DNA from: Tagaea sp.
GTDB taxonomy: Bacteria > Pseudomonadota > Alphaproteobacteria > CACIAM-22H2
Assembly (NCBI GenBank): GCA_965279525.1
Contig: CBDIIB010000003.1
Span: 128,001 to 192,000, forward strand
Reading direction: 5' to 3'
DNA length: 64,000 nt
Of the stretch, positions 1 through 64,000 are shown in pieces. The notes below the pieces were generated by a model. That model had not been told where the DNA came from. It worked only from the letters and a program-made list of their open reading frames with translations, and ran no database searches. The translations under genes and the position numbers were made by a program. Within the stretch, counting starts at the first letter, position 1. Each line of letters begins with the position of its first letter.

Positions 1-279
1 TGCCTTCTGGAGCGGATGGAGTTCTGTACCTGTCGCCAGGCCCTCGACGGTAACGATTTTCGACCCTTGAGCCTGGACTGCGAACATCAGGCAGGAGCGT
101 ACAGGTTGCCCATCCATGCTGACCGTACATGTCCCACAAACGCCGTGCTCGCATCCAAGATGGGTGCCGGTCAGCCCGCACTCCTCGCGGAGCGCGTCGG
201 CGAGGGTTCGCCTGGGCTCCACCTTGATCCGGTACTCGCGGGCATTGACCGAAAGCGTCACATCAATCGCGTCTGTCAT
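1..279 (-). CDS. (2Fe-2S)-binding small subunit of a xanthine dehydrogenase/CODH-family molybdenum hydroxylase (CoxS-like), 3' end outside window
   Basis: Not in ORF track; manual translation from ATG at 279 gives MTDAIDVTLSVN...LTGTHLGCEHGVCGTCTV...VRSCLMFA...LHPLQKA; ATGA overlap with the FAD subunit stop. Confidence 0.93.
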   Translation of the reverse strand, partial: MTDAIDVTLSVNAREYRIKVEPRRTLADALREECGLTGTHLGCEHGVCGTCTVSMDGQPVRSCLMFAVQAQGSKIVTVEGLATGTELHPLQKA

Positions 280-1136
280 GTGATGCTGCCTTCCAAAGCG
301 CGCTGGACCACGGCTTGCGCCAGCTCACGGCGGTACGGGCCGGGAAATTCTTCGTCATCGAGCGGCTCGACCGCATTCTGGGTTGCGACAGCGGTCTGTC
401 GGAACAGATCGGCTCCGACTTTACCGGACCCGAGTACGGCTTCCGCTGCGGCGATACGTCTTGGAAAAGCTTCGACACCGCCGACGCCGATCCGCGGATC
501 CAGGGCCTGTCCGCTCGAAAGTCGGTAAAGCACGAGGGATGCTGCCATTGCAAAGTCACCCTTGCGACGGCTTACTTCGTAAAAACCGAATCTCGTATCA
601 TCGGTAAGAAGGGGTATGCGAACCTTCGCGATGATTTCATCTTCGGCCAGATTGTTGGCCATGATGCCCGTATAGAAGTCCTGCGCCGGAATGATCCGCT
701 CGCCGCGTACGCTCACAAGCACGACTTCTGCGCCGACAGTCGTCGAAACAAGACACCATTCAGAGGCGGGATCCGAGTTGGCAATACTGCCGCAAAACGT
801 GCCCCGCGAGCGAATGGGCGCATGGGCGATGTTGCGTACAACTGCCGAGAGAAGGCGGCCAAGTTGGCCGCTGCCCGGAAGCGGCTGCTCCAGCGAATTG
901 TGACGTACCGTCGCGCCGATCGACAGTGCGCCATTCTCGATCGAGATTTTCCCGAACTCCGGAATCCTGTTGATATCGATAACGTGCCGGGGGCGCGCCA
1001 AACGAAACGCCATCATCGGAACGAGCGTCTGGCCGCCCGCCATTATCCGCCCGTCGTCGGGCGCCAATGTCGAAATCAGGTTGACCGCTTCGCTCAGGCT
1101 CGTCGGTGCGTGATATGTGAATGGCGCTGGTTTCAT
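276..1136 (-). CDS. FAD-binding medium subunit of molybdenum hydroxylase (CoxM-like)
   Basis: MKPAPFTYHAP start, AGGQTL FAD motif, IRSRGTFCGSIANSDP. Confidence 0.93.
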   Translation of the reverse strand: MKPAPFTYHAPTSLSEAVNLISTLAPDDGRIMAGGQTLVPMMAFRLARPRHVIDINRIPEFGKISIENGALSIGATVRHNSLEQPLPGSGQLGRLLSAVVRNIAHAPIRSRGTFCGSIANSDPASEWCLVSTTVGAEVVLVSVRGERIIPAQDFYTGIMANNLAEDEIIAKVRIPLLTDDTRFGFYEVSRRKGDFAMAASLVLYRLSSGQALDPRIGVGGVEAFPRRIAAAEAVLGSGKVGADLFRQTAVATQNAVEPLDDEEFPGPYRRELAQAVVQRALEGSIT

Positions 1137-1191
1137 GTCTAGCCGACATTCCCTAAACCAGTACTCTGCGACGAAATCTCGCTCGGAGCAA

Positions 1192-2193
1192 TCATGCGAG
1201 GACTCTCGTCAGCGACAAGTCGTCCCGAATGCACGCCGTGTAGTGATCCTCTCCAACTTTCCGCAACGTCGGAACGATCTGCGCGCACTCGGGGCGCACA
1301 TAGCTGCACCGTGTGCGGAACACGCAGCCACTCGGCGGATTTGCCGCACTCGGAATCTCGCCTGTCGGGAAAATCTTGCGTTGATAGCCGGGTTCAGGCT
1401 GCGGAACGGCCGAGATCAGCATTTCCGTATAGGGATGCTTGTAATTGCTGCAAACTTCCGTGCTCGGACCAATTTCCATGACTCGCCCGAGATAAAGGAC
1501 AGCAATCCGGTCGGAGATGTACTCCATTGCCGCAAGATCGTGGGAAATGAAGAGCATCGACAGTCCCAGCCGCCCCTTCAGTTCGATCAGCAATGCAATG
1601 ATCTGGGCTTGGATCGACACGTCGAGCGCGGATACGGGCTCGTCGGCAACGATGAATTCAGGATTCACGGCAAGCGCACGCGCGATGACAATCCGCTGCC
1701 GCTGGCCGCCAGACATCTGGCCGGGCCGACGCTTCAAGTAGTCACTCGAAAGCGAGACGCTGTCGAGCAGCTCAACTGCCCTGTCTCGCCGTTCTACCGC
1801 GCTTCGGCCGATACCCTGGACAATCAGTGGCTCGCTCAGAACCTCTTCGATCGTCATCTGCGGATTGAGAGCCGCCAACGGATCCTGGAAAATGATCTGC
1901 ATACGCCTTCTGAACTGGCGCAGATCGGACGATTTGAGTGCAGTCACGTCGACGCCGTCGAACACGATGCGGCCGGCGCTTGGCTCGACGAGGCGAAGAA
2001 CGGAGCGGCCGATCGTGGTCTTGCCGGATCCTGACTCACCCGCCAGCCCCAGAACTTCATGCGATCTAACCGTGAATGACACGTCATCGACGGCCTTGAC
2101 CTGGCCGATCTTGCGCCCGAAGACGCCACGGGTGATGTCAAACCACTTCCGGAGACCTTCGACACGCAGGAGAGGCGGCGTCTCTGAAGTCAT
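1192..2193 (-). CDS. Oligopeptide/dipeptide-type ABC transporter ATP-binding protein (DppF/OppF-like)
   Basis: Walker A GESGSGKT, MSGGQRQR, C-terminal PPSGCVFRTRC; start moved to ATG 2193 (overlaps upstream stop). Confidence 0.93.
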   Translation of the reverse strand: MTSETPPLLRVEGLRKWFDITRGVFGRKIGQVKAVDDVSFTVRSHEVLGLAGESGSGKTTIGRSVLRLVEPSAGRIVFDGVDVTALKSSDLRQFRRRMQIIFQDPLAALNPQMTIEEVLSEPLIVQGIGRSAVERRDRAVELLDSVSLSSDYLKRRPGQMSGGQRQRIVIARALAVNPEFIVADEPVSALDVSIQAQIIALLIELKGRLGLSMLFISHDLAAMEYISDRIAVLYLGRVMEIGPSTEVCSNYKHPYTEMLISAVPQPEPGYQRKIFPTGEIPSAANPPSGCVFRTRCSYVRPECAQIVPTLRKVGEDHYTACIRDDLSLTRVLA

Positions 2194-3200
2194 TGAGCTG
2201 CCCTCGCGATGTCTTGCCAACGTACACAACGCACTTGATGCCCCTGCTCGATAGCTTCCAGCTCCGGAACCGAGGTGTCGCACACACCACCGACAAACTG
2301 GCTGCACCGGGGATGGAACTTGCAGCCACTTGGCAGTGCGAGCGGGCTTGGAAGGCTCCCGGGAATCGGTTCGATCGGTGTCCCAAGCGACTTCTTGCGG
2401 CCGAGACGCGGAAGAGATTTCAGCAAGCCAGACGTGTAGGGCATCCGCGGGCGCGTGAACAATTCGTTGACCGTACCCGACTCGACGACTTCGCCTGCGT
2501 ACATGACGATGGCGCGGTCTGCGATCTCCGCGACGAGGCCGAGATTGTGGGTAATGAACAGGATTGCCATGCCAGTCTGCTTCTGGATGCGCTTCAGATG
2601 TTCGACAATCTGTGCCTGGATGGTGACATCCAGCGCGGTTGTCGGTTCATCGGCTATCAGCAGTGACGGTCGACTCGCCAGAGCCATGGCAATCATGACG
2701 CGCTGACGCATCCCGCCAGAAAGCCGATGCTGGAAGGTGCTCATGCACTTTTCCGGGTCCGGCATTCCGACGGCTTCGAGCGCCTTTATCGAGGCCGCAT
2801 GCGCTTCCCGATAGGAAAGACGTTGGTGCACGCGAGCGGCTTCGCACATCTGCGTGCCGATCGTGAATACCGGATCGAGCGAAGACATAGGTTCCTGGAA
2901 GATCATCGCGACTTCGTTGCCGCGGACCTTGCGTATCTCCGCCGCGTTCAGTGCCAGCAAGTCGGCCTGCGTGCCGTCCTTCCGCTTCAAGTGAATGCTT
3001 CCGGAGATCGTCGCAGTTGGAATGAGCTGCATTGTCGCCAGCCCGGTTGTGGACTTGCCCGAACCCGACTCACCGACCAAAGCGACGATCTCGCCCGGAT
3101 TTATCTGAAAACTCACATTCCGGACGGCATGAATCGCACCTTGTGGCGATTGGAACGACACCGAAATGTCGTCGACTTCCAGTAGAGCATTCCGGCCCAT
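2190..3200 (-). CDS. Oligopeptide/dipeptide-type ABC transporter ATP-binding protein (DppD/OppD-like)
   Basis: [35 protein letters not shown]. Confidence 0.94.
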
Positions 3201-3203
3201 CCA

Positions 3204-3986
3204 CTATTCCTCTCGATAGCCCAGCATGTAGAAGCCGAAAATAGTGAACGCGACGGCGAATCCGGGCGCCAAGCTCATAAATGGATTGATGGTCAGGTAG
3301 TCGACGCCGCTACGCACCATTCCACCCCAGTCGGCGGTCGGCGGCGGCACGCCCAGGCCAAGAAAGCTGAGGCTTGACGACGTGAAGATCGAGAACGCCA
3401 CGACGGTCGCAAGCTGTACCGCCACCAGGCGGAAGATGTTTGGCCAGATATGGCGAACGATGATCCATGCCGTTCCGCCGCCCACAGCGCGCGCCGCCTC
3501 GACGTATACCGATTCACGAATTGCGAATGTCTGACCTCGGGCCAGGCGCGCCACGCCGGGCCAGGCGACAAAGCCGAGCACCAAGATGATGTTGAGCATC
3601 GTTGCTCCCGTCATCGCGATGATGATGAGAGCAAGCACGAGACCGGGAAGTGCGATGAACAGATTGATGAACTGCATCGCGACCAGATCGATGGTTCGCC
3701 CGAGATATCCGGCAGCCAAGCCGATGGGAACGCCGATCAGTCCCGCGACGATTGCCGATCCGACGCCGATCAGAAGGGATACTCTCGCCCCGTAGAGAAC
3801 TCGGCTGAAGATGTCCCGCCCAAGCTGATCGGTTCCGAGCCAGTGCTGGGTCGAAGGAGTCTCGAAAAGGCGAACGCTTGTCGAGGACGGATCGATCGGC
3901 GCGATCCATGGCGCGGCGATCGCCATTACAGCCACAAATGAAACGATCGACAGTCCAATCAGCGCGTTGCGGTTCTGCATTGTCAA
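3204..3986 (-). CDS. Peptide-type ABC transporter permease (DppC-like)
   Basis: HWLGTDQLGRD, EAA motif YVEAARAVG, hydrophobic helices. Confidence 0.93.
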   Translation of the reverse strand: MTMQNRNALIGLSIVSFVAVMAIAAPWIAPIDPSSTSVRLFETPSTQHWLGTDQLGRDIFSRVLYGARVSLLIGVGSAIVAGLIGVPIGLAAGYLGRTIDLVAMQFINLFIALPGLVLALIIIAMTGATMLNIILVLGFVAWPGVARLARGQTFAIRESVYVEAARAVGGGTAWIIVRHIWPNIFRLVAVQLATVVAFSIFTSSSLSFLGLGVPPPTADWGGMVRSGVDYLTINPFMSLAPGFAVAFTIFGFYMLGYREE

Positions 3987-4921
3987 TCGAGCCTGATCTG
4001 GGGATTCGCGGCGACATAGAGCAAGTCAGCCAAAAGGTTCAGTATGACGACGCTTATGATCGTGATCATGCCGATCGCGAGAAAGACGGGGAAATCGCGC
4101 GACAGCAGAGCACTTGTAAAGAGAGTGCCGACGCCGGGGATCGAGAACACCGTCTCGGCAACGAGCGCGCCTGCGGCGAGCTGGCCAAGACTGCTTCCGA
4201 CTTGCGTGATTACCGGCAGGATGGAATTCGGCAGAATGTGTTTGAAAGAAACGGCACTCTCGGAAAGCCCCTTTGCACGCGCCACCTGGATGTAGAGGCG
4301 GCGGGACGTTGCCCGATATTCGGCGCGGTAAACGAGTCCAAACGAAGCGAAGTAGTAAGCGGCAACAGTCAACACCGGCAGGATGAGATGGAGCAGATGT
4401 TCGCCGATGCCCGCTGACCAGGGCGCCCACCCAGACGTGGGAAGAATGCCCAGTACGACCGAGAAGATGTAAGTAAGAGTGATTCCGAGCATGAAGTTCG
4501 GAACCGTGATTCCGATTAGACTAAGTATGTTCACGAGAGGTCGGACGACCGTGCTCCCGACCGTGATGCTGCTGAAGACAACAGAGGTTGTCACTGCAAC
4601 CACCATGCCCAGTAAAGCAAGCTCGATGCTGGGCAGGAATCGCGGCAAGAGTGCGTCGACGACGCGCTGGTTCGTCGCATAGGACCGGCCGAAGTCGCCG
4701 TGCAGAGCTTTCCACATCCAGTCGAAGTACTGCACGTATAGCGGGCGATCGAAGCCGTACTGGCGCTCGAGCTCTAGTATCCGCTCGGGCGTAGCATCGA
4801 GACCCAGCATGAGTGTCGCCGGGCTTCCCAAGGCCCCCAGAATCGCAAAAAACAGCAACATGGAAATCAGAATGATGTTTGGGATGCCAAGCAATAGGCG
4901 CCGGACAATCAAGCTAAGCAT
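3983..4921 (-). CDS. Peptide-type ABC transporter permease (DppB-like)
   Basis: GFDRPLYVQY, GDFGRSY, ARAKGL, ETVFSIPGVG, NPQIR. Confidence 0.92.
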   Translation of the reverse strand: MLSLIVRRLLLGIPNIILISMLLFFAILGALGSPATLMLGLDATPERILELERQYGFDRPLYVQYFDWMWKALHGDFGRSYATNQRVVDALLPRFLPSIELALLGMVVAVTTSVVFSSITVGSTVVRPLVNILSLIGITVPNFMLGITLTYIFSVVLGILPTSGWAPWSAGIGEHLLHLILPVLTVAAYYFASFGLVYRAEYRATSRRLYIQVARAKGLSESAVSFKHILPNSILPVITQVGSSLGQLAAGALVAETVFSIPGVGTLFTSALLSRDFPVFLAIGMITIISVVILNLLADLLYVAANPQIRLD

Positions 4922-5173
4922 TGACCAAATTCCGAAATGGCTGGGGTTGTGAGGGACGGAAGCGTGCTCGTGAGCCTTGCCTTGCCGATGCGCCTATCTC
5001 GGTAAATTCCAGTTGTGCGGAGCAACCCGGGTGCGGCGCCATACGCCGCCTCGAAAAGGCTCACCGCCGAGTGTGTCCCAAATTGTTTCAGAGGTCAGCC
5101 CTCGGAGAGTTCAGAACTTCATCTAATGTCCAATTTTCAATATCAGCGGGCAATAAATGTGTCAATTGCCAAC

Positions 5174-5190
5174 TGTACCGAAATTGGAAT
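5174..5190. promoter_or_regulatory. Candidate GntR operator, module A
   Basis: TGTACCGAAATTGGAAT in the divergent permease/coxG gap; similar sites at 9672, 14682 and 27041. Confidence 0.45.
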
Positions 5191-5276
5191 TGGTGCTAAT
5201 TTTGAGCATCCGCTGTGGTCGATCAAGTACTCCGTCGTGCCCTCGCGTCGGGAGCCAAAGGAGCAGAGTAAAAGCT

Positions 5277-5870
5277 ATGGAATTCGAAAACTCGTTCGAG
5301 GTACCGCTCCCGCCGGATCGGGCATGGGCTGTGTTGCTCGACATTCCCAACATGGTGAAGTGCATGCCTGGCGCGGAGCTGGTCGAGATTGTCGATGAAA
5401 CGACATTCAAAGGAAAAGTTACCGTTCGCCTTGGCCCCGTCACGATGAACTTCGCAGGTACGGTCAAGTTCACAGAGATGGATCCGACAAGCCATCGTGC
5501 ATTGGCGAATGCGCGCGGTAATGATGCAAAGGGACGTGGGGCTGCGAACGCGAATGTCCGCTTTGGGCTGGACCCATCACCGGCTGGCTCACTCGTGACC
5601 ATCCACACGACATTGTCGCTTACGGGAGCAGTCGCCCAGTATGGTCGGGCATCCGGTGTGATCAAGGAACTTGCGAACCAGATCACGTCCGAGTTCGCTC
5701 GCCGCCTCCGGGCTCAGATCGATGCGGAAAGTGTCGCGGTCACCGGTACTCCAGTGGAGTCCGCATCAGCGCTTCCGCCGCCCCCAGTCGAAAGTCTGTC
5801 GGCTGGAAAGCTCTTGTGGAGTGTGATTCGGGCTTATATTTCAAGACTCTTCGGCCGCGGTCAGGGATAG
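5277..5870 (+). CDS. coxG: CoxG/SRPBCC family molybdenum hydroxylase accessory protein
   Basis: MEFENSFEV...CMPGAEL...VRLGPV...GAVAQYGR with hydrophobic C-terminal anchor; start taken at ATG 5277. Confidence 0.85.
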   Translation: MEFENSFEVPLPPDRAWAVLLDIPNMVKCMPGAELVEIVDETTFKGKVTVRLGPVTMNFAGTVKFTEMDPTSHRALANARGNDAKGRGAANANVRFGLDPSPAGSLVTIHTTLSLTGAVAQYGRASGVIKELANQITSEFARRLRAQIDAESVAVTGTPVESASALPPPPVESLSAGKLLWSVIRAYISRLFGRGQG

Positions 5871-5955
5871 CCGTCTTCAATTGCGACTTCCTTCTGGTAT
5901 CTTGCGTCGATGAGCGTACGGCAAATGCGCCTCCTGGACGTAAGGACCGGATGGA

Positions 5956-6747
5956 ATGGGAAGGAATGGTAATAGATCATTGCGAATTGGGCGAACCCCT
6001 CCCAGTCTGCGGGAGCTTGCGACAGTCAAGATCCGAAACGCGATCCTGAGCATCCACTACAAGCCGCAGCAGAAGCTGACGGAGCGCATGCTCTGTGCCG
6101 AGACGGGTGTCAGCCGGACTTCCATCCGGGAGGCGCTTCGGCAGCTCGAGGCGGAAGGGTTGGTCGAGCGAGTGCCGCGGCGCGGACTTATGGTCGCCGC
6201 AGTGTCCCCGTCGGAGGCCAGGCAGATCTATGAAGTCCGGCTCGCCCTAGAGACGACTTTGTCACGACTGTTTGTCGAGCGCGCAGCCATCAAGGACATC
6301 GAGGCTCTGCGTTCGGCGTGCGATGCCATCGAACGCGACATGAGCCGAAAGCCGGTGACGAATTACGTCCAGTCGATAGATCGCTTCTTCGACATCCTGA
6401 TGCGAGGCGCCGGCAACGAGGTTGCCCGCTCCATACTTCGCAATCTTCGGGCTCGGATAAGCTATTTGCGGGCGCTTACTGCGGAAGCGTCCGGGCCGGA
6501 GCGGGGCAAGGAAACGCTCGAGATCATGCGCGGCGTTGTAGATGCTGCCGTCCGTCGCGATGCGGACGACATCGTGCAGCGTTGCAAACACATGGTCGAA
6601 CGCTCGGCGCGCTATGCGATTGCGCTGCTTACCAGGCTTGAGGCGGAGTCGGACGCAGCCAAGAAAAGCCAGCCAGTTCGGCGGAAGCGCGCATTGCCGC
6701 TCAGGCGGCGAAAGTTTTCGGCAACCAGAGAGCTCGGAAGCGGTTAG
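5956..6747 (+). CDS. GntR family transcriptional regulator (FCD domain)
   Basis: HTH TERMLCAETGVSRTSIREALRQLEAEGLV. Confidence 0.92.
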   Translation: MGRNGNRSLRIGRTPPSLRELATVKIRNAILSIHYKPQQKLTERMLCAETGVSRTSIREALRQLEAEGLVERVPRRGLMVAAVSPSEARQIYEVRLALETTLSRLFVERAAIKDIEALRSACDAIERDMSRKPVTNYVQSIDRFFDILMRGAGNEVARSILRNLRARISYLRALTAEASGPERGKETLEIMRGVVDAAVRRDADDIVQRCKHMVERSARYAIALLTRLEAESDAAKKSQPVRRKRALPLRRRKFSATRELGSG

Positions 6748-6759
6748 CGAAACGCAATG

Positions 6760-7761
6760 TTATGGTTCGTCCTTGTCGTGAACCACGACGACTCGACCGT
6801 ACGCCTTACGATCCCGAACCGCCCGCAGAGCATCCTGGAATTCCTCCAGTGGATACTTTGTCATCGGCAAGGACGCAATTTTTCCCGTCTGGAACCAATC
6901 GAATAGTTCCCGATAGCATGTCTCGACTTGCTCGGGCCGCTTCTTTCGGTAGTCACTGACTTGCAGTCCCGTCACTTCGATATTCTTCAATAGAACGTAG
7001 TTCACCTTGAGCGTCGGAATTCGCCCAGCCGCGAATCCAATGACGACCAGGCGACCGCACCAAGCAAGTGCCCGGATCGCCGCGTCAAAGATATCCCCGC
7101 CGAGGGGGTCGAGAACAATGTCTGCGCCTCGCCCGCCTGTAAGCTCGTGAACCTGTGCTCGCAGGCTATCGTGCAGGTCCGGTCGCGCCAGATCGACAAT
7201 TGAGTCGGCGCCGGCCGCACGCACAAGGGGGATTTTGTCGGGGTTCGAGATGCCGGCCATCACGAAGGCACCCATGGCCTTCGCGATCTGGATCGCACCA
7301 ATTCCCACGGCACCCGAGGCGCCAAGAACAAGAACAGTGTCTCCAGCCTTGTATCTGGCGCGATCCTTCAGTGCGAACCAAGCGGTGTCGTTGGCGACTG
7401 CCATCGATGACGCTTCGGCGAAATTCATCGACGGTGGCAGAACGTAGCATTGAGATTCCGAAACGGTGACGAGCTCGGCGTATCCACCGATTTCTGCCAT
7501 CGCGAGGACCCTGTCGCCGATCTTCAGCTTCTTCACGTCCGGACCAAGTCCGACTACGACGCCTGCCGGACCTTTGCCGGGAACGAATGGCGGCTTCGGA
7601 AGAAACTGATACTTTCCGGTAATCACCAACTGATCGACATAGTTGACGGTGGTCGCGTGGGTGCGTACCAGCACTTCGCCCGAGGCTGGAACCGGGTCGG
7701 GCATCGTTCCCAAGCGCAAGTTCTCGATTGGCCCGAAAGCGTCGACGATTATGGCGCGCAT
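6760..7761 (-). CDS. NADPH:quinone oxidoreductase (zeta-crystallin/MDR family)
   Basis: GKYQFLPKPPFVPG, LGASGAVG, GRLVVIGFAAG. Confidence 0.9.
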   Translation of the reverse strand: MRAIIVDAFGPIENLRLGTMPDPVPASGEVLVRTHATTVNYVDQLVITGKYQFLPKPPFVPGKGPAGVVVGLGPDVKKLKIGDRVLAMAEIGGYAELVTVSESQCYVLPPSMNFAEASSMAVANDTAWFALKDRARYKAGDTVLVLGASGAVGIGAIQIAKAMGAFVMAGISNPDKIPLVRAAGADSIVDLARPDLHDSLRAQVHELTGGRGADIVLDPLGGDIFDAAIRALAWCGRLVVIGFAAGRIPTLKVNYVLLKNIEVTGLQVSDYRKKRPEQVETCYRELFDWFQTGKIASLPMTKYPLEEFQDALRAVRDRKAYGRVVVVHDKDEP

Positions 7762-7799
7762 GTTTCCTTCACTCGCACGTCTAAGAATTTCCGATCGGA

Positions 7800-9464
7800 C
7801 TATTGGGCCCGACGGATCGCGACGGGGTGTTCTCGGCCCGACTTGACCGCTTCGACAATCTCGATTTTTCGAATTTTTCCGCTAGCGGTTAGCGGGATCC
7901 GTTCGAGCTCGAGGAAGTACTCCGGCATATCATATTTCGAAAGTCCACCCAGGTTCAGATACTCAAGAATGTCGACTGGTGTGGCCTTCTTTCCGTTACG
8001 GAACTCGACGGCAAGGCAGACTTTTTCGCCGAGCCGCTCATCGGATACCGGGATGGCTGCAACGCGCTCGATGCTTTGATGCTGCGATGCAATCGCCTCG
8101 AGCTTTGCGGGAAAAATCTTGTGTCCGCCGCGGTTGATCACATCCTTCTTCCTGCCGGTAATTCGCAGATAGCCATTCCCGTCGATCCAGCCCAGGTCGT
8201 TGGTCATGAACCAGCCATGGACATTGAACGAATCTTCGGTGGCTGCTTGGTCGTTGAAGTACCCGAGCATCAAGCTGGCACCTCTGCCGCCGATCTCGCC
8301 GATTTCGCCGACGGGCATTTCGTCGGCCGAATTTTCGGCGTTCCAGATCTTTATCTCATATCCCTTGCAGGCGCGGCCGACAGTATCGGTAAGCAGCTTT
8401 GCTTCGTCGCTCGGGTGAGTGTACTGGTGCGAGCAAGTCTCGGTCATTCCATAGCCAACTTGTGGCTTGATGCCGTAGCCCAGAAGTTCGCTGATCACCC
8501 AACTGGGTGCCGAAGCACCGGATACGCGGAATCCGGCGAGCTTCGGGAGTTTGACTGCCGTCCGGCTGCGCATTTCCGATAGAAGATCGATCGCATGCGT
8601 CGGCACTCCGAAAAGAAACGTAGCGCCGGTCTGCTTCAATCTGTCCAGAAGGCTCGCACCTTTTGGAAGGTCATGGACGATGATCTCGCCACCGACGATC
8701 AAGGTCATGATCATCGCGCCAAAGCCAAGATTGTGGCTCAGTGTTCCCAGCGTGTAGACGTTCGAATTCGCGTCGATGGACCAATCGCTTGAAATCGTTC
8801 TGGCATTGGCGAGCAGAGTATTGTCGCTGTGCATTACGCCCTTGGGAGCGCCAGTGGTCCCGGACGTGAATGCGAGATAGACGACGCTATCTGGGTCATT
8901 GTCTGGCGGAACCGGATTCAATTCGGCGGCCGCATCCGCCGACCACGGCAGCGAGAGCGGATCACCGCCATGCTCGTCGATTTGCCCGAGAACATATGTG
9001 TGGCGGATGGATGGAATTGTCGTCACTCGAGCAACGATGTCGTTCCGGTCGCTATCAGCGCCGAACCCGCGCTGCGTGATGAGAACCGAAGCCCGGATCT
9101 TCTGGAGTAGTTCCGCGACATCGCTCACGGTGTGGTCGCGATGCAGTGAAGGACAGCAAATATATCCGTTACGCGAGCAAGCGAGGACGGCAATGGCCAC
9201 TTCGATACGGCTTGCGACCCAAACGGCGACGCGTTGCCCTGCGCAAATGCCGCGATACTGCAGGGCTCGAGCGAGTGAATCGGCCTCGCGAACGAGTTGC
9301 CTGTAGGTCAGCCGCCTCGAACGGTCCCGGATGGCGAATTTATCGGGTGACGCATTGGCTCGGTTTGCGACAAGCGAATAGAACGTGTCGCTTTTCCATA
9401 GCCCATCCCGATAGTGCCGCTCAAGTCGATCTCGGTTCAGCGTGGTCAGCAGATGTGTTGTCAT
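7800..9464 (-). CDS. AMP-dependent acyl-CoA synthetase, possibly 2-furoate-CoA ligase (HmfD)-like
   Basis: FTSGTTGAPKG, GYGMTE, GRKKDVINRGG, TASGKI; alternative start 9512. Confidence 0.88.
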   Translation of the reverse strand: MTTHLLTTLNRDRLERHYRDGLWKSDTFYSLVANRANASPDKFAIRDRSRRLTYRQLVREADSLARALQYRGICAGQRVAVWVASRIEVAIAVLACSRNGYICCPSLHRDHTVSDVAELLQKIRASVLITQRGFGADSDRNDIVARVTTIPSIRHTYVLGQIDEHGGDPLSLPWSADAAAELNPVPPDNDPDSVVYLAFTSGTTGAPKGVMHSDNTLLANARTISSDWSIDANSNVYTLGTLSHNLGFGAMIMTLIVGGEIIVHDLPKGASLLDRLKQTGATFLFGVPTHAIDLLSEMRSRTAVKLPKLAGFRVSGASAPSWVISELLGYGIKPQVGYGMTETCSHQYTHPSDEAKLLTDTVGRACKGYEIKIWNAENSADEMPVGEIGEIGGRGASLMLGYFNDQAATEDSFNVHGWFMTNDLGWIDGNGYLRITGRKKDVINRGGHKIFPAKLEAIASQHQSIERVAAIPVSDERLGEKVCLAVEFRNGKKATPVDILEYLNLGGLSKYDMPEYFLELERIPLTASGKIRKIEIVEAVKSGREHPVAIRRAQ

Positions 9465-9671
9465 TTCGCTTTTAATTCTCATCACGGGAGCGTAATTTTC
9501 GCTCGCGCCCATCCCAAAATCAAGAATAATCCAGAAAATGGGAATTCGGTAATGATTTGTCTTTCAACCACCTTGGAATCGGTAGCGGGACCTTCGGAGT
9601 AGCCGCGCCTTTTCAAAGCCGATGAAGGGCTAAGTCATGTGCAGCGGAGATAGATTGGGTTCGTACGGCGG

Positions 9672-9688
9672 GTACAAAGTTTGGAACA
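9672..9688. promoter_or_regulatory. Candidate GntR operator, module A
   Basis: GTACAAAGTTTGGAACA in the divergent ligase/TauD gap. Confidence 0.4.
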
Positions 9689-9856
9689 GTAGTGAGCTTA
9701 GTGGCGACCGATCGGTCGAACTGGCCGGATTTGCGATTTCCGGCCGGGAACAGTCGAAACGGCGTGGCCGTTCCGAGAATTCGCTCGTGAGTGTGGGCTG
9801 ACCAGGATGAGCGTTGTTGATGTGGTTGTGCTTCGGCACCGAGTTGGGAGATCGAT

Positions 9857-10912
9857 ATGACGCGGAAAATGGATAGTGAGGCGCTTCATAGGCCCAATGG
9901 CCGTTCGGTGTGGACGGCAAAGGAGCTAGCCCAGCAATCTGACTGGGTGTTCCGTTTGTCGGACCTAACCTTGAGAGAGATCGACGACTGCCTGGCGCGA
10001 GTAAGAGCGCAGTGCCTTCCTTGGGACAAAGTCACGGCGGCGGATTTCCCGCTTGAGTCTCTTAACGGAAAACTCTCGACGATTCAGTCTGAGATCGCGA
10101 CAGGACGTGGATTCATCGTCATCCGCGGCTTGCCGGCGGAAAAATATGACATTGAAGATCTCAAGCGCATCTATTGGGGCATTGGTGCTCACTTCGGACG
10201 GGCCGAAGCGCAGAGCCACGAAGGTGATCGGTTAGGCGACATCATCGACCTGAGCGACGAGCAACCAGATGTATTCCGACGCCGCGGATACCATTCGGCC
10301 GGCGCTCAGTTGGCCCATACGGATTCATCCGATATCGTGTCGATGCTGAGCATAACAATGGCAAAAGCTGGTGGTGCATCCCGGTTGGCGAGTGCCCACA
10401 CGGTACATAACCTGCTTTTCGAGCACTGTCCTTCGCTTCTGGAAGTGCTCTATGAAGGCTTCTTTCTACGTGGCACCGACAACGATGCGCAAGGAGCGGG
10501 CTACGATCTGGTCAGTCCGAACCGTGTCCCGGTTTACGCTTACACGGATGGCTGGCTGAATTGCTTCTATGTCCCCGGGTATATCCGGCGGCCCGTGTTG
10601 GCCGGGATGGTCAGTCTCAGTCCGAAGGAGGAGGCCGCAATCCAGGCATTCAACGCGTTCGCCAATCACCCGGATATCATGACGAACATGTATCTCGAGC
10701 CCGGCGACATGCAGTTCCTGAATAATCGAACGATACTTCACGGACGCGCGGCATTCGAAGATTTTCCGGAAAAGGCTCGCCGTCGGCACCTCTTGCGGCT
10801 TTGGCTCGGTGCGCCGGGTTGGCCAAAAATGTCGGCGGCGCAGGACTACCAATCGGCGGAGGTGCGCCGTCGTTGGGGAGAGTACGCGAGCACTCGGAAG
10901 TCGACGGTGTGA
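9857..10912 (+). CDS. TauD/TfdA family Fe(II)/2-oxoglutarate dioxygenase
   Basis: HxD motif AHTDSSD, distal His in NNRTILHGR, RHLLRLWL. Confidence 0.9.
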   Translation: MTRKMDSEALHRPNGRSVWTAKELAQQSDWVFRLSDLTLREIDDCLARVRAQCLPWDKVTAADFPLESLNGKLSTIQSEIATGRGFIVIRGLPAEKYDIEDLKRIYWGIGAHFGRAEAQSHEGDRLGDIIDLSDEQPDVFRRRGYHSAGAQLAHTDSSDIVSMLSITMAKAGGASRLASAHTVHNLLFEHCPSLLEVLYEGFFLRGTDNDAQGAGYDLVSPNRVPVYAYTDGWLNCFYVPGYIRRPVLAGMVSLSPKEEAAIQAFNAFANHPDIMTNMYLEPGDMQFLNNRTILHGRAAFEDFPEKARRRHLLRLWLGAPGWPKMSAAQDYQSAEVRRRWGEYASTRKSTV

Positions 10913-11007
10913 AGATGTTGGGGTTTTTCGGGAAGTTTTCGAATTGAATGCGTGTGGCAGTGTTCCAGGGTTGCGACCCGGGTGATTTGGCAATGGAGAA
11001 CGGACAA

Positions 11008-13347
11008 ATGGCTTTCGGCAAGGCGCAGACTGGGGGGCGATATGAGGACGTGGCGTTGCTGCGGGGAAAGGGGCGCTTCATCGATGATATGCACCTTCCC
11101 GGCACGCTTCACGTCGCATTTGTCCGCAGCGCTATGGCGCACGCACTTGTCCGAAATGTGGACGTTGTGGCCGCGAAGATGGCCCCTGGTGTCCATGCCG
11201 TTCTGACTTATGACGATATCAGGCCGCTTCTCACTCAGGATCGAATTGCGCTCGCGATGCCGTCCGGTGCCATACGCTTTGTCGTTGATCCTCCGGTGCT
11301 TGCATCGGCCGAGACTTGCTATGTGGGGGAACCGATCGCACTGGTCGTCGCCGAGAGCCGATCGTTGGCAGAGGATGCCGCGGCATTGGTGGATGTCGAG
11401 TACGAAGCATTGCCGGCGGTTGTCGATATTGTTGCCGGCATTGCAAGCGGGTCTCCGAAGGCGAGGGTTGACTGCCCTGACAACGTGGTTGCGGAAGCGG
11501 TCATCAAGTATGGCGACGTCGATGCTGCGTTCGCGCGGGCGGCGCATGTCCTTACCGAAGAACTCCTGCTGCACAAGGGTGGCGGTCACTCCATGGAGCC
11601 GCGCGGCATCATCGCGCGATACGACGAGGGGACTGGATCGCTGGATGTTTGGGACAGCACCCAGATGCCTCATCGAAATAAGGCCGTTCTGATCCAGATG
11701 CTGGGCCTGACCGAAAGTCAGGTTCGTGTCGTCGCCCCCGATGTCGGCGGAGCGTTTGGACCGAAGGCCGTTTTTCACCCGGAAGAGCTTGCAGTTCCTG
11801 CAGCGTCGATGCTGCTTGGCTATCCATTGAAATGGATCGAGGACCGGCGCGAGAACTTTCAGGCGACCGTCATGGAACGCGACCAGCATTGGTCGGTCGA
11901 AATGGCGCTCGACAAGGAAGGCAAGGTTCTCGCTATCAGGGGCCACCTCATCCATGACCACGGTGCCTGCACGCCGTATGGCAGTTCGATTCCCCAGAAT
12001 GCCGCGACGAATCTGATCGGTTCCTACGTGCTGCCGGCGTACGAAATGAAGGTAACGTCCTGTTTGACAAACATGGTGCCGACCGCCGCGACGCGCGGCG
12101 CCGGTCGGCCGCAAGGAACGTATGTGATGGAACGCATGCTCGACCGAGCTGCGGGAACTGTCGGAATAACGCGCGATGAAGTTCGTCGCCGAAATCTCAT
12201 ACGGGCGGATCAGATGCCATTCACGACACCGGTCCCGATGCGTGACGGCAGAATGATGACGTACGATAGCGGGGACTATCCCGAGTGCCAGAGGCGCGTC
12301 TTGGAGGCTGCCGGCTGGGCCGACTTTCCCGCTCGGCAGGCTGCGGCGCGCGAGAAGGGTCGTTGGATTGGAATTGGACTCTCGAATTACGTGGAATTGA
12401 CCGGGCGGGGACCATTCGAGAGTGCATCGGTCCGGATCGGCCCGTCCGGCCGCGTGCTCGTGACGAGCGGCGCCACCGCGCAGGGTCAGGGCACCAAGTC
12501 CATGCTTGCCGCGATTGTCGGTCGGGAACTCGGCATAGGCGAAGAACTGATCGACGTGATGGTCGGGGATACGAGCTTCAGTCCTTTGGGGATTGGCGCT
12601 TTCGCGAGCCGTCAGACCGTGACGGCGGGAAACTCGGTTTATGCCGCAGCGGTTCAGGTTGCTGAGAAGGCGAAGAAAATTGCATCGGTGCTCCTCGAGG
12701 CAGCGCCGGAGGATATCGAGCTGCGCGACGGCGTTGCCCATGTGCGGGGCGTGCGCCAGATGTCGCGTTCATTGGGCGAGTTGGCAAAGGCCGTGAATGG
12801 CTCGATCGGTTTTGCGCTTCCCGGCGGCATTGCACCCGGCTTGTACGCCGCATCGGACTTCCAGGTTGCAGGTACGCCATTTGCGTGTGGTGCCCATGTC
12901 GCCGAAGTCGAGGTGGACTGCGAAACGGGCGGGGTCGAACTCACGAGGTATGTCGCGATCCATGATTGCGGACGCGTCATCAACCCTCAGATCGTCGAGG
13001 GGCAGGTTCTCGGGGCGATCGTCCATGGCATAGGCAACGCGCTATATGAATGGATGCGATACGACGACCGTGGGCAGCCGCTGACGGTGACGTACGGCGA
13101 CTACCTGCTGCCGGCATCGGATCTGATCCCGCGCATCGAGTTGTTGCACATGGAGTCGCCAAGCCCGCTGAATCCGCTTGGCGTAAAGGGTGCCGCAGAG
13201 GGCGGGACGATTGCTGCGCCTGCCGCGATCGTATCTGCGATCGAGGATGCCCTGAAGCCGCTCGGCATTCGGATTCTGGATTTGCCCGTGACGCCTGTGC
13301 GCCTTCGGGCTCTGATCGAAGCGGCTCAGCCAGGGCACCGGGGATGA
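11008..13347 (+). CDS. Xanthine dehydrogenase family molybdopterin-binding large subunit (L1)
   Basis: EDVALLRGKGRFIDD, DVGGAFGPK, active-site loop TRGAGRPQ, catalytic Glu in VKGAAEGG; start uncertain (10948/10993/11008). Confidence 0.93.
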   Translation: MAFGKAQTGGRYEDVALLRGKGRFIDDMHLPGTLHVAFVRSAMAHALVRNVDVVAAKMAPGVHAVLTYDDIRPLLTQDRIALAMPSGAIRFVVDPPVLASAETCYVGEPIALVVAESRSLAEDAAALVDVEYEALPAVVDIVAGIASGSPKARVDCPDNVVAEAVIKYGDVDAAFARAAHVLTEELLLHKGGGHSMEPRGIIARYDEGTGSLDVWDSTQMPHRNKAVLIQMLGLTESQVRVVAPDVGGAFGPKAVFHPEELAVPAASMLLGYPLKWIEDRRENFQATVMERDQHWSVEMALDKEGKVLAIRGHLIHDHGACTPYGSSIPQNAATNLIGSYVLPAYEMKVTSCLTNMVPTAATRGAGRPQGTYVMERMLDRAAGTVGITRDEVRRRNLIRADQMPFTTPVPMRDGRMMTYDSGDYPECQRRVLEAAGWADFPARQAAAREKGRWIGIGLSNYVELTGRGPFESASVRIGPSGRVLVTSGATAQGQGTKSMLAAIVGRELGIGEELIDVMVGDTSFSPLGIGAFASRQTVTAGNSVYAAAVQVAEKAKKIASVLLEAAPEDIELRDGVAHVRGVRQMSRSLGELAKAVNGSIGFALPGGIAPGLYAASDFQVAGTPFACGAHVAEVEVDCETGGVELTRYVAIHDCGRVINPQIVEGQVLGAIVHGIGNALYEWMRYDDRGQPLTVTYGDYLLPASDLIPRIELLHMESPSPLNPLGVKGAAEGGTIAAPAAIVSAIEDALKPLGIRILDLPVTPVRLRALIEAAQPGHRG

Positions 13348-13365
13348 CCGGTGCCCTGACGGAAA

Positions 13366-14328
13366 CTACTTTGCGAGCCGTCGCAGCGAGTCGACATAGT
13401 CTTTTACGCCTGTATCCAGATCGTATTTGGGCTTGAAGCCGAAATCGGCTTCCGCGCGCCGGATGTCGAAAATTCCGGCGCGGTTGACGGAGAAGCCGAG
13501 CGGATTGAGACCCGGACCGATTTCAATGACTGCGCCAGGGACTGAAGCACGAACTGCATCGGCGAACTGACGAAGCGTCCGGCCTTTTCCGCTCGCGATG
13601 TTGTAGGCGGATCCCGGCAGCTTGTCCGACAAGGCCGCAAGGACCATGCCTTCTGCCGCATCGTCGACATAGATCAGGTCGTCGATCTGATCGCCGCCTT
13701 TTTGCAGATGCACCGGCCGACCGATGAACGGGTCTTCGACGAGGCGGCTGCGCAACGACATCTTGCCGTGCCGCTCCTGCTTTCCAGGGCCGTATATGGC
13801 GGAAAAACGCAATGCGGCAAACTCGATGCCGAACACGGTCCGGTAGACTTGGCCGAGATTTTCTGCCGCCAATTTGGTCGAATCATAAGAGAGGAGAGGG
13901 CGCTTTGGATGATCCTCGGCGATCAATTGATAGTCTGCGCTGCCAACATTCTCCGGCAATTCACCATAGACGGCACGGGTGCTGGCATAGACAAAACGCT
14001 TAATGTTGGACTGTTTCGCAGCTTCGAGAAGATTGGCCGTACCCAGCGAATTCACCATGAACGACCGGTAGGGCTCGCTGTCCATATTCGGATCGATGAA
14101 CGCTGCCAAATGGATGATTCGGTCAATGTTTTGCGCCGATACGAAACTCGTTACGGCGGCGAAGTCCGTGATGTCGAGCTCCGAGAATTCAAAACGGTCC
14201 TTGATGTCGTTCACGAGAGAGAAATCAGCCCGCCGATCCACCACGACCGGCGTTATGCCGCGGTCCAGCAGCTTGCGCGTGACCACCGCGCCATTCACAC
14301 CAACTCCGCCAGTTACCAGAATTCGCAT
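13366..14328 (-). CDS. NAD-dependent epimerase/dehydratase (extended SDR)
   Basis: ILVTGGVGVNG, YDSTK catalytic motif; ATG 14328 with GAGGGG RBS. Confidence 0.9.
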   Translation of the reverse strand: MRILVTGGVGVNGAVVTRKLLDRGITPVVVDRRADFSLVNDIKDRFEFSELDITDFAAVTSFVSAQNIDRIIHLAAFIDPNMDSEPYRSFMVNSLGTANLLEAAKQSNIKRFVYASTRAVYGELPENVGSADYQLIAEDHPKRPLLSYDSTKLAAENLGQVYRTVFGIEFAALRFSAIYGPGKQERHGKMSLRSRLVEDPFIGRPVHLQKGGDQIDDLIYVDDAAEGMVLAALSDKLPGSAYNIASGKGRTLRQFADAVRASVPGAVIEIGPGLNPLGFSVNRAGIFDIRRAEADFGFKPKYDLDTGVKDYVDSLRRLAK

Positions 14329-14681
14329 TTCCGACCCCTCGATGTTCAAATTTCGGCACGCCAGATACTAGTCGCATTGTGGAAGCCATGAAAAGGGTGC
14401 GACTGGCCCAGTCCGAAATTCGAGGGTGCACTTACATCGGCATTATGAAGAATGTGGAACTGAGACCCAGCGCCGCAGACTTGCACAAGCGCCATATTTA
14501 CCGAGATTGAATCATCCGCGCTGACTGAAGTGACCAGGCTATCTTGGCCTCATTTGGTGTCGGTAGCATCTCGTCGCAGCATCTGCTCCTCGGCGCTCAC
14601 GGCAACGGGCCGTTTCCAAGCTCACCAGTCGACGCATTGACATATTGACGAGGGCCTTATACCGTCATCTAATAATTAATA

Positions 14682-14698
14682 ATCCCACTTTTGGAACA
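14682..14698. promoter_or_regulatory. Candidate GntR operator, module A
   Basis: ATCCCACTTTTGGAACA just upstream of the binding-protein RBS. Confidence 0.45.
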
Positions 14699-14716
14699 AT
14701 AGCACGGAGGGCTGGT

Positions 14717-16252
14717 ATGGGAATGAATCGCGGCTTCCGAGTCTTCGTCCTCGGGCTTATGGCCGGGGGCTCGATGGCCTGCCTCGCGCAGGCACAAACA
14801 CCAGTACGGGGTGGCACCTTAACCGTGGGCCATTACCAAGGCATGCAGACCCTGGATCCGGTGCGTTCCAACGACCTGTCGGAACGAGATATCCTTTATC
14901 TGCTCTACAATACGCTGGTGAGCTTGGACACCGACTTCTCGGTGAAACCGGAGCTGGCGGAGAGCTGGCGGTACGAAAATAACGGTTTGCGCCTCGTCCT
15001 CAAGCTGCGCCCCGGCGTAAAGTTCCAGGACGGTACGCCGGTCGATGCCGAAGCGGTGAAGTGGAATTTCGACTGGCGACTGAATCCGGACTCCAAGTCG
15101 CCGCAGCGCCCAGCCCTGTCGGCATCCGTCGATTCAGTGAGCGTTCTGGATCCGCTGACGGTCGCGATCAACATGAAGGTCGCTGATCCTGGTCTGCTGG
15201 GTCTGCTTGGGCAGCGCGAGGGCTACATGGTCTCGCCGACTGCCGCCCAGAAGGCAGGAGACGATTTCGGCAACCAGCCGGTCGGGAGCGGCCCCTTCAT
15301 TCTGCGCGAATGGGTCCGCGGCAATCAGTTGGTGGTCGAGCGGAACCCGAACTATTGGGAGGCCGGAAAGCCCTATCTCGACAAGATCGTTCTGCAGAAT
15401 ATCGCAGGATCGGTCGTCGGCTTGCAGCGCCTGCGAACCGGTGAGATCGATCTGATCCCGACACTCACGGCGCAGGACGTCATCCCGCTCCGGGCTGCGC
15501 GCGACATCAAGCTTGATAAGGCCCCTGCCAATCGCTGGTACTCCCTACAGTGGCAGATCGACAAGCCGCCCTTCGACAATGCCTTGCTGCGCCGGGCAAT
15601 CGCTCATGCGATCGACCGTAAGAAGCTGGTCGACATCGTCATGTTGGGACAAGCCCCGATCTCGGAGTCTCCGACGCCGGAAGGCCTTTGGTGGCAGAGC
15701 CCGGATGTCAAATCTCTCGCCTACGATCCGAACAAGGCGCGCGAGCTTCTGAAGCAGGCCGGGTATCCGAATGGTCTGTCGATCGCGCTCGCCTCGCCGC
15801 AGCGGACGCCGGACTCCCAGATTTCCGAGGTCATTCAGGACCAGCTTAAGGCAGTCGGCATCACTGTGACCCTCGAGCCGGTGTCGAGTGCGGAGTTCTA
15901 TCCGCGGACGGTTCGCCGGCAGATCAACTTCACACCCATGAACTGGACGCAGCGCCCGGATCCGGATGGCCTGTTTCGGTTTCTGTTCTACACAAACGCG
16001 GCACAGAACACGACGGGCTATTCGAGCAAGGAACTCGACACGCTACTCGACCAGGCGCGCGCCCTGACCGACATAAACGCGCGCAAGCCGCTATACTCCA
16101 AAGCCCAGCAGATCATTGTTGACGATCTGCCATACGTACCCCTGTTCTTCGCGGTCCAGTATCTCGCGCGCAGAGATACGGTGCAGGGCTTTACGTGGAT
16201 CCCCGATCAGATCCCGCGTTACAAGGACGTCTGGAAGACAACCGGCAAGTGA
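14717..16252 (+). CDS. ABC transporter substrate-binding protein, family 5 (peptide/nickel type)
   Basis: Signal peptide, PELAESW, LRPGVKFQDGTP, PVGSGPF, RNPNYW. Confidence 0.93.
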   Translation: MGMNRGFRVFVLGLMAGGSMACLAQAQTPVRGGTLTVGHYQGMQTLDPVRSNDLSERDILYLLYNTLVSLDTDFSVKPELAESWRYENNGLRLVLKLRPGVKFQDGTPVDAEAVKWNFDWRLNPDSKSPQRPALSASVDSVSVLDPLTVAINMKVADPGLLGLLGQREGYMVSPTAAQKAGDDFGNQPVGSGPFILREWVRGNQLVVERNPNYWEAGKPYLDKIVLQNIAGSVVGLQRLRTGEIDLIPTLTAQDVIPLRAARDIKLDKAPANRWYSLQWQIDKPPFDNALLRRAIAHAIDRKKLVDIVMLGQAPISESPTPEGLWWQSPDVKSLAYDPNKARELLKQAGYPNGLSIALASPQRTPDSQISEVIQDQLKAVGITVTLEPVSSAEFYPRTVRRQINFTPMNWTQRPDPDGLFRFLFYTNAAQNTTGYSSKELDTLLDQARALTDINARKPLYSKAQQIIVDDLPYVPLFFAVQYLARRDTVQGFTWIPDQIPRYKDVWKTTGK

Positions 16253-16262
16253 CGTCAACCAG

Positions 16263-16294
16263 GCCGGATGCCGCGAAGTAGAGCGGCATCCGGC
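16263..16294 (+). terminator. Stem-loop after binding-protein gene (terminator or mRNA stabiliser)
   Basis: Perfect 12-bp stem GCCGGATGCCGC/GCGGCATCCGGC. Confidence 0.6.
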
Positions 16295-16352
16295 ACTTGG
16301 TTTCGAAAGACCCGCGATTTAAACAGCTTTCTGGCCGCACGAAGGAAATAGC

Positions 16353-16859
16353 TTGGCCGGCGACGATTGTTATCCGCCGCTCGACCTGAGCGCGCCATTT
16401 GATCGATGCAGAGAGAAAGTTCTCGCTGACTGGGTCGATGCAAACCAGCATATGAACGTCGCCTACTACATGGTCGTTTTCGACCGCGCGACAGAGGTTT
16501 TTCTGCAGCAAGTGGGCGCAGGAAAAGCGTATACCGAATCAGGCTGCGGAACGGTATTCGCACTCGAAGCGAACATCCGATATGAGAAAGAGCTTCGGCT
16601 GGGCGATGACGTGCGGATCACGACTCGCCTTGTAGATCGAAGTGCCAAGCTCCTGCACCTCCTGCACGCGATGTATCACATCGGAACTGGCGATCGCGCC
16701 GCGACGATGGAGATTCTGCTGCTTCACGTCGATCCGAAAGTCCGGCGCGGCTCCGTCTGGCCGACCAACCTTGCGGAAAGATTTGAAAGGATCCATGTCG
16801 CACATCGCGGACTGCAGGGGCCGCAGGACGCCAACTTCAAAATCGGCATTCGCGCATAG
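16353..16859 (+). CDS. Hotdog-fold acyl-CoA thioesterase
   Basis: WVDANQHMNVAYY motif; start uncertain. Confidence 0.85.
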   Translation: MAGDDCYPPLDLSAPFDRCREKVLADWVDANQHMNVAYYMVVFDRATEVFLQQVGAGKAYTESGCGTVFALEANIRYEKELRLGDDVRITTRLVDRSAKLLHLLHAMYHIGTGDRAATMEILLLHVDPKVRRGSVWPTNLAERFERIHVAHRGLQGPQDANFKIGIRA

Positions 16860-16927
16860 CGCCCGGACAATTATTGACGCCACGTCCGGCGAACCATGCG
16901 CGTGTGGCCATCTGCCGATCTGGGTGG

Positions 16928-17953
16928 CTAGAGCGAAACGACGATCTTGCCGAAGTGCTCGCCCTTTTCGAGCTGAGTGAAGGCTTCGCGAAGCTCCGAG
17001 AACGGGAAGGTCCGGTCTATGATCGGTGATTCATGATGAACGTCGAATTCGCGCATCAATTCGGCAAGCATCTCGCGGGATCCGACGGTGATCGATTTTA
17101 TGCTCACTCCCTTCGCGATCAGATCCTTGGGCGGAAACGCGCCGGTCAGATTGCCGATTACATGTATCTGACCGCCCGGCTGCACCGCCTTTATTGACTT
17201 TCCGATGGTACCTTCTCCGCCGACCTCCACGACGTGATCGACGCCTCGACCGTCCGTCAACCTCAGTACTTCAGTTTCCCAATCAGGGAAACTGGCGGTG
17301 CTGATTGTTTGTGACGCGCCGAGTTGGCGCAGGCGAGCCGCCTTCGATTCATGTCGGGTTGTCGCCAGAACATGTGCGCCGCGCATCCGTGCGAACTGGA
17401 GCGCAAATACCGAAACGCCACCGCTGCCGAGGACAAGGACACTTTCGCCGGCCTTCATGCGGCCGACAGATACGAGGGCATGCCAGGCAGTCACTGCTGC
17501 GCAGGGAAGGCATGCTGCCTGCTCGTATGACAATGCCTCGGGGATCGGCAGGACATCGTTCTCGTGGCACAGGAGGTACTCGATGGCGGTTCCGTCTATA
17601 TCACCGCCTCTGGAAAACCAACCGGTGCGCTCGCTTGTTTGGGGGCCGGTGTACCAACCCTGCATGTAGACAGGTACGACGCGGCTGCCGGGATAGAGCG
17701 TGGTGACGTCGCGCCCGATCTCGATCACTTCGCCTGCGCCGTCGGAGAGCGGAACAAGGGGGAGTCTGGGCGCGCGCCCATAGGTGCCCTTGATGATCTT
17801 GATGTCCCGGAAGTTCAGCGATACAGCCCGCATTTGGATCAGGACGTGACCCGGAGGCGGGGGTGGTATGTCGCGGACACGTCGCCGGAGGCCGTCATAC
17901 CCCAAATGCTCCAGCACATACGCATCTGCCGTTCGAGTATTCGGGCCAGACAT
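16928..17953 (-). CDS. NAD(P)-dependent alcohol dehydrogenase-like MDR oxidoreductase
   Basis: SLNFRD, PLSDGAGEV, LPCAAVTAW, GSGGVS, HFGKIV. Confidence 0.9.
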   Translation of the reverse strand: MSGPNTRTADAYVLEHLGYDGLRRRVRDIPPPPPGHVLIQMRAVSLNFRDIKIIKGTYGRAPRLPLVPLSDGAGEVIEIGRDVTTLYPGSRVVPVYMQGWYTGPQTSERTGWFSRGGDIDGTAIEYLLCHENDVLPIPEALSYEQAACLPCAAVTAWHALVSVGRMKAGESVLVLGSGGVSVFALQFARMRGAHVLATTRHESKAARLRQLGASQTISTASFPDWETEVLRLTDGRGVDHVVEVGGEGTIGKSIKAVQPGGQIHVIGNLTGAFPPKDLIAKGVSIKSITVGSREMLAELMREFDVHHESPIIDRTFPFSELREAFTQLEKGEHFGKIVVSL

Positions 17954-18138
17954 TCCAAACTCCTCCACAAAGCGCGCAATTCGAGCGCGCATGGAATTTC
18001 AACCGGGTTATGCGTATTTGTTGTTGCGTTCTTTTTTTGGCACGATATCATAAAATGAGACAGTTTAGATGGCTACTCCAGAAACGACACCCGCACCGAA
18101 ACGGCTCGGGGGCAGGGGTCCAGATGAGGGCAATGGAA

Positions 18139-19155
18139 ATGAAAAAAATACTTGCAGGCTTCGCTGCGGCGGCCGTCATCTTCAGTGGCTATCCCGCGAA
18201 GGCAGATTTCCAGGACAACCAGCCGATTTCGATTACGACCTCGGGTGCGACGGCAACGGGGTTTGGTAGGGCGGTCGTGGAGGCCCTGAATGCCATCGTC
18301 CGGGACGTCTACCCCGGTTCCACGATGACATTCAGGCCGAACACGGGGGCTGGCGGCCTTGTCGATCTGATGAACAATGATGCCCAACTGTCGCTGGGCG
18401 TGACGAACGTGGAGATCCCGATTGCCCTCGAGGGCCAGCCGCCTTTCGAGCAGCCGATGAAGGGGAAGCTCTCCTTCGTCTTCAACGGGTTGCCAGGCAC
18501 GAAGTTCTTCTTCATCGCCGAGAAGGCCTGGGCCGAGAAGGCCGGCGTCGTGACGCTTGAGGACTATGCCAAGAAGAAACCTCGGGGCACGATGTCCGTA
18601 AGCGCCCGTGGAACGCTTTATCTGAATATCATCGCGGACTCGCTCCTGAAGCAGGGTGGCGCATCGATCGAATCCATCGAGAAGCAGTGGTCGGGATCGC
18701 GCGTCGCGTATCTCCCCAGTGCGCGCGGCGTCGACGAACTCAAGGATGGCAAGATCGACTGGCAGATCGGCGCAGCATTCCAGCCGTTCCAGGCGATCAA
18801 TGAAGTCGCGCGCAGCCGGCCGCTCGTTTGGCTGAAGGTACCGGATAGCTATCTAAGCGCGGTCGCGAAAGAATACGATCTCGAGATCGTTACCTTTCCG
18901 AAGGGCTTCTACAGCTTCCTCGATGAGGACGTTAAGACGCTTCGCATCGATCTTGCGATGCTCGCGGCGACATCCGTATCCGAAGAGGCGGTCTACAAGT
19001 ACATGAAGGCCGTCGGCAGCCGGCTCGACCGATTCCGGTCGATCCATCCTTCGTATAGCGAGGTAACGCTCGAGGAACTTGCCCGCAAGCCGCGGAGCGT
19101 CCCCTATCATCCGGGCGCGGAGCGGTACTTCCGTGAAGCTGGGGTTCTGAAGTGA
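18139..19155 (+). CDS. TAXI family TRAP transporter solute-binding protein
   Basis: Signal peptide MKKILAG..., C-terminal PYHPGAERYFRE; followed by fused permease. Confidence 0.88.
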   Translation: MKKILAGFAAAAVIFSGYPAKADFQDNQPISITTSGATATGFGRAVVEALNAIVRDVYPGSTMTFRPNTGAGGLVDLMNNDAQLSLGVTNVEIPIALEGQPPFEQPMKGKLSFVFNGLPGTKFFFIAEKAWAEKAGVVTLEDYAKKKPRGTMSVSARGTLYLNIIADSLLKQGGASIESIEKQWSGSRVAYLPSARGVDELKDGKIDWQIGAAFQPFQAINEVARSRPLVWLKVPDSYLSAVAKEYDLEIVTFPKGFYSFLDEDVKTLRIDLAMLAATSVSEEAVYKYMKAVGSRLDRFRSIHPSYSEVTLEELARKPRSVPYHPGAERYFREAGVLK

Positions 19156-19156
19156 G

Positions 19157-19201
19157 ATGAAGACGATGGCCCCGCGACTTCGTCGTGGGGCCATTCTTCA
19201 T
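19157..19201 (+). terminator. Intercistronic stem-loop after TAXI binding-protein gene
   Basis: ATGGCCCCGCGAC-TTC-GTCGTGGGGCCAT core, extended by ATGAAGA/TCTTCAT. Confidence 0.6.
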
Positions 19202-19246
19202 TAGTCGGCAATAAGTAAACCGCTTTCGACGTTTCGGTGGACATCA

Positions 19247-21205
19247 ATGACCAGTGCGACTTCATTCCGTCAATTGGTGTTCCGCTATATCGACGAAGGC
19301 CGGTCGGTGAAGTTGGATGGCCCCGCGCGTATACTGGTCGCGATAATTTCCGTCATGATGGCGGTGTATATTTTCCGATACGCCTTCTTCTCGATTTCCA
19401 GCCTGCATCTCCACGACGCAATTTTCCTGACCGGCATGCTTCCGATCGTCTTTCTGACGACATCGGCACATACCGGCCGGACCGACCGAAACTGGATCGA
19501 CTGGGTGTGGGCGATCGGTGCAATTCTTGCGAGTAGCTACTTCATCTTTAATTGGCGGTTCTACGAAACGATGATCGAGGGCGTCACGCGAATTTCCAAG
19601 CTGGAAGTCGCGATGAGCGTGGTCATGACGGTCTTCGTCATCGAAGCTTGCCGTCGAATTGTAGGCTGGGGCTTGACCGGAACATGCGTACTTCTGCTCG
19701 CATATGTGGCGTACGGCGAGCATCTTGGCGGCGCTCTGGGGCACACCCCGATAAGTCTGGAGTACTACGCGCGTCGGATAACCGTGTCGGACGATGCGCT
19801 GTTTGGGGTGACCGTCGAGGTCGCTGCGACATATGGGTTCCTGTTCGTCTTCTTTGGCAGCATCTACCATCGTGCGGGTGGAGGTCAGTTCTTCTTTGAC
19901 TTGGCCAGCGCCCTCGTGGGGCGGACGAAAGGTGGCGCAACAAAGGCATGCGTCGTTTCAAGCGGGATCTACGGATCAGTCTCGGGCAGTCCGACCGCTG
20001 ACGTCATGACAACCGGGCCGATCACGATTCCCATCATGCGTCGTAGCGGCGCGACGGCAACGCGTGCCGCGGCTACAGAAGCCGCAGCGTCCTGCGGCGG
20101 TGCCATCTTGCCCCCCGTGATGGGTTCGGTGGCATTCCTCATGGTCGAGTACACGGGGATCCCCTACCGCTCGATTGCATTGGCCGCAACTGGCATCGCT
20201 ATTCTTTATTATCTCGGTGTCCTGGCGATCACGCACCATGAGTCAAGCTATCTGCGCGAAGGACAGCTTCAGGAAGGCGACGTGACGCCACTTGCGAAAG
20301 TCCTGAGGCGCGACTTCCGTCTGATTTTCCCCGTCTTCGCGCTGCTGTACCTGATCGAAGCAGGATACTCGCCGACGATTGTCGCGGCCGGCGCCTCGGT
20401 TATCGGAATTTTGTCCAGCTATCTGACGCCCGATCGAAAGCTCTGGGTGACGCCTGGCGCGCTACTCGAATGCTGCATCGAGACTGCTGTTCGCATTAGC
20501 GGACTGACCGCTGCTTGTGCTGCTGCCGGCATGGCAATCGGGTATCTCGATATGAGCGGCTTGGTTGGAAAGTTTAGCTTTATCCTGTCAGTCGTTTCCG
20601 GCGGAAATTTCGCACTGGTAATCATCGCCGCTGCGGTGCTCTTGATCATTCTTGGCCTGGGGCTGCCAACGGCTGCCGTATACATCATGGGTGTGGCATT
20701 GGTGGCGCCGGTGCTGATTGCCGATTACAAGCTTTCGGTAATGACAGCACATATGTTCATGCTGGTTTTCGCATGCATGTCTGCGATTACTCCACCGATG
20801 GCCGTAGCTGCAATGGCTAGCGCCGCACTGGCTGGCGCAAATGCCGATCGTGTTGGATATTACGGCTGTCGACTTGCTTATGCCGGCTTCCTGCTGCCCT
20901 TTCTTTTCGTCGTACGACCTGAACTTCTTCTCGAAGGCGCGACCAGCGATATCGTAGCGACACTTGTCGCCGCATTCATAAGCGTCTTGGTCATCAGCTA
21001 TGCTGTTGCCGGTACTGTTCGGCAGTCACGGATTCACTGGACGGTTAGGGTTCTGCTTGCCGTTGCCGGGTTTATAATTCTTGTCCCCGGGACGTCTGCT
21101 CTGGTCGTGAGTATCGTATTGCCAACGGCGATGATGTTCGCATTGATCAGGTGGGCATCTCAAGCCGACGCACGTGCGATCCGAGACGGCGGCACGGTCC
21201 AATGA
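19247..21205 (+). CDS. TRAP transporter fused 4TM/12TM permease
   Basis: 652 aa polytopic; GSVSGSPTADV, GGAILPPVMG, GLGLPT, SAITPP. Confidence 0.92.
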   Translation: MTSATSFRQLVFRYIDEGRSVKLDGPARILVAIISVMMAVYIFRYAFFSISSLHLHDAIFLTGMLPIVFLTTSAHTGRTDRNWIDWVWAIGAILASSYFIFNWRFYETMIEGVTRISKLEVAMSVVMTVFVIEACRRIVGWGLTGTCVLLLAYVAYGEHLGGALGHTPISLEYYARRITVSDDALFGVTVEVAATYGFLFVFFGSIYHRAGGGQFFFDLASALVGRTKGGATKACVVSSGIYGSVSGSPTADVMTTGPITIPIMRRSGATATRAAATEAAASCGGAILPPVMGSVAFLMVEYTGIPYRSIALAATGIAILYYLGVLAITHHESSYLREGQLQEGDVTPLAKVLRRDFRLIFPVFALLYLIEAGYSPTIVAAGASVIGILSSYLTPDRKLWVTPGALLECCIETAVRISGLTAACAAAGMAIGYLDMSGLVGKFSFILSVVSGGNFALVIIAAAVLLIILGLGLPTAAVYIMGVALVAPVLIADYKLSVMTAHMFMLVFACMSAITPPMAVAAMASAALAGANADRVGYYGCRLAYAGFLLPFLFVVRPELLLEGATSDIVATLVAAFISVLVISYAVAGTVRQSRIHWTVRVLLAVAGFIILVPGTSALVVSIVLPTAMMFALIRWASQADARAIRDGGTVQ

Positions 21206-21314
21206 AGTGCCTCGCCGGATCGAATTACAGCATTTGGACGAAAATCCATCTGGGCGAGTAACAGCGGAATTGGTTCAGACCTCGATCTCAGAATGAACAA
21301 TCAGGAAGGTGAAT

Positions 21315-22565
21315 ATGTCGAGCGAAATTCAGATTGACGCGAATGCCGAGGCACCGAGTTCGCGCCGTTGGGTAGACCAGCGTTGGGTCCTGGACAACGT
21401 GATCAGCTCTGTCGGGATCGACTGGGACCAGCCGCGCTCGCTGTACTTCAATGGCGCATGCGGCATCGAATCAAATCCAGACTTCGCTGCGATCCGTCAG
21501 GGCGTCAAGAAATTTGCGGACATAGGTCCTGCATTTGAAGCAGCGGCGCGTCGCCGTCAGGCCAAGGCGATTGCCGCTGAAGACGCTGGAGAGCTTGTCA
21601 CCGCTCGCGACAACTACTTCATGGCGGCCATTCAGTGGGGGGCTGCGCAATGGCCGCACAATGCGGTCAACGCAACAAACGTGAACTGCAACAAGAACAA
21701 GCGCGAGTGCTATACGTCTTATGCCCGACTGGCAGCCCACAAGGTCGAAGAAGTCTGGATCCCGTTCGGCCAAAGCAAAATTCCGGCCTGGTTCCACCTT
21801 CCTCCCGGCTATACGGGCGGCCGGCTTCCGCTAGTGGTTTCGTTCCCCGGACTGGATACGTTCAAGGAAATCTTCGTGTCCTTGTCGAACGACAGATGGC
21901 TGTCGCGTGGCATGGCAGTGCTTGTGGTCGATGGACCCGGACAATCCGAGTCTCGAATACTGGGGCATAAATTTTCGCTGGCCGGATTCATCGAATTGGC
22001 TCCGAAGCTGCTCGACTGGGCGATCGCGAGACCGGAGATCGACAAGGACAAGATTGGAATCTTCGGCAACAGCCTTGGATCCCTTATTTGCACTGCCATT
22101 ACTGCCAACGAGCCACGCCTTAAGGCCTGTGCCGTATCGTCGATCTGCTTCGAGCCGGGGCAGAAGACAATGGTCGAGGCAGCTTCACCGACCTACAAGC
22201 GTCGTCTCATGTACATTTCCGGGTATACAGACGAGGCAAAGTTCGACGAATTCCGGCGCAGCCTAACCTGGGAAGGGTATGCCGAGAAAATCCGTGTGCC
22301 GTATATTGCCCTGGCAGGTGAGCACGAGGAGCTTTGCCCTCTGGAAAATGCGGACAGGATGCTGGCAAGCATGAACTGCCCTCGGCAGTTCGTGGTCTAC
22401 CAGGAGTCCCGTCATGCGGTGGGCTATGTTCCGTCCGCAAACCTCGGACCGTATCCGACCACGCTCGTCGCCGACTGGATGGCGGCTAGACTTGCCGGTA
22501 AGCCGATCACGAGCGAGCGCTGGTATGTGCACAAGGACGGAAAAGTCTCGAAAACCCCTATCTAG
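21315..22565 (+). CDS. Alpha/beta hydrolase, 2,6-dihydroxy-pseudo-oxynicotine hydrolase/FrsA-like
   Basis: PGLDTFKE, DGPGQSE, nucleophile elbow GNSLG, helical N-terminal domain. Confidence 0.8.
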   Translation: MSSEIQIDANAEAPSSRRWVDQRWVLDNVISSVGIDWDQPRSLYFNGACGIESNPDFAAIRQGVKKFADIGPAFEAAARRRQAKAIAAEDAGELVTARDNYFMAAIQWGAAQWPHNAVNATNVNCNKNKRECYTSYARLAAHKVEEVWIPFGQSKIPAWFHLPPGYTGGRLPLVVSFPGLDTFKEIFVSLSNDRWLSRGMAVLVVDGPGQSESRILGHKFSLAGFIELAPKLLDWAIARPEIDKDKIGIFGNSLGSLICTAITANEPRLKACAVSSICFEPGQKTMVEAASPTYKRRLMYISGYTDEAKFDEFRRSLTWEGYAEKIRVPYIALAGEHEELCPLENADRMLASMNCPRQFVVYQESRHAVGYVPSANLGPYPTTLVADWMAARLAGKPITSERWYVHKDGKVSKTPI

Positions 22566-22576
22566 CCAGGTCGCCG

Positions 22577-23563
22577 ATGCCGAAGAAAATCCATGTCTCT
22601 TTGAGTTGCGGCGACTATGAGATCACGCGGCCACTCATCGATGGGCTGGTCAGTCCCGAAGGCGTGGATGTCACCGTGCTCTCGGCGTCGACTTCTCGGG
22701 ACCGGCAATGGCGGCTCGGGCGGAATGCCGAGTGCGACGTCGGGGAGCTGAACGCTTGCGCATATTTCATGGCGCGCGAGAGAGGGCACCCCTATATCGC
22801 GCTGCCCGTCTTTCCGCATCGTCGCTTCCGGCATGGGTTCATCTTCGTGAATCCGGACAAGGGCATAACGAAGCCGTCGGAGCTTGCTGGACGAAAAGTC
22901 GGGGTGGAAAGCGGCTTTCAGCCGGCCGCGGCGGTCTGGGTCCGGGGGATACTCGGCGACGAGTACGGCGTTCCACACCAGGAGATCACGTGGGTCACTG
23001 ATCGTGACGAGGATATTCCGTTCACGCCGCAGGCAGGACTTCGTATGGAGCGCGCCGAGCCTGGGTCTTTGGACAGGATGCTCGTAGCTGGCGAGATCGA
23101 TGCACTCATTGCGCCTGGCTACCCGCAATCGTTTCTCGCAGGAAACAAGAATATTCGCCGCCTGATTCCCGACTTCAAGTCAGCGGAAGTGGACTACTAC
23201 AAGCGCCGTGAGATTTTCCCGATCATGCATCTCGTCCTGATCCGGGAAGAACTGGTCAAGAAGTATCCTTGGATCGCGCCGAACATCGCATTTGCGTTCA
23301 ACGAGGCAAAGCGCATCGGCTACGAGCGCTTCCGGAATCCGCGGGTAGCGCCCCTGGCTTGGGGAACCAGTGCGTGGGAAGAGCAAGTCGCCCTGATGGG
23401 CCCGGATCCCTGGGAGTACGGTTTGACGCCACGCAATCGGGAGAACTTGAAGACACTCATCCGATATTGCTGGGAGCAGGGCCTAATCCGAGAGCAGCCG
23501 TCAGTGGATGACGTCATTCTGAATGTCAGCAGCGAAGTCCTACGGGGAACCTCTGGCTTCTAG
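22577..23563 (+). CDS. 4,5-dihydroxyphthalate decarboxylase (PhtD)-like protein, copy 1
   Basis: CGDYEITRPLIDG, LPVFPHRRFRHG, IFPIMH, DPWEYG; no signal peptide. Confidence 0.82.
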   Translation: MPKKIHVSLSCGDYEITRPLIDGLVSPEGVDVTVLSASTSRDRQWRLGRNAECDVGELNACAYFMARERGHPYIALPVFPHRRFRHGFIFVNPDKGITKPSELAGRKVGVESGFQPAAAVWVRGILGDEYGVPHQEITWVTDRDEDIPFTPQAGLRMERAEPGSLDRMLVAGEIDALIAPGYPQSFLAGNKNIRRLIPDFKSAEVDYYKRREIFPIMHLVLIREELVKKYPWIAPNIAFAFNEAKRIGYERFRNPRVAPLAWGTSAWEEQVALMGPDPWEYGLTPRNRENLKTLIRYCWEQGLIREQPSVDDVILNVSSEVLRGTSGF

Positions 23564-23571
23564 GACGACCG

Positions 23572-25929
23572 TCAGTTTACTACAGACTGCGGTTCGGCTT
23601 CAGTCCACGACGGCACCCCGTGGATCGCCGCGAGAACGACGCTGGGTGTAACCGGGCTGCCGGAAAGTTGGACGCCGAACGGTGTCAACGCGTCCTCGAT
23701 CGCCGAGACGATGGAGGCGCTCATCGGTATCACACCCGCTTCGCCAACGCCTTTTATGCCGAGAGGGTTGAGCGGCGTCGGACTGCTGAGGTGCACGATA
23801 CCAATCGGCGGAATTTCGGTTGCTGTCGGCAGCAAATAGTCCGCGAAATTCGTTGTGAGCGGCTGGCCGTCTGCGCCGTACCTCATCCACTCGAACAGGG
23901 TGTTTCCGATGCCGTGCACGATTCCACCAACGATCTGACCATCCACAATGCGCGGATTGATCATTCTGCCGCAGTCATGTGCAAACGTGACATGCCGAAC
24001 TACCACTCCACCCGTTCCGGTATCGACCTCAACCTCGACGACAGCGCAGCCATTGGCGTAGGTCATCGGATCGATCTGAACATGCTCGGTGACAGATAGC
24101 GACGGGCCGTGATCGTCAAGCATTCGATATCCTGGAAGGCCGCTGACTTGCCGGGCCAGATCGGCAAACGTGATGCGGCGATCTGTGCCGGCGATGAAAA
24201 TGGCGTTGCCCTCAACTGTTAAGTCGCTGCGAGGCGCTTCCAAGAGCTTTGTCGCGAGATTCAGAATCCTGTCCCGCAATTTGCCGGCAGCGACATTTGC
24301 AGAAGAGCCGGCCATCACAGCTTGTCGGCTGTTGAACCCGCCAATCCCTTGGGAAATTGCGCCGGTGTCTCCGGCCACGACAGAAATGTTGCTCATATCG
24401 CCGCCCAGTTCATCAGCCACGATCTGGGCTAGCATCGTCTTGGTGCTTTGGCCCATAGCGGCGGCACCGGTTGCGACCAGGACCTTTCCACTACGATCGA
24501 TCTTTACGGATACGGATTCGTAAGGGCCGCGGCCGGTCGCCTCGACATAGTTTGCGATTCCGATACCGATATAGCGACCCTCGCCAAGTGCCTTCTTCTG
24601 GCGCGCTCGAAACCCAGCCCAGTCTGCCTTCTCAATCGCCGTCGACATTGTGGCTGGATAATCGCCGGTATCCAATGAAACGGGTACGCCGCCACGTGTC
24701 GCGAACGGTCGGCCGAATGGCATCTGACTTGGCCGAACGAGGTTGCGGCGCCGGACTTCGGCTCGGTCGAGATCGAGCTCTCGCGCCACTCGATCAAGCA
24801 GGCGCTCCATCACGAAAACGCCTTGAGGCTGACCTGCACCGCGCACCGGAGTGACTGGCACCAGGTTTGTAAGTGCAGCCAGTCCCTCGATCGAGTACGC
24901 AGGAATATCGTAGGCCAACGGAAGGGCCGACATAGCACCCTGGATCACGGTCAGCCCACGTGCCGTATAGGCACCGTGATCATGTATGGCTTTGCCGCGC
25001 ACGCCCAATATCCGCGCATTTCGATCGACTGCAATTTCTACGTCCCAGTACTGATCGCGTTCCTGAGTCGTCGCCACGAAGTGCTCGTGGCGGTCTTCGA
25101 TCCATTTGACGGGTTCTCCAAGAAGTAGCGCGACGAGTGGGATGATCAGATCTTCGGGATAGAAGATCAGCTTTGGCCCGAAGCCGCCGCCGACGTCGGG
25201 CGTGATCACACGCACGCGATCATCGGAACGTCCGAGCAGATCGCAAATATGACGAAGCGCCGTGTGTGGTGTTTGGGTTGACGACCACAGCGTCAGGACA
25301 TCGTCATGCGGGTTATGCACCGCAGCGACTCCCCGGCATTCGATGGGATGCGCCCCGCCACGATGCTGCCATAGGGCTTCCCTGAAAACGTGGGCAGCGT
25401 TCGAAAACGCCCGGTCAATATCGCCGTAGCCGAGCGTGAACTTCGCTGCAAGATTATGCGGGTGGCCTCGGTGCACCCTCGGTGCGCCTTCGGTCAGGGC
25501 CGAGCGGCAGTCGGCGACAGCCGATAGCGGCTCGTACTCGATCTCGACGAGAGTGGCAGCGTCTTCGGCAACACCGCGACTTTCAGCGACAACGACGGCG
25601 ATCGCTTCGCCGACGTATGTCACTTCACGGTCGGCCAGAATTGGCCGGTGTACATCAAGCTGGTAGGCCGGGCTTGGAAGTGCGACGACCAGTCGATCGT
25701 CCGTCAGGTGGGGGCGCAAATCATCCATAGTCAGGACGGCTCGGACGCCTGGATAGGTCCGCGCCGCTTTAACGTCGATCCGGCCTATCGCCGCATGCGC
25801 ATGCGGGCTTCTTACAAAGGCGATTTCCAGCATTCCGGGGAGCTTTATGTCGTCCACGAAACGACCCGCTCCGCGCAACAATGGGGGGTCTTCGACGCGA
25901 GGTACAGACTGGCCTACGAGCTTATCCAT
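23572..25929 (-). CDS. Xanthine dehydrogenase family molybdopterin-binding large subunit (L2)
   Basis: VGQSVPRVEDPPLLRG, DVGGGFGPK, loop VRGAGQPQ, IKGVGEAG. Confidence 0.94.
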   Translation of the reverse strand: MDKLVGQSVPRVEDPPLLRGAGRFVDDIKLPGMLEIAFVRSPHAHAAIGRIDVKAARTYPGVRAVLTMDDLRPHLTDDRLVVALPSPAYQLDVHRPILADREVTYVGEAIAVVVAESRGVAEDAATLVEIEYEPLSAVADCRSALTEGAPRVHRGHPHNLAAKFTLGYGDIDRAFSNAAHVFREALWQHRGGAHPIECRGVAAVHNPHDDVLTLWSSTQTPHTALRHICDLLGRSDDRVRVITPDVGGGFGPKLIFYPEDLIIPLVALLLGEPVKWIEDRHEHFVATTQERDQYWDVEIAVDRNARILGVRGKAIHDHGAYTARGLTVIQGAMSALPLAYDIPAYSIEGLAALTNLVPVTPVRGAGQPQGVFVMERLLDRVARELDLDRAEVRRRNLVRPSQMPFGRPFATRGGVPVSLDTGDYPATMSTAIEKADWAGFRARQKKALGEGRYIGIGIANYVEATGRGPYESVSVKIDRSGKVLVATGAAAMGQSTKTMLAQIVADELGGDMSNISVVAGDTGAISQGIGGFNSRQAVMAGSSANVAAGKLRDRILNLATKLLEAPRSDLTVEGNAIFIAGTDRRITFADLARQVSGLPGYRMLDDHGPSLSVTEHVQIDPMTYANGCAVVEVEVDTGTGGVVVRHVTFAHDCGRMINPRIVDGQIVGGIVHGIGNTLFEWMRYGADGQPLTTNFADYLLPTATEIPPIGIVHLSSPTPLNPLGIKGVGEAGVIPMSASIVSAIEDALTPFGVQLSGSPVTPSVVLAAIHGVPSWTEAEPQSVVN

Positions 25930-25988
25930 TCGTCGCTGTCCTTGGGGCGATCCACACTCTTTCGAGTATTTGCGGCGCGCCCTGGTCG

Positions 25989-26978
25989 CTATAGCTTGGG
26001 CATCGAGAAAGTTGACGGATGAAACAGATCCTCTGCCGTCAGGCGGCTGGTCGTAAGCCCCTGCTCTTGGAGATAGCGGGCCAGAGCATCGATTTCCTTT
26101 TGATTCTCGGTGACACCGTACCGCCAGTAATCCTGTCCCAAGATCTCGCGGGTCCGCTCAAGCTCGTCCACCGGCCACGGCAAAGTCGTATAGAGGTGGC
26201 CGAGAGTCTCAAGCCTCGTGTAGCAAAGCTCTTTGGCTTTGGCGAAGGCGCGAAACACGTTGAAGGGAAGCCATGGATGCTCTTCGACAAGTCGCTTGCG
26301 TATCCCGATGAGGTGCATGATCGGGAAAATGGCGGTCTTCATAAAGTAATTTGTCTCGACGATCCTATAGTCCGAAAACAGCCGTCCGACCGCAGGGTTG
26401 GTCTTCAGGCAAGAGGGCGGCATGGCTGATACAAGAGCGTCGATGTCGCCCCGATCGAGCTGAGCCGTCAAGGTGTCGTCGCCGGGAATAGGCGCTACTT
26501 CAACTTGATCGGGCAGATTCAGAGAGACACTGGGTGTACGTCCCGCCTGCTCAAGGCCCCCAGTACGCCAGCGCAAATCGCTTGGGCGGACACGGTATTC
26601 GTCCTGGAGAATGCCGCGCACCCAGACAGCGGCCGTGATCTGGTATTCCGGCACCCCGACAATTCGACCTTTGAGATCTTCGGGACGCTCTATTCCCCGA
26701 TCGCGCCGAACGTATATCGAGGAATGGCGGAAAAGTCTGGAGAGGAAAACCGGGACTGCTACATAGCCATTCTGGCCACGATCGACCTGTGTCATGTGGC
26801 TGGCCATGGAAAGCTCGGTGATATCGAACGACTGATGTCGCAGCGCTCGCGGAAACGCCTCTTCCGGAGGCATTGCAAGTGGAATGATGGTACAGCCATC
26901 GATAGGCGCGCGGCCGTCAAACACGGCGCGTGTTCGGTCATAGTCGCCGCAGGCGAGACTGAGGGTCAGGGTGTGCAT
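25989..26978 (-). CDS. 4,5-dihydroxyphthalate decarboxylase (PhtD)-like protein, copy 2
   Basis: ACGDYDRTR, PVFLSRLFRHS, GVPEYQITA, IFPIMH, DYWRYG. Confidence 0.85.
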   Translation of the reverse strand: MHTLTLSLACGDYDRTRAVFDGRAPIDGCTIIPLAMPPEEAFPRALRHQSFDITELSMASHMTQVDRGQNGYVAVPVFLSRLFRHSSIYVRRDRGIERPEDLKGRIVGVPEYQITAAVWVRGILQDEYRVRPSDLRWRTGGLEQAGRTPSVSLNLPDQVEVAPIPGDDTLTAQLDRGDIDALVSAMPPSCLKTNPAVGRLFSDYRIVETNYFMKTAIFPIMHLIGIRKRLVEEHPWLPFNVFRAFAKAKELCYTRLETLGHLYTTLPWPVDELERTREILGQDYWRYGVTENQKEIDALARYLQEQGLTTSRLTAEDLFHPSTFSMPKL

Positions 26979-27040
26979 CGTGCCTATGTCCGAAGCCTGA
27001 TTTGAGCATCAGGATGATCGCCTAGTATTGAAATATAAAG

Positions 27041-27057
27041 TGTTCCAAAATTGGACA
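27041..27057. promoter_or_regulatory. Candidate GntR operator, module A
   Basis: TGTTCCAAAATTGGACA near-palindrome in a divergent gap; extra half-site TTGGTACA ending at 27077. Confidence 0.5.
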
Positions 27058-27142
27058 CTAGAGTAATTTTTGGTACAATCAGTCGAAATCGCCGCCAGTT
27101 GGCGGAGTCCATCCATCAGGAAAATCGACGAAGGGACGACAA

Positions 27143-28123
27143 ATGACCGCAAAAGGCACGATCGCAATCGTTGGCGCCGGGCTGATGGGGACGGCAATCG
27201 CAGCATTGTGTGCCGCCCGAGGCTATAGCGTTGGCCTTTATGATCAGAGCCAGAAGAGCCGTGACGGGTTTGCGGACCGTGCGCGACCCATCCTCGGTCA
27301 TCTCGCGGAATCAAGGAGTGCTCAGGACGAAATCCTTGGCCGAATCAAGTTGCACGATTCACTCGAGAATTGCGTCAGGGGAGCGACGCTTGTCCATGAG
27401 ATCATACATGAAGATCTTGAGGCGAAGCGTGCACTCTTCCATCAGCTTGATGCGATTTGCGCCGAAGATGTAATGCTCGCAACCAACACCTCATCGTTTC
27501 TGCTGAGTGAGATTTGCGCGACTGTTCCCGGACGACGGAGAGTGATCGGCATTCACTATGTGGCGCCGGCGCATTTGATCCAGGCTGTGGAAATCATTAC
27601 GGCTGACTTTACGGCGCCAGAGTTGGTCGAGCGCGCGCTAAAGTTCCTTGAATCCATTGATCACGTTGGAATCGTTTGCAGGGAGTGTCCGGGATTCATA
27701 ATCAATAGAATCCAGTATGCCTTGAAAGCAGAAGTGCAGAAAATCTTGGAAGAGGGTGTGTCTTCGGCACAGGACATCGATACAGCTGTGCGGCTGAGCA
27801 TTGGGCCAAGACTAGCACTTTGGGGCCCTATGATGCAGGAGGATCTGTCGACCAGCAAAAAGACCGTGCTGGCTGTGATGGAATACATACACAATGCGAC
27901 CGGCAGTTCCCACTTCGCACCGTCGCCAGTCCTGAAGCAATTGGCTGAGAGCGGTCAGATAGGTGCATCGGCAGGAGCAGGTTGGTATCGCTGGGATGGA
28001 AGTAATGAGCAGCGTGTACGAGAGCGCGATCGGCAACTTAGCGCACTGCTTGATTGGCTGAAAAAGAATGATCGAGTGAATGCTCTCGGTGCAATCGGCG
28101 AGAACAAGTTGGTCAAGTCGTAG
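27143..28123 (+). CDS. 3-hydroxyacyl-CoA dehydrogenase family protein
   Basis: GAGLMG, EDLEAK, ATNTSS, catalytic His/Glu in IHYVAP...VEI, PGFIINR. Confidence 0.9.
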   Translation: MTAKGTIAIVGAGLMGTAIAALCAARGYSVGLYDQSQKSRDGFADRARPILGHLAESRSAQDEILGRIKLHDSLENCVRGATLVHEIIHEDLEAKRALFHQLDAICAEDVMLATNTSSFLLSEICATVPGRRRVIGIHYVAPAHLIQAVEIITADFTAPELVERALKFLESIDHVGIVCRECPGFIINRIQYALKAEVQKILEEGVSSAQDIDTAVRLSIGPRLALWGPMMQEDLSTSKKTVLAVMEYIHNATGSSHFAPSPVLKQLAESGQIGASAGAGWYRWDGSNEQRVRERDRQLSALLDWLKKNDRVNALGAIGENKLVKS

Positions 28124-28404
28124 CGCTAGGCGGGCGTGCAACGCCGAATAAAGAAAATTGAACGGCTGGCCAAAAGTTCGCCAAGGAAAGTAACTTAGAA
28201 TGCAGGGTCTAGTCGTGGCAGCGGTGCTTTATGTAATGTTTTTGTTTGTACTGTTCTATTATTTTGCGACGACAAATTCTGCCTTCTCACCTGGTTCGTA
28301 TTGAGTGTTTCCAGCCGGCACAACTTCACTGTTCGTTGAGTGGAATTATCCGTGCTAAGCGATCTTCCAATGGGTAACCCGAATGGAACTGCCGTTGAGA
28401 TTTT

Positions 28405-28569
28405 ATGATCAAACTTGTGCACACTGCAAAGTTCAAGCACGGCAGATCTGATGTGATACGCGTCGTGCAGGATCTGATGGCCACAGTTGGGCTGTGTGCA
28501 ATTCTCTGGCTTGTGCTGATCTATTTCAGTGCGATGCCAGATTCGATCCTCCCAATCGGTTCACTTTGA
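28405..28569 (+). CDS. Putative 54-aa single-pass membrane protein
   Basis: Manual translation MIKLVHTAKFKHGRSDVIRVVQDLMATVGLCAILWLVLIYFSAMPDSILPIGSL; below ORF-track cutoff. Confidence 0.4.
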   Translation: MIKLVHTAKFKHGRSDVIRVVQDLMATVGLCAILWLVLIYFSAMPDSILPIGSL

Positions 28570-28670
28570 TTGATTTCGCTAGCAGCTTGTTCCCTGTTGG
28601 CGTTCATCACGCCGCATTACACTTTCGGGTGTGAAGGCCCAGTCAGTCGCTTCAATGGACCCGTCAATTG

Positions 28671-28712
28671 ATAAGTTGGACTAATCTGTCCTAGTAGATC
28701 AAGGTCCCTAAT
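28671..28712 (+). promoter_or_regulatory. Candidate LysR-controlled promoter of the exported cassette
   Basis: ATAAG-N5-CTAAT (T-N11-A) plus GAT-N8-CTAAT at the same offsets as the site beside the LysR start (33995). Confidence 0.55.
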
Positions 28713-28769
28713 AAAAAATCGGAAGAGATACTAGGTTCGTCGCGAGCTGATACAGCAAGCGAGGGACTC

Positions 28770-29861
28770 ATGACTTCCATCGACATTCGATTTCTTAAAC
28801 TGCAACTTCTGCTGGGTTCCGCCCTGTTGATTTCGACGCCGGCGTTCGCTCAACAGACGGGCAGAGCTGAACCGCTGGTCATCCAGAATCAGGGCAGCTT
28901 CGCGGTCGGCGGATCACTGACGACCGCGCCCGGCACGTTCGATCCTCTCAAGCCGCTTCAGCCGGCCGGGCAGACGTTTCGCGGCGACCATCTGTACGCG
29001 TTCTACCAGGTGCCGATGAACGCCCGCGGCCTGCCCGTCGTGATGTGGCACGGAGCCGGGCAGTTCTCCAAGACCTGGGAGACGACGGCCGACGGGCGCG
29101 AGGGCTTCCAGAACATCTTTCTGCGCCGACGCTTCACGACCTATCTCATCGACCAGCCGCGGCGGGGAAATGCTGGCCGCAGCACGCTCGAAGCGACGAT
29201 TAGGCCGACACCCGACGAACAGTTCTGGTTCGGCCAGTTCCGCGTTGGCATCTGGCCGAACTATTTCGACGGCGTCCAGTTCGACCGCAAGCCGGAGACG
29301 CTCGACCAGTATTTCCGTGCGATGACCCCCAACACCGGTCCCTATGACGCAATCCTGATCTCGGACGGCGTTGCCGCACTGTTCGCCAAAATCGGCCCCG
29401 GCATCCTGATGACCCACTCGCAGAGCGGCGGCCCGGGATGGCTCGCCGCGATGAAGTCGCCGAACGTCAAGGCGATCGTAGCATTCGAGCCCGGTAGCGG
29501 CTTCGTCTTCCCGCAAGGCGAACTGCCGAGTCCGGTGCCGACCGCTTTCGACACGCTCGAAGGCGTGCCGGTTCCGATGTCGGACTTTCTGGCCCTGACG
29601 AAGCTGCCGATCGTCATCTTCTACGGCGACAACATCCCGGCGACGCCGACGCAAGTACCGACGCAGGATGCCTGGCGCGGCCGGCTGGAGATGGCGCGAC
29701 TCTGGCGGGACACCGTCAACCGACACGGGGGTCAGGTGAGCGTGGTTCATCTGCCGGAGATCGGCATCCGCGGCAACACGCATTTCCCGTTCTCGGACCT
29801 GAACAACGTCGAGATAGCCGACCAGGTCTCGAAGTTCCTCGCCGAGAAGAAGCTGGATTGA
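28770..29861 (+). CDS. Exported alpha/beta fold hydrolase
   Basis: Signal peptide ending AFA-QQ, DQPRRG, nucleophile THSQSG, GNTHFPF. Confidence 0.88.
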   Translation: MTSIDIRFLKLQLLLGSALLISTPAFAQQTGRAEPLVIQNQGSFAVGGSLTTAPGTFDPLKPLQPAGQTFRGDHLYAFYQVPMNARGLPVVMWHGAGQFSKTWETTADGREGFQNIFLRRRFTTYLIDQPRRGNAGRSTLEATIRPTPDEQFWFGQFRVGIWPNYFDGVQFDRKPETLDQYFRAMTPNTGPYDAILISDGVAALFAKIGPGILMTHSQSGGPGWLAAMKSPNVKAIVAFEPGSGFVFPQGELPSPVPTAFDTLEGVPVPMSDFLALTKLPIVIFYGDNIPATPTQVPTQDAWRGRLEMARLWRDTVNRHGGQVSVVHLPEIGIRGNTHFPFSDLNNVEIADQVSKFLAEKKLD

Positions 29862-29933
29862 CTTGGCGTATCGCGTCCGACGGGAATCCGGATTTTGCCA
29901 ATTACCAATCCCCGATCAATGAGGAGACTTGAG

Positions 29934-30362
29934 TTGAAGAAGGTCACCAGGAATTTGCTCGTCGCGGCCAGTCTGCTTCTAACTGGAGGAGTACCGACTT
30001 TGGCCCATGCCCAGAGCCAGACACCCTCTGCGTCGGGTGCAGCACCGGCCCAACCGCAGTCGCGCGCCCAACAACTGATGGGTGACATTGCGCCCAAGCT
30101 CGCCGAGCTTACCGATGATGTACTGTTCGGCGATGTCTGGGAACGGCCGGGTCTCGCCAAGCGCGACCGAAGCCTGATTACGGTCGCAGCACTCATCGCA
30201 CTCAACCGTCCGGACCAGCTTCGTTCCCACATTGCGCGCGCACGGAGCAATGGCGTGACCGAGCCGGAAATCGTGGAAGCGATCACCCAGCTTGCCTTCT
30301 ACGCGGGCTGGCCCAACGCGATCACCGCGGTCGGCGTCGCCCGCGAGGTTTTCAAGAATTGA
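29934..30362 (+). CDS. Carboxymuconolactone decarboxylase (CMD/AhpD-like) family protein with signal peptide
   Basis: LFGDVWERPGLAKRDRSLITVAAL, LAFYAGWP; TTG start after GAGGAG. Confidence 0.9.
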   Translation: MKKVTRNLLVAASLLLTGGVPTLAHAQSQTPSASGAAPAQPQSRAQQLMGDIAPKLAELTDDVLFGDVWERPGLAKRDRSLITVAALIALNRPDQLRSHIARARSNGVTEPEIVEAITQLAFYAGWPNAITAVGVAREVFKN

Positions 30363-30408
30363 CGGGACAACCGTGATTGCCCGGAAATCGGCAAATTGAA
30401 AGAGTGAG

Positions 30409-30879
30409 ATGAAATCCAATGTCGCAGTAACCGCTTTTGCCGCTCTCTGTGCCTCAGCGGTGTTAGCCCAATCCGATCCCATGATCGCTGTCACGCGTGC
30501 GGGATCGCAACCGTCCACTGTCGGCCCTACCGAGAACTTCACCGGATCGGTGCGCGTCGACTCCCGCTTTCAGGGAACCGCACCTGCCCGCATCGGCGGT
30601 GCGACCGTCACCTTCGAGCCCGGCGCCCGTACGGCTTGGCATAGCCATCCGCTCGGCCAAACGCTGATCGTCACGACGGGCGTCGGGCTTGTTCAGGGAT
30701 GGGGCGGCCCCATCCAGGAGATTAGGCCGGGCGATATTGTGTGGATCCCGCCGGGCGTGAAGCACTGGCACGGTGCCGGTGCTAGCAACGGCATGTCCCA
30801 TATCGCCTTCTCGGAATCGCTCGACGGCCGGACGGTCGAGTGGATGGAGAAGGTCACGGACGAACAGTATCGACGATAG
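30409..30879 (+). CDS. Cupin domain protein with signal peptide
   Basis: [35 protein letters not shown]. Confidence 0.92.
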
Positions 30880-30916
30880 CGAGTACCAGTTCCGCGAAAT
30901 CCGAGTGAGGGAATTC

Positions 30917-31399
30917 ATGTTGAAGTTTTCAAAGTCGATCGCCTTGGCCAGCTTCGTCGCATGCGCTTTGCTCGTCGTGGGGTGGCAAGCGCATGCCGAG
31001 AGCAATCGGGTTACATTTCCGGAGATCGACAAGCTCGAGCACTACACCACTGTCCGGCGTGGTAACGTGACGGAGCACATCATGACGACACCGGCGGCGA
31101 TCGAGGCGGTGAAGAACCGCCAGCCGGTGCCGGCGGGTACGCATTTCGTGCTCGTCGACTATCGCGAAGGCAAGGTGTTCCGCTACTTCGTCATGGAGAA
31201 AGGCGCGAACTGGGGTGCCGATTACGACGAGCGCCGTCGCACCGGCGATTGGCAGTTCCAGTGGTTCTGGCCCGACCGGAGCATCAACACCAGCGAGAAC
31301 ACGGCCCGCTGCCAGTCCTGTCACCAGAGCCAGGCAGCGAGCGAATACCTGTACACCGGCTATCGCATTCCGCGCTTCGACGGAAAGCCCGTCGAGTAG
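30917..31399 (+). CDS. Cytochrome P460/c'-beta family c-type cytochrome
   Basis: Signal peptide, P.GT strand, VMEK, GDWQF, C-terminal CQSCH heme motif. Confidence 0.82.
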   Translation: MLKFSKSIALASFVACALLVVGWQAHAESNRVTFPEIDKLEHYTTVRRGNVTEHIMTTPAAIEAVKNRQPVPAGTHFVLVDYREGKVFRYFVMEKGANWGADYDERRRTGDWQFQWFWPDRSINTSENTARCQSCHQSQAASEYLYTGYRIPRFDGKPVE

Positions 31400-31417
31400 G
31401 CGAGGGAGGATGCTGTC

Positions 31418-32125
31418 ATGAACCGGTTTTTCCTCTCCCGACTTTGGCTCGATGCTCTTGCGGCCGGCCTGCTGCTTGTCGGGTTCGCCTACTGGTGGCT
31501 GGGCAATCTGGTCCATGAGGTGGCGGGAACGGCGATGTTCGTGCTCCTCATCGCGCACAACTTCTTCAACCGGCGTTGGTACGGGGGGATCCCGGCAACG
31601 CGGCGCGAGCCCCGGAGCGTGTTCAATCTCGGCGTCACTTTCGTGCTGCTTGCCGCCATGCTGGCGCTGCTGGTCACGAGCGTGCTGATCTCGAACGTGC
31701 TGTCGACCTTTCTGCCGGCCTGGGGCGGCTTTACCGTGCGGCAGATCCATACCCTCGCCGCATACTGGGTGCTGGTGGTCGTGGCGGTCCATCTCGGCCT
31801 GCGCTGGCCGATGCTGATGGGCGTGGCGCGAAACCTGTTCGGAATCCGGAAGCCGAGCGCGTTGCGAACGTTCGTTCTACGCGCGATTGCGTTCGGGATT
31901 GCACTTCAGGGCATCTGGAGCGGGACCGTGCTCGGCCTCGGCGGGAAGCTCACCATGCGGATGACGTTGGACTGGTGGAACTTCGAGGAATCGGTCGCGG
32001 GGTTCTTCGTCCATTGCGCGGCATTCGCCGGACTCGTCATTGTCGTCACATATACCGGCTTGAAGCTGATCGAGTCCGGCAACCGGTGGAGAATGCGCAA
32101 TTTAGGCAGGAGGGAGGTACGATGA
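31418..32125 (+). CDS. DUF4405-like membrane protein (putative b-heme binding)
   Basis: Polytopic, with His in HEVAG, AHNFFN, QIHTLAAYW, VHLGL. Confidence 0.8.
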   Translation: MNRFFLSRLWLDALAAGLLLVGFAYWWLGNLVHEVAGTAMFVLLIAHNFFNRRWYGGIPATRREPRSVFNLGVTFVLLAAMLALLVTSVLISNVLSTFLPAWGGFTVRQIHTLAAYWVLVVVAVHLGLRWPMLMGVARNLFGIRKPSALRTFVLRAIAFGIALQGIWSGTVLGLGGKLTMRMTLDWWNFEESVAGFFVHCAAFAGLVIVVTYTGLKLIESGNRWRMRNLGRREVR

Positions 32126-33111
32126 GTGACGCTTCTCGTCGGGAGTGCCTTCTCCTGCCGCTGCTAATGGTGCTGCCCGGAATCGCCATGGCCCAGCAGT
32201 CCGGCGGCAACGAAAAGCGATACGCCCGTCTCGGTGCCGACAGCACGATAGCCGAACTGCTCGCGCATCCCGCGTTCGAGGGGTTCGCCCTTCGCCTTCT
32301 GCCGTGGGACGACCGGGATTATGACCTGCGGACGAAGCTCGGCGCTCTCGGAAGCCTGCTTCCGTACCACAGCCATGTCGATACGGTCGCCACGGTCGGC
32401 GCTCTCAACCGCATGATCGACGATGCGAGCCAGGGTCGGCGGATATTCTTCGACATCTATTCGGATGCGGAGAAGCGCGAGGACCCTACCAAGTCCCATG
32501 CCGGCCTTTTCTTTTCGCGTGGAAAGCCCAATGCGCCCTTCGCAGTCATCGCGCCTGGTGGCGGCTTCGCCTATGTCGGCTCGGTACACGAGGGTTTCCC
32601 CTATGCCACAGAGATTTGCCGGGCGGGACTGAACGCCTTCGTGCTGAAATACCGGGCGGGCAAAGGCAGTGCCGTGGCGACCCAGGACCTCGCTGCCGCA
32701 ATTGGCTTCATCTTCCAGAACGCGGCCGCTCTTGGTGTCGAAACGCGCGGCTATTCGCTGTGGGGCAGTTCGGCCGGCGCCCGCATGGCGGCGTCCATCG
32801 GCAGCCACGGCGTGGCTCGGTTCGGCGGGCCCGAGCTTCCCAAGCCTTCAGCCGTGGTGATGGCCTACACCGCGCATGCCGAACGCTCTGTCGCAGAGCC
32901 GCCGACCTTCGCCGTCGTCGGCGAACGGGATGGCATTTCTCCGCCATCCGCGATGGAACAACGCGTTGCTGCCCTTCGTCGTGCCGGGATCGAGGTCGAA
33001 TATCGCGTCTATCCTGGTGTCGGCCACGGCTTCGGGCCCGGCATCGGAACGAGTGCCGAAGGCTGGATCGGCGATGCGATCCGCTTCTGGGAGCGGCATC
33101 AGCCCCGGTAG
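32122..33111 (+). CDS. Exported alpha/beta hydrolase (esterase/dienelactone hydrolase-like)
   Basis: ATG 32122 after GGAGG; SRRECL Tat-like leader; PGGGF, GSSAG, GERD, GHGF triad motifs. Confidence 0.87.
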   Translation: MSDASRRECLLLPLLMVLPGIAMAQQSGGNEKRYARLGADSTIAELLAHPAFEGFALRLLPWDDRDYDLRTKLGALGSLLPYHSHVDTVATVGALNRMIDDASQGRRIFFDIYSDAEKREDPTKSHAGLFFSRGKPNAPFAVIAPGGGFAYVGSVHEGFPYATEICRAGLNAFVLKYRAGKGSAVATQDLAAAIGFIFQNAAALGVETRGYSLWGSSAGARMAASIGSHGVARFGGPELPKPSAVVMAYTAHAERSVAEPPTFAVVGERDGISPPSAMEQRVAALRRAGIEVEYRVYPGVGHGFGPGIGTSAEGWIGDAIRFWERHQPR

Positions 33112-33992
33112 CGCAGCGCGTCGATCACGACGGAAAGCGCCGGTGATGAATGTCGTCGACTTGGGTAGTAGAGGTGATAGCCCGGAAACGGTGCACACCA
33201 GTCTTCGAGAACCCGCACGAGCCGTCCAGCGCGGATATGCGGGAGAGCATGGTCTTCCGGCATGTAGGCGAGGCCGAGCCCATCCAGCGCCGAAGCCAGT
33301 CGCATGGCGAGACTGTTGAACACCAATTGCCCGTCGGAGCGTACCTTGATCGCCTGACTGTCCTTCTCGAGACCCCACGCGAATATTTCGCCATGTGTGG
33401 GCATCCGGGACGAGATGGAGTTGTGGGCGGTCAGATCCTGCGGCGTTCGTGGCGTTCCGTACCGCTTGAAATATCGAGGCGACCCGACGATGGCCATGCG
33501 CATGTCGGGACCTATCCGGACCGCGATCATGTCCTTGGCGACCCGTTCGCCCATCCGGACGCCGGCGTCAAAGCCCGCCGCAACGATGTCGACGAGACCG
33601 TAATCGACGATGATCTCGACCTTGATATCCGGATGATCCGGCAGGAACCGGCGGAGGGCTGGCTGCAGGACCGAGATCGCCGGATGCTCGCCGGCCGTGA
33701 TGCGTATCGTGCCCGCCGCCTTGCCGCGTAGTTCGCCGAGGGCCGAGATCTCTGCGACGATCTCGTCGAAGCGCGGCCCGACCGTTTCGAGCAGTCTGAT
33801 GCCGGCCTCCGTCGGCGCGACGCTGCGCGTCGTACGCGTCAGCAGCCGCAGCTTGAGGCGTTCTTCGAGCCCTTTGATGGTCTGGCTAAGCGCCGACTGC
33901 GAAACCCCCAGCTTGGCGCCGGCTTTGGTGAAGCTGCGCTCCTTCGCCACCATGGCGAACGCAGCGAGATCGTTGAAGTTGGGCTGAACCAT
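33099..33992 (-). CDS. LysR family transcriptional regulator
   Basis: SFTKAGAKLGVSQSALSQTI, LTRTTRSVAPTEAG, YHLYYPSRR. Confidence 0.95.
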   Translation of the reverse strand: MVQPNFNDLAAFAMVAKERSFTKAGAKLGVSQSALSQTIKGLEERLKLRLLTRTTRSVAPTEAGIRLLETVGPRFDEIVAEISALGELRGKAAGTIRITAGEHPAISVLQPALRRFLPDHPDIKVEIIVDYGLVDIVAAGFDAGVRMGERVAKDMIAVRIGPDMRMAIVGSPRYFKRYGTPRTPQDLTAHNSISSRMPTHGEIFAWGLEKDSQAIKVRSDGQLVFNSLAMRLASALDGLGLAYMPEDHALPHIRAGRLVRVLEDWCAPFPGYHLYYPSRRHSSPALSVVIDALRYRG

Positions 33993-33994
33993 TG

Positions 33995-34036
33995 ATTAGA
34001 GAACCTTATTAGAATGATCGGATTATAGCGTCCAAT
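33995..34036 (+). promoter_or_regulatory. LysR binding site abutting the LysR start codon
   Basis: ATTAG-N5-CTTAT (T-N11-A), then GAT-N8-CCAAT. Confidence 0.55.
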
Positions 34037-34077
34037 CACGTGTGTGACCACGTTCCAATAAGGTCTGTCTCAGTATC

Positions 34078-34152
34078 ACGCGTCGGCGGGGTGTTGGCAA
34101 AACACTGTTGCTGGCCGATTTCAATGAGAAGTCGCTTCGGGCTGCGGGAGAG
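34078..34152 (+). pseudogene. Short relic of an SDR oxidoreductase gene
   Basis: Reads TRRRGVGKTLLLADFNEKSLRAAGE, resembling the alphaB-betaB part of an SDR Rossmann fold; no start or continuation. Confidence 0.45.
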
Positions 34153-34238
34153 CCGTTCCCGCCCGAACCTCGTCAAGCTGCGCTGGCTATCCAACAACGG
34201 CTCCTATTCGGTGGCGATCCGCTTAGACGGGTCTCCCG

Positions 34239-34643
34239 TCAGGCAGGGCCATCCAACTTCCACATCAGTTCGCGTTGTTCGCCGTCGGACCGCCGTGGTG
34301 GGATCAATACGAGGTGGTCATTGCGGAATTCTACTTTCCGGATCTGCTCGCCGCCGATCCGCTCCGTCACAGCGGCTGCATCGACGCGAGTTATCAGCCT
34401 GTCGCCTTCTATCCGGAAGTTCCCGCAATACGACGCGTAAGCACGTTTCTCCCCTCCCGGAATGGAGGGTCGGCCATCGCAGATGACGGCCATCATTCGG
34501 CCGGCTTCGCTGAGAATAAGCCGTCCCATTGGGATCGGGCCATACGGAGGGCGCACACTCCGCCCGTCTGCGTCGACGGCTGTCGCCGAGATCAGGCGCC
34601 ATGTGCCTTGAACTTGCTCAGGGCTTATCGTTTCGGCTGCCAT
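34239..34643 (-). CDS. Lipocalin-like domain protein
   Basis: GTWRLIS, PYGPIPMGRL, YASYCG; AAGGAG RBS upstream. Confidence 0.82.
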   Translation of the reverse strand: MAAETISPEQVQGTWRLISATAVDADGRSVRPPYGPIPMGRLILSEAGRMMAVICDGRPSIPGGEKRAYASYCGNFRIEGDRLITRVDAAAVTERIGGEQIRKVEFRNDHLVLIPPRRSDGEQRELMWKLDGPA

Positions 34644-34678
34644 TCCTCTGCTCCTTCGCCATCATCTCTGATTTTCCT

Positions 34679-34695
34679 ATTTGGACCGACCTTTT
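34679..34695. promoter_or_regulatory. Candidate FadR-type operator, module C
   Basis: ATTTGGACCGACCTTTT, resembling TGGTCNGACCA. Confidence 0.55.
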
Positions 34696-34842
34696 AAGTT
34701 AGGGACATTTGGAGCATGATGGCAAACACCACATAATATCAGCAAGATAAAAGGGTTGAAGGGACGGACGCATGTTGCGGGGCCGTGGAGCGAGTGATAA
34801 ATCTGTCAAAGATCGTACTTTTACGGGCAGCAGTGGGCGAAG

Positions 34843-35598
34843 ATGCGCAAGAGCCAAAAGATCGATTTGAACAATGTTGCGGGCCCAAAGAATCTCGCGG
34901 CTGAATCGACATCTGTGTCCGTTGCGCTGGCCCGGAAGCTTCTTGACGCCATCGTCCAGGGCGGCATCGCGGTGGGAAGTTCGTTGCCGAGCGAACGAGA
35001 ACTGATGACCAAGTATCAGGTCAGTCGCGGGACGGTTCGCGAAGCCCTGAGCGTTTTGAGCGCCCAGAACCTGATACAGGTCAAACGGGGTCGAGGCGGT
35101 GGTTCCTTCATATCCAGCCCTACTTCCCATTCGGTGGTGCAGTCGCTGAACCTGTTCATCAAAGGCCAAGATATCCGCTTCCTCGATCTGGCCTTCGCCC
35201 GTGAGGCGATTGAACCCGCTGCCGCAGCGCAAGCCGCAGTGTCGCGAAGTCGGGAGAAGCTGGAAGAGTTGTGGCAGCTATGTACGGAATGCGAACGCAA
35301 GGTCGACGACGCCCAGCGTTTCGTTGAAACAAATCTCAGGTGGCATCTGGTCGTCGCGGAGGCGAGCAACAACCCGCTATTCGTTGCATTTCTCACGTCG
35401 ATCTCTACGGCACTTCATACCGCAACGAACTTCGAAGAATTCGATATCAAGATCCGCAAAGAGGTCGTCGGCGTGCACTGGCAGATCTTCGAGGCGATTC
35501 GGGTCGGTGACCCGGACGCGGCTCGCCGCCGTATGACACGTCATGTGTCGGCATATAGTCAGCAGCTTTCGTCAATCAATCTGGCAGCAAAAACGTAG
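34843..35598 (+). CDS. FadR/GntR family transcriptional regulator
   Basis: LPSERELMTKYQVSRGTVREAL, RGRGGGSF, FCD domain. Confidence 0.94.
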   Translation: MRKSQKIDLNNVAGPKNLAAESTSVSVALARKLLDAIVQGGIAVGSSLPSERELMTKYQVSRGTVREALSVLSAQNLIQVKRGRGGGSFISSPTSHSVVQSLNLFIKGQDIRFLDLAFAREAIEPAAAAQAAVSRSREKLEELWQLCTECERKVDDAQRFVETNLRWHLVVAEASNNPLFVAFLTSISTALHTATNFEEFDIKIRKEVVGVHWQIFEAIRVGDPDAARRRMTRHVSAYSQQLSSINLAAKT

Positions 35599-35693
35599 TT
35601 GCGCGTATCGCGCCTAAGATTGTTCTCTCGACCAGCTTGGAAGCGACCGCTTCGATCTTGTTTCGTGAAGCGGGGGATGTGGGCATAGCCACC

Positions 35694-36716
35694 TCAGTTG
35701 ATTTTGTAGATCCGGCGGGCCGTTTCGCTGAACAGTTTGTTCTTTTCCGCCGCTGAGTAGTTCGCTGCAATCAGCTTGAATGCATTCCAGATCGTACGGT
35801 AGCTGCCCGCAGCTCGGTCGGGCGGGAAATTGCTCTCGAACATGCACCGATCCGGGCCAAACAATTCTATGCAGGTTTCGACATAGGGCCGCCAGTCATT
35901 CGCGAGTTCCTCGGCGGTCGGCGACGTTGGGCGTTTTTCGTACGCAAAGCCGCAGCGCCGCCCGGAAAGGCCGCCGAGTTTCATGAGGATGTTGGGACGA
36001 CGCGCGGCATCAGTCACGAGCGCCTTCCACCGCGCGAAGTTGTCCGACCGGGCATAAGGTCCAATGCCAAGCAAGCCGCCGCAGTGATTCACGACGATCG
36101 TTGCCTGGGGAAAAGCATCAGCCAGGCTAGCGACTTCCGGCAATTGGGGATGATATTGCCAGGCGTCATAGACGAGCTTGCGCGCGGCCAGGCGGGCAAA
36201 GCCCGCACGAAAGCGGGTGTCCGATAGGAGACCTCGGGGGCCAAATGGCCGCGTACCAGTGTTGACCGATGGGTCGGCATCCCAGTTCGCAGTGCCGCGG
36301 ATGCCGCGCAGGCGGCTGCCGCTGGCAATGGCGAGCGCTTCCAGCACTTCATCGACGACCTCTCCCAGGGTGAGATCGGCGGCACCGACAAAGGCCGCGC
36401 ATATCCGCGTTGGCCCGAAGAGGCTGCTTTCACTCATCGCCGCCATGCCGCTGACGAATTCAGCTTCTCCAACAGGCCGCAGCGCCTCTGGGCCATGGTT
36501 GCGGTACATTGCGCTGCATTCGACATAGACGGATGCGAGCACGTTGTGGCCACTCGCGAGATCGGCCTGGAACTCCTCGATCAGATAGCGCTGATTGCGC
36601 AACACCCACAGATGATGATGGCTGTCGACGATCGGGAGATCGGGTTCGAGCACCTCAGCGTCGGCCCGGACACTGGCATTCTGCATGTGATCAGATGTCC
36701 TCGTTTTGTCTCCCAC
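35694..36716 (-). CDS. Amidohydrolase family protein (lactonase-like)
   Basis: PIVDSHHHLW, VNHCGG, RCMFESNFPPD; alternative start 36686. Confidence 0.9.
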   Translation of the reverse strand: MGDKTRTSDHMQNASVRADAEVLEPDLPIVDSHHHLWVLRNQRYLIEEFQADLASGHNVLASVYVECSAMYRNHGPEALRPVGEAEFVSGMAAMSESSLFGPTRICAAFVGAADLTLGEVVDEVLEALAIASGSRLRGIRGTANWDADPSVNTGTRPFGPRGLLSDTRFRAGFARLAARKLVYDAWQYHPQLPEVASLADAFPQATIVVNHCGGLLGIGPYARSDNFARWKALVTDAARRPNILMKLGGLSGRRCGFAYEKRPTSPTAEELANDWRPYVETCIELFGPDRCMFESNFPPDRAAGSYRTIWNAFKLIAANYSAAEKNKLFSETARRIYKIN

Positions 36717-36745
36717 CAGTCCCGATAGCTCGGAACCTCATACCG

Positions 36746-37642
36746 CTAGCGTCGCGAGGTGAACGCATCCCGCATGGCTAGAACTTTTCGTGCCTGTTGG
36801 AGATGCGGCCGGTCGAGCATCTTCCCATCTACGCCGACCGTGCCGACATCCGGATTGGAAGCGAAAGCGGCGACGACGCGCTCGGCGAAGGCGATATCGT
36901 CGGCGCTTGGGCTGAACGTCTCGTTGATGATGTCCACCTGATCCGGATGGATAGCGAAGCGGCCGGTAAATCCCTCCCGGCGCGACGCAACGCAACTTTT
37001 TTTCAGGCCCCCCGTATCCTTGTAGTCGGGATAGACTGTGTCCACGGCTTCGACGCCGCAGGCTTTTGCCGCCAGGAGCGTAAAGCTGCGGACCATGCGA
37101 TAGGTTAGAGACAGCCGTCCGTCCTCGTCTTGATTGGTAGTGGCGCCGACGGCCGAACTGAGATCCTCAGCTCCCCAAGTCAGGCCGAAGAGACGTGTTA
37201 GGGCGGCCTGATGGTAAGACCCAAGTGAGAAGGGAGAGCATGCCGTCTCGGTCGTCACAGGCAGGATGGCGATCGATCCGATCGGCAACCCCTCACGAGC
37301 TTCAAGGGCATCGAGATAGTAGCTGAGACGTCGCACGTCGCCGGGGCCATCTACCTTCGGCTGCAGTATGCCGGCAGGCTTCCCAGCGACGACCGCGGCC
37401 AGATCCTGCAGTGCCTCGGGTGTCGACAATGGATTGATGCGGACCCACTGGGCAGTGCCTTGCCTGAAGTTCCCACTCTTCAGGTGTACAGCAGTCATCT
37501 CGCGGGCAATGGCTTTCCGGGCCTGAGCGACCGAATCTTCGAGATCGAGCACCAAGCCATCGGCATTGGAGGCGCGGGATTTTTCAATCTTGCGCTCGCT
37601 GTCGCCGGGCACGAATAGCAGGGATCGGACCGGAATCGTCAT
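36746..37642 (-). CDS. CitE/HpcH-HpaI family CoA-ester lyase
   Basis: [36 protein letters not shown]; ATGA overlap with MaoC gene. Confidence 0.92.
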
Positions 37643-38097
37643 GTCGTAGGCTTTTTCAACATTAAGGCCGCACGCTTGCAATGGCCGACCAGCTCGTTTC
37701 GCTGGTTGTAGGCCCTATGCATGAAGGTCACCACGCCCTGTTTCGGACGGGAACGGCTCTCCCGCATCTCGAGCACTTCGGACTCGGCGCGGATCGTGTC
37801 GCCGTGAAACACGGGTTTGGGAAATCGAACCTCGTCCATGCCCAGATTGCCAACGGTCGTGCCGAGAGTCGTGTCCGAGACTGAAAGGCCGATCATCAGG
37901 CCCAGCGTGAAGCCGCTATTGACGATCGGTTGGCCGAATTCCGTATGCTCCCGGCAGTACTGCGCGTCCAAGTGTATCGCGGCGGGATTGCAGGTGGCGG
38001 TAGTGAACCAGACATTGTCGGCCTCGGTGACCGTACGCCGTACGGCGTGCTGGAACACCTGCCCGACTTTGAATTCGTCGAAGAAAAGCCCCGGCAT
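37639..38097 (-). CDS. MaoC family dehydratase
   Basis: [26 protein letters not shown]. Confidence 0.92.
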
Positions 38098-38191
38098 TGA
38101 GTCTCTCTCCCTCGAAGGGCCGATTACTCGGCATTGTTCTTACGTGGCCGTTGTTCGGGAGCTAACACCAAATCCATGGACGCGACAAGGC

Positions 38192-38208
38192 AAATGGTCC
38201 GTCCAATA
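38192..38208. promoter_or_regulatory. Candidate FadR-type operator, module C
   Basis: AAATGGTCCGTCCAATA. Confidence 0.55.
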
Positions 38209-38266
38209 CGGCCTCCTCCCGCCTTAAGGCCGATACAGGTAATATACCGCTGAAATCTTCTGGACA

Positions 38267-38283
38267 AAAAGGCCCGACCATTT
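38267..38283. promoter_or_regulatory. Candidate FadR-type operator, module C
   Basis: AAAAGGCCCGACCATTT. Confidence 0.55.
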
Positions 38284-38386
38284 TACGAAACAGGGTACGA
38301 AGGCCATCTTGCCCTCGCTCGGGCTTGGATAAGCGTCGGGGTCAGCGGAACACACAAAAGGCCGCGGCTGTGGGGAGACTAGCGAT

Positions 38387-39625
38387 ATGCAGCGTCAATC
38401 TCAGGAAGTGGCCACGAAAGAAGCTGTCCCGGCACGCCTCCCGCTGCACGGGGTCACCGTCCTTGATCTCGGCCAGATCTACAACGGTCCCTACGCGTCG
38501 TTCCTGATGGCCATGAGCGGCGCTCGCGTAATCAAGATCGAGCCGCCCGGTGGTGAGAAGATGCGGCGCCGCAGTACCGTCGGCAGCGGTGCCATGCTTC
38601 CTTTCGCCATGCTGAACTCCAACAAGGAGTTTGTGACGCTCAATCTGAAGTCGGATATGGGCCGGAGCCTTTTCCTTCAGATGGTGCGTAAGGCGGACGT
38701 CGTCGTTGAAAATTTCGCGCCGGGTGTCATGGACAAACTCGGCGTCGGCCCGTCGAAACTTTTGCAGGAAAACCCACGCCTCATCTATGCGGCCGGCTCC
38801 GGCTACGGCTGGTCGGGGCCATACAGGAACTTCCTGGCGATGGATCTAACAGTCCAGGCCATGTCCGGCGTGATGGCCTCCACGGGCTTCCCCGACCGCC
38901 CGCCTGTCAAAGCTGGTCCTGCGCTATGCGATTTCTTGGGTGGAGTACACCTCTATGGTGCCGCTATCACGGCGCTGTTCGACGCGCAGCGCACCGGCAT
39001 TGGTCGCTTTGTCGAGGTGTCGATGTTGGAGGCGGTTTACCCGTCGCTCAGTTCGACGCTCGGTTCGTATCACGGCCTCGGCAATCAGAATCCACCGCGT
39101 ACGGGCAATCGGCACAGTGGCTTGGCCGAGTCACCCTACAATGTCTATCCCGCGAGTGACGGCTGGATTGCGATGTTCTGTGTTAGCGAAGCGCATTTTG
39201 AAGCACTCACCGCTGCGATGGACCGACTTGACCTTCGGCAGGAGCGCAAATTCGCCAGTCTTAAATCGAGAGTCGCGCACATGGATGAGCTCGACGCGAT
39301 GATTTCGGAGTGGAGTGGAAAGCGCACTAAGGCCGAGTTACTCGAGATCATGAACCGGTTTCGCGTTCCCTGTGCGCCCGTCCGCGAGATGGACGAGGTG
39401 GTGAACGACCCGCACATGCATGCCCGCGGCAGCTTGAAACGAGTTACCCATCCCGACCTGGGTGAAATCGTTCTGCCGACAGGCCCACTGCGATACGGCG
39501 AGACTCCCGCGCCTGAGATCACGCCGAGCAGGGATATAGGTGCTGACAACGCTACCGTGTTTCAGGAATGGCTAGGGCTCGGTGAGCAGGAATTCAAAGC
39601 TCTCATCGCCAACGAGGCCATCTGA
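38387..39625 (+). CDS. CaiB/BaiF (family III) CoA transferase
   Basis: GARVIKIEPP, ADVVVENFAPG, catalytic Asp in LCDFLGG. Confidence 0.93.
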   Translation: MQRQSQEVATKEAVPARLPLHGVTVLDLGQIYNGPYASFLMAMSGARVIKIEPPGGEKMRRRSTVGSGAMLPFAMLNSNKEFVTLNLKSDMGRSLFLQMVRKADVVVENFAPGVMDKLGVGPSKLLQENPRLIYAAGSGYGWSGPYRNFLAMDLTVQAMSGVMASTGFPDRPPVKAGPALCDFLGGVHLYGAAITALFDAQRTGIGRFVEVSMLEAVYPSLSSTLGSYHGLGNQNPPRTGNRHSGLAESPYNVYPASDGWIAMFCVSEAHFEALTAAMDRLDLRQERKFASLKSRVAHMDELDAMISEWSGKRTKAELLEIMNRFRVPCAPVREMDEVVNDPHMHARGSLKRVTHPDLGEIVLPTGPLRYGETPAPEITPSRDIGADNATVFQEWLGLGEQEFKALIANEAI

Positions 39626-39670
39626 TGATGTCACAAGCAGAGGCGCTTAAGCGGTGCCTTGGGGCAATCG

Positions 39671-40837
39671 ATGAATTTTGACTACACGGATGACCAGAAC
39701 GCTATCCGCGAGGGCGTTCGCGCCGTCGTGTCGCGCTTCGACGACCGTTACTGGCTTGCTCGTGATGACGACGGTAAGTTTCCGTTCGAGTTCCATCGCG
39801 CCATGGCGGAGGGGGGCTGGCTGGGAATTACCATGCCGGCGGAGTATGGCGGGTCAGGTCTCGGCGTGACCGAAGCCGCGATCATGATGAACGAAGTCGC
39901 CCAGCATGGTGGCGCCATGGCGGCTGTCTCAACGATCCACATCAATCTGTTTGGCCCGCATTCAATCATCGTTTACGGCACGCCGGAGCAAAAGCGGCGC
40001 TGGATTCCGCGGCTCGTCTCCGGTGAGGACCAGGTCTGCTTCGGCGTCACCGAACCGGACGCCGGCCTCGATACGACCCGCATTCGGACATTCGCCAAGA
40101 AGGTTCCCGGGGGCTATTCGGTGCGCGGGCAGAAAATCTGGACGTCGACCGCCCAGGTCGCGAAGAAAATCCTGCTGGTCACGCGGACAACGCCCTACGA
40201 AGAGTGCAAGAAGCCGACAGACGGCATCACCGTCTTCTATACCGATCTCGACCGAAAAAAAGTCGAAGTGACGCGCATCCCGAAAATGGGGCGCAAGGCC
40301 GTCGATTCAAACTCCGTGTTCATCGACGACTTGTTCATTCCGGACGAAGACCGCCTAGGCGAGGAGGGAAAAGGCTTCGCCTGCCTCCTGAACAGTCTCA
40401 ATCCGGAACGAATTCTTGTGGCGTCAGAAGCGATCGGCATCGGTCAGGATGCGTTGCGGCGGGCCGCTCGCTATGCGCAAGAGCGCAAGGTATTCGGCCG
40501 GACAATCGGTCAGAACCAGGCTATCCAGCATCCGCTTGCCCAAAACTGGATGGAGTTGGAGGCGGCATTGACCATGGTGATGAAGGCCGCCTGGCTCTAC
40601 GACAGTGCTCGGCCGTGCGGCCCTGAAGCCAACACCGCTAAATTTCTGGGCGCACGAGCTGCCTACAGTGCTTGTGAAAATGCCGTCTTCACGCACGGCG
40701 GCCTCGGATATGCCAAAGAGTATCACGTGGAGCGCCTCTTCCGCGAAGTGCTCCTGACCCGAATTGCCCCTGTGACGGAGCACCTTATCCTCTCGTTTAT
40801 TGGCGAGAAGGTTTTGGGCTTGGCAAAGAGCTACTGA
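39671..40837 (+). CDS. Acyl-CoA dehydrogenase
   Basis: VTEPDAGLD, GQKIWTS, LNPERI, HGGLGYAKEY. Confidence 0.94.
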   Translation: MNFDYTDDQNAIREGVRAVVSRFDDRYWLARDDDGKFPFEFHRAMAEGGWLGITMPAEYGGSGLGVTEAAIMMNEVAQHGGAMAAVSTIHINLFGPHSIIVYGTPEQKRRWIPRLVSGEDQVCFGVTEPDAGLDTTRIRTFAKKVPGGYSVRGQKIWTSTAQVAKKILLVTRTTPYEECKKPTDGITVFYTDLDRKKVEVTRIPKMGRKAVDSNSVFIDDLFIPDEDRLGEEGKGFACLLNSLNPERILVASEAIGIGQDALRRAARYAQERKVFGRTIGQNQAIQHPLAQNWMELEAALTMVMKAAWLYDSARPCGPEANTAKFLGARAAYSACENAVFTHGGLGYAKEYHVERLFREVLLTRIAPVTEHLILSFIGEKVLGLAKSY

Positions 40838-42096
40838 TGAACGTTAGCTTCAGTCGCCCACGTGTGGACGCAATCCTCTCCAGCGCTAAGAGCATCTATG
40901 TCTCTGGTTTCACGGCGGAGATAACGGAGGCGCCGGAGCTTTTTCGTCAACACCAACCTGCTGATGCGACCGTCACAGGTCTTTTTAGCCCCCTGATGAA
41001 CCGCCGCTCATATGCCGATCCCGACATCGGCTTGCGTGTGCGAAGTTTTCTTCTTACGCCGGCTCTGAAGAGAGATCTTTCCACAGGTATGGTTGATTAC
41101 TGTCCTTGGCGGTATGGAGCTATCAATCGCTGGCTCGCCGCTCCGGGGCGGTTTGATACCGCGCTGGTCATGATGTCGCCGCCCGACAACGCGGGAAAAT
41201 GCAGTCTCGGCGTTCAGGTCGACTTCTTGCCAAGTTTCCATGCCAAGGTTGACCGGTTGGTTGGTTTCATCAATCCCAACATGCCTCGTACGGCAGGTGA
41301 AGGGCTCATCGATTACAGTGCGTTGTCCGGAGTCGTCGACTACGACGCGCCATTGGTCACCGTGGTGCCGAAGTCGCCAGACCCAGCCGCGATAAAGATA
41401 GCAGCCAACATTGTGGAATTGGTGCCCGATCATGCCACGGTGCAGTTTGGGGTCGGTCAGATTCCGAGCCAAGTCGTCGTCCAGCTCAAGAACCATCGTG
41501 GTCTTCGTATCCACTCGGGTGTCGTCGATGACAGCATACTAGCACTCGACGCGAGTGGTGCGCTTGATCAGGACTCCCCGATAATCACCGGCACGGCAAT
41601 AGGCTCCAAACAGCTCTATGAAGCGCTGGCTGGCAACGGACGATTTTCTTTCAGATCCGTCTCTTATACGCACTCCCACTCGAGGATTGCGGGGCTGAAG
41701 CGCTTCACCGCGGTCAATTCGGTATTGCAGGCTGACTTGCTTGGGCAGGTGAGCGCTGAATACAGCGGTGGAAAGCTCGTCGCCAGTCCCGGTGGTTTGC
41801 CCGACTTTGCACGTGGTGCGCTGGATAGCGAGGGGGGCCAGTCGATAATTGCATTGCGTGCACAGGGCGGTGGTCACGCTAAAGGAATCGTCCCGCTTCT
41901 GGATGTGCCCCACGCGGCAACCGGAGGGGCCGTTGACGCTGACATCATCGTTACCGAGTTCGGTGCTGCCCGTATCGGCGGTCTATCGCTTGATCGACGC
42001 GCCGAGGCCATGATCGCCATTGCGGATCCCGAAGATCAGAGCTATCTCGCGGAGCAGTGGTCAAAGATACGCAGCAACCTCTTCGCCAGATCCTAG
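40837..42096 (+). CDS. Acetyl-CoA hydrolase/4-hydroxybutyrate CoA-transferase family protein
   Basis: INPNMPRT, VQFGVGQIP, VTEFG, RAEAMIAIADP; the usual HSE motif reads HSG. Confidence 0.85.
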   Translation: MNVSFSRPRVDAILSSAKSIYVSGFTAEITEAPELFRQHQPADATVTGLFSPLMNRRSYADPDIGLRVRSFLLTPALKRDLSTGMVDYCPWRYGAINRWLAAPGRFDTALVMMSPPDNAGKCSLGVQVDFLPSFHAKVDRLVGFINPNMPRTAGEGLIDYSALSGVVDYDAPLVTVVPKSPDPAAIKIAANIVELVPDHATVQFGVGQIPSQVVVQLKNHRGLRIHSGVVDDSILALDASGALDQDSPIITGTAIGSKQLYEALAGNGRFSFRSVSYTHSHSRIAGLKRFTAVNSVLQADLLGQVSAEYSGGKLVASPGGLPDFARGALDSEGGQSIIALRAQGGGHAKGIVPLLDVPHAATGGAVDADIIVTEFGAARIGGLSLDRRAEAMIAIADPEDQSYLAEQWSKIRSNLFARS

Positions 42097-42144
42097 GACG
42101 CCACGCGCTATTCTCGGTTATGAACGCGTAGATGGGGATGTGTC

Positions 42145-42897
42145 ATGAGACTAAAAGGCAAGATTGCCATCGTTACTGGGGCTGGTGCCGGCATCGGTCA
42201 GGCTTGCGCCCAGTTGTTTGCAAGTGAAGGGGCGTGCGTCACCATTGCGGAGTTTGACGATGTGACAGGCGCTGCGGCATGCGAGCAAATCAAGAGCGAT
42301 GGTGGCCAAGCTATCTTCGTGCACACGGATGTCTCGCGTCCCGAAAGCGTGGAGGAGGCCATACGGGCGACAGTCTCCGAGTTCGGCGGTATCGACGTGC
42401 TGTACAACAACGTCGGTGGATCGACGCTCCAAGATGGGTCTGTCGTGACCGCTCCGTTCGAGGAGTTCCAGAAGAAGATTAACGTGGATCTGTTCGGGAC
42501 TTGGTTGGGCTGTCGTTATGCCGTGCCGGAGATGATCAAGCGTGGCGGTGGATCTATTATCAACGCTTCCTCCATTTGCGCCCTGAGCGGGATGCAAAAT
42601 AGGGCCGCATATACGGCGGCGAAAGGAGCGGTGACGGCTCTTACCCGGTCTATGGCCGTGGATTTTGCACCCCATAAGATTCGTGTAAACACGATTGTTC
42701 CGGGCTCGACGCAAACAGAACGCGTCTTGGCGCGAAGGCGGAACGGAAACGCCAAACCTCAAATGGTTGCAAGGCATATTCTCGGTTTGATCGATCCGAT
42801 CGATATCGCGTACGCAGTCCTCTATTTTGCGTCGGATGAGTCTCGCAGGACTACCGGACAGCTCCTCGCGGTCGATAGCGGATACATGATCTCATGA
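42145..42897 (+). CDS. SDR family oxidoreductase
   Basis: TGAGAGIG, NNVG, YTAAK. Confidence 0.93.
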   Translation: MRLKGKIAIVTGAGAGIGQACAQLFASEGACVTIAEFDDVTGAAACEQIKSDGGQAIFVHTDVSRPESVEEAIRATVSEFGGIDVLYNNVGGSTLQDGSVVTAPFEEFQKKINVDLFGTWLGCRYAVPEMIKRGGGSIINASSICALSGMQNRAAYTAAKGAVTALTRSMAVDFAPHKIRVNTIVPGSTQTERVLARRRNGNAKPQMVARHILGLIDPIDIAYAVLYFASDESRRTTGQLLAVDSGYMIS

Positions 42898-42986
42898 TCC
42901 CCAAGGATTCGTCGGAGCGACCTATGACAGCACTTCGAACATAAATCTTAGTGGGCCGTAAGACCAGCGAGCCCGAAGGTAAGATT

Positions 42987-44183
42987 ATGCAAACAAAGCC
43001 CGGCCCACTTTCAGGAATTCGTGTGCTCGATGCGGCTACTTTCTTGGCTGCGCCCTATGCTGCGTCGCAGCTATCTGAGTACGGAGCCGAAGTTATCAAG
43101 ATCGAACAACCTTCGGGCGACCATATGCGGGAGATTGGCCCCTTCCGCGGCGAAGTTTCCCTGTGGTGGAAGGTCATCGCACGCAATCGCCAGAGCGTCA
43201 CACTGGATCTGAATGCTGAAGATGGTCGGGCAGTGTTCAAGAAACTTGCAGCCAAGTGCGACGTCGTCATCATGAACTATCGGCCTGATGCGTTGAAGAA
43301 GTGGGGGCTCGAGTTTCAGGATCTTGTTCGATGCCGCAGCGACATCGTGTATTTCCACCTGACCGCATTCGGCGCCGGACCATATGCCCAGAGGCCGGGT
43401 TTCGCACGTGTCGCCGAAGCGTATGCAGGACTTACGAACAGAACGGGCTTCCCCGGGCAGCCGCCGGTGCAGTCTGGCTATGCGATGCTCGGTGATGGGA
43501 TTGCCGGGATCTATGGTGCATTCGCCATCATGCTGGCGCTTCGGCAGCGGGACTTGACGGGCGAACCGCAAATGATCGACCTCGGACTTTACGAACCCTT
43601 GTTGAGTCTCATCGAAGACCAGATCATCGCCTACGATGAGACAGGGTCGCGGTTGGAACGGTTGGGCAATGCCAGCCCACGATGGTCACCGCATGGGCTG
43701 TTCCCGACGAAGGACAGGATGTTTGCAATCATCGCCTGTTCGACGGAAAAGCTGTGGCGGCAACTGCGCTCTGCAATGGGCGATGAGTCACTTGCGGTCT
43801 ATGACAATGACAATCGCGCGCGCGTCGCTAACCGCGCGAAGCTCGAGGCCCAAGTGAGCCGCTGGACGGAAAGTTACGAGTTGCGCGAGCTTCTTGAGAT
43901 TTGTGGAAAGGCCGGCTTGGCTGTTGGCCCCATCTATTCACCCGCCGAGATCGTGACTGACCCGCATATTATCGCCCGGAAATCAGTCATCTCTCTGGAT
44001 GATGCGGAAACCGGAAAGCCGGTCCGCATGGCGTCGCCGGCCGGCAGGTTCTCGGGCTTCAAGGGCGAGGTGCGCAATCTCGGCCCACTCCTGGGCGAAC
44101 ATACCGACACAGTCCTCACGGAGTTGCTGAACTATTCACCGGAACAGATAGAGGCGTTGCGGAAGCACGGCGTCATCAAGTAG
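42987..44183 (+). CDS. CaiB/BaiF (family III) CoA transferase
   Basis: PLSGIRVLD, GAEVIKIEQP, GDGIAG, PLLGEHT. Confidence 0.93.
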   Translation: MQTKPGPLSGIRVLDAATFLAAPYAASQLSEYGAEVIKIEQPSGDHMREIGPFRGEVSLWWKVIARNRQSVTLDLNAEDGRAVFKKLAAKCDVVIMNYRPDALKKWGLEFQDLVRCRSDIVYFHLTAFGAGPYAQRPGFARVAEAYAGLTNRTGFPGQPPVQSGYAMLGDGIAGIYGAFAIMLALRQRDLTGEPQMIDLGLYEPLLSLIEDQIIAYDETGSRLERLGNASPRWSPHGLFPTKDRMFAIIACSTEKLWRQLRSAMGDESLAVYDNDNRARVANRAKLEAQVSRWTESYELRELLEICGKAGLAVGPIYSPAEIVTDPHIIARKSVISLDDAETGKPVRMASPAGRFSGFKGEVRNLGPLLGEHTDTVLTELLNYSPEQIEALRKHGVIK

Positions 44184-44206
44184 CAGATGATTGTCGCGAG
44201 GAATTC

Positions 44207-45400
44207 ATGTCCGAGTTGAAGGGGCACTGTCATCCGCAGTTCCAGCGTGTCTATGACGCGTTGGCATCCAATATCCATGCGGGCAAAGAGGTCGGGGCCA
44301 GCCTCTACGTCAATATCGACGGCGAGGACGTCATCGATATCTGGGGTGGTTGGCGCGACAGGGAGCGGACTGTCCTCTGGAGTGAAGACACCATCGTGAG
44401 TGTCTTCTCGGCCAGCAAGACGGTGACCAGCCTTGCCGTCCTCATGCTCGTCGATAGGGGCCAGATTGATCTCTTTGCGCCTGTTGCCAGGTACTGGCCG
44501 GAATTTTCTCAGAACGGCAAAGATAAAGTCGAAGTGCGCCACCTGCTCAGCCATACGGCCGGCCTGCCGGCGTGGGAGCCGCCGTTCAGCCTGGTACATG
44601 CCATGGACATTGAGGGTTCAACGGCGAGCCTTGCGGCTCAGGCGCCTTGGTGGGAGCCGGGAACGCGTGGTTCGTATCACGCCAGCACATTCGGCCATCT
44701 CAATGCAGAACTGGTTCGCCGGGTGACCGGAACAACTCTCAGCCAGTTCATTGCCACGGAGATTTCCCGTCCGCTTGACGCCGATTTCTATCTTGGCGTT
44801 CCCGAAGCCGAGTTCGGCAGAGTGGCGATCATCTATCCGGCCGAAGACGAAGACAGTTCTGCCAAGCCCAAGACCGCACCGTCTCCAAATGACGAACTGG
44901 CAGTTGAACGGGCAATTTCGGCTAGAACCCGTCTGGGCTCATTCTCCGGCACCAAGCGTGACCCACAAGTACTGTTCAATTCCCCTGAGTGGCGTCGCAC
45001 CGAGTTCGGCGGCAGCAGCGGCCACGCGAACGCCCGGGGCCTAGGGCGAATCATCTCGGCGCTGACGCACGGTGGCGTCTCGCGGGGGGTGAAGCTTCTT
45101 TCGGCGAGCACGATCGAATTGATCTTCCGAGAGCAGGCCAGCGGTATCGACGCCTACTATATGAAGCCTATCCGCTGGGGCATTGGTTATGCGCTGGCCT
45201 CAGAGGAAAGCAATGTTCGTGGACCTCTCCCGTTCCTTCAGCCCAGCAAGAAGACCTGCTTCTGGTATGGCACCGGCGGCTCGCTTGCCATAGCCGATGT
45301 CGAGCGGCGTATCGCCTTTTCGTACGCCATGAACCAATGCCAGTCAGGCAGAAGTTCACTAAACGGGGTCTATTACAAAACCCTGTACGCGTGCCTTTGA
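44207..45400 (+). CDS. Serine hydrolase (EstA/EstB-type, beta-lactamase fold esterase)
   Basis: SxxK in FSASK, LLSHTAGL, WWEPGT..YH; no signal peptide. Confidence 0.9.
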   Translation: MSELKGHCHPQFQRVYDALASNIHAGKEVGASLYVNIDGEDVIDIWGGWRDRERTVLWSEDTIVSVFSASKTVTSLAVLMLVDRGQIDLFAPVARYWPEFSQNGKDKVEVRHLLSHTAGLPAWEPPFSLVHAMDIEGSTASLAAQAPWWEPGTRGSYHASTFGHLNAELVRRVTGTTLSQFIATEISRPLDADFYLGVPEAEFGRVAIIYPAEDEDSSAKPKTAPSPNDELAVERAISARTRLGSFSGTKRDPQVLFNSPEWRRTEFGGSSGHANARGLGRIISALTHGGVSRGVKLLSASTIELIFREQASGIDAYYMKPIRWGIGYALASEESNVRGPLPFLQPSKKTCFWYGTGGSLAIADVERRIAFSYAMNQCQSGRSSLNGVYYKTLYACL

Positions 45401-45430
45401 GTTCTGTCGAAAGTCGAACGGACTGACCTG

Positions 45431-45892
45431 ATGTACATTGACCGCGACAAGGCCTTGAAGCACCCAATCGCTCCCATGCCGTTCGACGTCGAGCGTGGCC
45501 GGTTGCGCTTCTTTGCCCGGACGATCGGCCTGACAGATCCAATCTATTTTGATCTCGATGCCGCCAGGCGAGCAGGGCACCGCGATCTGCCAGTACCGCC
45601 TACCTTCCTTGGAAATTCGCTCGAATTGGAACTTCCAAACCCGCTCGGATGGCTCGCCGAGCTTGGTGCCGATCTGACAAAGACGACCCACGCCGAGCAG
45701 ACATTCACCTACCACGCGATGGCGTATGCGACCGACCGCCTGGTCCTTCGTCGGAGGATTGTCGACGTCTATACAAAGAAGGGCGGTACCCTGGAGTTCG
45801 TAGTCAAGAAAACCGATGTCATGCGAAGCGATCAAACCTTGGCCGAAATATTGTTTGTGATCGCGCTTCGGCACCCGGAGGTCACGGCATGA
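45431..45892 (+). CDS. MaoC N-terminal-type dehydratase subunit
   Basis: VERGRLRFFA, PIYFD, VPPTF, HAEQTF. Confidence 0.87.
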   Translation: MYIDRDKALKHPIAPMPFDVERGRLRFFARTIGLTDPIYFDLDAARRAGHRDLPVPPTFLGNSLELELPNPLGWLAELGADLTKTTHAEQTFTYHAMAYATDRLVLRRRIVDVYTKKGGTLEFVVKKTDVMRSDQTLAEILFVIALRHPEVTA

Positions 45893-46287
45893 CCGCTCCA
45901 GGTGTCTTCGTGGGTTTGGAACTGCCGCCGCTGCAGATCGAGCCGATATCCAGAAAAACGCTCGCCCTCTTTGCCGGCGCGTCTGGCGATCATCAACCGA
46001 CGCATATCGATATTGACGCTGCTAAGGCCAAGGGTCGTGACGACGTGATCGCCCACGGCATGCTTATGATGGCGTATCTCGGACGGATGCTGACGGACTG
46101 GGTGCCGCAGGAGAAGATCCGGTCCTACACGGCCCGATTTGTCGCGATCACCCCTGTATCCGCTCAACCGACCTGCACCGGGCGAATCATTGCAATCAAG
46201 GACGGGCTTGCGACTATCGAGCTCGCGATCAATCTGGCCAATGGAACGACCGTGGTGCGAGGCGAAGCAGTCATCGATATCTGCTGA
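45889..46287 (+). CDS. MaoC dehydratase catalytic subunit
   Basis: FAGASGDHQPTHID hydratase motif, IAHGML; ATGA overlap. Confidence 0.9.
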   Translation: MTAPGVFVGLELPPLQIEPISRKTLALFAGASGDHQPTHIDIDAAKAKGRDDVIAHGMLMMAYLGRMLTDWVPQEKIRSYTARFVAITPVSAQPTCTGRIIAIKDGLATIELAINLANGTTVVRGEAVIDIC

Positions 46288-46333
46288 GCGTCGCTCACAG
46301 TCACCGAGTCAAATTCTCATCACGGAGCTGCCT

Positions 46334-47272
46334 ATGGCCGAAGCATTGAAAAAAGTAATTATCACCTGTGCGGTCACGGGCGGCATCCATACGCCAACCA
46401 TGTCAGACGCGCTTCCGGTGACCCCTGATGAAATCGCTGCTCAGTCGATCGCTGCGGCGGAAGCAGGGGCGTCCATTCTCCATTTACACGCGCGAGATCC
46501 CAAGGACGGAAGGCCAACCCCAGACCCCGCCGTTTTTATGCAATTTCTGCCGCGGATCAAGCAAGCAACTGACGCAGTGATCAACGTTACCACGGGGGGC
46601 GGGTTGAATATGACCGTTGAGCAGCGGCTGGCGGCACCGTTGCTTGCGAAACCCGAGATGTGCTCGCTCAATATGGGCTCGATGAATTTCGGAATCTATC
46701 CGCTCGCCGATCGCTATTCCTCGTGGAAGCATGATTGGGAGGAGCCGTATCTCCGAAATACGGATGACTTCATCTTTCGCAATACGTTCCGGGACATCGA
46801 GCGCATCTTAAAGTTACTCGGTGAGGAGCACGGAACGCGCTTCGAGCATGAATGCTACGACGTCGGACATCTCTACAATCTGGCTCATTTTGTTGACCGC
46901 GGCGCAGTCAAACCGCCTTTCTTTGTCCAGATGATTTTCGGCATCCTGGGCGGCATCGGGCCGCATATGGACAACTTGATGTTCATGAAGCAAAAGGCCG
47001 ATCAGCTTTTTGGCAGCGACTACCAGTGGTCCGTATTGGCCGCTGGCCGGTTTCAGATGCCATTCGCCACCCAGGCGGCAATGTTAGGCGGTTCTGTGCG
47101 CGTGGGACTGGAGGATTCGCTCTACATCGGTCGCGGAAAGCTCGCCGCATCCAATGCAGAGCAAGTCACGAAGATCCGCACCATACTGACCGAACTGGGT
47201 CATGAGATTGCGACCCCAGCGGAAGCGCGGCGAATGCTCGGACTTAAGGGCGGCGACAGGGTCGGTTTCTAG
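46334..47272 (+). CDS. 3-keto-5-aminohexanoate cleavage enzyme family (BKACE/DUF849)
   Basis: IITCAVTG, HLHARD, SLNMGSMN, VRVGLED. Confidence 0.93.
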   Translation: MAEALKKVIITCAVTGGIHTPTMSDALPVTPDEIAAQSIAAAEAGASILHLHARDPKDGRPTPDPAVFMQFLPRIKQATDAVINVTTGGGLNMTVEQRLAAPLLAKPEMCSLNMGSMNFGIYPLADRYSSWKHDWEEPYLRNTDDFIFRNTFRDIERILKLLGEEHGTRFEHECYDVGHLYNLAHFVDRGAVKPPFFVQMIFGILGGIGPHMDNLMFMKQKADQLFGSDYQWSVLAAGRFQMPFATQAAMLGGSVRVGLEDSLYIGRGKLAASNAEQVTKIRTILTELGHEIATPAEARRMLGLKGGDRVGF

Positions 47273-47292
47273 GTACGGGAGAGGGATCGATC

Positions 47293-48675
47293 GTGAGCGC
47301 TAAATCGGAGTCAACTCCCAGCAAGCAGACGCGGCGCGAGACTACGCGAGCGGTCGCGAGCTTTGCCGCGGACTCGAAGTTCGCCTCTCTGCCAGAAAAT
47401 GTGAAAGCCGAAGCAGCGCGCGGCTTCATGAACTGGCTCGGCTGCGCGTTGGGAGGGTGTCAGGAGCCGGCTGTGGGAATTGCCGCAGCGATGATGGCCG
47501 AGACGGGAGGCAAGCCGCAGGCGTCGATCATTGGTCATGGGCAGTGCACCGATGTTGCTGGTGCTGCATTCGTGAATTGCATCAGTTCGAGTATTCTCGC
47601 GTTCGACGATGCCCACTTGCCGACCGTGACACATCCAACGGGTCCGGTGGCATCGTCGCTATTCGCCTTGAGCGAGACGCTTGCTACGTCAGGGGAGGAC
47701 TTCCTCAACGCCTTTGCTGTGGGCGTCGAAGTCACATGCCGACTGAGTAACGTGCTGCTGCTTCCGCCCTCCAGGTTCAACCTTGGTTTCTATGTTACCG
47801 GGCTGACTGCCCCGATCGGCGTCGCCGTAGCGGTCGGGCGCCTGCTCAAGCTCGATGAGCAGCGTATGAGCTGGGCGATTGGCCTTGCAGCCTCTCAATC
47901 CTCCGGCTTCCGCTCGACACATGGGACGATGACCGCACACTTCCGTCCAGGACATGCCACGCGAGCGGGCGTATGGGCCGCGCTGTTGGCTGCCAAAGGG
48001 TTTACTTCGTCGGAGGATGCCTTGGAGGCCGAGAAAGGCTTCTTTGACGTGTTTTCGGCCGGAGCGGATCTCGGGCACGCGGTGGATGGTCTTGGTCAGC
48101 GTTACGAGCTGCTCCTGAACGCGTACAAACCCTATCCGTGTGGAATCGTAATCCATCCGACCATTGATGCATGTCTTGAGCTCAGGCAACAGCTCAGCCC
48201 GGCTTCCAATCTGAAAAGGGTTTCGATCAGAGTTCACCCTATGGCGCTAAGCCTCACCGGGATTCGAACACCAACTGACACTTTGGAATGTCACATAAGC
48301 ATTTTCCACTGGGTGGCTGTGTCACTCCTGCGCGGTCATGCGGGATTGGCCGAGACCACGCAGGAGTGCATTGATGATCCTCAAGTTTCTGCGCTGCGTC
48401 TGCTCGTCGACGCAACTCCGGATCCGGCACTCAAGAAAGGCGAGTCGATCGTAGAGGTCACGCGATCCGATGGCGTTGTCGTTAGAGAGCATGTCGTAAA
48501 TGCGCGCGGCAGTATCGAGAGGCCGATGTCCGACACTGAGTTGAACGCTAAGTTCAGGGAGCAGTCGAATCTTGTCCTCTCAGCCCATGCCACGGAAGAT
48601 CTGCTGTTAGCATCGAGAGGCGCAGCCGCACTGAGCGACGTCGGCAGAGAGATCGCAGCCATCTTGCATAAGTGA
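47293..48675 (+). CDS. MmgE/PrpD family protein
   Basis: FDDAH...THP, YKPYPCG..IHP. Confidence 0.9.
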   Translation: MSAKSESTPSKQTRRETTRAVASFAADSKFASLPENVKAEAARGFMNWLGCALGGCQEPAVGIAAAMMAETGGKPQASIIGHGQCTDVAGAAFVNCISSSILAFDDAHLPTVTHPTGPVASSLFALSETLATSGEDFLNAFAVGVEVTCRLSNVLLLPPSRFNLGFYVTGLTAPIGVAVAVGRLLKLDEQRMSWAIGLAASQSSGFRSTHGTMTAHFRPGHATRAGVWAALLAAKGFTSSEDALEAEKGFFDVFSAGADLGHAVDGLGQRYELLLNAYKPYPCGIVIHPTIDACLELRQQLSPASNLKRVSIRVHPMALSLTGIRTPTDTLECHISIFHWVAVSLLRGHAGLAETTQECIDDPQVSALRLLVDATPDPALKKGESIVEVTRSDGVVVREHVVNARGSIERPMSDTELNAKFREQSNLVLSAHATEDLLLASRGAAALSDVGREIAAILHK

Positions 48676-48742
48676 TCAGTTTTCGGGTTTAGTCGGTGTC
48701 AAAATATTATGTAATTTCATTGTGATAGAGGTCGTTTTAGTT

Positions 48743-48759
48743 ATTTGGTCTGATATTAT
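48743..48759. promoter_or_regulatory. Candidate FadR-type operator (weaker)
   Basis: ATTTGGTCTGATATTAT in the AT-rich gap before the SDR-ABC operon. Confidence 0.35.
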
Positions 48760-48867
48760 TGCCTTGACAGAATAATGGTATGACATTTTACTCGACAGTC
48801 TAAAACAATAGCGCTTCCACGTCGGTCCTGCGCCGATAAGTGGTCAAAGCGCGAAAGGTCCAGGGAG

Positions 48868-49731
48868 ATGATTGCGCAGCGCCCGACGGCAGATCCGGTA
48901 ACTGAAAAAGGCGATCGCGTTCGCGGCAAGGTCGCGATCGTTACCGGCGCAGGCTCAACAGCCCCAGGCATCGGCAACGGGCGAGGGGCTGCGCTATTGC
49001 TGGCGCGTCATGGTGCCAAGGTTGGCCTCATCGACTCTGACGAAGCCTCCGTCAATGAAACCGCGCAGATGGTCGCGGACGACGGTGGAGAAGCGCTCGT
49101 TATTCGTGCCGACGTGACCAATGTCGATGACTGTCAGAAAGCAGTGAGCGCTACCGTTGAGCGCTTCGGCGGCCTCGACATTTTAGTCAACAATGTTGGT
49201 ACCAGTAAGGTTCGCGGCAACGCAGTGGATATCGATCTGGACGAATGGGACCGCGGCATGCAGGTCAACGTCAAGTCGATGGTGATGATGGTCCGCTTCG
49301 CTGTTCCCGAGATGAAAAAGCGAGGTGGCGGCTCGATTATCAACATCTCTTCCATTACGGCATTGCATGGCGGGCACCCCAATCTGCTGTATCCGACATC
49401 GAAGGCCGCTGTAGTGCATCTGACCCGCACAATGGCCGGCCATCATGGCCCGGATGGTATCCGGGTGAACTGTGTGGCGCCGGGTTTTGTCTATACGCCG
49501 GTCGTCTATGGCCGCGGCCTAGAGGAAGGCGTGCGCGAAATGCGCCGGGATGCTTCGGCGCTTAAGACGGAGGGAACGGGATGGGATGTCGCTTACGGCA
49601 TTCTGTATCTCGCAAGTGATGAGGCGCGTTGGATTACGGGTGTCCTTCTTCCGATTGATGCCGGTGTGAGCTCCATCTCGCCCCATTTTCAGACGAGCGC
49701 CCGACGGCTTGACTGGAAGGCAAAGGCGTAG
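48868..49731 (+). CDS. SDR family oxidoreductase
   Basis: TGAGS...GIGNG, NNVG, YPTSK. Confidence 0.92.
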   Translation: MIAQRPTADPVTEKGDRVRGKVAIVTGAGSTAPGIGNGRGAALLLARHGAKVGLIDSDEASVNETAQMVADDGGEALVIRADVTNVDDCQKAVSATVERFGGLDILVNNVGTSKVRGNAVDIDLDEWDRGMQVNVKSMVMMVRFAVPEMKKRGGGSIINISSITALHGGHPNLLYPTSKAAVVHLTRTMAGHHGPDGIRVNCVAPGFVYTPVVYGRGLEEGVREMRRDASALKTEGTGWDVAYGILYLASDEARWITGVLLPIDAGVSSISPHFQTSARRLDWKAKA

Positions 49732-49829
49732 ATGGGTCGCCCGAAGACTCAGCGGGTCGCAGGCCGACAGCGCCGCGTGTTCGAAGAGCGGATCGTCTCT
49801 GCGTTCCGATCTGTTCACGGGAGAACGTC

Positions 49830-50639
49830 ATGAATCTTGTTTCAAGCGATTTACTAGGCGCGAAGAACGCGATGCAGAACGTCAACCCCAAAAACGAGAT
49901 CGATTTCGATCAGGCGGTCGTTCGATTTGGAAATCTCACGGCGATGGGGCCGACGACCCTTTCGGTCAAGCGCGGAGAATTTCTCGCAATTGTCGGACCA
50001 AGCGGCTGTGGAAAATCGACGCTGCTGAATTTGGTTGCCGGCACTCTTAATCCCTCATCGGGCTCAGTGCTATATCGGGGCGCGCCGGTCAACGGGCCGA
50101 ACCGTGACGTCGGCTATATCACGCAGAAAAACTACTGTCTGCCCTGGCGAACCGTAGAGCAGAACATTGCTCTACCTCTCGAGTTGCGTGACTTTTCTAA
50201 GAGCGAGATCGCTGACCGAGTCTCTGCAGCGATAAAGAAGATCGGGCTTAGCGGTTTCGAACGATCCTATCCGCGGCAGCTCTCTGGCGGAATGCTCCAG
50301 CGGGTTCTCATTGCTCGCACCCTGGCCTATCAACCGACTACATATCTAATGGATGAGCCATTTGGCAGTCTGGATGCACAGTTGCGACTGCGCATGCACA
50401 ACGATCTGCTCGATTTGTGGGCCGAGTCTGGCGCCACTTTCGTGTTTGTCACACACGATCTTCATGAGGCAATCACTCTGGCGGACCGTGTCGTCGTAAT
50501 GTCGCATCGTCCCGGAACACCAAAGCTCGTCCTCGATATCGACCTCAAGCGGCCTCGTGATGTCGTTCACGTGCAAGCCAATCCGGCTTTTGGCCGATAC
50601 TTCACCCAATTGTGGGAAGCCTTGGATGTCCAGATCTAG
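49830..50639 (+). CDS. ABC transporter ATP-binding protein (TauB/SsuB type)
   Basis: GPSGCGKS, LSGGM, MDEPFGSLD, FVTHD. Confidence 0.93.
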   Translation: MNLVSSDLLGAKNAMQNVNPKNEIDFDQAVVRFGNLTAMGPTTLSVKRGEFLAIVGPSGCGKSTLLNLVAGTLNPSSGSVLYRGAPVNGPNRDVGYITQKNYCLPWRTVEQNIALPLELRDFSKSEIADRVSAAIKKIGLSGFERSYPRQLSGGMLQRVLIARTLAYQPTTYLMDEPFGSLDAQLRLRMHNDLLDLWAESGATFVFVTHDLHEAITLADRVVVMSHRPGTPKLVLDIDLKRPRDVVHVQANPAFGRYFTQLWEALDVQI

Positions 50640-50659
50640 CCATCAAGGAGTATCTCGCC

Positions 50660-51532
50660 GTGGATAGCTCAAGAGCATTACCGGCCGAGGCTGCCTTGGT
50701 CTCGAATGAGACGAGTCCGCAATCAGGCGGCCGTAAGTCGGCAATGCGGCGGTCGCTCGCAAATGGCCGACTGCTTGTCTACCAGGTGCTGTTGCTGCTA
50801 GCGATGATGCTGCTCTGGGAATTCAATTCTTATCATTTCGATCTGGAGTTCTGGGTCAGCAGCCCGAGCGCCATCCTTCGCAGCCTCGTCAAATGGCACG
50901 CTACGGGATTGCTGTGGAGCGATCTGCAGATCACGCTTCTGGAAGCATCAGTAGGTTTCCTCGTGGGAGCCTTTGTAGGCGCGGTTTTAGGGTTCCTGTT
51001 GGGTTGGGTTCGGCTGCTTGGCGATCTTTTGGAGCCGTTCGCGCTGTCGCTCTATACGGTGCCCAAGATCGCATTGGCGCCTCTCTTTATCCTGTGGTTT
51101 GGAATTGGCCCGATCAACAAGATGATGTTCTCCGCCATGCTTGTCGCCATGATGGTCTTCATCACCACATTCCAGGGTGTCAGGCAGGTCGATCGAGATC
51201 TGGTGGCGAATGTTGTACTTCTCGGTGCCAGACCTTTCCAGACTTGGACTAAGATTGCGATCCCGTACGCGGCTGTCTGGATTTTTACCGGACTTCGCAT
51301 CGGGCTGCCATACGCCCTGATCGGTGCGATCGTCGGCGAATTCATCGCGGCGGACCGTGGTGTCGGCTACCGAATCAAGGAAGCCACATCGTTCTTCGAC
51401 ACGTCAGCGGTCTTTGCCGGAATTCTTGTGCTTATGTTCATCAGTACGATGCTCCTGATGTGCCTGCGTCTTGTGGAGCGTCATGTGCTCCGCTGGCAAA
51501 CGTTGGACCTTTCGGCAACGCGCCGGGAATAG
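50660..51532 (+). CDS. ABC transporter permease (TauC/SsuC type)
   Basis: PKIALAPLFILWFGIG, GAIVGEF; GTG start after AAGGAG. Confidence 0.92.
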   Translation: MDSSRALPAEAALVSNETSPQSGGRKSAMRRSLANGRLLVYQVLLLLAMMLLWEFNSYHFDLEFWVSSPSAILRSLVKWHATGLLWSDLQITLLEASVGFLVGAFVGAVLGFLLGWVRLLGDLLEPFALSLYTVPKIALAPLFILWFGIGPINKMMFSAMLVAMMVFITTFQGVRQVDRDLVANVVLLGARPFQTWTKIAIPYAAVWIFTGLRIGLPYALIGAIVGEFIAADRGVGYRIKEATSFFDTSAVFAGILVLMFISTMLLMCLRLVERHVLRWQTLDLSATRRE

Positions 51533-51535
51533 GGA

Positions 51536-52561
51536 ATGCGCGCCGCACAGCTCACGATTCGGGAGCAGGGCAGCTTCGCAGTCGGCGGCGCCGTGGTGAA
51601 GAATCCAGGCCGTTACGACCCAACGAAATTAAGCCCGGATGGACAGACGCTGCATGGAGACCATGCCTATGTTTTCTATCAGGTCCCCGTGGCGGCCCGG
51701 AAATTCCCCCTGGTGCTCCTTCATGGAAATTCGCAGTTCTCGAAGACTTGGGAAACCACCCCGGACGGCCGCGAGGGGTATCAGAACATCTTTTTGCGAC
51801 GCGGCTTCAGCGTTTACCTAGTCGACCATCCGCGACGGGGAAACGCCGGGCGCAGCACGCTTCCGGCGACGCTGACTGCTACACCCGAAGATCAAATCTG
51901 GTTCGACAGGTTCCGGGTGGGCGTATGGCCCGAGTTCTTTTCTGGGGTGCAGTTCTCCGGAACACCGGAGACCCTGAATCAATACTTCCGGCAGATCACG
52001 CCAGATACCGGCCCCTTCGATGTGCAAGTGGCATCGGATGCCGTCGCTGCCCTTTTTGACAAAATCGGACCTGCCGTTCTGGTAAGTCATTCGCAAGGTG
52101 GGGGCGTCGGTTGGTTTTCGGCAATCAAGAGCGCGAGCATCCGCGCAATCGTATGTTACGAGCCGGGAAGCAATTTTCCCTTCCCGCCGGGTGAAGTGCC
52201 CCTGCCGATGCCTAGCGCCGGCGGGACACTCGCGGCCGTTGGCGTGCCGATGTCGGACTTCAAGCGGATCACAAGGATTCCGATCGTCATCTTCTACGGC
52301 GACAATATTCCAGAGCAACCGGTGGCGAACGTCGGTCAGGACCAATGGCGCGTACGTCTGGCGATGACCAGGCTGTGGGTTCAAGCCGTGAATCGCCATG
52401 GTGGTGATGCCGCCCTTGTCTGTCTGCCGGAGATCGGCATTCGAGGAAATACCCACTTTCCCTTCTCCGATCTCAACAATGTCGAGATTGCAGACGAGAT
52501 GTCAAAATTCCTGAGTGCAAAGAAGCTGGATGTGTTTTGCGATACTCAACAACAAACATAA
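51536..52561 (+). CDS. Alpha/beta fold hydrolase, paralog of 28770-29861, no signal peptide
   Basis: QFSKTWETTPDGREG, SHSQGG, LPEIGIRGNTHFPFSDLNN. Confidence 0.88.
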   Translation: MRAAQLTIREQGSFAVGGAVVKNPGRYDPTKLSPDGQTLHGDHAYVFYQVPVAARKFPLVLLHGNSQFSKTWETTPDGREGYQNIFLRRGFSVYLVDHPRRGNAGRSTLPATLTATPEDQIWFDRFRVGVWPEFFSGVQFSGTPETLNQYFRQITPDTGPFDVQVASDAVAALFDKIGPAVLVSHSQGGGVGWFSAIKSASIRAIVCYEPGSNFPFPPGEVPLPMPSAGGTLAAVGVPMSDFKRITRIPIVIFYGDNIPEQPVANVGQDQWRVRLAMTRLWVQAVNRHGGDAALVCLPEIGIRGNTHFPFSDLNNVEIADEMSKFLSAKKLDVFCDTQQQT

Positions 52562-52576
52562 AACACGGAGGAGAAA

Positions 52577-53584
52577 ATGATCAACGTATCGAGACTCAAG
52601 ACTTGGGCCTTCACGGGGTTCCTGATTGTGACGGCGGTCTTCATCGTGCCGCATACGTCTTCCGCTCAGGAACTACGGAAGATCAGTATTGCGCTTAGTT
52701 CTTCGAGCATTCCTGCCGGAGCTGCGCGGATCGCCAAGGAAATGGGGTTTTTCGAAAAGCACGGCCTGTCAGCGACGGTCACTCCGATGGATACTGGCTC
52801 CGTCGCCTCGGCCGCGCTTATGTCGGGTGCTGTGAATTTCGTTACAACCGGCCCGAGCGACGTCGTGGTCGCTCAGGGCCGAGGACTGAAAATCGTCGCA
52901 CTGACAGCAGTGTATCGAGGCTTTGCTGCCACTATCGTTCTCTCCAAGGAAGCCGCCGCGAAAACCGGCGTTTCACCAACAGCTCCTATCGAAGCACGAC
53001 TCAAGGCGCTCAACGGCTTGAAAATCGCGACGACGAGCGCCAGCTCGACGTTCGCAATCGCTCCGAAGGCTGCAACGGAAGGCGTGGGTGCGAACATTAA
53101 CTTCGTCTATATGGCACAGCCGGCTATGGTCGCAGCACTGCAGAGAGGTATAGTTGACGGCATTACGGTATCCGCGCCTTATTACGTGCCGCCTGTCCTC
53201 GCTGGCACGGGCGTAATCTGGGTTAGCGGCCCGAGAGGCGATTTTCCAAAAGCTGCTGCCCCGGTGAATTCGGTTGTCGTGCTTGTGCAGCAAGCCTTCG
53301 CTACCGCCAATCCTGAACTGATGAAGCAGGTCAGTGCTTCTTTTGCGGATGTCTGGAAGGCCATCGATGAACGCCCTGCCGATGTGAAGGCTGCGATGGC
53401 CAAAATCTGGCCGGACCTCGATGCCAAGACTATCGACTTGGTCTTTGAGACCGAAGGTCCCGGATTCAAGGCGCAACCGTTGACGGTCGACGAAATGGCG
53501 CATGAGATTGCCTTCATGAAACTGGGCGGGGCCGATCTGCCGCGTGGTGACAGCCTCGATCCCGCCGCCATGATCTTTCGGTGA
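52577..53584 (+). CDS. ABC transporter substrate-binding protein (SsuA/NMT1 type)
   Basis: Signal peptide, GFFEKHGL, operon context. Confidence 0.87.
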   Translation: MINVSRLKTWAFTGFLIVTAVFIVPHTSSAQELRKISIALSSSSIPAGAARIAKEMGFFEKHGLSATVTPMDTGSVASAALMSGAVNFVTTGPSDVVVAQGRGLKIVALTAVYRGFAATIVLSKEAAAKTGVSPTAPIEARLKALNGLKIATTSASSTFAIAPKAATEGVGANINFVYMAQPAMVAALQRGIVDGITVSAPYYVPPVLAGTGVIWVSGPRGDFPKAAAPVNSVVVLVQQAFATANPELMKQVSASFADVWKAIDERPADVKAAMAKIWPDLDAKTIDLVFETEGPGFKAQPLTVDEMAHEIAFMKLGGADLPRGDSLDPAAMIFR

Positions 53585-53604
53585 AATTGCGATAGCAACA
53601 AGCT

Positions 53605-53643
53605 GCTCCTCACCCGGTCGACGGTGCAATCCGGGTGAGGAGC
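53605..53643 (+). terminator. Stem-loop at end of ABC operon
   Basis: 13-bp perfect stem GCTCCTCACCCGG/CCGGGTGAGGAGC. Confidence 0.6.
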
Positions 53644-53928
53644 GGGAATGCCCGTCATCAGAACAATCAGGACGTATCGAGGCCGTTGTTATCGCAGGCT
53701 TGGCGCATCTGGCGGCGAATTTCGAGGCCACGCTGCTCAACCGTGCCATTTGACGGTGGCCGCTTCATTGGGTTCATCATCTTGGCGACCAGCTCCAAGT
53801 TGGCCGTCTGGGATTTTGACCGATTGCGGCGTATGTTGATGGCCTAAAAGTCTGAGATTATCTTGATTAGTTGGAGGACTTGCCCCATTAGGGCTCTAAG
53901 AGTCTCCAACTACCATTGGATACACATC

Positions 53929-53951
53929 AGCGTGATCGGAATCGGCTCTAG
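53929..53951. repeat. IS630-like terminal inverted repeat at the left edge of module D
   Basis: AGCGTGATCGGAATCGGCTCTAG is the exact reverse complement of 60490-60512; the overlapping frame GGA TAC ACA TCA GCG TGA (GYTSA-stop) resembles an IS630 transposase C-terminus. Confidence 0.75.
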
Positions 53952-54967
53952 GCCGCCTTGGCGCGCCTTGCGGAGCCCATGCGGCAGGCGATCCGGAAGG
54001 CCTGACGCGTCGCCTCGGGGTTGGCGATGCCCTGACCGGCGATCTCGTAGGCCGTGCCGTGGGCCGGCGTGCAGATCGGGATCGGCAGGCCGCCGAGCAC
54101 CGTCACGCCCTTGTCGAAGCCCATCAGCTTGATGGCGATCTGTCCCTGGTCGTGGAACATGCTGAGCACGGCGTCGAACTTGCCGTCACGCGCCCGCAGG
54201 TAGACCGTGTCCGACGGGAACGGCCCCTCGACGGCGAACTGCATCGCCTTGGCCTTCTCGACCGCGGGCGTGATCACATCGATCTCCTCGCGCCCGAAAT
54301 TGCCGCCGTCACCGGCATGCGGGTTGAGCGCCGCCACGGCGATGCGCGGCCGGGCAAAGCCCGCTGCCTGCATGGCGTTGTGGGTCAGGCGCAGTGCGTC
54401 GAGAATTCGGTCCACGGTGATCAGCGAGCTCACCTTGGCCAGCGGCACGTGCGACGTGACGCGCGCGTTCCAGATCTTCTCCAGCACGTTGAACTCGCCA
54501 TAGGTGCCCTTGTGCGCGAGCACGTCGGCGGCGAGTTGCAGCTCGTCCTCGTAAGGGTTGCCGGCGAGGCGCAGCGCCGTCTTGTTGAACGGCGTGAAGC
54601 ACAGCGCGTCGACCAGACCGCGCCTGGCCAGGTCGAGACCGTGCTTGAAATTGGTCATGGCGAAACCGCCGCCTTCCGCCGAGGCCTTCTGCAATGTGAT
54701 GGCGGCGGGATCAAGGTGGCCGAGATCGAGAAACACAGGCTGGCCCAAAGCAAGCCGCGCATCCTCGGCGCGCTTCACCACCGGCAGCTTCAGCGACACC
54801 TTGGCGATTCGCTCGCCTTCGGCCAGGACGCGGCGGTCGCCGATCACGAGGATGGCGGCCTGACCTGCCGTCTCCGGCATGGCAAGCAGCCGGGCCATCA
54901 GCTCCGGGCTGATGCCGCAGGGATCCCCCATCACCAGACCGACACGCGCGGGTAGAACGTCGCTCAT
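53948..54967 (-). CDS. pdxA: PdxA family decarboxylating dehydrogenase (probably catabolic, not vitamin B6 synthesis)
   Basis: MGDPCGISPE, VTSHVPL, LNPHAGD, MFHDQG, TPAHGTA. Confidence 0.88.
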   Translation of the reverse strand: MSDVLPARVGLVMGDPCGISPELMARLLAMPETAGQAAILVIGDRRVLAEGERIAKVSLKLPVVKRAEDARLALGQPVFLDLGHLDPAAITLQKASAEGGGFAMTNFKHGLDLARRGLVDALCFTPFNKTALRLAGNPYEDELQLAADVLAHKGTYGEFNVLEKIWNARVTSHVPLAKVSSLITVDRILDALRLTHNAMQAAGFARPRIAVAALNPHAGDGGNFGREEIDVITPAVEKAKAMQFAVEGPFPSDTVYLRARDGKFDAVLSMFHDQGQIAIKLMGFDKGVTVLGGLPIPICTPAHGTAYEIAGQGIANPEATRQAFRIACRMGSARRAKAA

Positions 54968-55018
54968 GTTTCCTCCGTGAGGCCCCCTTTATGACTCAGG
55001 CGGCCGGGGCAAGTCATC

Positions 55019-55035
55019 CTGAATGTTGCATTCAG
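55019..55035. promoter_or_regulatory. Candidate GntR operator, module D
   Basis: Perfect inverted repeat CTGAATG-TTG-CATTCAG between divergent pdxA and dctP. Confidence 0.55.
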
Positions 55036-55110
55036 AATTCAGAAGGGGCAGAGTCCCAATCGCGACGCCTCAATGGCGCGCCGAAACAAGGGAGAAACGC
55101 CGTGATATCG

Positions 55111-56109
55111 ATGAAATCGCTCACGCCGATGCTCGCCGCCTGTGCGGTCGCCATCGGCACCCTGACCTTTGCGAGCGCCGCCTCGGCGCAGACCGTCCTT
55201 CGCTACGCCCATGTCGGCGCGGACGGTGAGTCTCAGACCCGCTACGCCACCGAGCTGGCGGCGCTGATCAGGCAGAAAACCGAAGGCCGCGTGGACATCC
55301 GCGTGTTCCCCGGCTCACAGCTCGGCAACCTCAGCGAGATGGTCAACGGGGTGCGCATCGGCTCGATCGCCATGGCGCATCACGACTTCGCCTCCCTCGA
55401 CCGCATCGTTGAGGATGTCGGCGTATTCAACTCGCCGTTCATCTACCGCGACGCCCGTCATGCGATGAAGGCGACCGACGCCAAGACCTCGCCGGTGCTG
55501 CAGGACATCAACAAGCAGCTCGTCGAAAAGGGCGGTGTGCGCATCGTCGGCAATTTCTATCGCGGGGCACGCCAGCTCTCGGCCAAGTTCGCGGTGAAGA
55601 GCCCTGATGATCTCAAGGGCCGCAAGATCCGCGGCGTCCCCATCAAGCTGTGGAACACCATGCTCGGCGGCATGGGCGCCATCCCCACACCGGTCGAGAT
55701 CACCGAGCTCATGACGGCGCTCTCCACCGGCGTGGTCGATGGGCAGGAGAACCCGCTCAACAACATCATCGCCCAGCGCTTCTACGAGGTGCAGCCCTTC
55801 GTTATGATGACCAGCCACATGGAATCGGTGCTGGCCCTGTTCATCAACGAAGCCGTCTGGCAGCGCCTGCCGGCTCGCGACCGCAGCCTGTTCGAGGAAG
55901 CGGCCGCCGAAATGGCAGGGCGCTCGCTGCAATGGGCGGACGAGGGCGTGAAGAAGGATCAGGACTTCCTGCGCTCCAAGAACGTGACCATCATCGAGGC
56001 CAAGGACGGCCTCAACATCAACGCCTTCCGCACCGCCGTCGGCGCGCAGATGGCGAAGGACTTCCCCAACTGGACAGGCCACATCCAGAAGATCCAGGCC
56101 ATCCAGTAA
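55111..56109 (+). CDS. dctP: TRAP transporter solute-binding protein
   Basis: Signal peptide, FPGSQLG, DLKGRKIR, GVVDGQENP. Confidence 0.93.
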   Translation: MKSLTPMLAACAVAIGTLTFASAASAQTVLRYAHVGADGESQTRYATELAALIRQKTEGRVDIRVFPGSQLGNLSEMVNGVRIGSIAMAHHDFASLDRIVEDVGVFNSPFIYRDARHAMKATDAKTSPVLQDINKQLVEKGGVRIVGNFYRGARQLSAKFAVKSPDDLKGRKIRGVPIKLWNTMLGGMGAIPTPVEITELMTALSTGVVDGQENPLNNIIAQRFYEVQPFVMMTSHMESVLALFINEAVWQRLPARDRSLFEEAAAEMAGRSLQWADEGVKKDQDFLRSKNVTIIEAKDGLNINAFRTAVGAQMAKDFPNWTGHIQKIQAIQ

Positions 56110-56123
56110 CGCAAGCCGCATAG

Positions 56124-56161
56124 CCGCTCGTCATGCCGGCCTTTGCCGGCATGACGAGCGG
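56124..56161 (+). repeat. Intercistronic palindrome (REP-like/mRNA stabiliser)
   Basis: 17-bp perfect stem CCGCTCGTCATGCCGGC/GCCGGCATGACGAGCGG with CTTT loop. Confidence 0.65.
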
Positions 56162-56189
56162 AGCGGATCCGCCGCCCGCGAGACCCTCC

Positions 56190-56672
56190 ATGATCCTCCA
56201 TTACATCCGCAGCGCCTGCGTGGTGATTGGCTGTTTCGCGCTGGCCGCGATTGTCGTGTTGCCCGCCAGCCAGATCGTGCTGCGCGAGCTCGGTGCGCCC
56301 TTCATTGGCATGGAGGAGCTGGCGCGCTACTTCATGATCGTTGTCACCTTCGTCGGCATTCCACTGGTCAACCACGAAGGCGGCCATATCCGCATGGACG
56401 AGATTCACCGCTTCATCCCGCTCTCGGCATCGCAGGTTCTGCGGGTAATCATCGCCATCGTCTCCGGCACCGCCTTTGGCGTCGTGGTCGTCGCCATCTA
56501 CTCGTCGGTGCGTATCACAATGGGCAGCTCGACGCCGACCCTCGGCATCCCCTTCTGGCTGTTCAACGCACCGGCCATGTTCGGGTTGGCGCTGGGTGCT
56601 CTCGAGTTCGTCCTGCAGGCCTGGCGAGTTGCCCGTGGCCAGGACGACGCGGCCGCACCGCGGATCGTCTGA
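56190..56672 (+). CDS. dctQ: TRAP transporter small permease
   Basis: EELARY, HIRMD, four hydrophobic segments. Confidence 0.9.
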   Translation: MILHYIRSACVVIGCFALAAIVVLPASQIVLRELGAPFIGMEELARYFMIVVTFVGIPLVNHEGGHIRMDEIHRFIPLSASQVLRVIIAIVSGTAFGVVVVAIYSSVRITMGSSTPTLGIPFWLFNAPAMFGLALGALEFVLQAWRVARGQDDAAAPRIV

Positions 56673-56681
56673 GAGGCCACC

Positions 56682-57959
56682 ATGGACGCCACCGTTCTCG
56701 TCATCGCGACCTTCGTCGTACTCTTCATCCTCGGCTTCCCGGTGGTTATCGCCGTGTTGATGCCCTCGATCATCTACGTGCTGTGGGAAGGCATCCCGCT
56801 GGCCATGGTCGGCCAGCGCACGGTCTACGCTCTCGACTCCTTCCCGTTGATGGCGGTGCCGATTTTCATTTTCGTCGGTGCCCTGATGAACTCGTCGGGC
56901 ATCACCACGCGCATCTACAAATTCGCCGCTACGGCGTTCGGCCGCCTGCCCGGAGGCCTCGCCCAGGTCAACATCGCCGGCAGCCTGATCTTCTCCGGCA
57001 TGTCGGGCGCCGCTCTGGCCGATGTCGGCGGCCTCGGCCGGGTCGAGATCAAGGCAATGAAGGAGCACGGCTTCAAGCCGGCCTACGCCTCGGCCCTGAC
57101 CTGCGCCTCGGCCATCGTCGGGCCGATCTTCCCGCCGAGCATCCCGCTGATCATCTACGCCTCCGTCGCCAATGTCTCAAGCGTGCAGCTTTTGCTCGCC
57201 GGCATCGGCCCGGCGCTGATCTGCGTCCTCATGCTCTCGATCACCGTGGCCGTCGTCGGCATCATCGGAAATCACCCGCGCGCCGCGCGCTGGCCGACGA
57301 TCGGCGAAGTGTGGCGCGACTTCGTCCCCGCATTCCCCGCTCTGTTCACGCCGGTGCTGCTGATCAGCGGTATGCTGCTGGGCTACTTCACGCCCACCGA
57401 GGCCGCGGCGGTCACCGTCGTCTACATCCTCCTGGTCAGCGCCTGCTACGGCGAGTTCGACCTGCACCACATCTATCTGGCAGCCATCGACACCATCAAA
57501 GGCACGGCGGCGATCATGGCCATCGTCGCGGTAGCCGCGATGTTCGGCTGGATCCTCGCGGTCGAGCAGGTGCCGCAATGGTTCAACGGCTGGATTACCG
57601 GCATCAGCAACGACCCGCTTGTCCTGCTGCTGATCCTCAACGTCATCCTGCTGATCGTTGGTATGTTCATCGACAGCACCACGGCGACGCTGCTGCTCGT
57701 TCCCATCCTCTGCCCTCCCATCGTCGCCGCCGGCGTCGACCCGATTCAGCTCGGCCTGATCGTCATCTTCAACCTGATGATCGGCCTAGTGACACCGCCC
57801 ATGGGCCTGTCGCTGTTCCTGATGAGCGACATCGCCAAGGTGCCGATGCGCGAGATCCTCAAGGCGATGATCCCCTTCTATCCGCCCCTGCTGCTGACGC
57901 TGGCCATCATCACGCTGGTGCCGGAGGTGTCGCTGTGGGTTCCCGACCTTTTGAAGTAG
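56682..57959 (+). CDS. dctM: TRAP transporter large permease
   Basis: FSGMSGAALAD, PIFPPSIPLI, FTPTEA, GLVTPPMG. Confidence 0.94.
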   Translation: MDATVLVIATFVVLFILGFPVVIAVLMPSIIYVLWEGIPLAMVGQRTVYALDSFPLMAVPIFIFVGALMNSSGITTRIYKFAATAFGRLPGGLAQVNIAGSLIFSGMSGAALADVGGLGRVEIKAMKEHGFKPAYASALTCASAIVGPIFPPSIPLIIYASVANVSSVQLLLAGIGPALICVLMLSITVAVVGIIGNHPRAARWPTIGEVWRDFVPAFPALFTPVLLISGMLLGYFTPTEAAAVTVVYILLVSACYGEFDLHHIYLAAIDTIKGTAAIMAIVAVAAMFGWILAVEQVPQWFNGWITGISNDPLVLLLILNVILLIVGMFIDSTTATLLLVPILCPPIVAAGVDPIQLGLIVIFNLMIGLVTPPMGLSLFLMSDIAKVPMREILKAMIPFYPPLLLTLAIITLVPEVSLWVPDLLK

Positions 57960-57966
57960 CGTAGGG

Positions 57967-58665
57967 ATGATGGCCAACCGCTCCGAGTCCCTGCCTGCCG
58001 CCGAGATCGTGCCCATACGGCGTGCGAGCCTGCACGATGAGGTGGTCAGCCGGGTGCGCGACATGATCGTCGAGGGCCAGTTCAGCTTCGGCACCCGCAT
58101 CCACGAAGGCCGGCTCTGCGAGCAGCTCGGCATCTCGCGCACGCCACTGCGTGAGGCACTCAAGGTACTCGCCACCGAGGGCCTGGTCGACCTCTCGCCC
58201 AACCGCGGCGCCATCGTGCGCGAGGTGACGCCCAAAGACATGCGCGACATGCTGCGGGTGCTGGGCCAGCTCGAGGCCCTGGCAGGCGAGCTCGCCTGCG
58301 CCAATGCCAGCGAGGCCGATATCGCCGCCATCCATGAGATGCACCAGCGGATGATGGAGCACTATACGGCCCGCAACCGCATGGAGTATTTCAAGCTCAA
58401 CCAGGCAATCCACAGCGCCTTCGTGCGCCTGGCCGACAACCCGACCCTGCAGGCGATGCACGAGACCCTGCAGGCGCGCATAAAGCGCATCCGCTACATC
58501 GGCAACGACCGCGACACGCAGTGGCACGACGCGGTCGACGACCACGAGAAGATGATCGCCGCCCTGCTCAAGCGCGACGGCCCGGCCCTCGGCCGGGTGC
58601 TGCGCTTTCATCTCGAGCGCACCTGGGACCGGGTGCGCAACGTGCTGGATGTCGGCGACCTCTAG
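57967..58665 (+). CDS. GntR family transcriptional regulator (FCD domain)
   Basis: LCEQLGISRTPLREALKVL, PNRGA. Confidence 0.94.
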   Translation: MMANRSESLPAAEIVPIRRASLHDEVVSRVRDMIVEGQFSFGTRIHEGRLCEQLGISRTPLREALKVLATEGLVDLSPNRGAIVREVTPKDMRDMLRVLGQLEALAGELACANASEADIAAIHEMHQRMMEHYTARNRMEYFKLNQAIHSAFVRLADNPTLQAMHETLQARIKRIRYIGNDRDTQWHDAVDDHEKMIAALLKRDGPALGRVLRFHLERTWDRVRNVLDVGDL

Positions 58666-58692
58666 AATGACGCGCGCGAAGGAGAGCATCCC

Positions 58693-59577
58693 ATGACGGC
58701 ACAGGCGGCGATCGGCTTCATCGGTCTTGGCCTGATGGGGCAGGGCTTCACCAGGCGCCTGGCGGAGAGTGGCTTCAAGGTTACCGGCTACGACATTGTC
58801 GCCGACAAGGTGAAGGCGGCCTCCGCCCATGGTGTCGCGGCAGCCGCCTCACCCGCCGCCGTGGCCGCCGCCAGCGACATCGTGCTTGTCTGCGTCACCT
58901 CGACCGATGCAGTGCAGGAAGCCGTGTTCGGCAGCGGCGGGATCGCCGAGACCCCCGGTACAGGCAAGGTGCTCGTCGACCACTCGACCACCGAGGTCGA
59001 GGCCACGAAGCAGTTTGCCGCCGACCTGTTGAAGCGCTCGGGCATGAAATGGGTGGACGCGCCGGTGTCCGGCGGCCCGGGGGCCGCCGCATCCGGCTCG
59101 CTCGCCATCATGGCCGGCGGCAACGCGGACGCCATCAGGCAGGTCGAGCCGGTGATGGCAAGACTGGCGGCGAAATTCACCCCTATGGGCGACGTGGGTG
59201 CCGGCCAGATCACCAAGATGATCAACCAGGTGCTGGTGCTGACCAACTACTGCGTGATCGCCGAAGCCATCAGGCTGGGCGAGAAATGCGGCATCGATGT
59301 TGCGAAGATTCCGGAGGCGCTGGCCACCGGTCATGCCGGCAGCAATCTTCTCAAGGACGTGACGCCGCGGCTGGTCGGCCGAGACTTCGCGCCGCGCGGC
59401 TATATCCGCCAGGTGCTCAAGGACCTCGACATGGTCCATGACCTCGCCAAGGAGGTGAAGGCACCCACCCCCATGGTCTCTCAGGCCGCGTCTCTCTACC
59501 GCCTGATGGTCGCCCGCGGCCACAGCGAGCTCGATGCCTGCGCGGTGATGCGCCTCTATCTCGACGAACCCGTCTGA
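58693..59577 (+). CDS. NAD(P)-dependent beta-hydroxyacid dehydrogenase (3-hydroxyisobutyrate dehydrogenase family)
   Basis: GFIGLGLMG, VDAPVSGG, KMINQ, KDL. Confidence 0.92.
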   Translation: MTAQAAIGFIGLGLMGQGFTRRLAESGFKVTGYDIVADKVKAASAHGVAAAASPAAVAAASDIVLVCVTSTDAVQEAVFGSGGIAETPGTGKVLVDHSTTEVEATKQFAADLLKRSGMKWVDAPVSGGPGAAASGSLAIMAGGNADAIRQVEPVMARLAAKFTPMGDVGAGQITKMINQVLVLTNYCVIAEAIRLGEKCGIDVAKIPEALATGHAGSNLLKDVTPRLVGRDFAPRGYIRQVLKDLDMVHDLAKEVKAPTPMVSQAASLYRLMVARGHSELDACAVMRLYLDEPV

Positions 59578-59584
59578 TCCGGTC

Positions 59585-60493
59585 ATGGCAGGCCTCGAGA
59601 TCGTCGACGCGCACCACCATTTTTGGGACCTCGACGGCCCCCTGCACTACCCGTGGCTCGAGGATGCGCCGCTAGCGACGTTCCGCTACGGCGACTACTC
59701 CGCCATTCGCCGCTCCTATCTGCCGCAGGACTTCCGCCACGACACGGCCCGCCATAACGTCGTCGCGACCGTGCACATGGAGGCGGAGGTGCGGCACGAC
59801 CAGGAAGTCGCCGAGACGCGCTGGATCCACGATATCGCCGAGCGCCACGGCTTGCCGACCGCCTGTATCGGTCACGCCCGTTTCGAGTCGGAGGACATCG
59901 CGGCGGTGCTAAAGGGGCATGCCGCCTATCCACTCATGCGCGCCATCCGCCAGAAGCCGGCGGCTTCGCGCTCGGCCATAGAGATCGTCAGAGGCGCACC
60001 CGGCTCCATGGGCGACCCGGTCTGGCGACGCGGCTACGCCCGCCTCGCCGATCACGGGCTGCACTACGAGTTGCAGACACCCTACTGGCATCTTCCTGAG
60101 GCGGCGGAGCTGGCGCGCGCCTTCCCGGATATTCGCATCCTGCTCAACCACACCGGTGTGCCCCACGATCGCAGCGCGGCGGGTGTCGCGGCCTGGCGGG
60201 AAGGGTTGGCCGCCTTTGCCGCCGAGCCCAATACGCGGATCAAGATTTCCGGCATCGGCGAGGCGGGGCAGACGTGGACCGTCACATCCAACCGGCCCAT
60301 CGTGTTGACCGCCATCGAGCTCTTTGGCGTCGACCGCTGCCTCTTCGCCAGCAATTTCCCGGTCGACAGCCTCTGCGGCAGTTACGACGCGATCTTCGAC
60401 GGCTTCAAGGAGATCGTCGCCCACATGCCGGATGCCGACCAGCGGAAGCTGTTCCGCGACAACGCGCTTCGCGAGTACCGGATCCGCCTCTAG
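59585..60493 (+). CDS. Amidohydrolase family protein (lactonase-like)
   Basis: IVDAHHHFWD, LNHTG, KISG, FASNFPVD. Confidence 0.92.
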   Translation: MAGLEIVDAHHHFWDLDGPLHYPWLEDAPLATFRYGDYSAIRRSYLPQDFRHDTARHNVVATVHMEAEVRHDQEVAETRWIHDIAERHGLPTACIGHARFESEDIAAVLKGHAAYPLMRAIRQKPAASRSAIEIVRGAPGSMGDPVWRRGYARLADHGLHYELQTPYWHLPEAAELARAFPDIRILLNHTGVPHDRSAAGVAAWREGLAAFAAEPNTRIKISGIGEAGQTWTVTSNRPIVLTAIELFGVDRCLFASNFPVDSLCGSYDAIFDGFKEIVAHMPDADQRKLFRDNALREYRIRL

Positions 60494-60512
60494 AGCCGAT
60501 TCCGATCACGCT
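60490..60512. repeat. IS630-like terminal inverted repeat at the right edge of module D
   Basis: CTAGAGCCGATTCCGATCACGCT; exact inverted copy of 53929-53951. Confidence 0.75.
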
Positions 60513-60810
60513 TCGGTCTGGCCGGCGTTCCGTTGAACTCCAAGTATCCTTTGGGGATCGATGGGGGCATCCGGGGTTCTGGTGACAGAAATCTGATCGA
60601 AAATCCAGCCTGCTTGACAGCTCTCAATCAGTGGGTTTGACGGAAAATCCGGGCGGCAAAATTCGCCTGGTTCTTAGTTCATGAAGGCTAACACCACGAC
60701 TACTTCGCAACACGCGCACCTCGATCTCCGTCCGACCTTGATCAAGTGATGCAGTTGCGATGCTTCTGTCGAGTAAATCTAAGCAGCCGGCTCCGGGTTC
60801 CGAGGAATTG

Positions 60811-61110
60811 CTATTGAGCTGTTCGGATTGTCGCCTCGAATGCTATCCGGCTCTGGTCGCCAAGCGTCGAGTACCTGAGACGCATGCCGTAGAATTTCTC
60901 GATACAGTCGAAAACGCCGACGCGTGCTTCGACACCTGAGAGATGGATATTCCGACTGACGCGCTCGGCGAGATAACGTCCTCGATGGCCGCATCGCATC
61001 GATCGGTACGGGACATGTTCATTGGGCACGCGACATCCTGGTCGACGACCAGCCGCCAAAATGCCTCGCCGTTATGCTGGCTGCTGCGATCCGAGTGCCG
61101 GAGTCCTGCC
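60811..61110 (-). pseudogene. Degraded, frameshifted IS3-family transposase (integrase core C-terminus)
   Basis: Two frames give HSDRSSQ...MSRTDRCDAAIE and ERVSR...EARVGVFDCIEKFY...RYSTLGDQSRIAFE, matching the IS3 pattern HSDxGSQY, MSRxGNxxDNAxxE, FDYIExFYN..RHSTLGY.SP..FE. Confidence 0.8.
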
Positions 61111-61212
61111 ACGCCGCCTGCGAACTCGGCAATGTTGGCGAAGCCGCGTTGGACGTGTCGGTCATTCGTTATTGCGGCGCCACTTTGCACCGCCAATTGC
61201 GCCTCGATACAG

Positions 61213-61274
61213 ATGGCAGTACTGCCATTTCACTGCCAAACTGAACCCCATTCCAACCCCATTCCACTGCCAAA
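61213..61274. repeat. Clustered ACTGCCA repeats (candidate integrase arm-type sites)
   Basis: 16-bp palindrome ATGGCAGTACTGCCAT (61213-61228); CACTGCCAAA at 61231 and 61265. Confidence 0.55.
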
Positions 61275-61365
61275 TCGACCCCATACGAGCACTGTGGACG
61301 GAGGGTGGGGGTCGCAAGTTGTTGACTTAGCGAGCAGAAAATGGCCTATTTTTCGGTACCTAAGA

Positions 61366-61410
61366 TTCGGGAGCTAGGGGCCGGAGGTTCGAATCCTCTC
61401 GCTCCGACCA
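61366..61410 (+). repeat. 3' half of tRNA-Pro(CGG); attR-like direct repeat
   Basis: TTCGGGA anticodon loop, T-arm GGAGG-TTCGAAT-CCTCT, acceptor 3' strand and ACCA end; 5' acceptor strand and D-arm absent. Confidence 0.85.
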
Positions 61411-61511
61411 AATTTTTCCAGTGACTTAGCCGTCATTTGATCCGCGGAAGGTCTCCGAAGACCAATTCGCGTCGGTGTCCAGGATCTCCGGCAAAAAGGC
61501 GACTCGCGTCG

Positions 61512-62531
61512 ATGACTTCAAGCCATTCGGCCATGGCGACCGAGACCGCTGAAATTCCCCGCGTCCTTGCAGAAATCGTCGCGCGGCGTGCGTCGATTGC
61601 CGAACTGGCCGGTCGCATCGACGTGCGGTCGGCGGCGGTTGCCGTGCTATGCGGGCGCGGGAGCTCGGGGCATGCGGCAACGTACCTGCGTTACCTCATC
61701 GAGACGCGTCTGGGAATCCCCGTATCTTCCGCAGCGCCATCCGTTTCGACCGTGTTCGGCGCCAAGCTCAAACTCACCGGCGCGCTGTTCGTCGTCATAT
61801 CGCAGTCCGGGAAAAGCCCGGACCTGGTTGCGGCGACGAAGGCTGCTCGGGCGGGTGGAGCCCAGACGGTCGCAATCGTCAACGAGGCGGAATCGGCCGT
61901 CGCTATGGCGGCCGAACATGTGCTTGCGTTGCAGGCCGGGCGCGAAAGGTCCGTTGCCGCCACGAAATCGGTTGTCGCGTCGATGTTCGCGGGCGCCGAA
62001 CTGGTTGCCGCTCTTGCCGACGATTCCAAGCTCCAGAGCGCGCTCGCCCGGCTGCCGGATCGGACGACGTCGGGATTGCGTCTCGATTGGGGAAGCGTGA
62101 GCGAAGCGCTGCAGAACGCATCTTGTTTATATACGACATCGCGCGGGTTCGGCCTCGGCCCCGTGCGCGAACTCGCTCTCAAATGTGCCGAGACGCTGAG
62201 ATTGCCGGCACTTGCCTACAGTGCGGCGGAACTGCTCCATGGTCCGCGCGCGGCAGTCACGACCGGCACGCCGGTTCTCGCATTGCGCCTGGACGACGCC
62301 AGTGCAAGCGGGATCGATGCGCTAGCGCGCGATCTCGTCGCTTCCAAGGTTCCGCTGTTCCTTGCCGGCGGACCGGCTTCTGGCCTCCCCTGGATCGGCG
62401 ACGATCATCCGGCAACTGACGCGATCGCGATGCTCGCACCTGCGTATCTGATGATCGAGCGGGCGGCCCGAATGATGGGATACGATCCCGATCGTCCGCC
62501 ACATCTGTCGAAAGTGACCGAAACTCTCTGA
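61512..62531 (+). CDS. SIS domain protein (glucosamine-6-phosphate deaminase/isomerase-like)
   Basis: GRGSSGHA, ISQSGKSPD, VAATKS, ELALK, AELLHGP; no glutaminase domain. Confidence 0.9.
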   Translation: MTSSHSAMATETAEIPRVLAEIVARRASIAELAGRIDVRSAAVAVLCGRGSSGHAATYLRYLIETRLGIPVSSAAPSVSTVFGAKLKLTGALFVVISQSGKSPDLVAATKAARAGGAQTVAIVNEAESAVAMAAEHVLALQAGRERSVAATKSVVASMFAGAELVAALADDSKLQSALARLPDRTTSGLRLDWGSVSEALQNASCLYTTSRGFGLGPVRELALKCAETLRLPALAYSAAELLHGPRAAVTTGTPVLALRLDDASASGIDALARDLVASKVPLFLAGGPASGLPWIGDDHPATDAIAMLAPAYLMIERAARMMGYDPDRPPHLSKVTETL

Positions 62532-62540
62532 TTCGGCGTT

Positions 62541-63509
62541 TCAGATCGCGGAAGCGTCACGGACGGAAACGGCACCCGCGACCGACCGGACGTCGACCCG
62601 CGCTTCGAGACGGAGGATGGCCGCACGAGTCGGAACGGTACGCGCACCGCCGACATGCGATACCGCGAACGCGCCACAGGCCGTGGCGCGGGCAAGGCAG
62701 GCAGCAGGCGAAGCGCTGTCGATCCACGCGTCGATGAAACCGGCGGCGAACGCGTCGCCAGCACCCGTCGCATCGACGACGTCGACGGCCAGCGCCGTCG
62801 ACGCGAGCTGCCGAGTGCCATCGGACCAGATCGCCCCCTGCCGGCCCCGCTTCAGAACGACCGTCGGCCCGCTCGTCGCGAGCATCTGGAGGAGCGGTTC
62901 GGGCCGGTCGACCGGCAGTCCCGTCAGGGCGGCGGCCTCGGGCGCGTTGGGAATCAGCAGGTCGACGGCTCGCGCCAGCGCCAATGCACCTGGCAGCCGG
63001 ATCGCGGCGTCGTCCCATGCCACGTCGAGCGAGATCGTGATCCCGCATTCGCGCGCAACGTCGATCAGCCACCGGGCATCAAGAAGCGTGGCGAGTTCGG
63101 CGACGTGCAAGTGCCGAACGCCGCCTTGTCGCAGACGATCTGCGAGACTGTCGGGAACCGCCGGACCCGCACGGTGCGTGACGAAGGATCGGTCGTCGCC
63201 GACCGCGAGCGCCACGGTCAGCTGGGGCCCGCCGTCGAAACGCTGGAGCAGCGAAAGCCCGACTCCCGATTTGCGGAGTTGCGGCTCGAGCGTGCACGAG
63301 ACCGGATCGGTTCCGAGCGACGCGGCGAGCTCGACACTCCGGCCAAGGTTGTGAAGGAACGCCGCCGAAATGAGCGCACCGCCGCCGGGCGTCACGACGA
63401 CGGCGTCCGCATAGTGCTCGCGACCGATCTGCGGCATCGCCTTCAGGCCGGTCATCACGATGTCGGCGTAGAGACGGCCGACGCAGACAATGGCACCCTT
63501 CGTTTTCAC
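62541..63509 (-). CDS. PfkB family carbohydrate kinase
   Basis: [20 protein letters not shown]; GTG start overlapping the upstream stop. Confidence 0.9.
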
Positions 63510-64000
63510 GCAGTCAATCCATGGCGGATCGCGCGCCCGCCAGCCGTCTCGAACAAATGGAGGTTCGCCGGATCGGCACCGAGCATGACGCGGTCGCCCG
63601 GTCGCGGCAGGACACGGTCCGCGCATTTGGCGACGACTTCGTGCGGGCCCATCTGGCCATAGACGAGCGCGTCGTGTCCCAGCGGCTCGACGACCTTCAC
63701 GACCGCTTCGGCGCGGATCGGGGCCGAAGCGCCGCCGGCGAGGACTCGCAGGTCGTCCGGCCGGACGCCCACGGTGAGTTCGCCCGGAACCTGCTCCGGC
63801 GATGCGAGCGACACGAGACCTTCGATCTCGATGCGGCCGGAGACATTTCGGGCCGAAAACATGTTCATCGATGGCGATCCGATGAATCGCGCAACGAACA
63901 TGTCGACCGGCCGCCTGTAGATCTCGTCGGGCGTACCCGTCTGGAGAATCTCGCCGTCCTTCATGATGACGATACGATCGGCGAGCGTCATCGCCTCGAC
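63506..64000 (-). CDS. Sugar ABC transporter ATP-binding protein (MalK/UgpC type), 5' end outside window
   Basis: [32 protein letters not shown]. Confidence 0.92.

Follow-up and report, generated by a model that had tools for sequence, protein, structure and literature searches.

A 64,000-nt stretch of the Tagaea sp. genome (contig CBDIIB010000003.1, positions 128,001–192,000; hereafter the window) encodes, in its first 28 kb, two molybdenum-hydroxylase large subunits (L1 and L2) but only one pair of FAD-binding (M) and iron–sulfur (S) subunits. From which operon, then, do two catalytic subunits obtain their electron-transfer partners, and which compound does the locus serve? An earlier note had proposed a heteroaromatic-acid pathway in which both L proteins alternate on the one M–S pair, and every gene that it named was found where it had placed it. 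The gene neighbourhood looks like a single catabolic unit for an uncharacterised acid, and the 28 kb discussed here would make up the right-hand portion of a more extensive catabolic island, probably under common regulation, in a Rhodospirillales-like alphaproteobacterium. Other catabolic clusters, arranged as a mosaic, fill the rest of the window.

Catalytic subunits L1 and L2

L1 (10948..13347, plus strand) and L2 (23572..25929, minus strand) are 49% identical, intact large subunits of the xanthine-dehydrogenase family, each with Ald_Xan_dh_C, MoCoBD_1 and MoCoBD_2 domains (Pfam) and with the catalytic Gln and Glu retained. Translation of L1 possibly starts at 11008, the third Met of its reading frame, a plausible site because homology to PDB chains begins at residues 25–31. 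Neither operon contains Fe–S or FAD partner genes: as ORF annotation confirmed, both L genes lie in operons separate from M–S and 10–23 kb away from it. Searching the full 64 kb by tblastn with M, S and L queries returned nothing of these kinds beyond one M, one partial S, L1 and L2, in line with the earlier count.

Inspection of the active-site loops bore out the motifs TRGAGRPQ in L1 (residues 382–389, window 12091–12114) and VRGAGQPQ in L2 (residues 362–369, window 24846–24823). Aligning L1 with the CoxL chains 8uem, 1ffu and 1zxi, and L2 with L1, placed RGAGxPQ in the position of the CoxL sequence AYxCSFR, and the Cys-containing loop of the CoxL type is absent from both proteins in these alignments. 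The best PDB match of either subunit is the ketone dehydrogenase Kdh (7dqx; 490 bits for L1, 475 for L2), with Qor (474 and 454 bits) and CoxL (8uem; 463 and 456 bits) close behind. KdhLMS, the 6-hydroxypseudooxynicotine dehydrogenase encoded on pAO1 of Paenarthrobacter nicotinovorans, is an L/M/S heterotrimer that performs the second hydroxylation of a pyridine ring; its loop reads YRAPGRYE rather than RGAGxPQ, and L1 and L2 are distant from it and show about the same distance to Qor and to CoxL. Quinoline 2-oxidoreductase (QorMSL) and form I CO dehydrogenase (CoxMSL/CutMSL) share the family and the domain architecture. In the related loci examined, M, S and L genes are mostly contiguous, unlike L1, L2 and M–S in the window.

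Could L1 and L2 instead be form-II-type, CO dehydrogenase-like enzymes for a small substrate without a heterocycle, such as CO or an aldehyde, with irrelevant neighbours? Databases name homologs ‘carbon-monoxide dehydrogenase large subunit’, and the L2 homologs of 78–94% identity in public protein sets carry generic names throughout. Among NCBIfam models, both proteins score best with CODH_aero_grp5 (716 bits for L1, 710 for L2) and glyceraldehyde dehydrogenase alpha (598 and 606 bits), and the RGAG loop resembles AYRGAGR, the motif of form II CO dehydrogenases. However, all of these scores fall under the curated cut-offs (950 and 790, respectively), and TIGR02416 (510 and 472 bits) likewise misses its cut-off of 991 with both proteins. 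The missing Cys loop and the decarboxylase and oxygenase genes in the L1 and L2 operons speak against this assignment as well, and CoxG—a point of likeness to CoxMSL loci—is the sole cox accessory gene among the ORFs scanned. We thus regard a CO dehydrogenase-like role as highly improbable.

The M–S pair at the window edge

M (276..1136, minus strand; Pfam FAD_binding_5 and CO_deh_flav_C) and S (1..279, minus strand; Fer2 domain) are transcribed in the order M to S with a 4-nt overlap at the start of S. On the same strand, 55 nt upstream of M, lies a Dpp/Opp-type ABC importer (1192..4921, minus strand; permeases 3983–4921 and 3204–3986, ATPases 2190–3200 and 1192–2307; Pfam and NCBIfam). The window start cuts S after 93 of ~162 residues, so the M–S operon continues out of view.

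What follows it can be read in the closest relative, a Telmatospirillum MAG (locus L001), in which 11 genes are collinear with the window at protein identities of 75–94%; its M is 76% identical, and its 162-residue S is 85% identical across the first 93 residues. Past M–S, this relative encodes a third, Kdh-like large subunit (L3) and then a second pair, M’–S’, with 4-bp overlaps. A YRxPxR(Y/F)E loop is present in L3, which matches Kdh with 579 bits; the Kdh-type loop is restricted to this putative third subunit. More generally, 72 of 80 related loci have an L gene chained to M, and an L gene comes next after M–S in 46 of the 52 loci in which S follows M. Taken together, the truncated operon, its continuation in L001 and the habitual chaining of L to M make the apparent ratio of two L genes to one M/S pair mostly an effect of the window edge.

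The notion of an M–S pair lacking its own L is therefore not supported. As judged from the synteny of this one relative (M 76% identical), the source genome probably encodes both L3 and M’–S’; the dedicated L gene to the left, named in the earlier note as one half of what would count against its model, is accordingly expected there, as is a second M/S pair. That L1 and L2 alternate on a pair at 1–1136 without a catalytic subunit of its own is hence very unlikely, even though the 64 kb hold one M, one partial S and two L genes. Two L genes do share an operon with a single pair in seven loci (order LLMS in L011, L029 and L032; order MLSL in L021, L034, L042 and L050). Yet, the LLMS operons combine an L3-type with an L2-type gene rather than two members of the L1/L2 clade, and in the MLSL operons it is the second L that belongs to the wider L3 clade, the first being placed in a different one.

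Phylogenetic clues to the partners of L1 and L2

Trees (a quick IQ-TREE run and FastTree runs, in which three long-branch rows of the M tree and six rows of the L tree are probable off-frame ORF artefacts) united L1 and L2 in one 16-row clade (100). Within it, L2 groups with 12 relatives (100), all 12 of which lie directly upstream of an M–S pair, and the M and S proteins encoded beside them share clades with the window M (21 rows, 99) and the window S (15 rows, 96). The single M–S pair of L011, L029 and L032 follows one L3-type and one L2-type gene; in L029, the one of the three whose overlaps were read, neighbouring operon genes overlap by 4 bp, and a homolog of hydroxymethylpyridine-dicarboxylate decarboxylase (2z7b, 185 bits; enzyme type as given in an excerpt of PMC11841055) sits between the L2-like gene and M. 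A Kdh-like and an L2-like L in one operon with one M–S pair occur in Salipiger and Noviherbaspirillum, which lends comparative backing to successive ring hydroxylations; of the earlier idea, it is the M–S pair without its own L that lacks support. Sharing of one M–S pair among L subunits would survive in modified form.

We favour, with a slight lean towards it, a catabolic island with three paralogous large subunits (L1, L2 and a predicted L3) whose M and S proteins are supplied from the ABC-transporter operon. The place predicted for the Kdh-like L3 is immediately beyond the left window edge, next in line after M–S, and the end of the ABC-transporter operon would be the sole source of FAD and Fe–S subunits, in the order M–S–L3–M’–S’ expected from synteny. 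Since L1 and L2 have no Fe–S or FAD domains of their own, they would have to recruit M and S proteins in trans from this operon.

Which pair they recruit is ambiguous. In the trees, a clade of 7 rows (99) holds M’ of L001 together with M proteins next to which lie L genes sister to the L1/L2 clade. The closest homologs (39–45% identical) of the CoxG/SRPBCC protein of the window (5277..5870, plus strand, in an ORF opening at 5157; PF06240, 48 bits) accompany these M proteins, and the CoxG genes beside M’-type operons in L046, L060, L063, L067 and L079 are 38–45% identical to it. (Pfam similarity sets in at residue 46 of the ORF, consistent with the start at 5277.) L1 and L2 may, on these grounds, use M’–S’ rather than M–S. 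The same two observations fit an arrangement devoid of sharing, in which L3 works with M–S, one of L1 and L2 with M’–S’ and the remaining one with a pair encoded at another place in the genome, the genes being merely dispersed. Such genomes carry many M/S/L sets, with a second set within 20 kb in several loci, and on pAO1 the gene order is kdhL–pnh–kdhMS, with a polyketide-cyclase/SRPBCC gene nearby (excerpt of PMC10494377): kdhL is not contiguous with kdhMS and still belongs to a dedicated enzyme (PMC10494377 and PMC8305194, both in part). Against dispersal stand the L2-type relatives, 12 of 12 of which accompany an M–S pair of the window clade and not of the M’ clade, and the LLMS and MLSL operons, in which no second pair was seen within up to ~10 kb on either side. 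We consider dedicated pairs possible, though doubtful.

Neighbouring enzymes and a shared promoter motif

The genes around L1 and L2 point to an acid as substrate. Downstream of CoxG, a GntR/FCD transcription regulator (5956..6747, plus strand; Pfam) has an ortholog of 80% identity in the same position in L001. An operon for a quinone-oxidoreductase/enoyl-reductase-like protein (6760–7761) and a CoA ligase (7800–9512; operon 6760..9512, minus strand; Pfam and NCBIfam) is divergent from a TauD-family Fe(II)/2-oxoglutarate oxygenase gene (9857..10912, plus strand; PF02668; best PDB match FrbJ, 138 bits) located directly upstream of L1. Beyond L1 follow genes for an SDR/epimerase (13366–14349, minus), a family-5 solute-binding protein (14645–16252, plus), a 4HBT thioesterase (16353–16859, plus) and a Zn-ADH-like protein (16928–17992, minus), all assigned by Pfam/NCBIfam. 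A plus-strand operon (17863..23563) then encodes a TAXI-TRAP binding protein, whose start is, from inspection of the N-terminus, more likely near 18124–18139, a fused TRAP permease (19247–21205; Pfam/NCBIfam), an alpha/beta hydrolase (21309–22565) whose best PDB match is DHPON hydrolase (2jbw; weak, 52 bits) and a PhtD-like decarboxylase (unk328, 22577–23563; 4,5-dihydroxyphthalate decarboxylase 9jp7, 160 bits). The other PhtD-like decarboxylase (unk329, 25989..26978, minus strand; 9jp7 over its full length, 333 bits, E 1.6e-98) is the first gene of the L2 operon, 59 nt from L2, and is divergent from a 3-hydroxyacyl-CoA-dehydrogenase-family gene (27143..28123, plus strand; Pfam), whose NCBIfam match to FHMPC dehydrogenase, 163 bits, is well under the cut-off of 500. 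The enzyme inventory of the earlier note thus agreed with the Pfam and PDB matches, and ring-cleavage dioxygenase families were, as it had said, absent among the window ORFs scanned.

Our best guess at the target is an N-heteroaromatic (pyridine-type) carboxylic or dicarboxylic acid, with a pyridine carboxylate as substrate. Its ring would be hydroxylated successively by an L2/L1-type enzyme and the Kdh-like L3 enzyme, PhtD-like enzymes would then strip carboxyl groups and hydrolases would cleave the decarboxylated product; the CoA-ligase/reductase/thioesterase branch might handle a thioester intermediate or a side chain. Precedent for the decarboxylation exists: 6-hydroxyquinolinate decarboxylase of Alcaligenes sp. 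UK21 resembles phthalate decarboxylases (review PMC6644310, in excerpt), a likeness to the PhtD-like proteins drawn from the published description and not from sequence, and one that would let a PhtD fold act after hydroxylation of a pyridine dicarboxylate. Classical pht operons differ from the window, which has no Rieske dioxygenase, PDR/VanB reductase or Gfo/Idh/MocA dehydrogenase. Among five plasmid PhtD-like genes sampled, one lies beside a Mo enzyme, three in Rieske-dioxygenase clusters and one in neither; plasmid PhtD-type genes are 46–49% identical to unk329, and a Roseomonas plasmid carries an S–L–PhtD-like operon adjoining an alpha/beta hydrolase gene. As in the Kdh system, a DHPON-type hydrolase adjoins an L gene, although its match is weak, nicotine-pathway oxidases are lacking in the window and, other than on pAO1, the L genes lie far from M–S.

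HmfABC (2-furoyl-CoA dehydrogenase) and 4-hydroxybenzoyl-CoA reductase are XDH-family enzymes for CoA-thioester substrates supplied by an adjacent CoA ligase; in the window, the CoA ligase operon is divergent from TauD–L1. CoA ligase homologs neighbour L2-like–M–S in 7 of 12 L2-like loci and reductase homologs in 6 of 12; 4-hydroxybenzoyl-CoA reductase alpha itself is a far weaker match to L1 and L2 (243 and 248 bits). In view of the pAO1 order kdhL–pnh–kdhMS (PMC10494377) and the UK21 decarboxylase (PMC6644310), each taken from excerpts, the earlier statement that no characterised pathway has this gene set was too strong.

Alternatively, unrelated catabolic modules may simply lie side by side, with L1 and L2 acting on different substrates outside any common pathway. 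Two different transport systems, a single regulator, many generic oxidoreductases, differing accessory enzymes in the L1 and L2 operons and the mosaic makeup of the remaining window would all suit such a patchwork. However, subsets of the same families co-occur in distant taxa, not only in the L2-like loci just mentioned but also in Salipiger (TAXI-TRAP with L3, L2, M and S) and in L005 and L006 (PhtD-like with L1-like and M–S–L3-like genes), and three promoter regions have a motif in common, rendering mere juxtaposition unlikely.

This operator-like motif, TCCAANNTNNGNAC, has exactly three matches in the window, all on the minus strand and all in divergent promoter regions of the M–S, L1 and L2 operons: TCCAATTTCGGTAC (5175..5188) between permB and CoxG, inside a 30-nt block identical in L001; TCCAAACTTTGTAC (9672..9685) between the CoA ligase and TauD genes, conserved in L001; and TCCAATTTTGGAAC (27042..27055) between PhtD1–L2 and the 3-hydroxyacyl-CoA-dehydrogenase-family gene. 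Chance would yield 0.33 matches in the window, and at least three occurred in 0 of 100 shuffles, with the motif having been defined from its own sites, so that only the third window site and those in L005, L006 and L029 are independent. In these three loci it stands just upstream of homologous operons, and one-mismatch copies occur in L006 and L032. Across 1.39 Mb of loci, the total of five matches compares with ~7 by chance (scaled from the window shuffle mean), so it is their positions, not their number, that are informative. A regulator common to the window and Salipiger was not found, the former encoding a GntR-type and the latter an XRE-type protein.

Two large subunits in operons of their own

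Open reading frame (ORF) listing and profile searches recovered every gene named in the earlier note. On the minus strand, two Dpp/Opp-type permeases (3983-4921 and 3204-3986) open a co-directional run that continues through two ABC ATPases (2190-3200 and 1192-2307) and, after a 55-nt gap, reaches the FAD subunit gene M (276-1136) and the 2Fe-2S subunit gene S, which overlaps M by 4 nt and reads from 279 down to 1. The window start cuts S at residue 93, its ortholog in a Telmatospirillum MAG (locus L001) having 162 residues, and the fragment lacks the C-terminal domain, the part that contacts the large subunit (L). Two genes diverge from this run: CoxG, with an ORF that opens at 5157 and a Pfam match consistent with a start at 5277, and a GntR/FCD regulator (5956-6747). 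A CoA ligase (7800-9512) and a quinone-oxidoreductase-like reductase (6760-7761) diverge from a TauD-family oxygenase (9857-10912), which precedes the large subunit gene L1 (ORF 10948-13347; the previously proposed start at 11008, its third Met, is plausible).

Further along, plus-strand genes for a TAXI-TRAP transporter, an alpha/beta hydrolase and a PhtD-like protein (17863-23563) converge on the second large subunit gene, L2 (23572-25929, minus strand). The L2 operon begins with another PhtD-like gene (25989-26978), and a 3-hydroxyacyl-CoA-dehydrogenase-family (3HCDH) gene (27143-28123) diverges from it. The calls at 17863 (TAXI) and 1192-2307 (ATPase) are of the longest-ORF type and probably too long: the former overlaps the start of a Zn-ADH-like gene (16928-17992) by 130 nt, with a start at 18124-18139, ahead of the signal-peptide-like MKKILAGFAAAAV, being more likely, and the latter overlaps the upstream ATPase by 118 nt (2190-2307). 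The L1 and L2 operons contain neither an M nor an S gene, and tblastn with M, S and L queries found no further copy of any of them in the whole 64 kb. Nor did any ring-cleavage dioxygenase family appear among the ~60 ORFs scanned, in agreement with the earlier note.

L1 and L2 are 49% identical, and both carry the three-domain architecture of a/b hammerhead, MoCoBD_1 and MoCoBD_2 (88/247/248 bits in L1, 94/248/249 bits in L2). The catalytic Glu, equivalent to E748 of ketone dehydrogenase (Kdh), lies in KGAAEGG of L1, which aligns with KGLGEIG of Kdh, KGMGES of quinoline oxidoreductase (Qor) and KGVGES of CoxL; KGVGEAG of L2 occupies the same column. The active-site Gln is likewise kept, as STQ, in both proteins. 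The L1 loop TRGAGRPQ (residues 382-389) aligns with AYxCSFR of CoxL, AYRAPGRYE of Kdh and AYRGVGF of Qor, and the L2 loop VRGAGQPQ (residues 362-369) falls in the same column through its alignment to L1. Read with the preceding residue, the loops are ATRGAGRPQ and PVRGAGQPQ and lack the Cu-binding Cys loop of form I CoxL.

The top NCBIfam models of both proteins all score under their curated cut-offs, including TIGR02416 (509.5 bits for L1 and 471.7 for L2; cut-off 991) and NF040766 (716.1 and 709.6; cut-off 950). The exclusion of form I CoxL put forward earlier is thus borne out by the absent AYxCSFR loop and these scores. Taking PDB bit scores as a proxy for placement relative to characterised families, the best solved relatives are nearly equidistant, within 27 bits of one another: Kdh (7dqx; 490 bits for L1, 475 for L2), Qor (1t3q; 474 and 454) and Mycobacterium smegmatis CoxL (8uem; 463 and 456). 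An identity as Kdh was rejected for both, as the loop is RGAGxPQ and not YRAPGRYE, and the Kdh score does not stand out from the others.

Public protein sets hold L2 homologs at 78-94% identity, and among the matches listed the L1/L2 clade comprises more than 120 clusters at >= 60% identity, whose names are all generic or "CO dehydrogenase". Plasmid searches with the L1 and L2 proteins gave nothing above 47% identity, under generic names only, and a near-identity DNA search of window positions 1-12000 against plasmids returned only two short ABC-ATPase matches. Judged from these features, L1 and L2 are intact, conserved, uncharacterised hydroxylase subunits, and their clade is large and without a characterised member. 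The "CO dehydrogenase" label that genome annotation routinely gives this clade is contradicted by the loop and the curated cut-offs.

Left edge of the window and possible sharing of M-S

A scan of species-representative genomes with M matched 338 stretches, of which 246 were confirmed and the best 80 kept as loci. In the best of them, L001, M is 76% identical to the window's M, and eleven genes at 75-94% protein identity are collinear with window positions 1-10912. Beyond M (10001-10861) and S (10858-11346), this locus continues with a third large subunit gene, L3 (11343-13697), and a second pair, M' (13694-14569) and S' (14566-15054), M' belonging to a different clade from M. The five genes (10001-15054) are joined by 4-bp overlaps, placing one catalytic gene between two electron-transfer pairs; an amidase, a 2OG oxygenase and an FAD_binding_2 protein follow S'.

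Chaining tblastn hits on one strand across gaps of up to 1 kb linked an L gene to the anchor M in 72 of the 80 loci. The most frequent order was MSL (44 loci), followed by LMS (12), MS (6), MLS and MLSL (4 each), LLMS (3), ML and M (2 each), and MSLMS, MLLL and MSLL (1 each, the last two with fragmented L genes). S directly follows M in 52 loci, and L comes next in 46 of these. Eight loci have no chained L; in five of them the downstream sequence is shorter than 2 kb, and only L054, L057 and L064 combine ample flank with no adjacent L. Because of the L001 synteny and the chaining of L to M in most loci, an L gene is expected to start immediately at the left window edge, with a second pair, M'-S', probably after it. 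The earlier count of two L genes to one M/S pair stands within the 64 kb; the ratio itself results largely from the position of the window's end. A dedicated L to the left, the first half of what the earlier note had set against its own proposal, is probably present by L001 synteny, and M-S is then probably not a pair without an L of its own.

How the large subunits might be distributed over the pairs was addressed with an L tree (FastTree, 106 rows), an M tree (quick IQ-TREE) and an S tree built from the window fragment and 30 of 79 S rows. One 16-row clade (support 100) unites L1 and L2, and within it L2 groups with 12 relatives (support 100; L009, L011-L016, L018-L020, L029 and L032). L3 of L001 belongs to a separate 9-row clade and is Kdh-like: its loop, YRSPGRYE, is of Kdh type, the Gln is missing as in Kdh, and it scores 579 bits against Kdh versus 413 against Qor. 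All 12 L2-type genes sit directly upstream of an M-S pair. The M proteins of those loci form an 11-row clade (98) within a 21-row clade (99) that contains the window's M, and the S tree agrees (15-row clade, support 96).

Three of these loci, a Noviherbaspirillum MAG (L011, 445-7362) and the cultured Salipiger marinus (L029, 4610-11397) and S. thiooxidans (L032), share the order L3-type, L2-type, class II-aldolase-family gene, M, S, and no second M/S pair was found within the up to 20 kb available around them. In L029, the locus where overlaps were read, 4-bp overlaps join the operon genes. TAXI-TRAP genes, like the window's, and an XRE-type regulator precede the Salipiger operon, which is followed by polysaccharide-deacetylase-like and isochorismatase-domain genes. 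M-L-S-L with one pair occurs in four further loci (three SAR116 genomes and one Streptosporangiaceae MAG). Operons that combine one electron-transfer pair with two different catalytic subunits thus recur, and the combination seen repeatedly joins a Kdh-like L to an L2-like L, paralleling the two-step Ndh/Kdh logic of nicotine degradation. The earlier proposal that interchangeable L1 and L2 carry out successive hydroxylations on a shared M-S gains comparative support from these operons in its general form; the pair they suggest is L3 and L2, not L1 and L2.

Alternatively, L1 and/or L2 may use M'-S' instead of M-S, because the L genes adjacent to the M' clade are sisters of L1/L2 and the same loci hold the closest CoxG homologs. 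M' of L001 shares a 7-row clade (support 99) with the M of L046, L060, L061, L063, L067 and L068, where the adjoining L genes are sister groups of the L1/L2 clade. CoxG homologs 39-45% identical to the window's occur in four of these six loci (L046, L060, L063 and L067), compared with 25-29% identity in most other loci. If three L genes are served by two nearby pairs, sharing would be needed to some extent unless more pairs lie elsewhere in the genome. Resemblance to solved LMS structures is expected to let every L of the family dock on every S, cognate or not.

Set beside the operons with L3- and L2-type genes, it is conceivable, if rather doubtful, that one M-S pair of this clade serves the Kdh-like L3 together with L2- or L1-type subunits (two or three L in all), as a modular system whose operon would have been split in this genome and held in one regulon by a shared operator. 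Mo hydroxylases of LMS type are (LMS)2 dimers; for this reason, mixed (L.L')(MS)2 particles might arise, with successive ring hydroxylations taking place on a single complex. A non-exhaustive keyword search of the open-access literature found no report of M/S pairs shared among several L subunits. If one M-S pair did serve several L, the counting and interpretation of orphan coxL-like genes in genomes and metagenomes would change, and swapping L subunits would offer a handle for hydroxylase engineering.

The closest known arrangement is the nicotine cluster of pAO1. In the excerpted text of PMC10494377, the DHPON hydrolase gene separates kdhL from kdhMS, with an SRPBCC gene nearby, and an excerpt of PMC8305194 describes kdhL and kdhMS as cloned separately to reconstitute Kdh. 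Unlike in pAO1, the L genes visible in the window come from another clade, an uncharacterised one, and are 10-23 kb away from M-S, with PhtD-like decarboxylases and a TauD-type oxygenase attached; moreover, three L in this island may draw on two M/S pairs. The island is an uncharacterised example within an already known type of system.

A candidate operator upstream of the operons

When the divergent promoter regions of the window were aligned to their L001 counterparts, conserved blocks emerged, both containing TCCAAnnTnnGTAC. With at most one mismatch, TCCAAnnTnnGTAC has 5 matches in the window against 1.42 expected (3 of 100 shuffles reach 5), of which one, nearly palindromic, falls in the PhtD1-L2 promoter region. 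Relaxing the pattern to TCCAANNTNNGNAC gives exactly three matches in 64 kb against 0.33 expected, and none of 100 shuffles reaches 3; as the pattern was defined from the sites themselves, these window statistics overstate significance. The resulting near-palindromic motif TCCAAnnTnnGnAC, with the best form GTTCCAAnnTTGGAAC, occurs at 5175-5188, between the ABC-M-S operon and CoxG-GntR; at 9672-9685, between the CoA ligase-reductase operon and TauD-L1; and at 27042-27055, between PhtD1-L2 and the 3HCDH gene.

Independent support for the motif comes from its positions in the loci of relatives, distant Alphaproteobacteria included. The 80 loci (1.39 Mb) hold only five exact matches, no more than chance overall, and all five lie just upstream of homologous operons. 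Two are the orthologous sites in L001. The others are L005:9959-9972, 29 nt before M, a position at which L006 has a copy with one mismatch; L006:20507-20520, before the CoA-ligase homolog; and L029:1408-1421, before the TAXI-TRAP-L-L-M-S operon, with a one-mismatch copy in L032. On this sequence evidence, TCCAAnnTnnGnAC is a candidate operator of one regulon. A GntR/FCD gene lies beside the 5175-5188 site in the window and beside its counterpart in L001, and the XRE-type regulator of Salipiger has no homolog in the window (best E 0.14). The conserved operator-like motif and the gene sets of cultured S. marinus and S. thiooxidans make it directly testable whether one M-S pair serves several L.

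Another palindrome, AACGG..CCGTT, was tried as an operator and rejected. Its only two matches in the window, AACGGCGTGGCCGTT and AACGGGCCGTT (9758-9772 and 14604-14614), lie in the divergent intergenic regions CoA-ligase/TauD and epimerase/SBP5; they differ in spacing, and two or more matches arise in 11 of 100 shuffles.

Substrate class and the rest of the window

Among the neighbours described earlier, the PhtD-like and TauD-family assignments hold, the TauD-family protein being closest to FrbJ, and the DHPON-hydrolase label is weak. Both decarboxylase-like proteins show full-length similarity to the solved 4,5-dihydroxyphthalate decarboxylase 9jp7: PhtD1 (unk329, 25989-26978) scores 333 bits over residues 1-325 and unk328 (22577-23563) 160 bits over residues 4-313. 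The Rieske phthalate dioxygenase, reductase and dihydrodiol dehydrogenase of the phthalate pathway are absent among the window ORFs scanned; families of these three types adjoin plasmid PhtD-like homologs. The best PDB match of the alpha/beta hydrolase is DHPON hydrolase 2jbw, a weak one (52 bits, E 4e-13, residues 131-401), followed by FrsA (35 bits).

By analogy, several pointers suggest a pyridine-type (di)carboxylate as the substrate class. The nearest characterised relatives of L1, L2 and L3 hydroxylate N-heterocycles. The class II-aldolase-family gene in the Salipiger operon matches 2z7b (185 bits), given in an excerpt of PMC11841055 as a Mn-dependent 3-hydroxy-2-methylpyridine-4,5-dicarboxylate decarboxylase, and an excerpt of PMC6644310 has 6-hydroxyquinolinate decarboxylated by a phthalate-decarboxylase-like enzyme. 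A Roseomonas plasmid carries an S-L-PhtD-like operon beside an alpha/beta hydrolase, and on plasmid 2 of Variovorax sp. WDL1 (L083, NZ_LR594690.1 556465-571436) a PhtD-like gene lies by an annotated 2,5-dihydroxypyridine dioxygenase. The latter cluster, which also has genes for a Rieske oxygenase, a reductase, a Gfo/Idh/MocA dehydrogenase, an isochorismatase and an alpha/beta hydrolase, may serve a pyridine dicarboxylate by a route based on a dioxygenase. Counter to the pyridine-type reading, three of five sampled plasmid PhtD-like genes stand in Rieske-dioxygenase clusters.

A thioester route, of the kind known for furoyl-CoA dehydrogenase, is suggested by the genes for a CoA ligase, a reductase and a thioesterase. 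A keyword search of the open-access literature, not exhaustive, gave no direct match for a pathway in which a Mo hydroxylase and a PhtD-like enzyme occur together. The 3HCDH-family protein (27143-28123) scores below threshold (163 bits; cut-off 500) against FHMPC dehydrogenase, an enzyme of pyridoxine degradation, and the 4HBT thioesterase (16353-16859) matches the C-terminal part of a carnitine 3-dehydrogenase model (105 bits).

Elsewhere in the window, positions 35694-48675 hold a separate cluster of CoA-dependent enzymes (Amidohydro_2, HpcH/citryl-CoA-lyase-like, MaoC hydratase, two family III CoA transferases, acyl-CoA dehydrogenase, BKACE and MmgE/PrpD) that resembles branched C5-dicarboxylate catabolism of the itaconate/mesaconate type. 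Two paralogous alpha/beta-hydrolase-like proteins (28770-29861 and 51536-52561), ~22 kb apart, share 64% identity across 332 residues; L006 has a weak homolog near its L1-like gene. At ~54 kb, by a PdxA-family gene and a DctPQM TRAP system (54000-64000), G+C rises from ~0.56-0.59 to 0.61-0.67, which may mark the boundary of the catabolic island.

Follow-up and report, generated by a model that had tools for sequence, protein, structure and literature searches.

A horizontally mobile, LysR-associated operon of export-type proteins around a haem c/DUF4405 gene pair

What might an operon do that sets esterases, a CMD-family protein and a cupin beside a haem c protein and a polytopic membrane protein, and whose soluble products, by their sequence, look exported? 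Such a set occurs in the window, as we call the whole stretch of 64,000 nucleotides of Tagaea sp. DNA that was analysed; six ORFs, all on the + strand, fill positions 28770-33111 exactly. We consider the operon, with a probability of about 45%, to be a small periplasmic detoxification or transformation kit with a quinol-linked cytochrome b/c'-beta core, possibly peroxidase-like. The features are:

28142..28769: upstream intergenic region, 628 nt, AT-richer, 5' of g1; presumed promoter/regulatory region
28770..29861, + strand: g1, putatively exported carboxylesterase of the SulE / esterase-713 / BDI_1566 family, 363 aa
29895..30362, + strand: g2, putatively exported CMD-family protein, Cys-free; start at TTG 29895 or ATG 29919
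30409..30879, + strand: g3, putatively exported metal-binding cupin near the Mn-dependent cupin 'hydroxynitrile lyase' GtHNL, 156 aa
30917..31399, + strand: g4, putatively exported mono-haem c protein of the P460/c'-beta superfamily, predicted c'-beta type, 160 aa
31418..32125, + strand: g5, DUF4405 six-helix membrane protein, predicted two-haem cytochrome b, 235 aa
32122..33111, + strand: g6, putatively exported (Tat-like) esterase of the Abhydrolase_3 / BD-FAE type, 329 aa; its start overlaps the g5 stop
33099..33992, - strand: LysR-family regulator gene (Pfam HTH_1 and LysR_substrate), convergent with the operon

The genes from g1 to g5 are separated by gaps of 33, 46, 37 and 18 nt, g5 and g6 share a 4-nt ATGA overlap, and a purine-rich stretch lies 5-12 nt 5' of each of the six starts. 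The LysR gene, which overlaps the end of g6 by 13 nt, belongs with the gene set and is an addition to the preliminary description of this DNA: 63 of 80 related loci have a homologue no more than 5 kb from the haem gene, either convergent downstream or co-directional upstream, and six of eight annotated plasmid loci also have one, the other two lacking it.

These 80 loci are the best 80 of 156 confirmed relatives, drawn from 185,579 species genomes; as the closest relatives they are phylogenetically clumped, many coming from Bosea and Rhizobium, and counts over them are thus not independent events. The preliminary description had treated the six genes as one system, and the neighbourhood survey does find the combination conserved: the gene set recurs across genera, which we judge to be more than chance, and the six-gene operon recurs on plasmids of soil and root bacteria. 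The gene order of the window, LysR gene included, is found in six of the 80 loci; around the haem gene, four accessory families (g1-type esterase in 59 loci, cupin in 55, CMD in 50 and g6-type esterase in 24, each within 5 kb) occur on the same strand and with short gaps in Alpha-, Beta- and Gammaproteobacteria, in 44 different arrangements of this shell. Since the accessory genes differ between loci, the six genes do not constitute one fixed pathway. The 7-kb flanks of the loci additionally hold aldo/keto reductases (52), a Tat-signal hydrolase (28) and an exported flavodoxin-like protein (15); among the 26 flanking ORFs scanned in the window there is no aldo/keto reductase. The operon is horizontally mobile: homologues 70-86% identical occur in Bosea, Rhizobium, Sinorhizobium, Azospirillum and Variovorax, many of them on plasmids, 60 related genomes yielded no orthologue (the top match, self excluded, has 35% identity and covers part of the protein), and the gene set lies within a block of lower GC than its replicon.

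The invariant part is the pair of g4 and g5. A DUF4405 gene lies directly 3' of the haem c gene in 80/80 loci, and in the 76 that allowed delimitation of both ORFs the intergenic gap ranges from -4 to 58 nt; in plasmid records, a DUF4405 match stands beside 37 of the 40 haem-gene matches listed, and these pairs extend to the Bacillota (Priestia and Peribacillus, at 38-41% identity). Over 56 sequence sets the pairwise identities of g4 and g5 correlate with r = 0.86; the remaining gene pairs reach 0.42-0.58. A complex prediction for the two proteins scores 0.51 (0.50-0.53 between runs; best of three controls 0.07), which falls into a weak band: among 157 solved complexes 116 passed the mark, as did 2 of 215 mismatched pairs, 18 of these complexes and both passing mismatches scoring no higher than 0.60, and the g4/g5 run used our own alignments and included three haems, unlike the calibration. 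At least 85% of the contacts agree between runs, with a partner pLDDT of at least 90. We think it likely that the two core proteins are one electron-transfer couple. If so, the locus would indicate the membrane-bound redox partner that has been missing for one class of haem protein. Literature searches returned no paper on the haem c/DUF4405 pairing and none with both 'cytochrome P460' and 'DUF4405', nor, among the papers listed, one where 'cytochrome P460' occurs together with 'carboxymuconolactone decarboxylase' or 'cupin', in agreement with the earlier statement that no functional description of the combination was known.

For g5, a polytopic protein with four histidines resembling haem ligands had been proposed, and this holds. 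It belongs to DUF4405 (PF14358, 37.5 bits for a cut-off of 26.7), is the sole DUF4405 gene of this genome, and contains five histidines in total, four of which, H33, H47, H111 and H125, are present in 79, 78, 79 and 79 of 79 sequences; they form two H-x13-H pairs, one in helix 2 and one in helix 4 of an AF2 model with six long helices (pLDDT 79.5). The K/R-rich segments (loops 48-67 and 128-150, and the C-terminus) suggest that the N-terminus is inside and that H33 and H111 face the periplasm. A purified DUF4405 protein from an Oscillospiraceae bacterium gave haem b spectra and has, according to its authors, six helices and four central histidines (PMC11334425). Searched with the g5 model, Foldseek returned nothing at E <= 0.001, and VIA-align gave haem b proteins at Z 8.4-8.9, no better than unrelated helical bundles.

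The soluble partner g4 had been called a P460-like cytochrome. This stands for the Pfam family (Cytochrome_P460, PF16694; 49 bits for a cut-off of 27) but not for the type of cofactor. A single CxxCH motif, C-Q-S-C-H, spans C132-H136, and the best solved relative by profile is the cytochrome c'-beta of N. europaea (7S5O, E 4.9e-08), true P460 entries reaching only ~0.06. R48 aligns with the distal Arg46 of the N. europaea protein, the position of the cross-link (L79, or F77 in the HMMER alignment) is never Lys, and the aligned carboxylate position holds F91, neither Lys nor carboxylate, in 25/25 rows; the mapping of Arg46, Met79 and Ala109 onto g4 comes from one HMMER alignment and our own re-anchoring and is not structure-based. 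R48 is invariant in alignments A1 and A2 (25/25 rows in A2) and found in 52 of the 56 rows of A4. With the cross-linking Lys absent and the distal Arg kept, g4 is, by sequence, of the c'-beta type and not a true P460, and lacking this defining residue it is unlikely to oxidise hydroxylamine. An AF2 model of g4 alone is poor (pLDDT 63.9).

Export signals had been claimed for all five soluble proteins, and the quoted A-x-A sites are in fact found, as judged by a home-made heuristic of hydrophobicity and A-x-A motif in place of a trained predictor. By this heuristic all five have a K/R-bearing N-region, a 10-residue core with a Kyte-Doolittle mean of 2.3-3.0, and an A-x-A site; the signal-like segment of g1 ends in A-F-A ahead of Q-Q, that of g4 in H-A ahead of E. 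The N-terminus of g6 carries the Tat-like twin-arginine motif S-R-R-E-C-L, which in the form S-R-R-[E/D]-[C/W]-L is shared with several Bosea homologues. Among homologues from the related loci (the window's own row included), an N-terminal hydrophobic core occurs in 60/61 for g1, 41/46 for g2, 39/53 for g3 and 18/26 for g6, and 78/79 for g4 are signal-peptide-like; start codons were picked by rule, and a wrong start may explain some of the misses. For a few cupins encoded outside the operon, the short cytoplasmic form is evident. The genome encodes CcmE and TatC.

Of the shell proteins, g1 matches Pfam Abhydrolase_6 weakly, and by sequence 4Q34 (E 7.7e-121), the SulE entries (~1e-63) and esterase 713 (1QLW, 3e-34); its S217, E240 and H338, kept in 61, 61 and 59 of 61 sequences, have the spacing of Ser209, Glu232 and His333 in SulE, which has a predicted signal peptide of its own; methyl or ethyl esters of aromatic acids are hydrolysed by relatives of g1 (PMC10356948). 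The second esterase, g6, hits Abhydrolase_3, BD-FAE and Peptidase_S9 (E 6e-08 to 7e-07) and solved carboxylesterases weakly, and keeps S217 (in a G-S-S-A-G turn), D270 and H302 in 26, 25 and 25 of 26 sequences. The g2 protein matches Pfam CMD at 84.4 bits and the PcaC equivalog TIGR02425 at 79 bits, under the latter's cut-off of 155.7, and among solved structures its best relative is 4G9Q, a tandem-CMD protein (3.8e-54); because g2 contains no Cys at all, and hence no CxxC, it is not an AhpD-type thiol enzyme, as had been stated. The cupin g3 (Pfam Cupin_2) matches the entire NCBIfam model NF049940, '(R)-mandelonitrile lyase', over residues 28-156 (192.9 bits for a cut-off of 140), and PDB 4BIF (7.3e-53) from residue 27 onward, so that its first ~26 residues represent an added signal-like segment; it is close to the Mn-cupin GtHNL, with the metal ligands kept (H78, H80, Q84 and H119, in 53/53 sequences). 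At one related locus (L066), signal peptide, two CMD domains and cupin are fused in a single ORF of 401 aa.

Taken together, the preferred reading would run as follows. The invariant core would be a two-protein redox couple of DUF4405 protein and c'-beta-type haem c. The former may be a cytochrome b of six helices in which two haems stack across the membrane, one held by H47/H125 towards the cytoplasmic side and the other by H33/H111 towards the periplasmic side, the latter a five-coordinate haem c with a distal arginine cap and no lysine cross-link. We infer that both proteins carry their haems and touch one another, and that electrons from the quinol pool travel over both b haems and reach the haem c in the periplasm, where they would re-reduce a high-valent haem made by a small oxidant, peroxide being the leading candidate. 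The earlier proposal of a membrane cytochrome b linked to a ligand-binding haem c is consistent with the adjacency, the co-divergence and the His pairs, though the haem c is not predicted to be P460-type. With H2O2 the c'-beta of N. europaea gives a ferryl species, and its oxidation of guaiacol has a kcat of 20 per s, chemistry to which its Arg cap is thought to contribute; M. capsulatus c'-beta has a potential of -205 mV (PMC11928373). At potentials this low, quinol could not keep the haem ferrous, and the proposal therefore works only through a ferric/ferryl cycle, the core pair then acting as a quinol-driven, peroxidase-like enzyme. We favour this reductive, peroxidase-like direction tentatively, at somewhat under even odds. 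The variable shell (one or two exported serine carboxylesterases, the Cys-free CMD protein and the metal cupin, the last two probably acting together, given that they are fused in some genomes) would act on a compound of ester type, aromatic or xenobiotic, and on the reactive products formed from it, and many other genomes encode cytoplasmic aldo/keto reductases close by; that the whole cassette serves one shared class of substrates is a more doubtful step.

Electrons might also flow the opposite way, with the haem c protein oxidising a small hydroxylamine-like, sulfur or phenolic substrate and DUF4405 passing the electrons to quinone, as part of an oxidising dehydrogenase. The pairing evidence fits this equally, the superfamily has enzymes that oxidise haem-bound NH2OH, and the low potentials of c'-beta and P460 proteins (-205 to -424 mV) favour donation to quinone (PMC11928373). 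However, none of the cross-link-deficient P460 variants and none of the three c'-beta proteins tabulated in that source is active on NH2OH, g4 has F91 where a Lys or carboxylate would align, and neither the eight annotated loci nor the window flanks contain nitrogen-cycle genes, which makes this direction unlikely. We consider it more improbable that c'-beta binds periplasmic NO or CO to buffer the gas or to signal, with DUF4405 keeping the haem reduced or relaying a signal and the remaining genes being unrelated co-regulated stress genes. Cytochromes c' are usually proposed to bind NO and to protect against nitrosative stress (PMC11928373), and an adenylate/guanylate cyclase gene adjoins the pair in S. 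meliloti pRmeGR4a and R. johnstonii pRL11; yet the cyclase-like cluster is confined to a minority of loci (6/80), no nor, nir or other NO genes are near in the eight annotated loci or the window flanks, and the invariant distal R48, together with many conserved polar residues, suggests a polar pocket and not that of the hydrophobic, Phe-capped gas binders.

The shell raises two further alternatives. The six genes might be neighbours by chance within a mosaic accessory region, with the haem c/DUF4405 pair as the only real unit. This would account for the variable presence and order of the shell, its modest divergence correlation with the core (the r = 0.42-0.58 above) and the location of the window within a mosaic block of low GC that is crowded with unrelated catabolic genes; it is similarly improbable, for the same four families recur in 24-59 of the 80 loci on one strand with short gaps, nearly all in-operon copies have export signals where outside copies can be cytoplasmic, and the LysR gene travels with the set. 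Least probable of all, and quite unlikely, is a role in handling cyanohydrins and aromatic aldehydes, where the esterases would free cyanohydrins from cyanogenic esters or glycosides of plants, the cupin would cleave them, the aldehyde would be removed by reductases or by aldehyde oxidoreductases of the periplasm, and the haem protein would handle cyanide or take electrons from the oxidoreductase. Many of the hosts are root-associated, g3 passes the '(R)-mandelonitrile lyase' cut-off and resembles GtHNL down to the metal ligands, aldo/keto reductases are frequent in the flanks, and PaoC-like Mo-enzymes occur in 5/80 loci, PaoABC-like genes directly adjoining the pair in R. tropici and lying near it in A. 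fabrum and Rhizobium sp. T1473. Against this, the lyase activity of GtHNL-like cupins came from biocatalysis screens, and we know of no natural role for them; the eight annotated loci have no nitrilase, rhodanese or cyanase, and the cupin is missing from 25/80 loci, the haem pair from none.

As to expression, a simple sigma-70 scan of the + strand of the upstream region 28142..28769 (GC ~0.51) gives no site and an Rfam search of it no match, so that a promoter is placed there by position only. Promoter-like sites do lie 5' of the LysR gene, at 34050-34022 and 34100-34072 on the - strand. The upstream region also contains a putative ORF of 54 aa (28405-28569, + strand) with a single hydrophobic segment.

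The gene set consists of a core, the haem c gene g4 and the DUF4405 gene g5, and a shell of four genes for predicted exported enzymes (g1, g2, g3 and g6), all six with open reading frames exactly where a preliminary description had placed a six-gene cassette on the + strand. Successive genes are separated by 33, 46, 37 and 18 nt, g5 and g6 overlap in an ATGA, and a purine-rich stretch precedes each of the six start codons.

Genes of the operon and the convergent regulator gene, with the family matches of their products
28770-33111, + strand: the operon, with its six genes in the following order
g1, + strand: 363 aa, serine carboxylesterase of the SulE / esterase-713 / BDI_1566 family (4Q34, E 7.7e-121; SulE, ~1e-63)
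g2, + strand: CMD-family protein with 0 Cys; nearest solved structure the tandem-CMD protein 4G9Q (3.8e-54)
g3, + strand: cupin; NCBIfam NF049940 '(R)-mandelonitrile lyase' at 192.9 bits against a cut-off of 140; residues 27-156 match 4BIF (E 7.3e-53)
g4, + strand: 160 aa, Pfam Cytochrome_P460 (PF16694) at 49 bits against a cut-off of 27; one CxxCH
g5, + strand: 235 aa, DUF4405 (PF14358) at 37.5 bits against a cut-off of 26.7
g6, + strand: esterase of the Abhydrolase_3 / BD-FAE type
33099-33992, - strand: LysR gene, convergent with the operon and overlapping g6 by 13 nt

A scan for a sigma-70-like site upstream of g1 and for a terminator after g6 found neither; it is crude for such organisms and carries no weight. 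The region upstream of g1 holds only short repeat matches at chance level, and an Rfam search over 27900-34900 returned nothing at E <= 0.1. Four sequencing runs contain the stretch, in low-depth, DNA-like contigs spanning the region, which have no bearing on expression or on where transcripts end. The AT-richer stretch before g1 contains a 54-aa open reading frame with one hydrophobic segment (28405-28569, + strand), and a Lipocalin_5-type gene (34239-34643, - strand) lies upstream of the LysR gene on the same strand; it is probably outside the module, since none of 80 related loci has a homologue passing a 50%-coverage filter.

The strongest regularity of the set is the pairing of g4 with g5. 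A survey of one genome per species (185,579 species) yielded 156 confirmed relatives of g4, the best 80 of which (61-86% identity) were examined, the window's proteins serving as tblastn queries to count their neighbors. Their hosts are Alphaproteobacteria (Bosea, Rhizobium, Microvirga, Mesorhizobium, Azospirillum, Roseomonas and others), Betaproteobacteria (Variovorax, Rhodoferax, Acidovorax) and the gammaproteobacterium Vreelandella. In all 80 of these best loci the haem gene is immediately followed, on the same strand, by the DUF4405 gene, with a gap of -4 to 58 nt in the 76 that have both reading frames delimited. Up to 5 kb from the haem gene, 63 of the 80 have LysR, 59 a g1-type esterase, 55 the cupin, 50 the CMD protein and 24 a g6-type esterase. 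The same families recur across genera in the best 80 of 156 relatives, so that the preliminary description is not refuted by a lack of conservation, one of the conditions that it had named. The order g1-g2-g3-g4-g5-g6 with a convergent LysR gene recurs in 6 of the 80 loci, among which there are 44 distinct arrangements. Pairwise identities of g4 and g5 correlate with r = 0.86, those of the other gene pairs with 0.42-0.58 (56 sequence sets), which argues that the core travels as a unit while the shell is reshuffled. Because the genomes are related to one another, there were fewer separate events than these counts suggest.

The same set appears under the annotators' own names on plasmids of S. 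meliloti (pRmeGR4a), Rhizobium sp. T1473 and A. pusense, and among the matches listed for plasmid records (54 matched), 37 of 40 have a DUF4405 match beside the g4 match, the other three being partial matches of 49% coverage. More distant haem genes (38-49% identity) are likewise followed by DUF4405 in R. johnstonii pRL11, Pseudosulfitobacter, A. fabrum pAt and R. tropici, and Bacillota also have a distant haem c / DUF4405 pair (Peribacillus, Priestia). The haem protein of the Bacillota is longer (252 aa), and the distant pairs of a Peribacillus muralis plasmid and of A. fabrum pAt (38-41% identity) adjoin genes for 'cyclophilin-like fold' proteins and an alpha/beta hydrolase. Two other P460-family genes of the source genome, in the loci L001 (G000:C5:1568668-1572087) and L003 (G000:C4:1050140-1053502), have no DUF4405 reading frame within about 1.5 kb; the pairing is thus specific to the clade of g4 and not family-wide. 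At L001 the P460-family protein (185 aa) is followed by a 110-aa reading frame that by eye resembles a secreted cupredoxin-type copper protein. The g4 family is small, with 685 representatives at E <= 0.001 and 40 at E <= 1e-30 among 1.84 billion.

The product of g4 had been described as a P460-like cytochrome, which holds for its Pfam family and its CxxCH and fails, by alignment, for the cross-link lysine and the distal carboxylate. In the available text of a 2025 review (PMC11928373), P460s are defined by a lysine-haem cross-link, in which Lys70, Lys78 or Lys106 attaches to the haem meso carbon where c'-beta proteins have Met79, Phe61 and Phe61; two active P460 enzymes have a distal carboxylate (Glu96 or Asp102) for proton relay, cross-link-deficient P460s are all inactive on hydroxylamine, and a Phe or Arg caps the haem iron on the distal side. 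The best solved match of the g4-clade profile is NeCP-beta, the cytochrome c'-beta of N. europaea (7S5O, E 4.9e-08), followed by those of M. capsulatus and T. thermophilus (6HIH, 7EAD), whereas the P460 entries 2JE2 and 8GAR reach E only about 0.06. Three alignments of g4 relatives, A1, A2 and the wider A4 (22, 25 and 56 rows, A4 extending down to 25% identity), allow the relevant positions to be followed. The haem c motif C132, C135, H136 is kept in 25 of 25 rows of A2 and in 54, 55 and 56 of the 56 rows of A4. With a numbering of 7S5O as chain index + 20, which reproduces the published Arg46 and Ala109, R48 of g4 aligns with the Arg46 cap and is kept in 22/22, 25/25 and 52/56 rows of A1, A2 and A4 (by alignment only), and the Ala109 column, the position of the distal carboxylate, is occupied by F91 in g4 and in all 25 rows of A2. 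The cross-link position falls on F77 in the HMMER alignment to 6HIH, or on L79 when anchored on a shared P-x-G turn (by alignment only); the latter placement is supported by the column in A4, which has Leu in 29 and Met in 21 of 56 rows and never Lys, matching Met79 of NeCP-beta. No row of A1 or A2 has a Lys within positions 70-85. The missing cross-link lysine and the aligned cap argue for g4 as a predicted Arg-capped cytochrome of the c'-beta type rather than a P460; the reading as a true P460 hydroxylamine oxidase was rejected, neither the lysine nor the carboxylate being present by alignment.

Like NeCP-beta, g4 combines a CxxCH haem c site with the lack of a cross-linking Lys, and the two share a V-M-E-K strand and a periplasmic location (in g4 by its predicted signal peptide); they differ in that the confident alignment covers the C-terminal half only, that g4 has Phe in place of Ala109, and that in its clade the haem gene is always followed by the DUF4405 gene in the loci examined. 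With cytochrome P460 of N. europaea and M. capsulatus it has in common the Pfam family, the predicted beta-sheet fold class, a single c-type haem and export, and is set apart from it by the Lys-haem cross-link of P460 and the distal carboxylate for NH2OH oxidation. An AF2 model of g4 alone, from a shallow alignment, is poor (pLDDT only 63.9).

In g5, four histidines are conserved almost without exception (H33, H111 and H125 in all 79 aligned sequences, H47 in 78), and a fifth, H199, in 67. Six long helices are present in the AF2 model (pLDDT 79.5), at 3-25, 30-55, 68-91, 104-128, 148-172 and 193-234; their limits would place both residues of each H-x13-H pair on a single helix, the second and the fourth. 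H-x13-H pairs on single helices are the pattern of two-haem cytochromes b. K and R abound in the loops 48-67 and 128-150 and at the C-terminus, and not in the remaining loops; this distribution points to an N-terminus on the inside, with H33 and H111 near the periplasm and H47 and H125 near the cytoplasm, and the conserved periplasmic loop carrying D185, W187 and F189 would then be a candidate docking site.

The related Ni_hydr_CYTB model scores 19.9 bits on g5, under its cut-off of 30.1. Foldseek of the g5 model against the PDB returns nothing at E <= 0.001, FdnI (1KQF_C) appearing with probability 0.87 and TM 0.42-0.45. VIA-align gives Z 8.9 for HyaC (rmsd 4.4, 120 aligned), 8.5 for cytochrome b561 (4.7, 156) and 8.4 for Dcytb (5.5, 169), values for haem b proteins that unrelated helical bundles reach as well. 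Haem b spectra were recorded for a purified DUF4405 protein of an Oscillospiraceae bacterium, and the available text of that study (PMC11334425) describes a layout of six helices with four central His, as in g5, which belongs to the same Pfam family, and proposes membrane electron transfer to an extracytoplasmic partner. Haem b binding is thus demonstrated for one distant DUF4405 member only, and g5 is a predicted cytochrome b. Its design, a membrane cytochrome b with a periplasmic partner, resembles MsrQ-MsrP and the published DUF4405 systems; in the latter, however, the contexts are ApbE with flavinylated partners or ferrosomes, whereas g5 is paired with a c-type haem protein, and eight annotated plasmid loci showed no apbE.

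A complex of g5 and mature g4, predicted from custom alignments with three haems included, scores 0.51 (0.50-0.53 across runs) against 0.07 for the best of three controls, in a set-up unlike that of the calibration; the runs share at least 85% of contacts, with a partner pLDDT of at least 90. In the calibration, 116 of 157 solved complexes attained the mark, as did 2 of 215 mismatched pairs; at scores of 0.60 or below only 18 of the 157 did so, together with both passing mismatches. The prediction lends weak support, a small push in favor, to a g5-g4 contact.

The five soluble proteins are probably all exported. They all pass a home-made rule that uses no trained predictor (K or R in the N-region, followed by a hydrophobic core and a small-x-small site), in agreement with the export signals and cleavage motifs quoted in the preliminary description, and g6 has a twin-arginine-like S-R-R-E-C-L. 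Among homologues at related loci, with starts assigned by rule and the window's own protein included in each count, the N-terminus has a hydrophobic core in 60/61 for g1, 41/46 for g2, 39/53 for g3 and 18/26 for g6, and is signal-peptide-like in 78/79 for g4. The g3 cupin and the g2 CMD protein carry N-terminal extensions that are absent from solved cytoplasmic relatives; some cupin copies outside the operon in other genomes are a short form without a signal. Attachment of c-type haem is necessarily extracytoplasmic, and the source genome encodes both CcmE and TatC. The end of the g4 signal peptide, residues 22-28 (G-W-Q-x-x-A-E), is unusually conserved: G22, A27 and E28 are invariant and W23 and Q24 nearly invariant in A1, and A27 and E28 are invariant in A2. 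This segment may do more than direct cleavage, for example as a retained anchor or in contact with the DUF4405 protein.

Of the shell enzymes, the esterase g1 keeps its triad S217/E240/H338 in 61, 61 and 59 of 61 sequences, with the serine in the context H-S-Q-S-G-G and without the classical G-x-S-x-G motif. As in SulE (available text of PMC10356948), the Ser-Glu-His triad has the same spacing, GxSxG is missing and an N-terminal signal peptide is present; no herbicide link is implied for g1, and relatives of g1 hydrolyse methyl and ethyl esters of aromatic compounds (PMC10356948). The catalytic residues S217/D270/H302 of g6 are intact, and its nearest relatives are feruloyl/acetyl-esterase-like families. 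The cupin g3 keeps its metal ligands H78, H80, Q84 and H119 in 53 of 53 sequences, in the same H-x-H...Q...H site as GtHNL, the Mn-dependent cupin of Granulicella tundricola (4BIF, 4UXA), from which it differs by about 26 extra, signal-peptide-like N-terminal residues and by being fused, in some genomes, behind two CMD domains. By score and metal ligands it belongs to the GtHNL-type family, and its lyase activity is predicted only. The product of g2 carries a full-length CMD domain; the earlier observation that it lacks CxxC and is not of the AhpD type stands, as it has no Cys at all, and an AhpD-type thiol peroxidase role is ruled out. Its score for PcaC (TIGR02425, 79 bits) lies under the equivalog cut-off of 155.7; g2 further differs from PcaC and AhpD in being predicted to be exported and in lying beside a cupin gene, not beside pca genes.

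Further genes recur in the 7-kb flanks: 52 of the 80 loci have aldo/keto reductases, 28 a third hydrolase with a Tat signal, 15 a flavodoxin-like protein with an N-terminal signal peptide (for example L066:13184-13807, in Vreelandella) and 5 a PaoC-like molybdo-enzyme; PaoABC-like genes adjoin the pair in R. tropici and are close by in A. fabrum and Rhizobium sp. T1473. Since published DUF4405 contexts include flavinylated flavodoxin-type partners (available text of PMC11334425), both kinds of partner may coexist in some loci. In the same Vreelandella locus (L066:3135-4340, and likewise in L068) a single 401-aa reading frame comprises a signal peptide, two CMD domains and the cupin; in L066 it lies directly 3' of PaoB/PaoC-like genes and 5' of a g1-type esterase gene. 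Such a natural fusion is a sign that the CMD and cupin proteins act jointly. On S. meliloti pRmeGR4a and R. johnstonii pRL11 a gene for a membrane adenylate/guanylate cyclase stands directly beside the pair or its LysR gene, and the cyclase cluster occurs in 6 of the 80 loci, which hints at a possible signalling link.

The module is LysR-linked, mobile and conserved, and the pairing of a c'-beta cytochrome with a four-His membrane protein is obligate in the best 80 of 156 loci. We take g4 and g5 to form a couple that transfers electrons between quinone pool and periplasm, with a probability of about 0.7. Electrons would pass from quinol through the b haems of g5 to the haem c of g4, and would there re-reduce the ferryl haem formed by peroxide; that the couple runs in this reductive, peroxidase-like direction has somewhat less than an even chance. 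NeCP-beta is converted by H2O2 to a ferryl species and oxidizes guaiacol with a kcat of 20 per s, reactions to which its Arg cap presumably contributes (available text of PMC11928373). A ferric/ferryl cycle is the thermodynamically workable version, because at the low potentials measured for c'-beta proteins (PMC11928373) the haem would not be kept ferrous by quinol. A less likely rival reading is the reverse electron direction, from haem c to the quinone pool. A further, less likely rival would have g4 bind or sense NO or CO.

For the shell, it is tentatively proposed, with the odds somewhat against it, that the esterases and the CMD-cupin unit, with cytoplasmic aldo/keto reductases in other genomes, process an aromatic or xenobiotic compound of the ester type together with the reactive products derived from it. 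This class of substrate is suggested by the aromatic esters cleaved by g1 relatives, the place of g6 near feruloyl/acetyl-esterase-like families and the recurrence of carbonyl-handling enzymes nearby. Handling of cyanohydrins or aldehydes is an unlikely rival to it, drawing on the family of g3 and the same carbonyl-handling neighbors; or, also unlikely, the shell may have no common function, a reading that the many arrangements of the set would suit. The fullest form of the preferred reading is that the Arg-capped c'-beta cytochrome and the DUF4405 protein constitute, as two subunits, a hitherto unrecognised quinol:peroxide (or quinol:small-oxidant) oxidoreductase in the cell envelope, and the exported CMD-cupin unit a second new periplasmic enzyme, acting on the products of the co-encoded aromatic-ester esterases; we consider it less likely than not.

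That a membrane cytochrome b can serve a periplasmic redox protein is known already (MsrQ-MsrP; DUF4405-flavoprotein contexts), and the members of the set are routinely annotated. A c'-beta-type cytochrome as the partner of DUF4405 and an exported CMD-cupin unit were not found described in open-access text, where no paper names 'cytochrome P460' together with 'DUF4405'; among the open-access matches listed, none joins cytochrome P460 with carboxymuconolactone decarboxylase or cupin, or cytochrome b561 with cytS, cytL and P460. The preliminary description had likewise known of no functional account of this combination, and open-access text yielded none. The available text of the P460/c'-beta review (PMC11928373) does not contain the words operon, gene cluster or neighbour, uses 'membrane' once, for the shuttling of NO by cytochrome c'-alpha, names no membrane partner, and gives the physiological role of any cytochrome c' as still undetermined. 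The strict cross-phylum pairing of one c'-beta clade with a predicted two-haem membrane cytochrome b makes this question testable at the bench. If the reading is true, cytochromes c'-beta gain a first physiological redox partner and function. The finding also points to a second kind of partner for DUF4405, hitherto linked to flavinylated partners and ferrosomes, and draws attention to the exported CMD-cupin unit, fused in some genomes.

The genomic setting is that of a mobile module. Sixty related genomes, 20 of them of the same genus, yielded no orthologue of g4, the best non-self match having 35% identity over residues 84-151; its nearest relatives, at 84-86% identity, are from Bosea. Many homologues lie on conjugative plasmids, and IS elements are found next to the gene set at two plasmid loci. 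Given its carriage on plasmids and islands of rhizosphere bacteria, the module may be of use to bacteria living close to roots or in contaminated soil. The window's contig (641 kb, 65.4% GC) includes a block of about 95 kb with 57-62% GC, within which the window lies and the cassette, at 59-64% GC, forms a higher-GC patch. Of the genes that flank the operon in the window, those for Mo-enzymes and CoA-transferases were rejected as parts of the module, as they do not recur in related loci, with the exception of the PaoC-like enzyme (5 of 80). The low-GC block (window 1-54000; G000:C3 about 90-185 kb) looks like a large acquired island and is dense with catabolic genes: two stand-alone large subunits of the xanthine-dehydrogenase family (10948-13347 and 23572-25929), CoA-transferases, an acyl-CoA dehydrogenase, BKACE, MmgE/PrpD and parts of TRAP/TTT-type transport systems.
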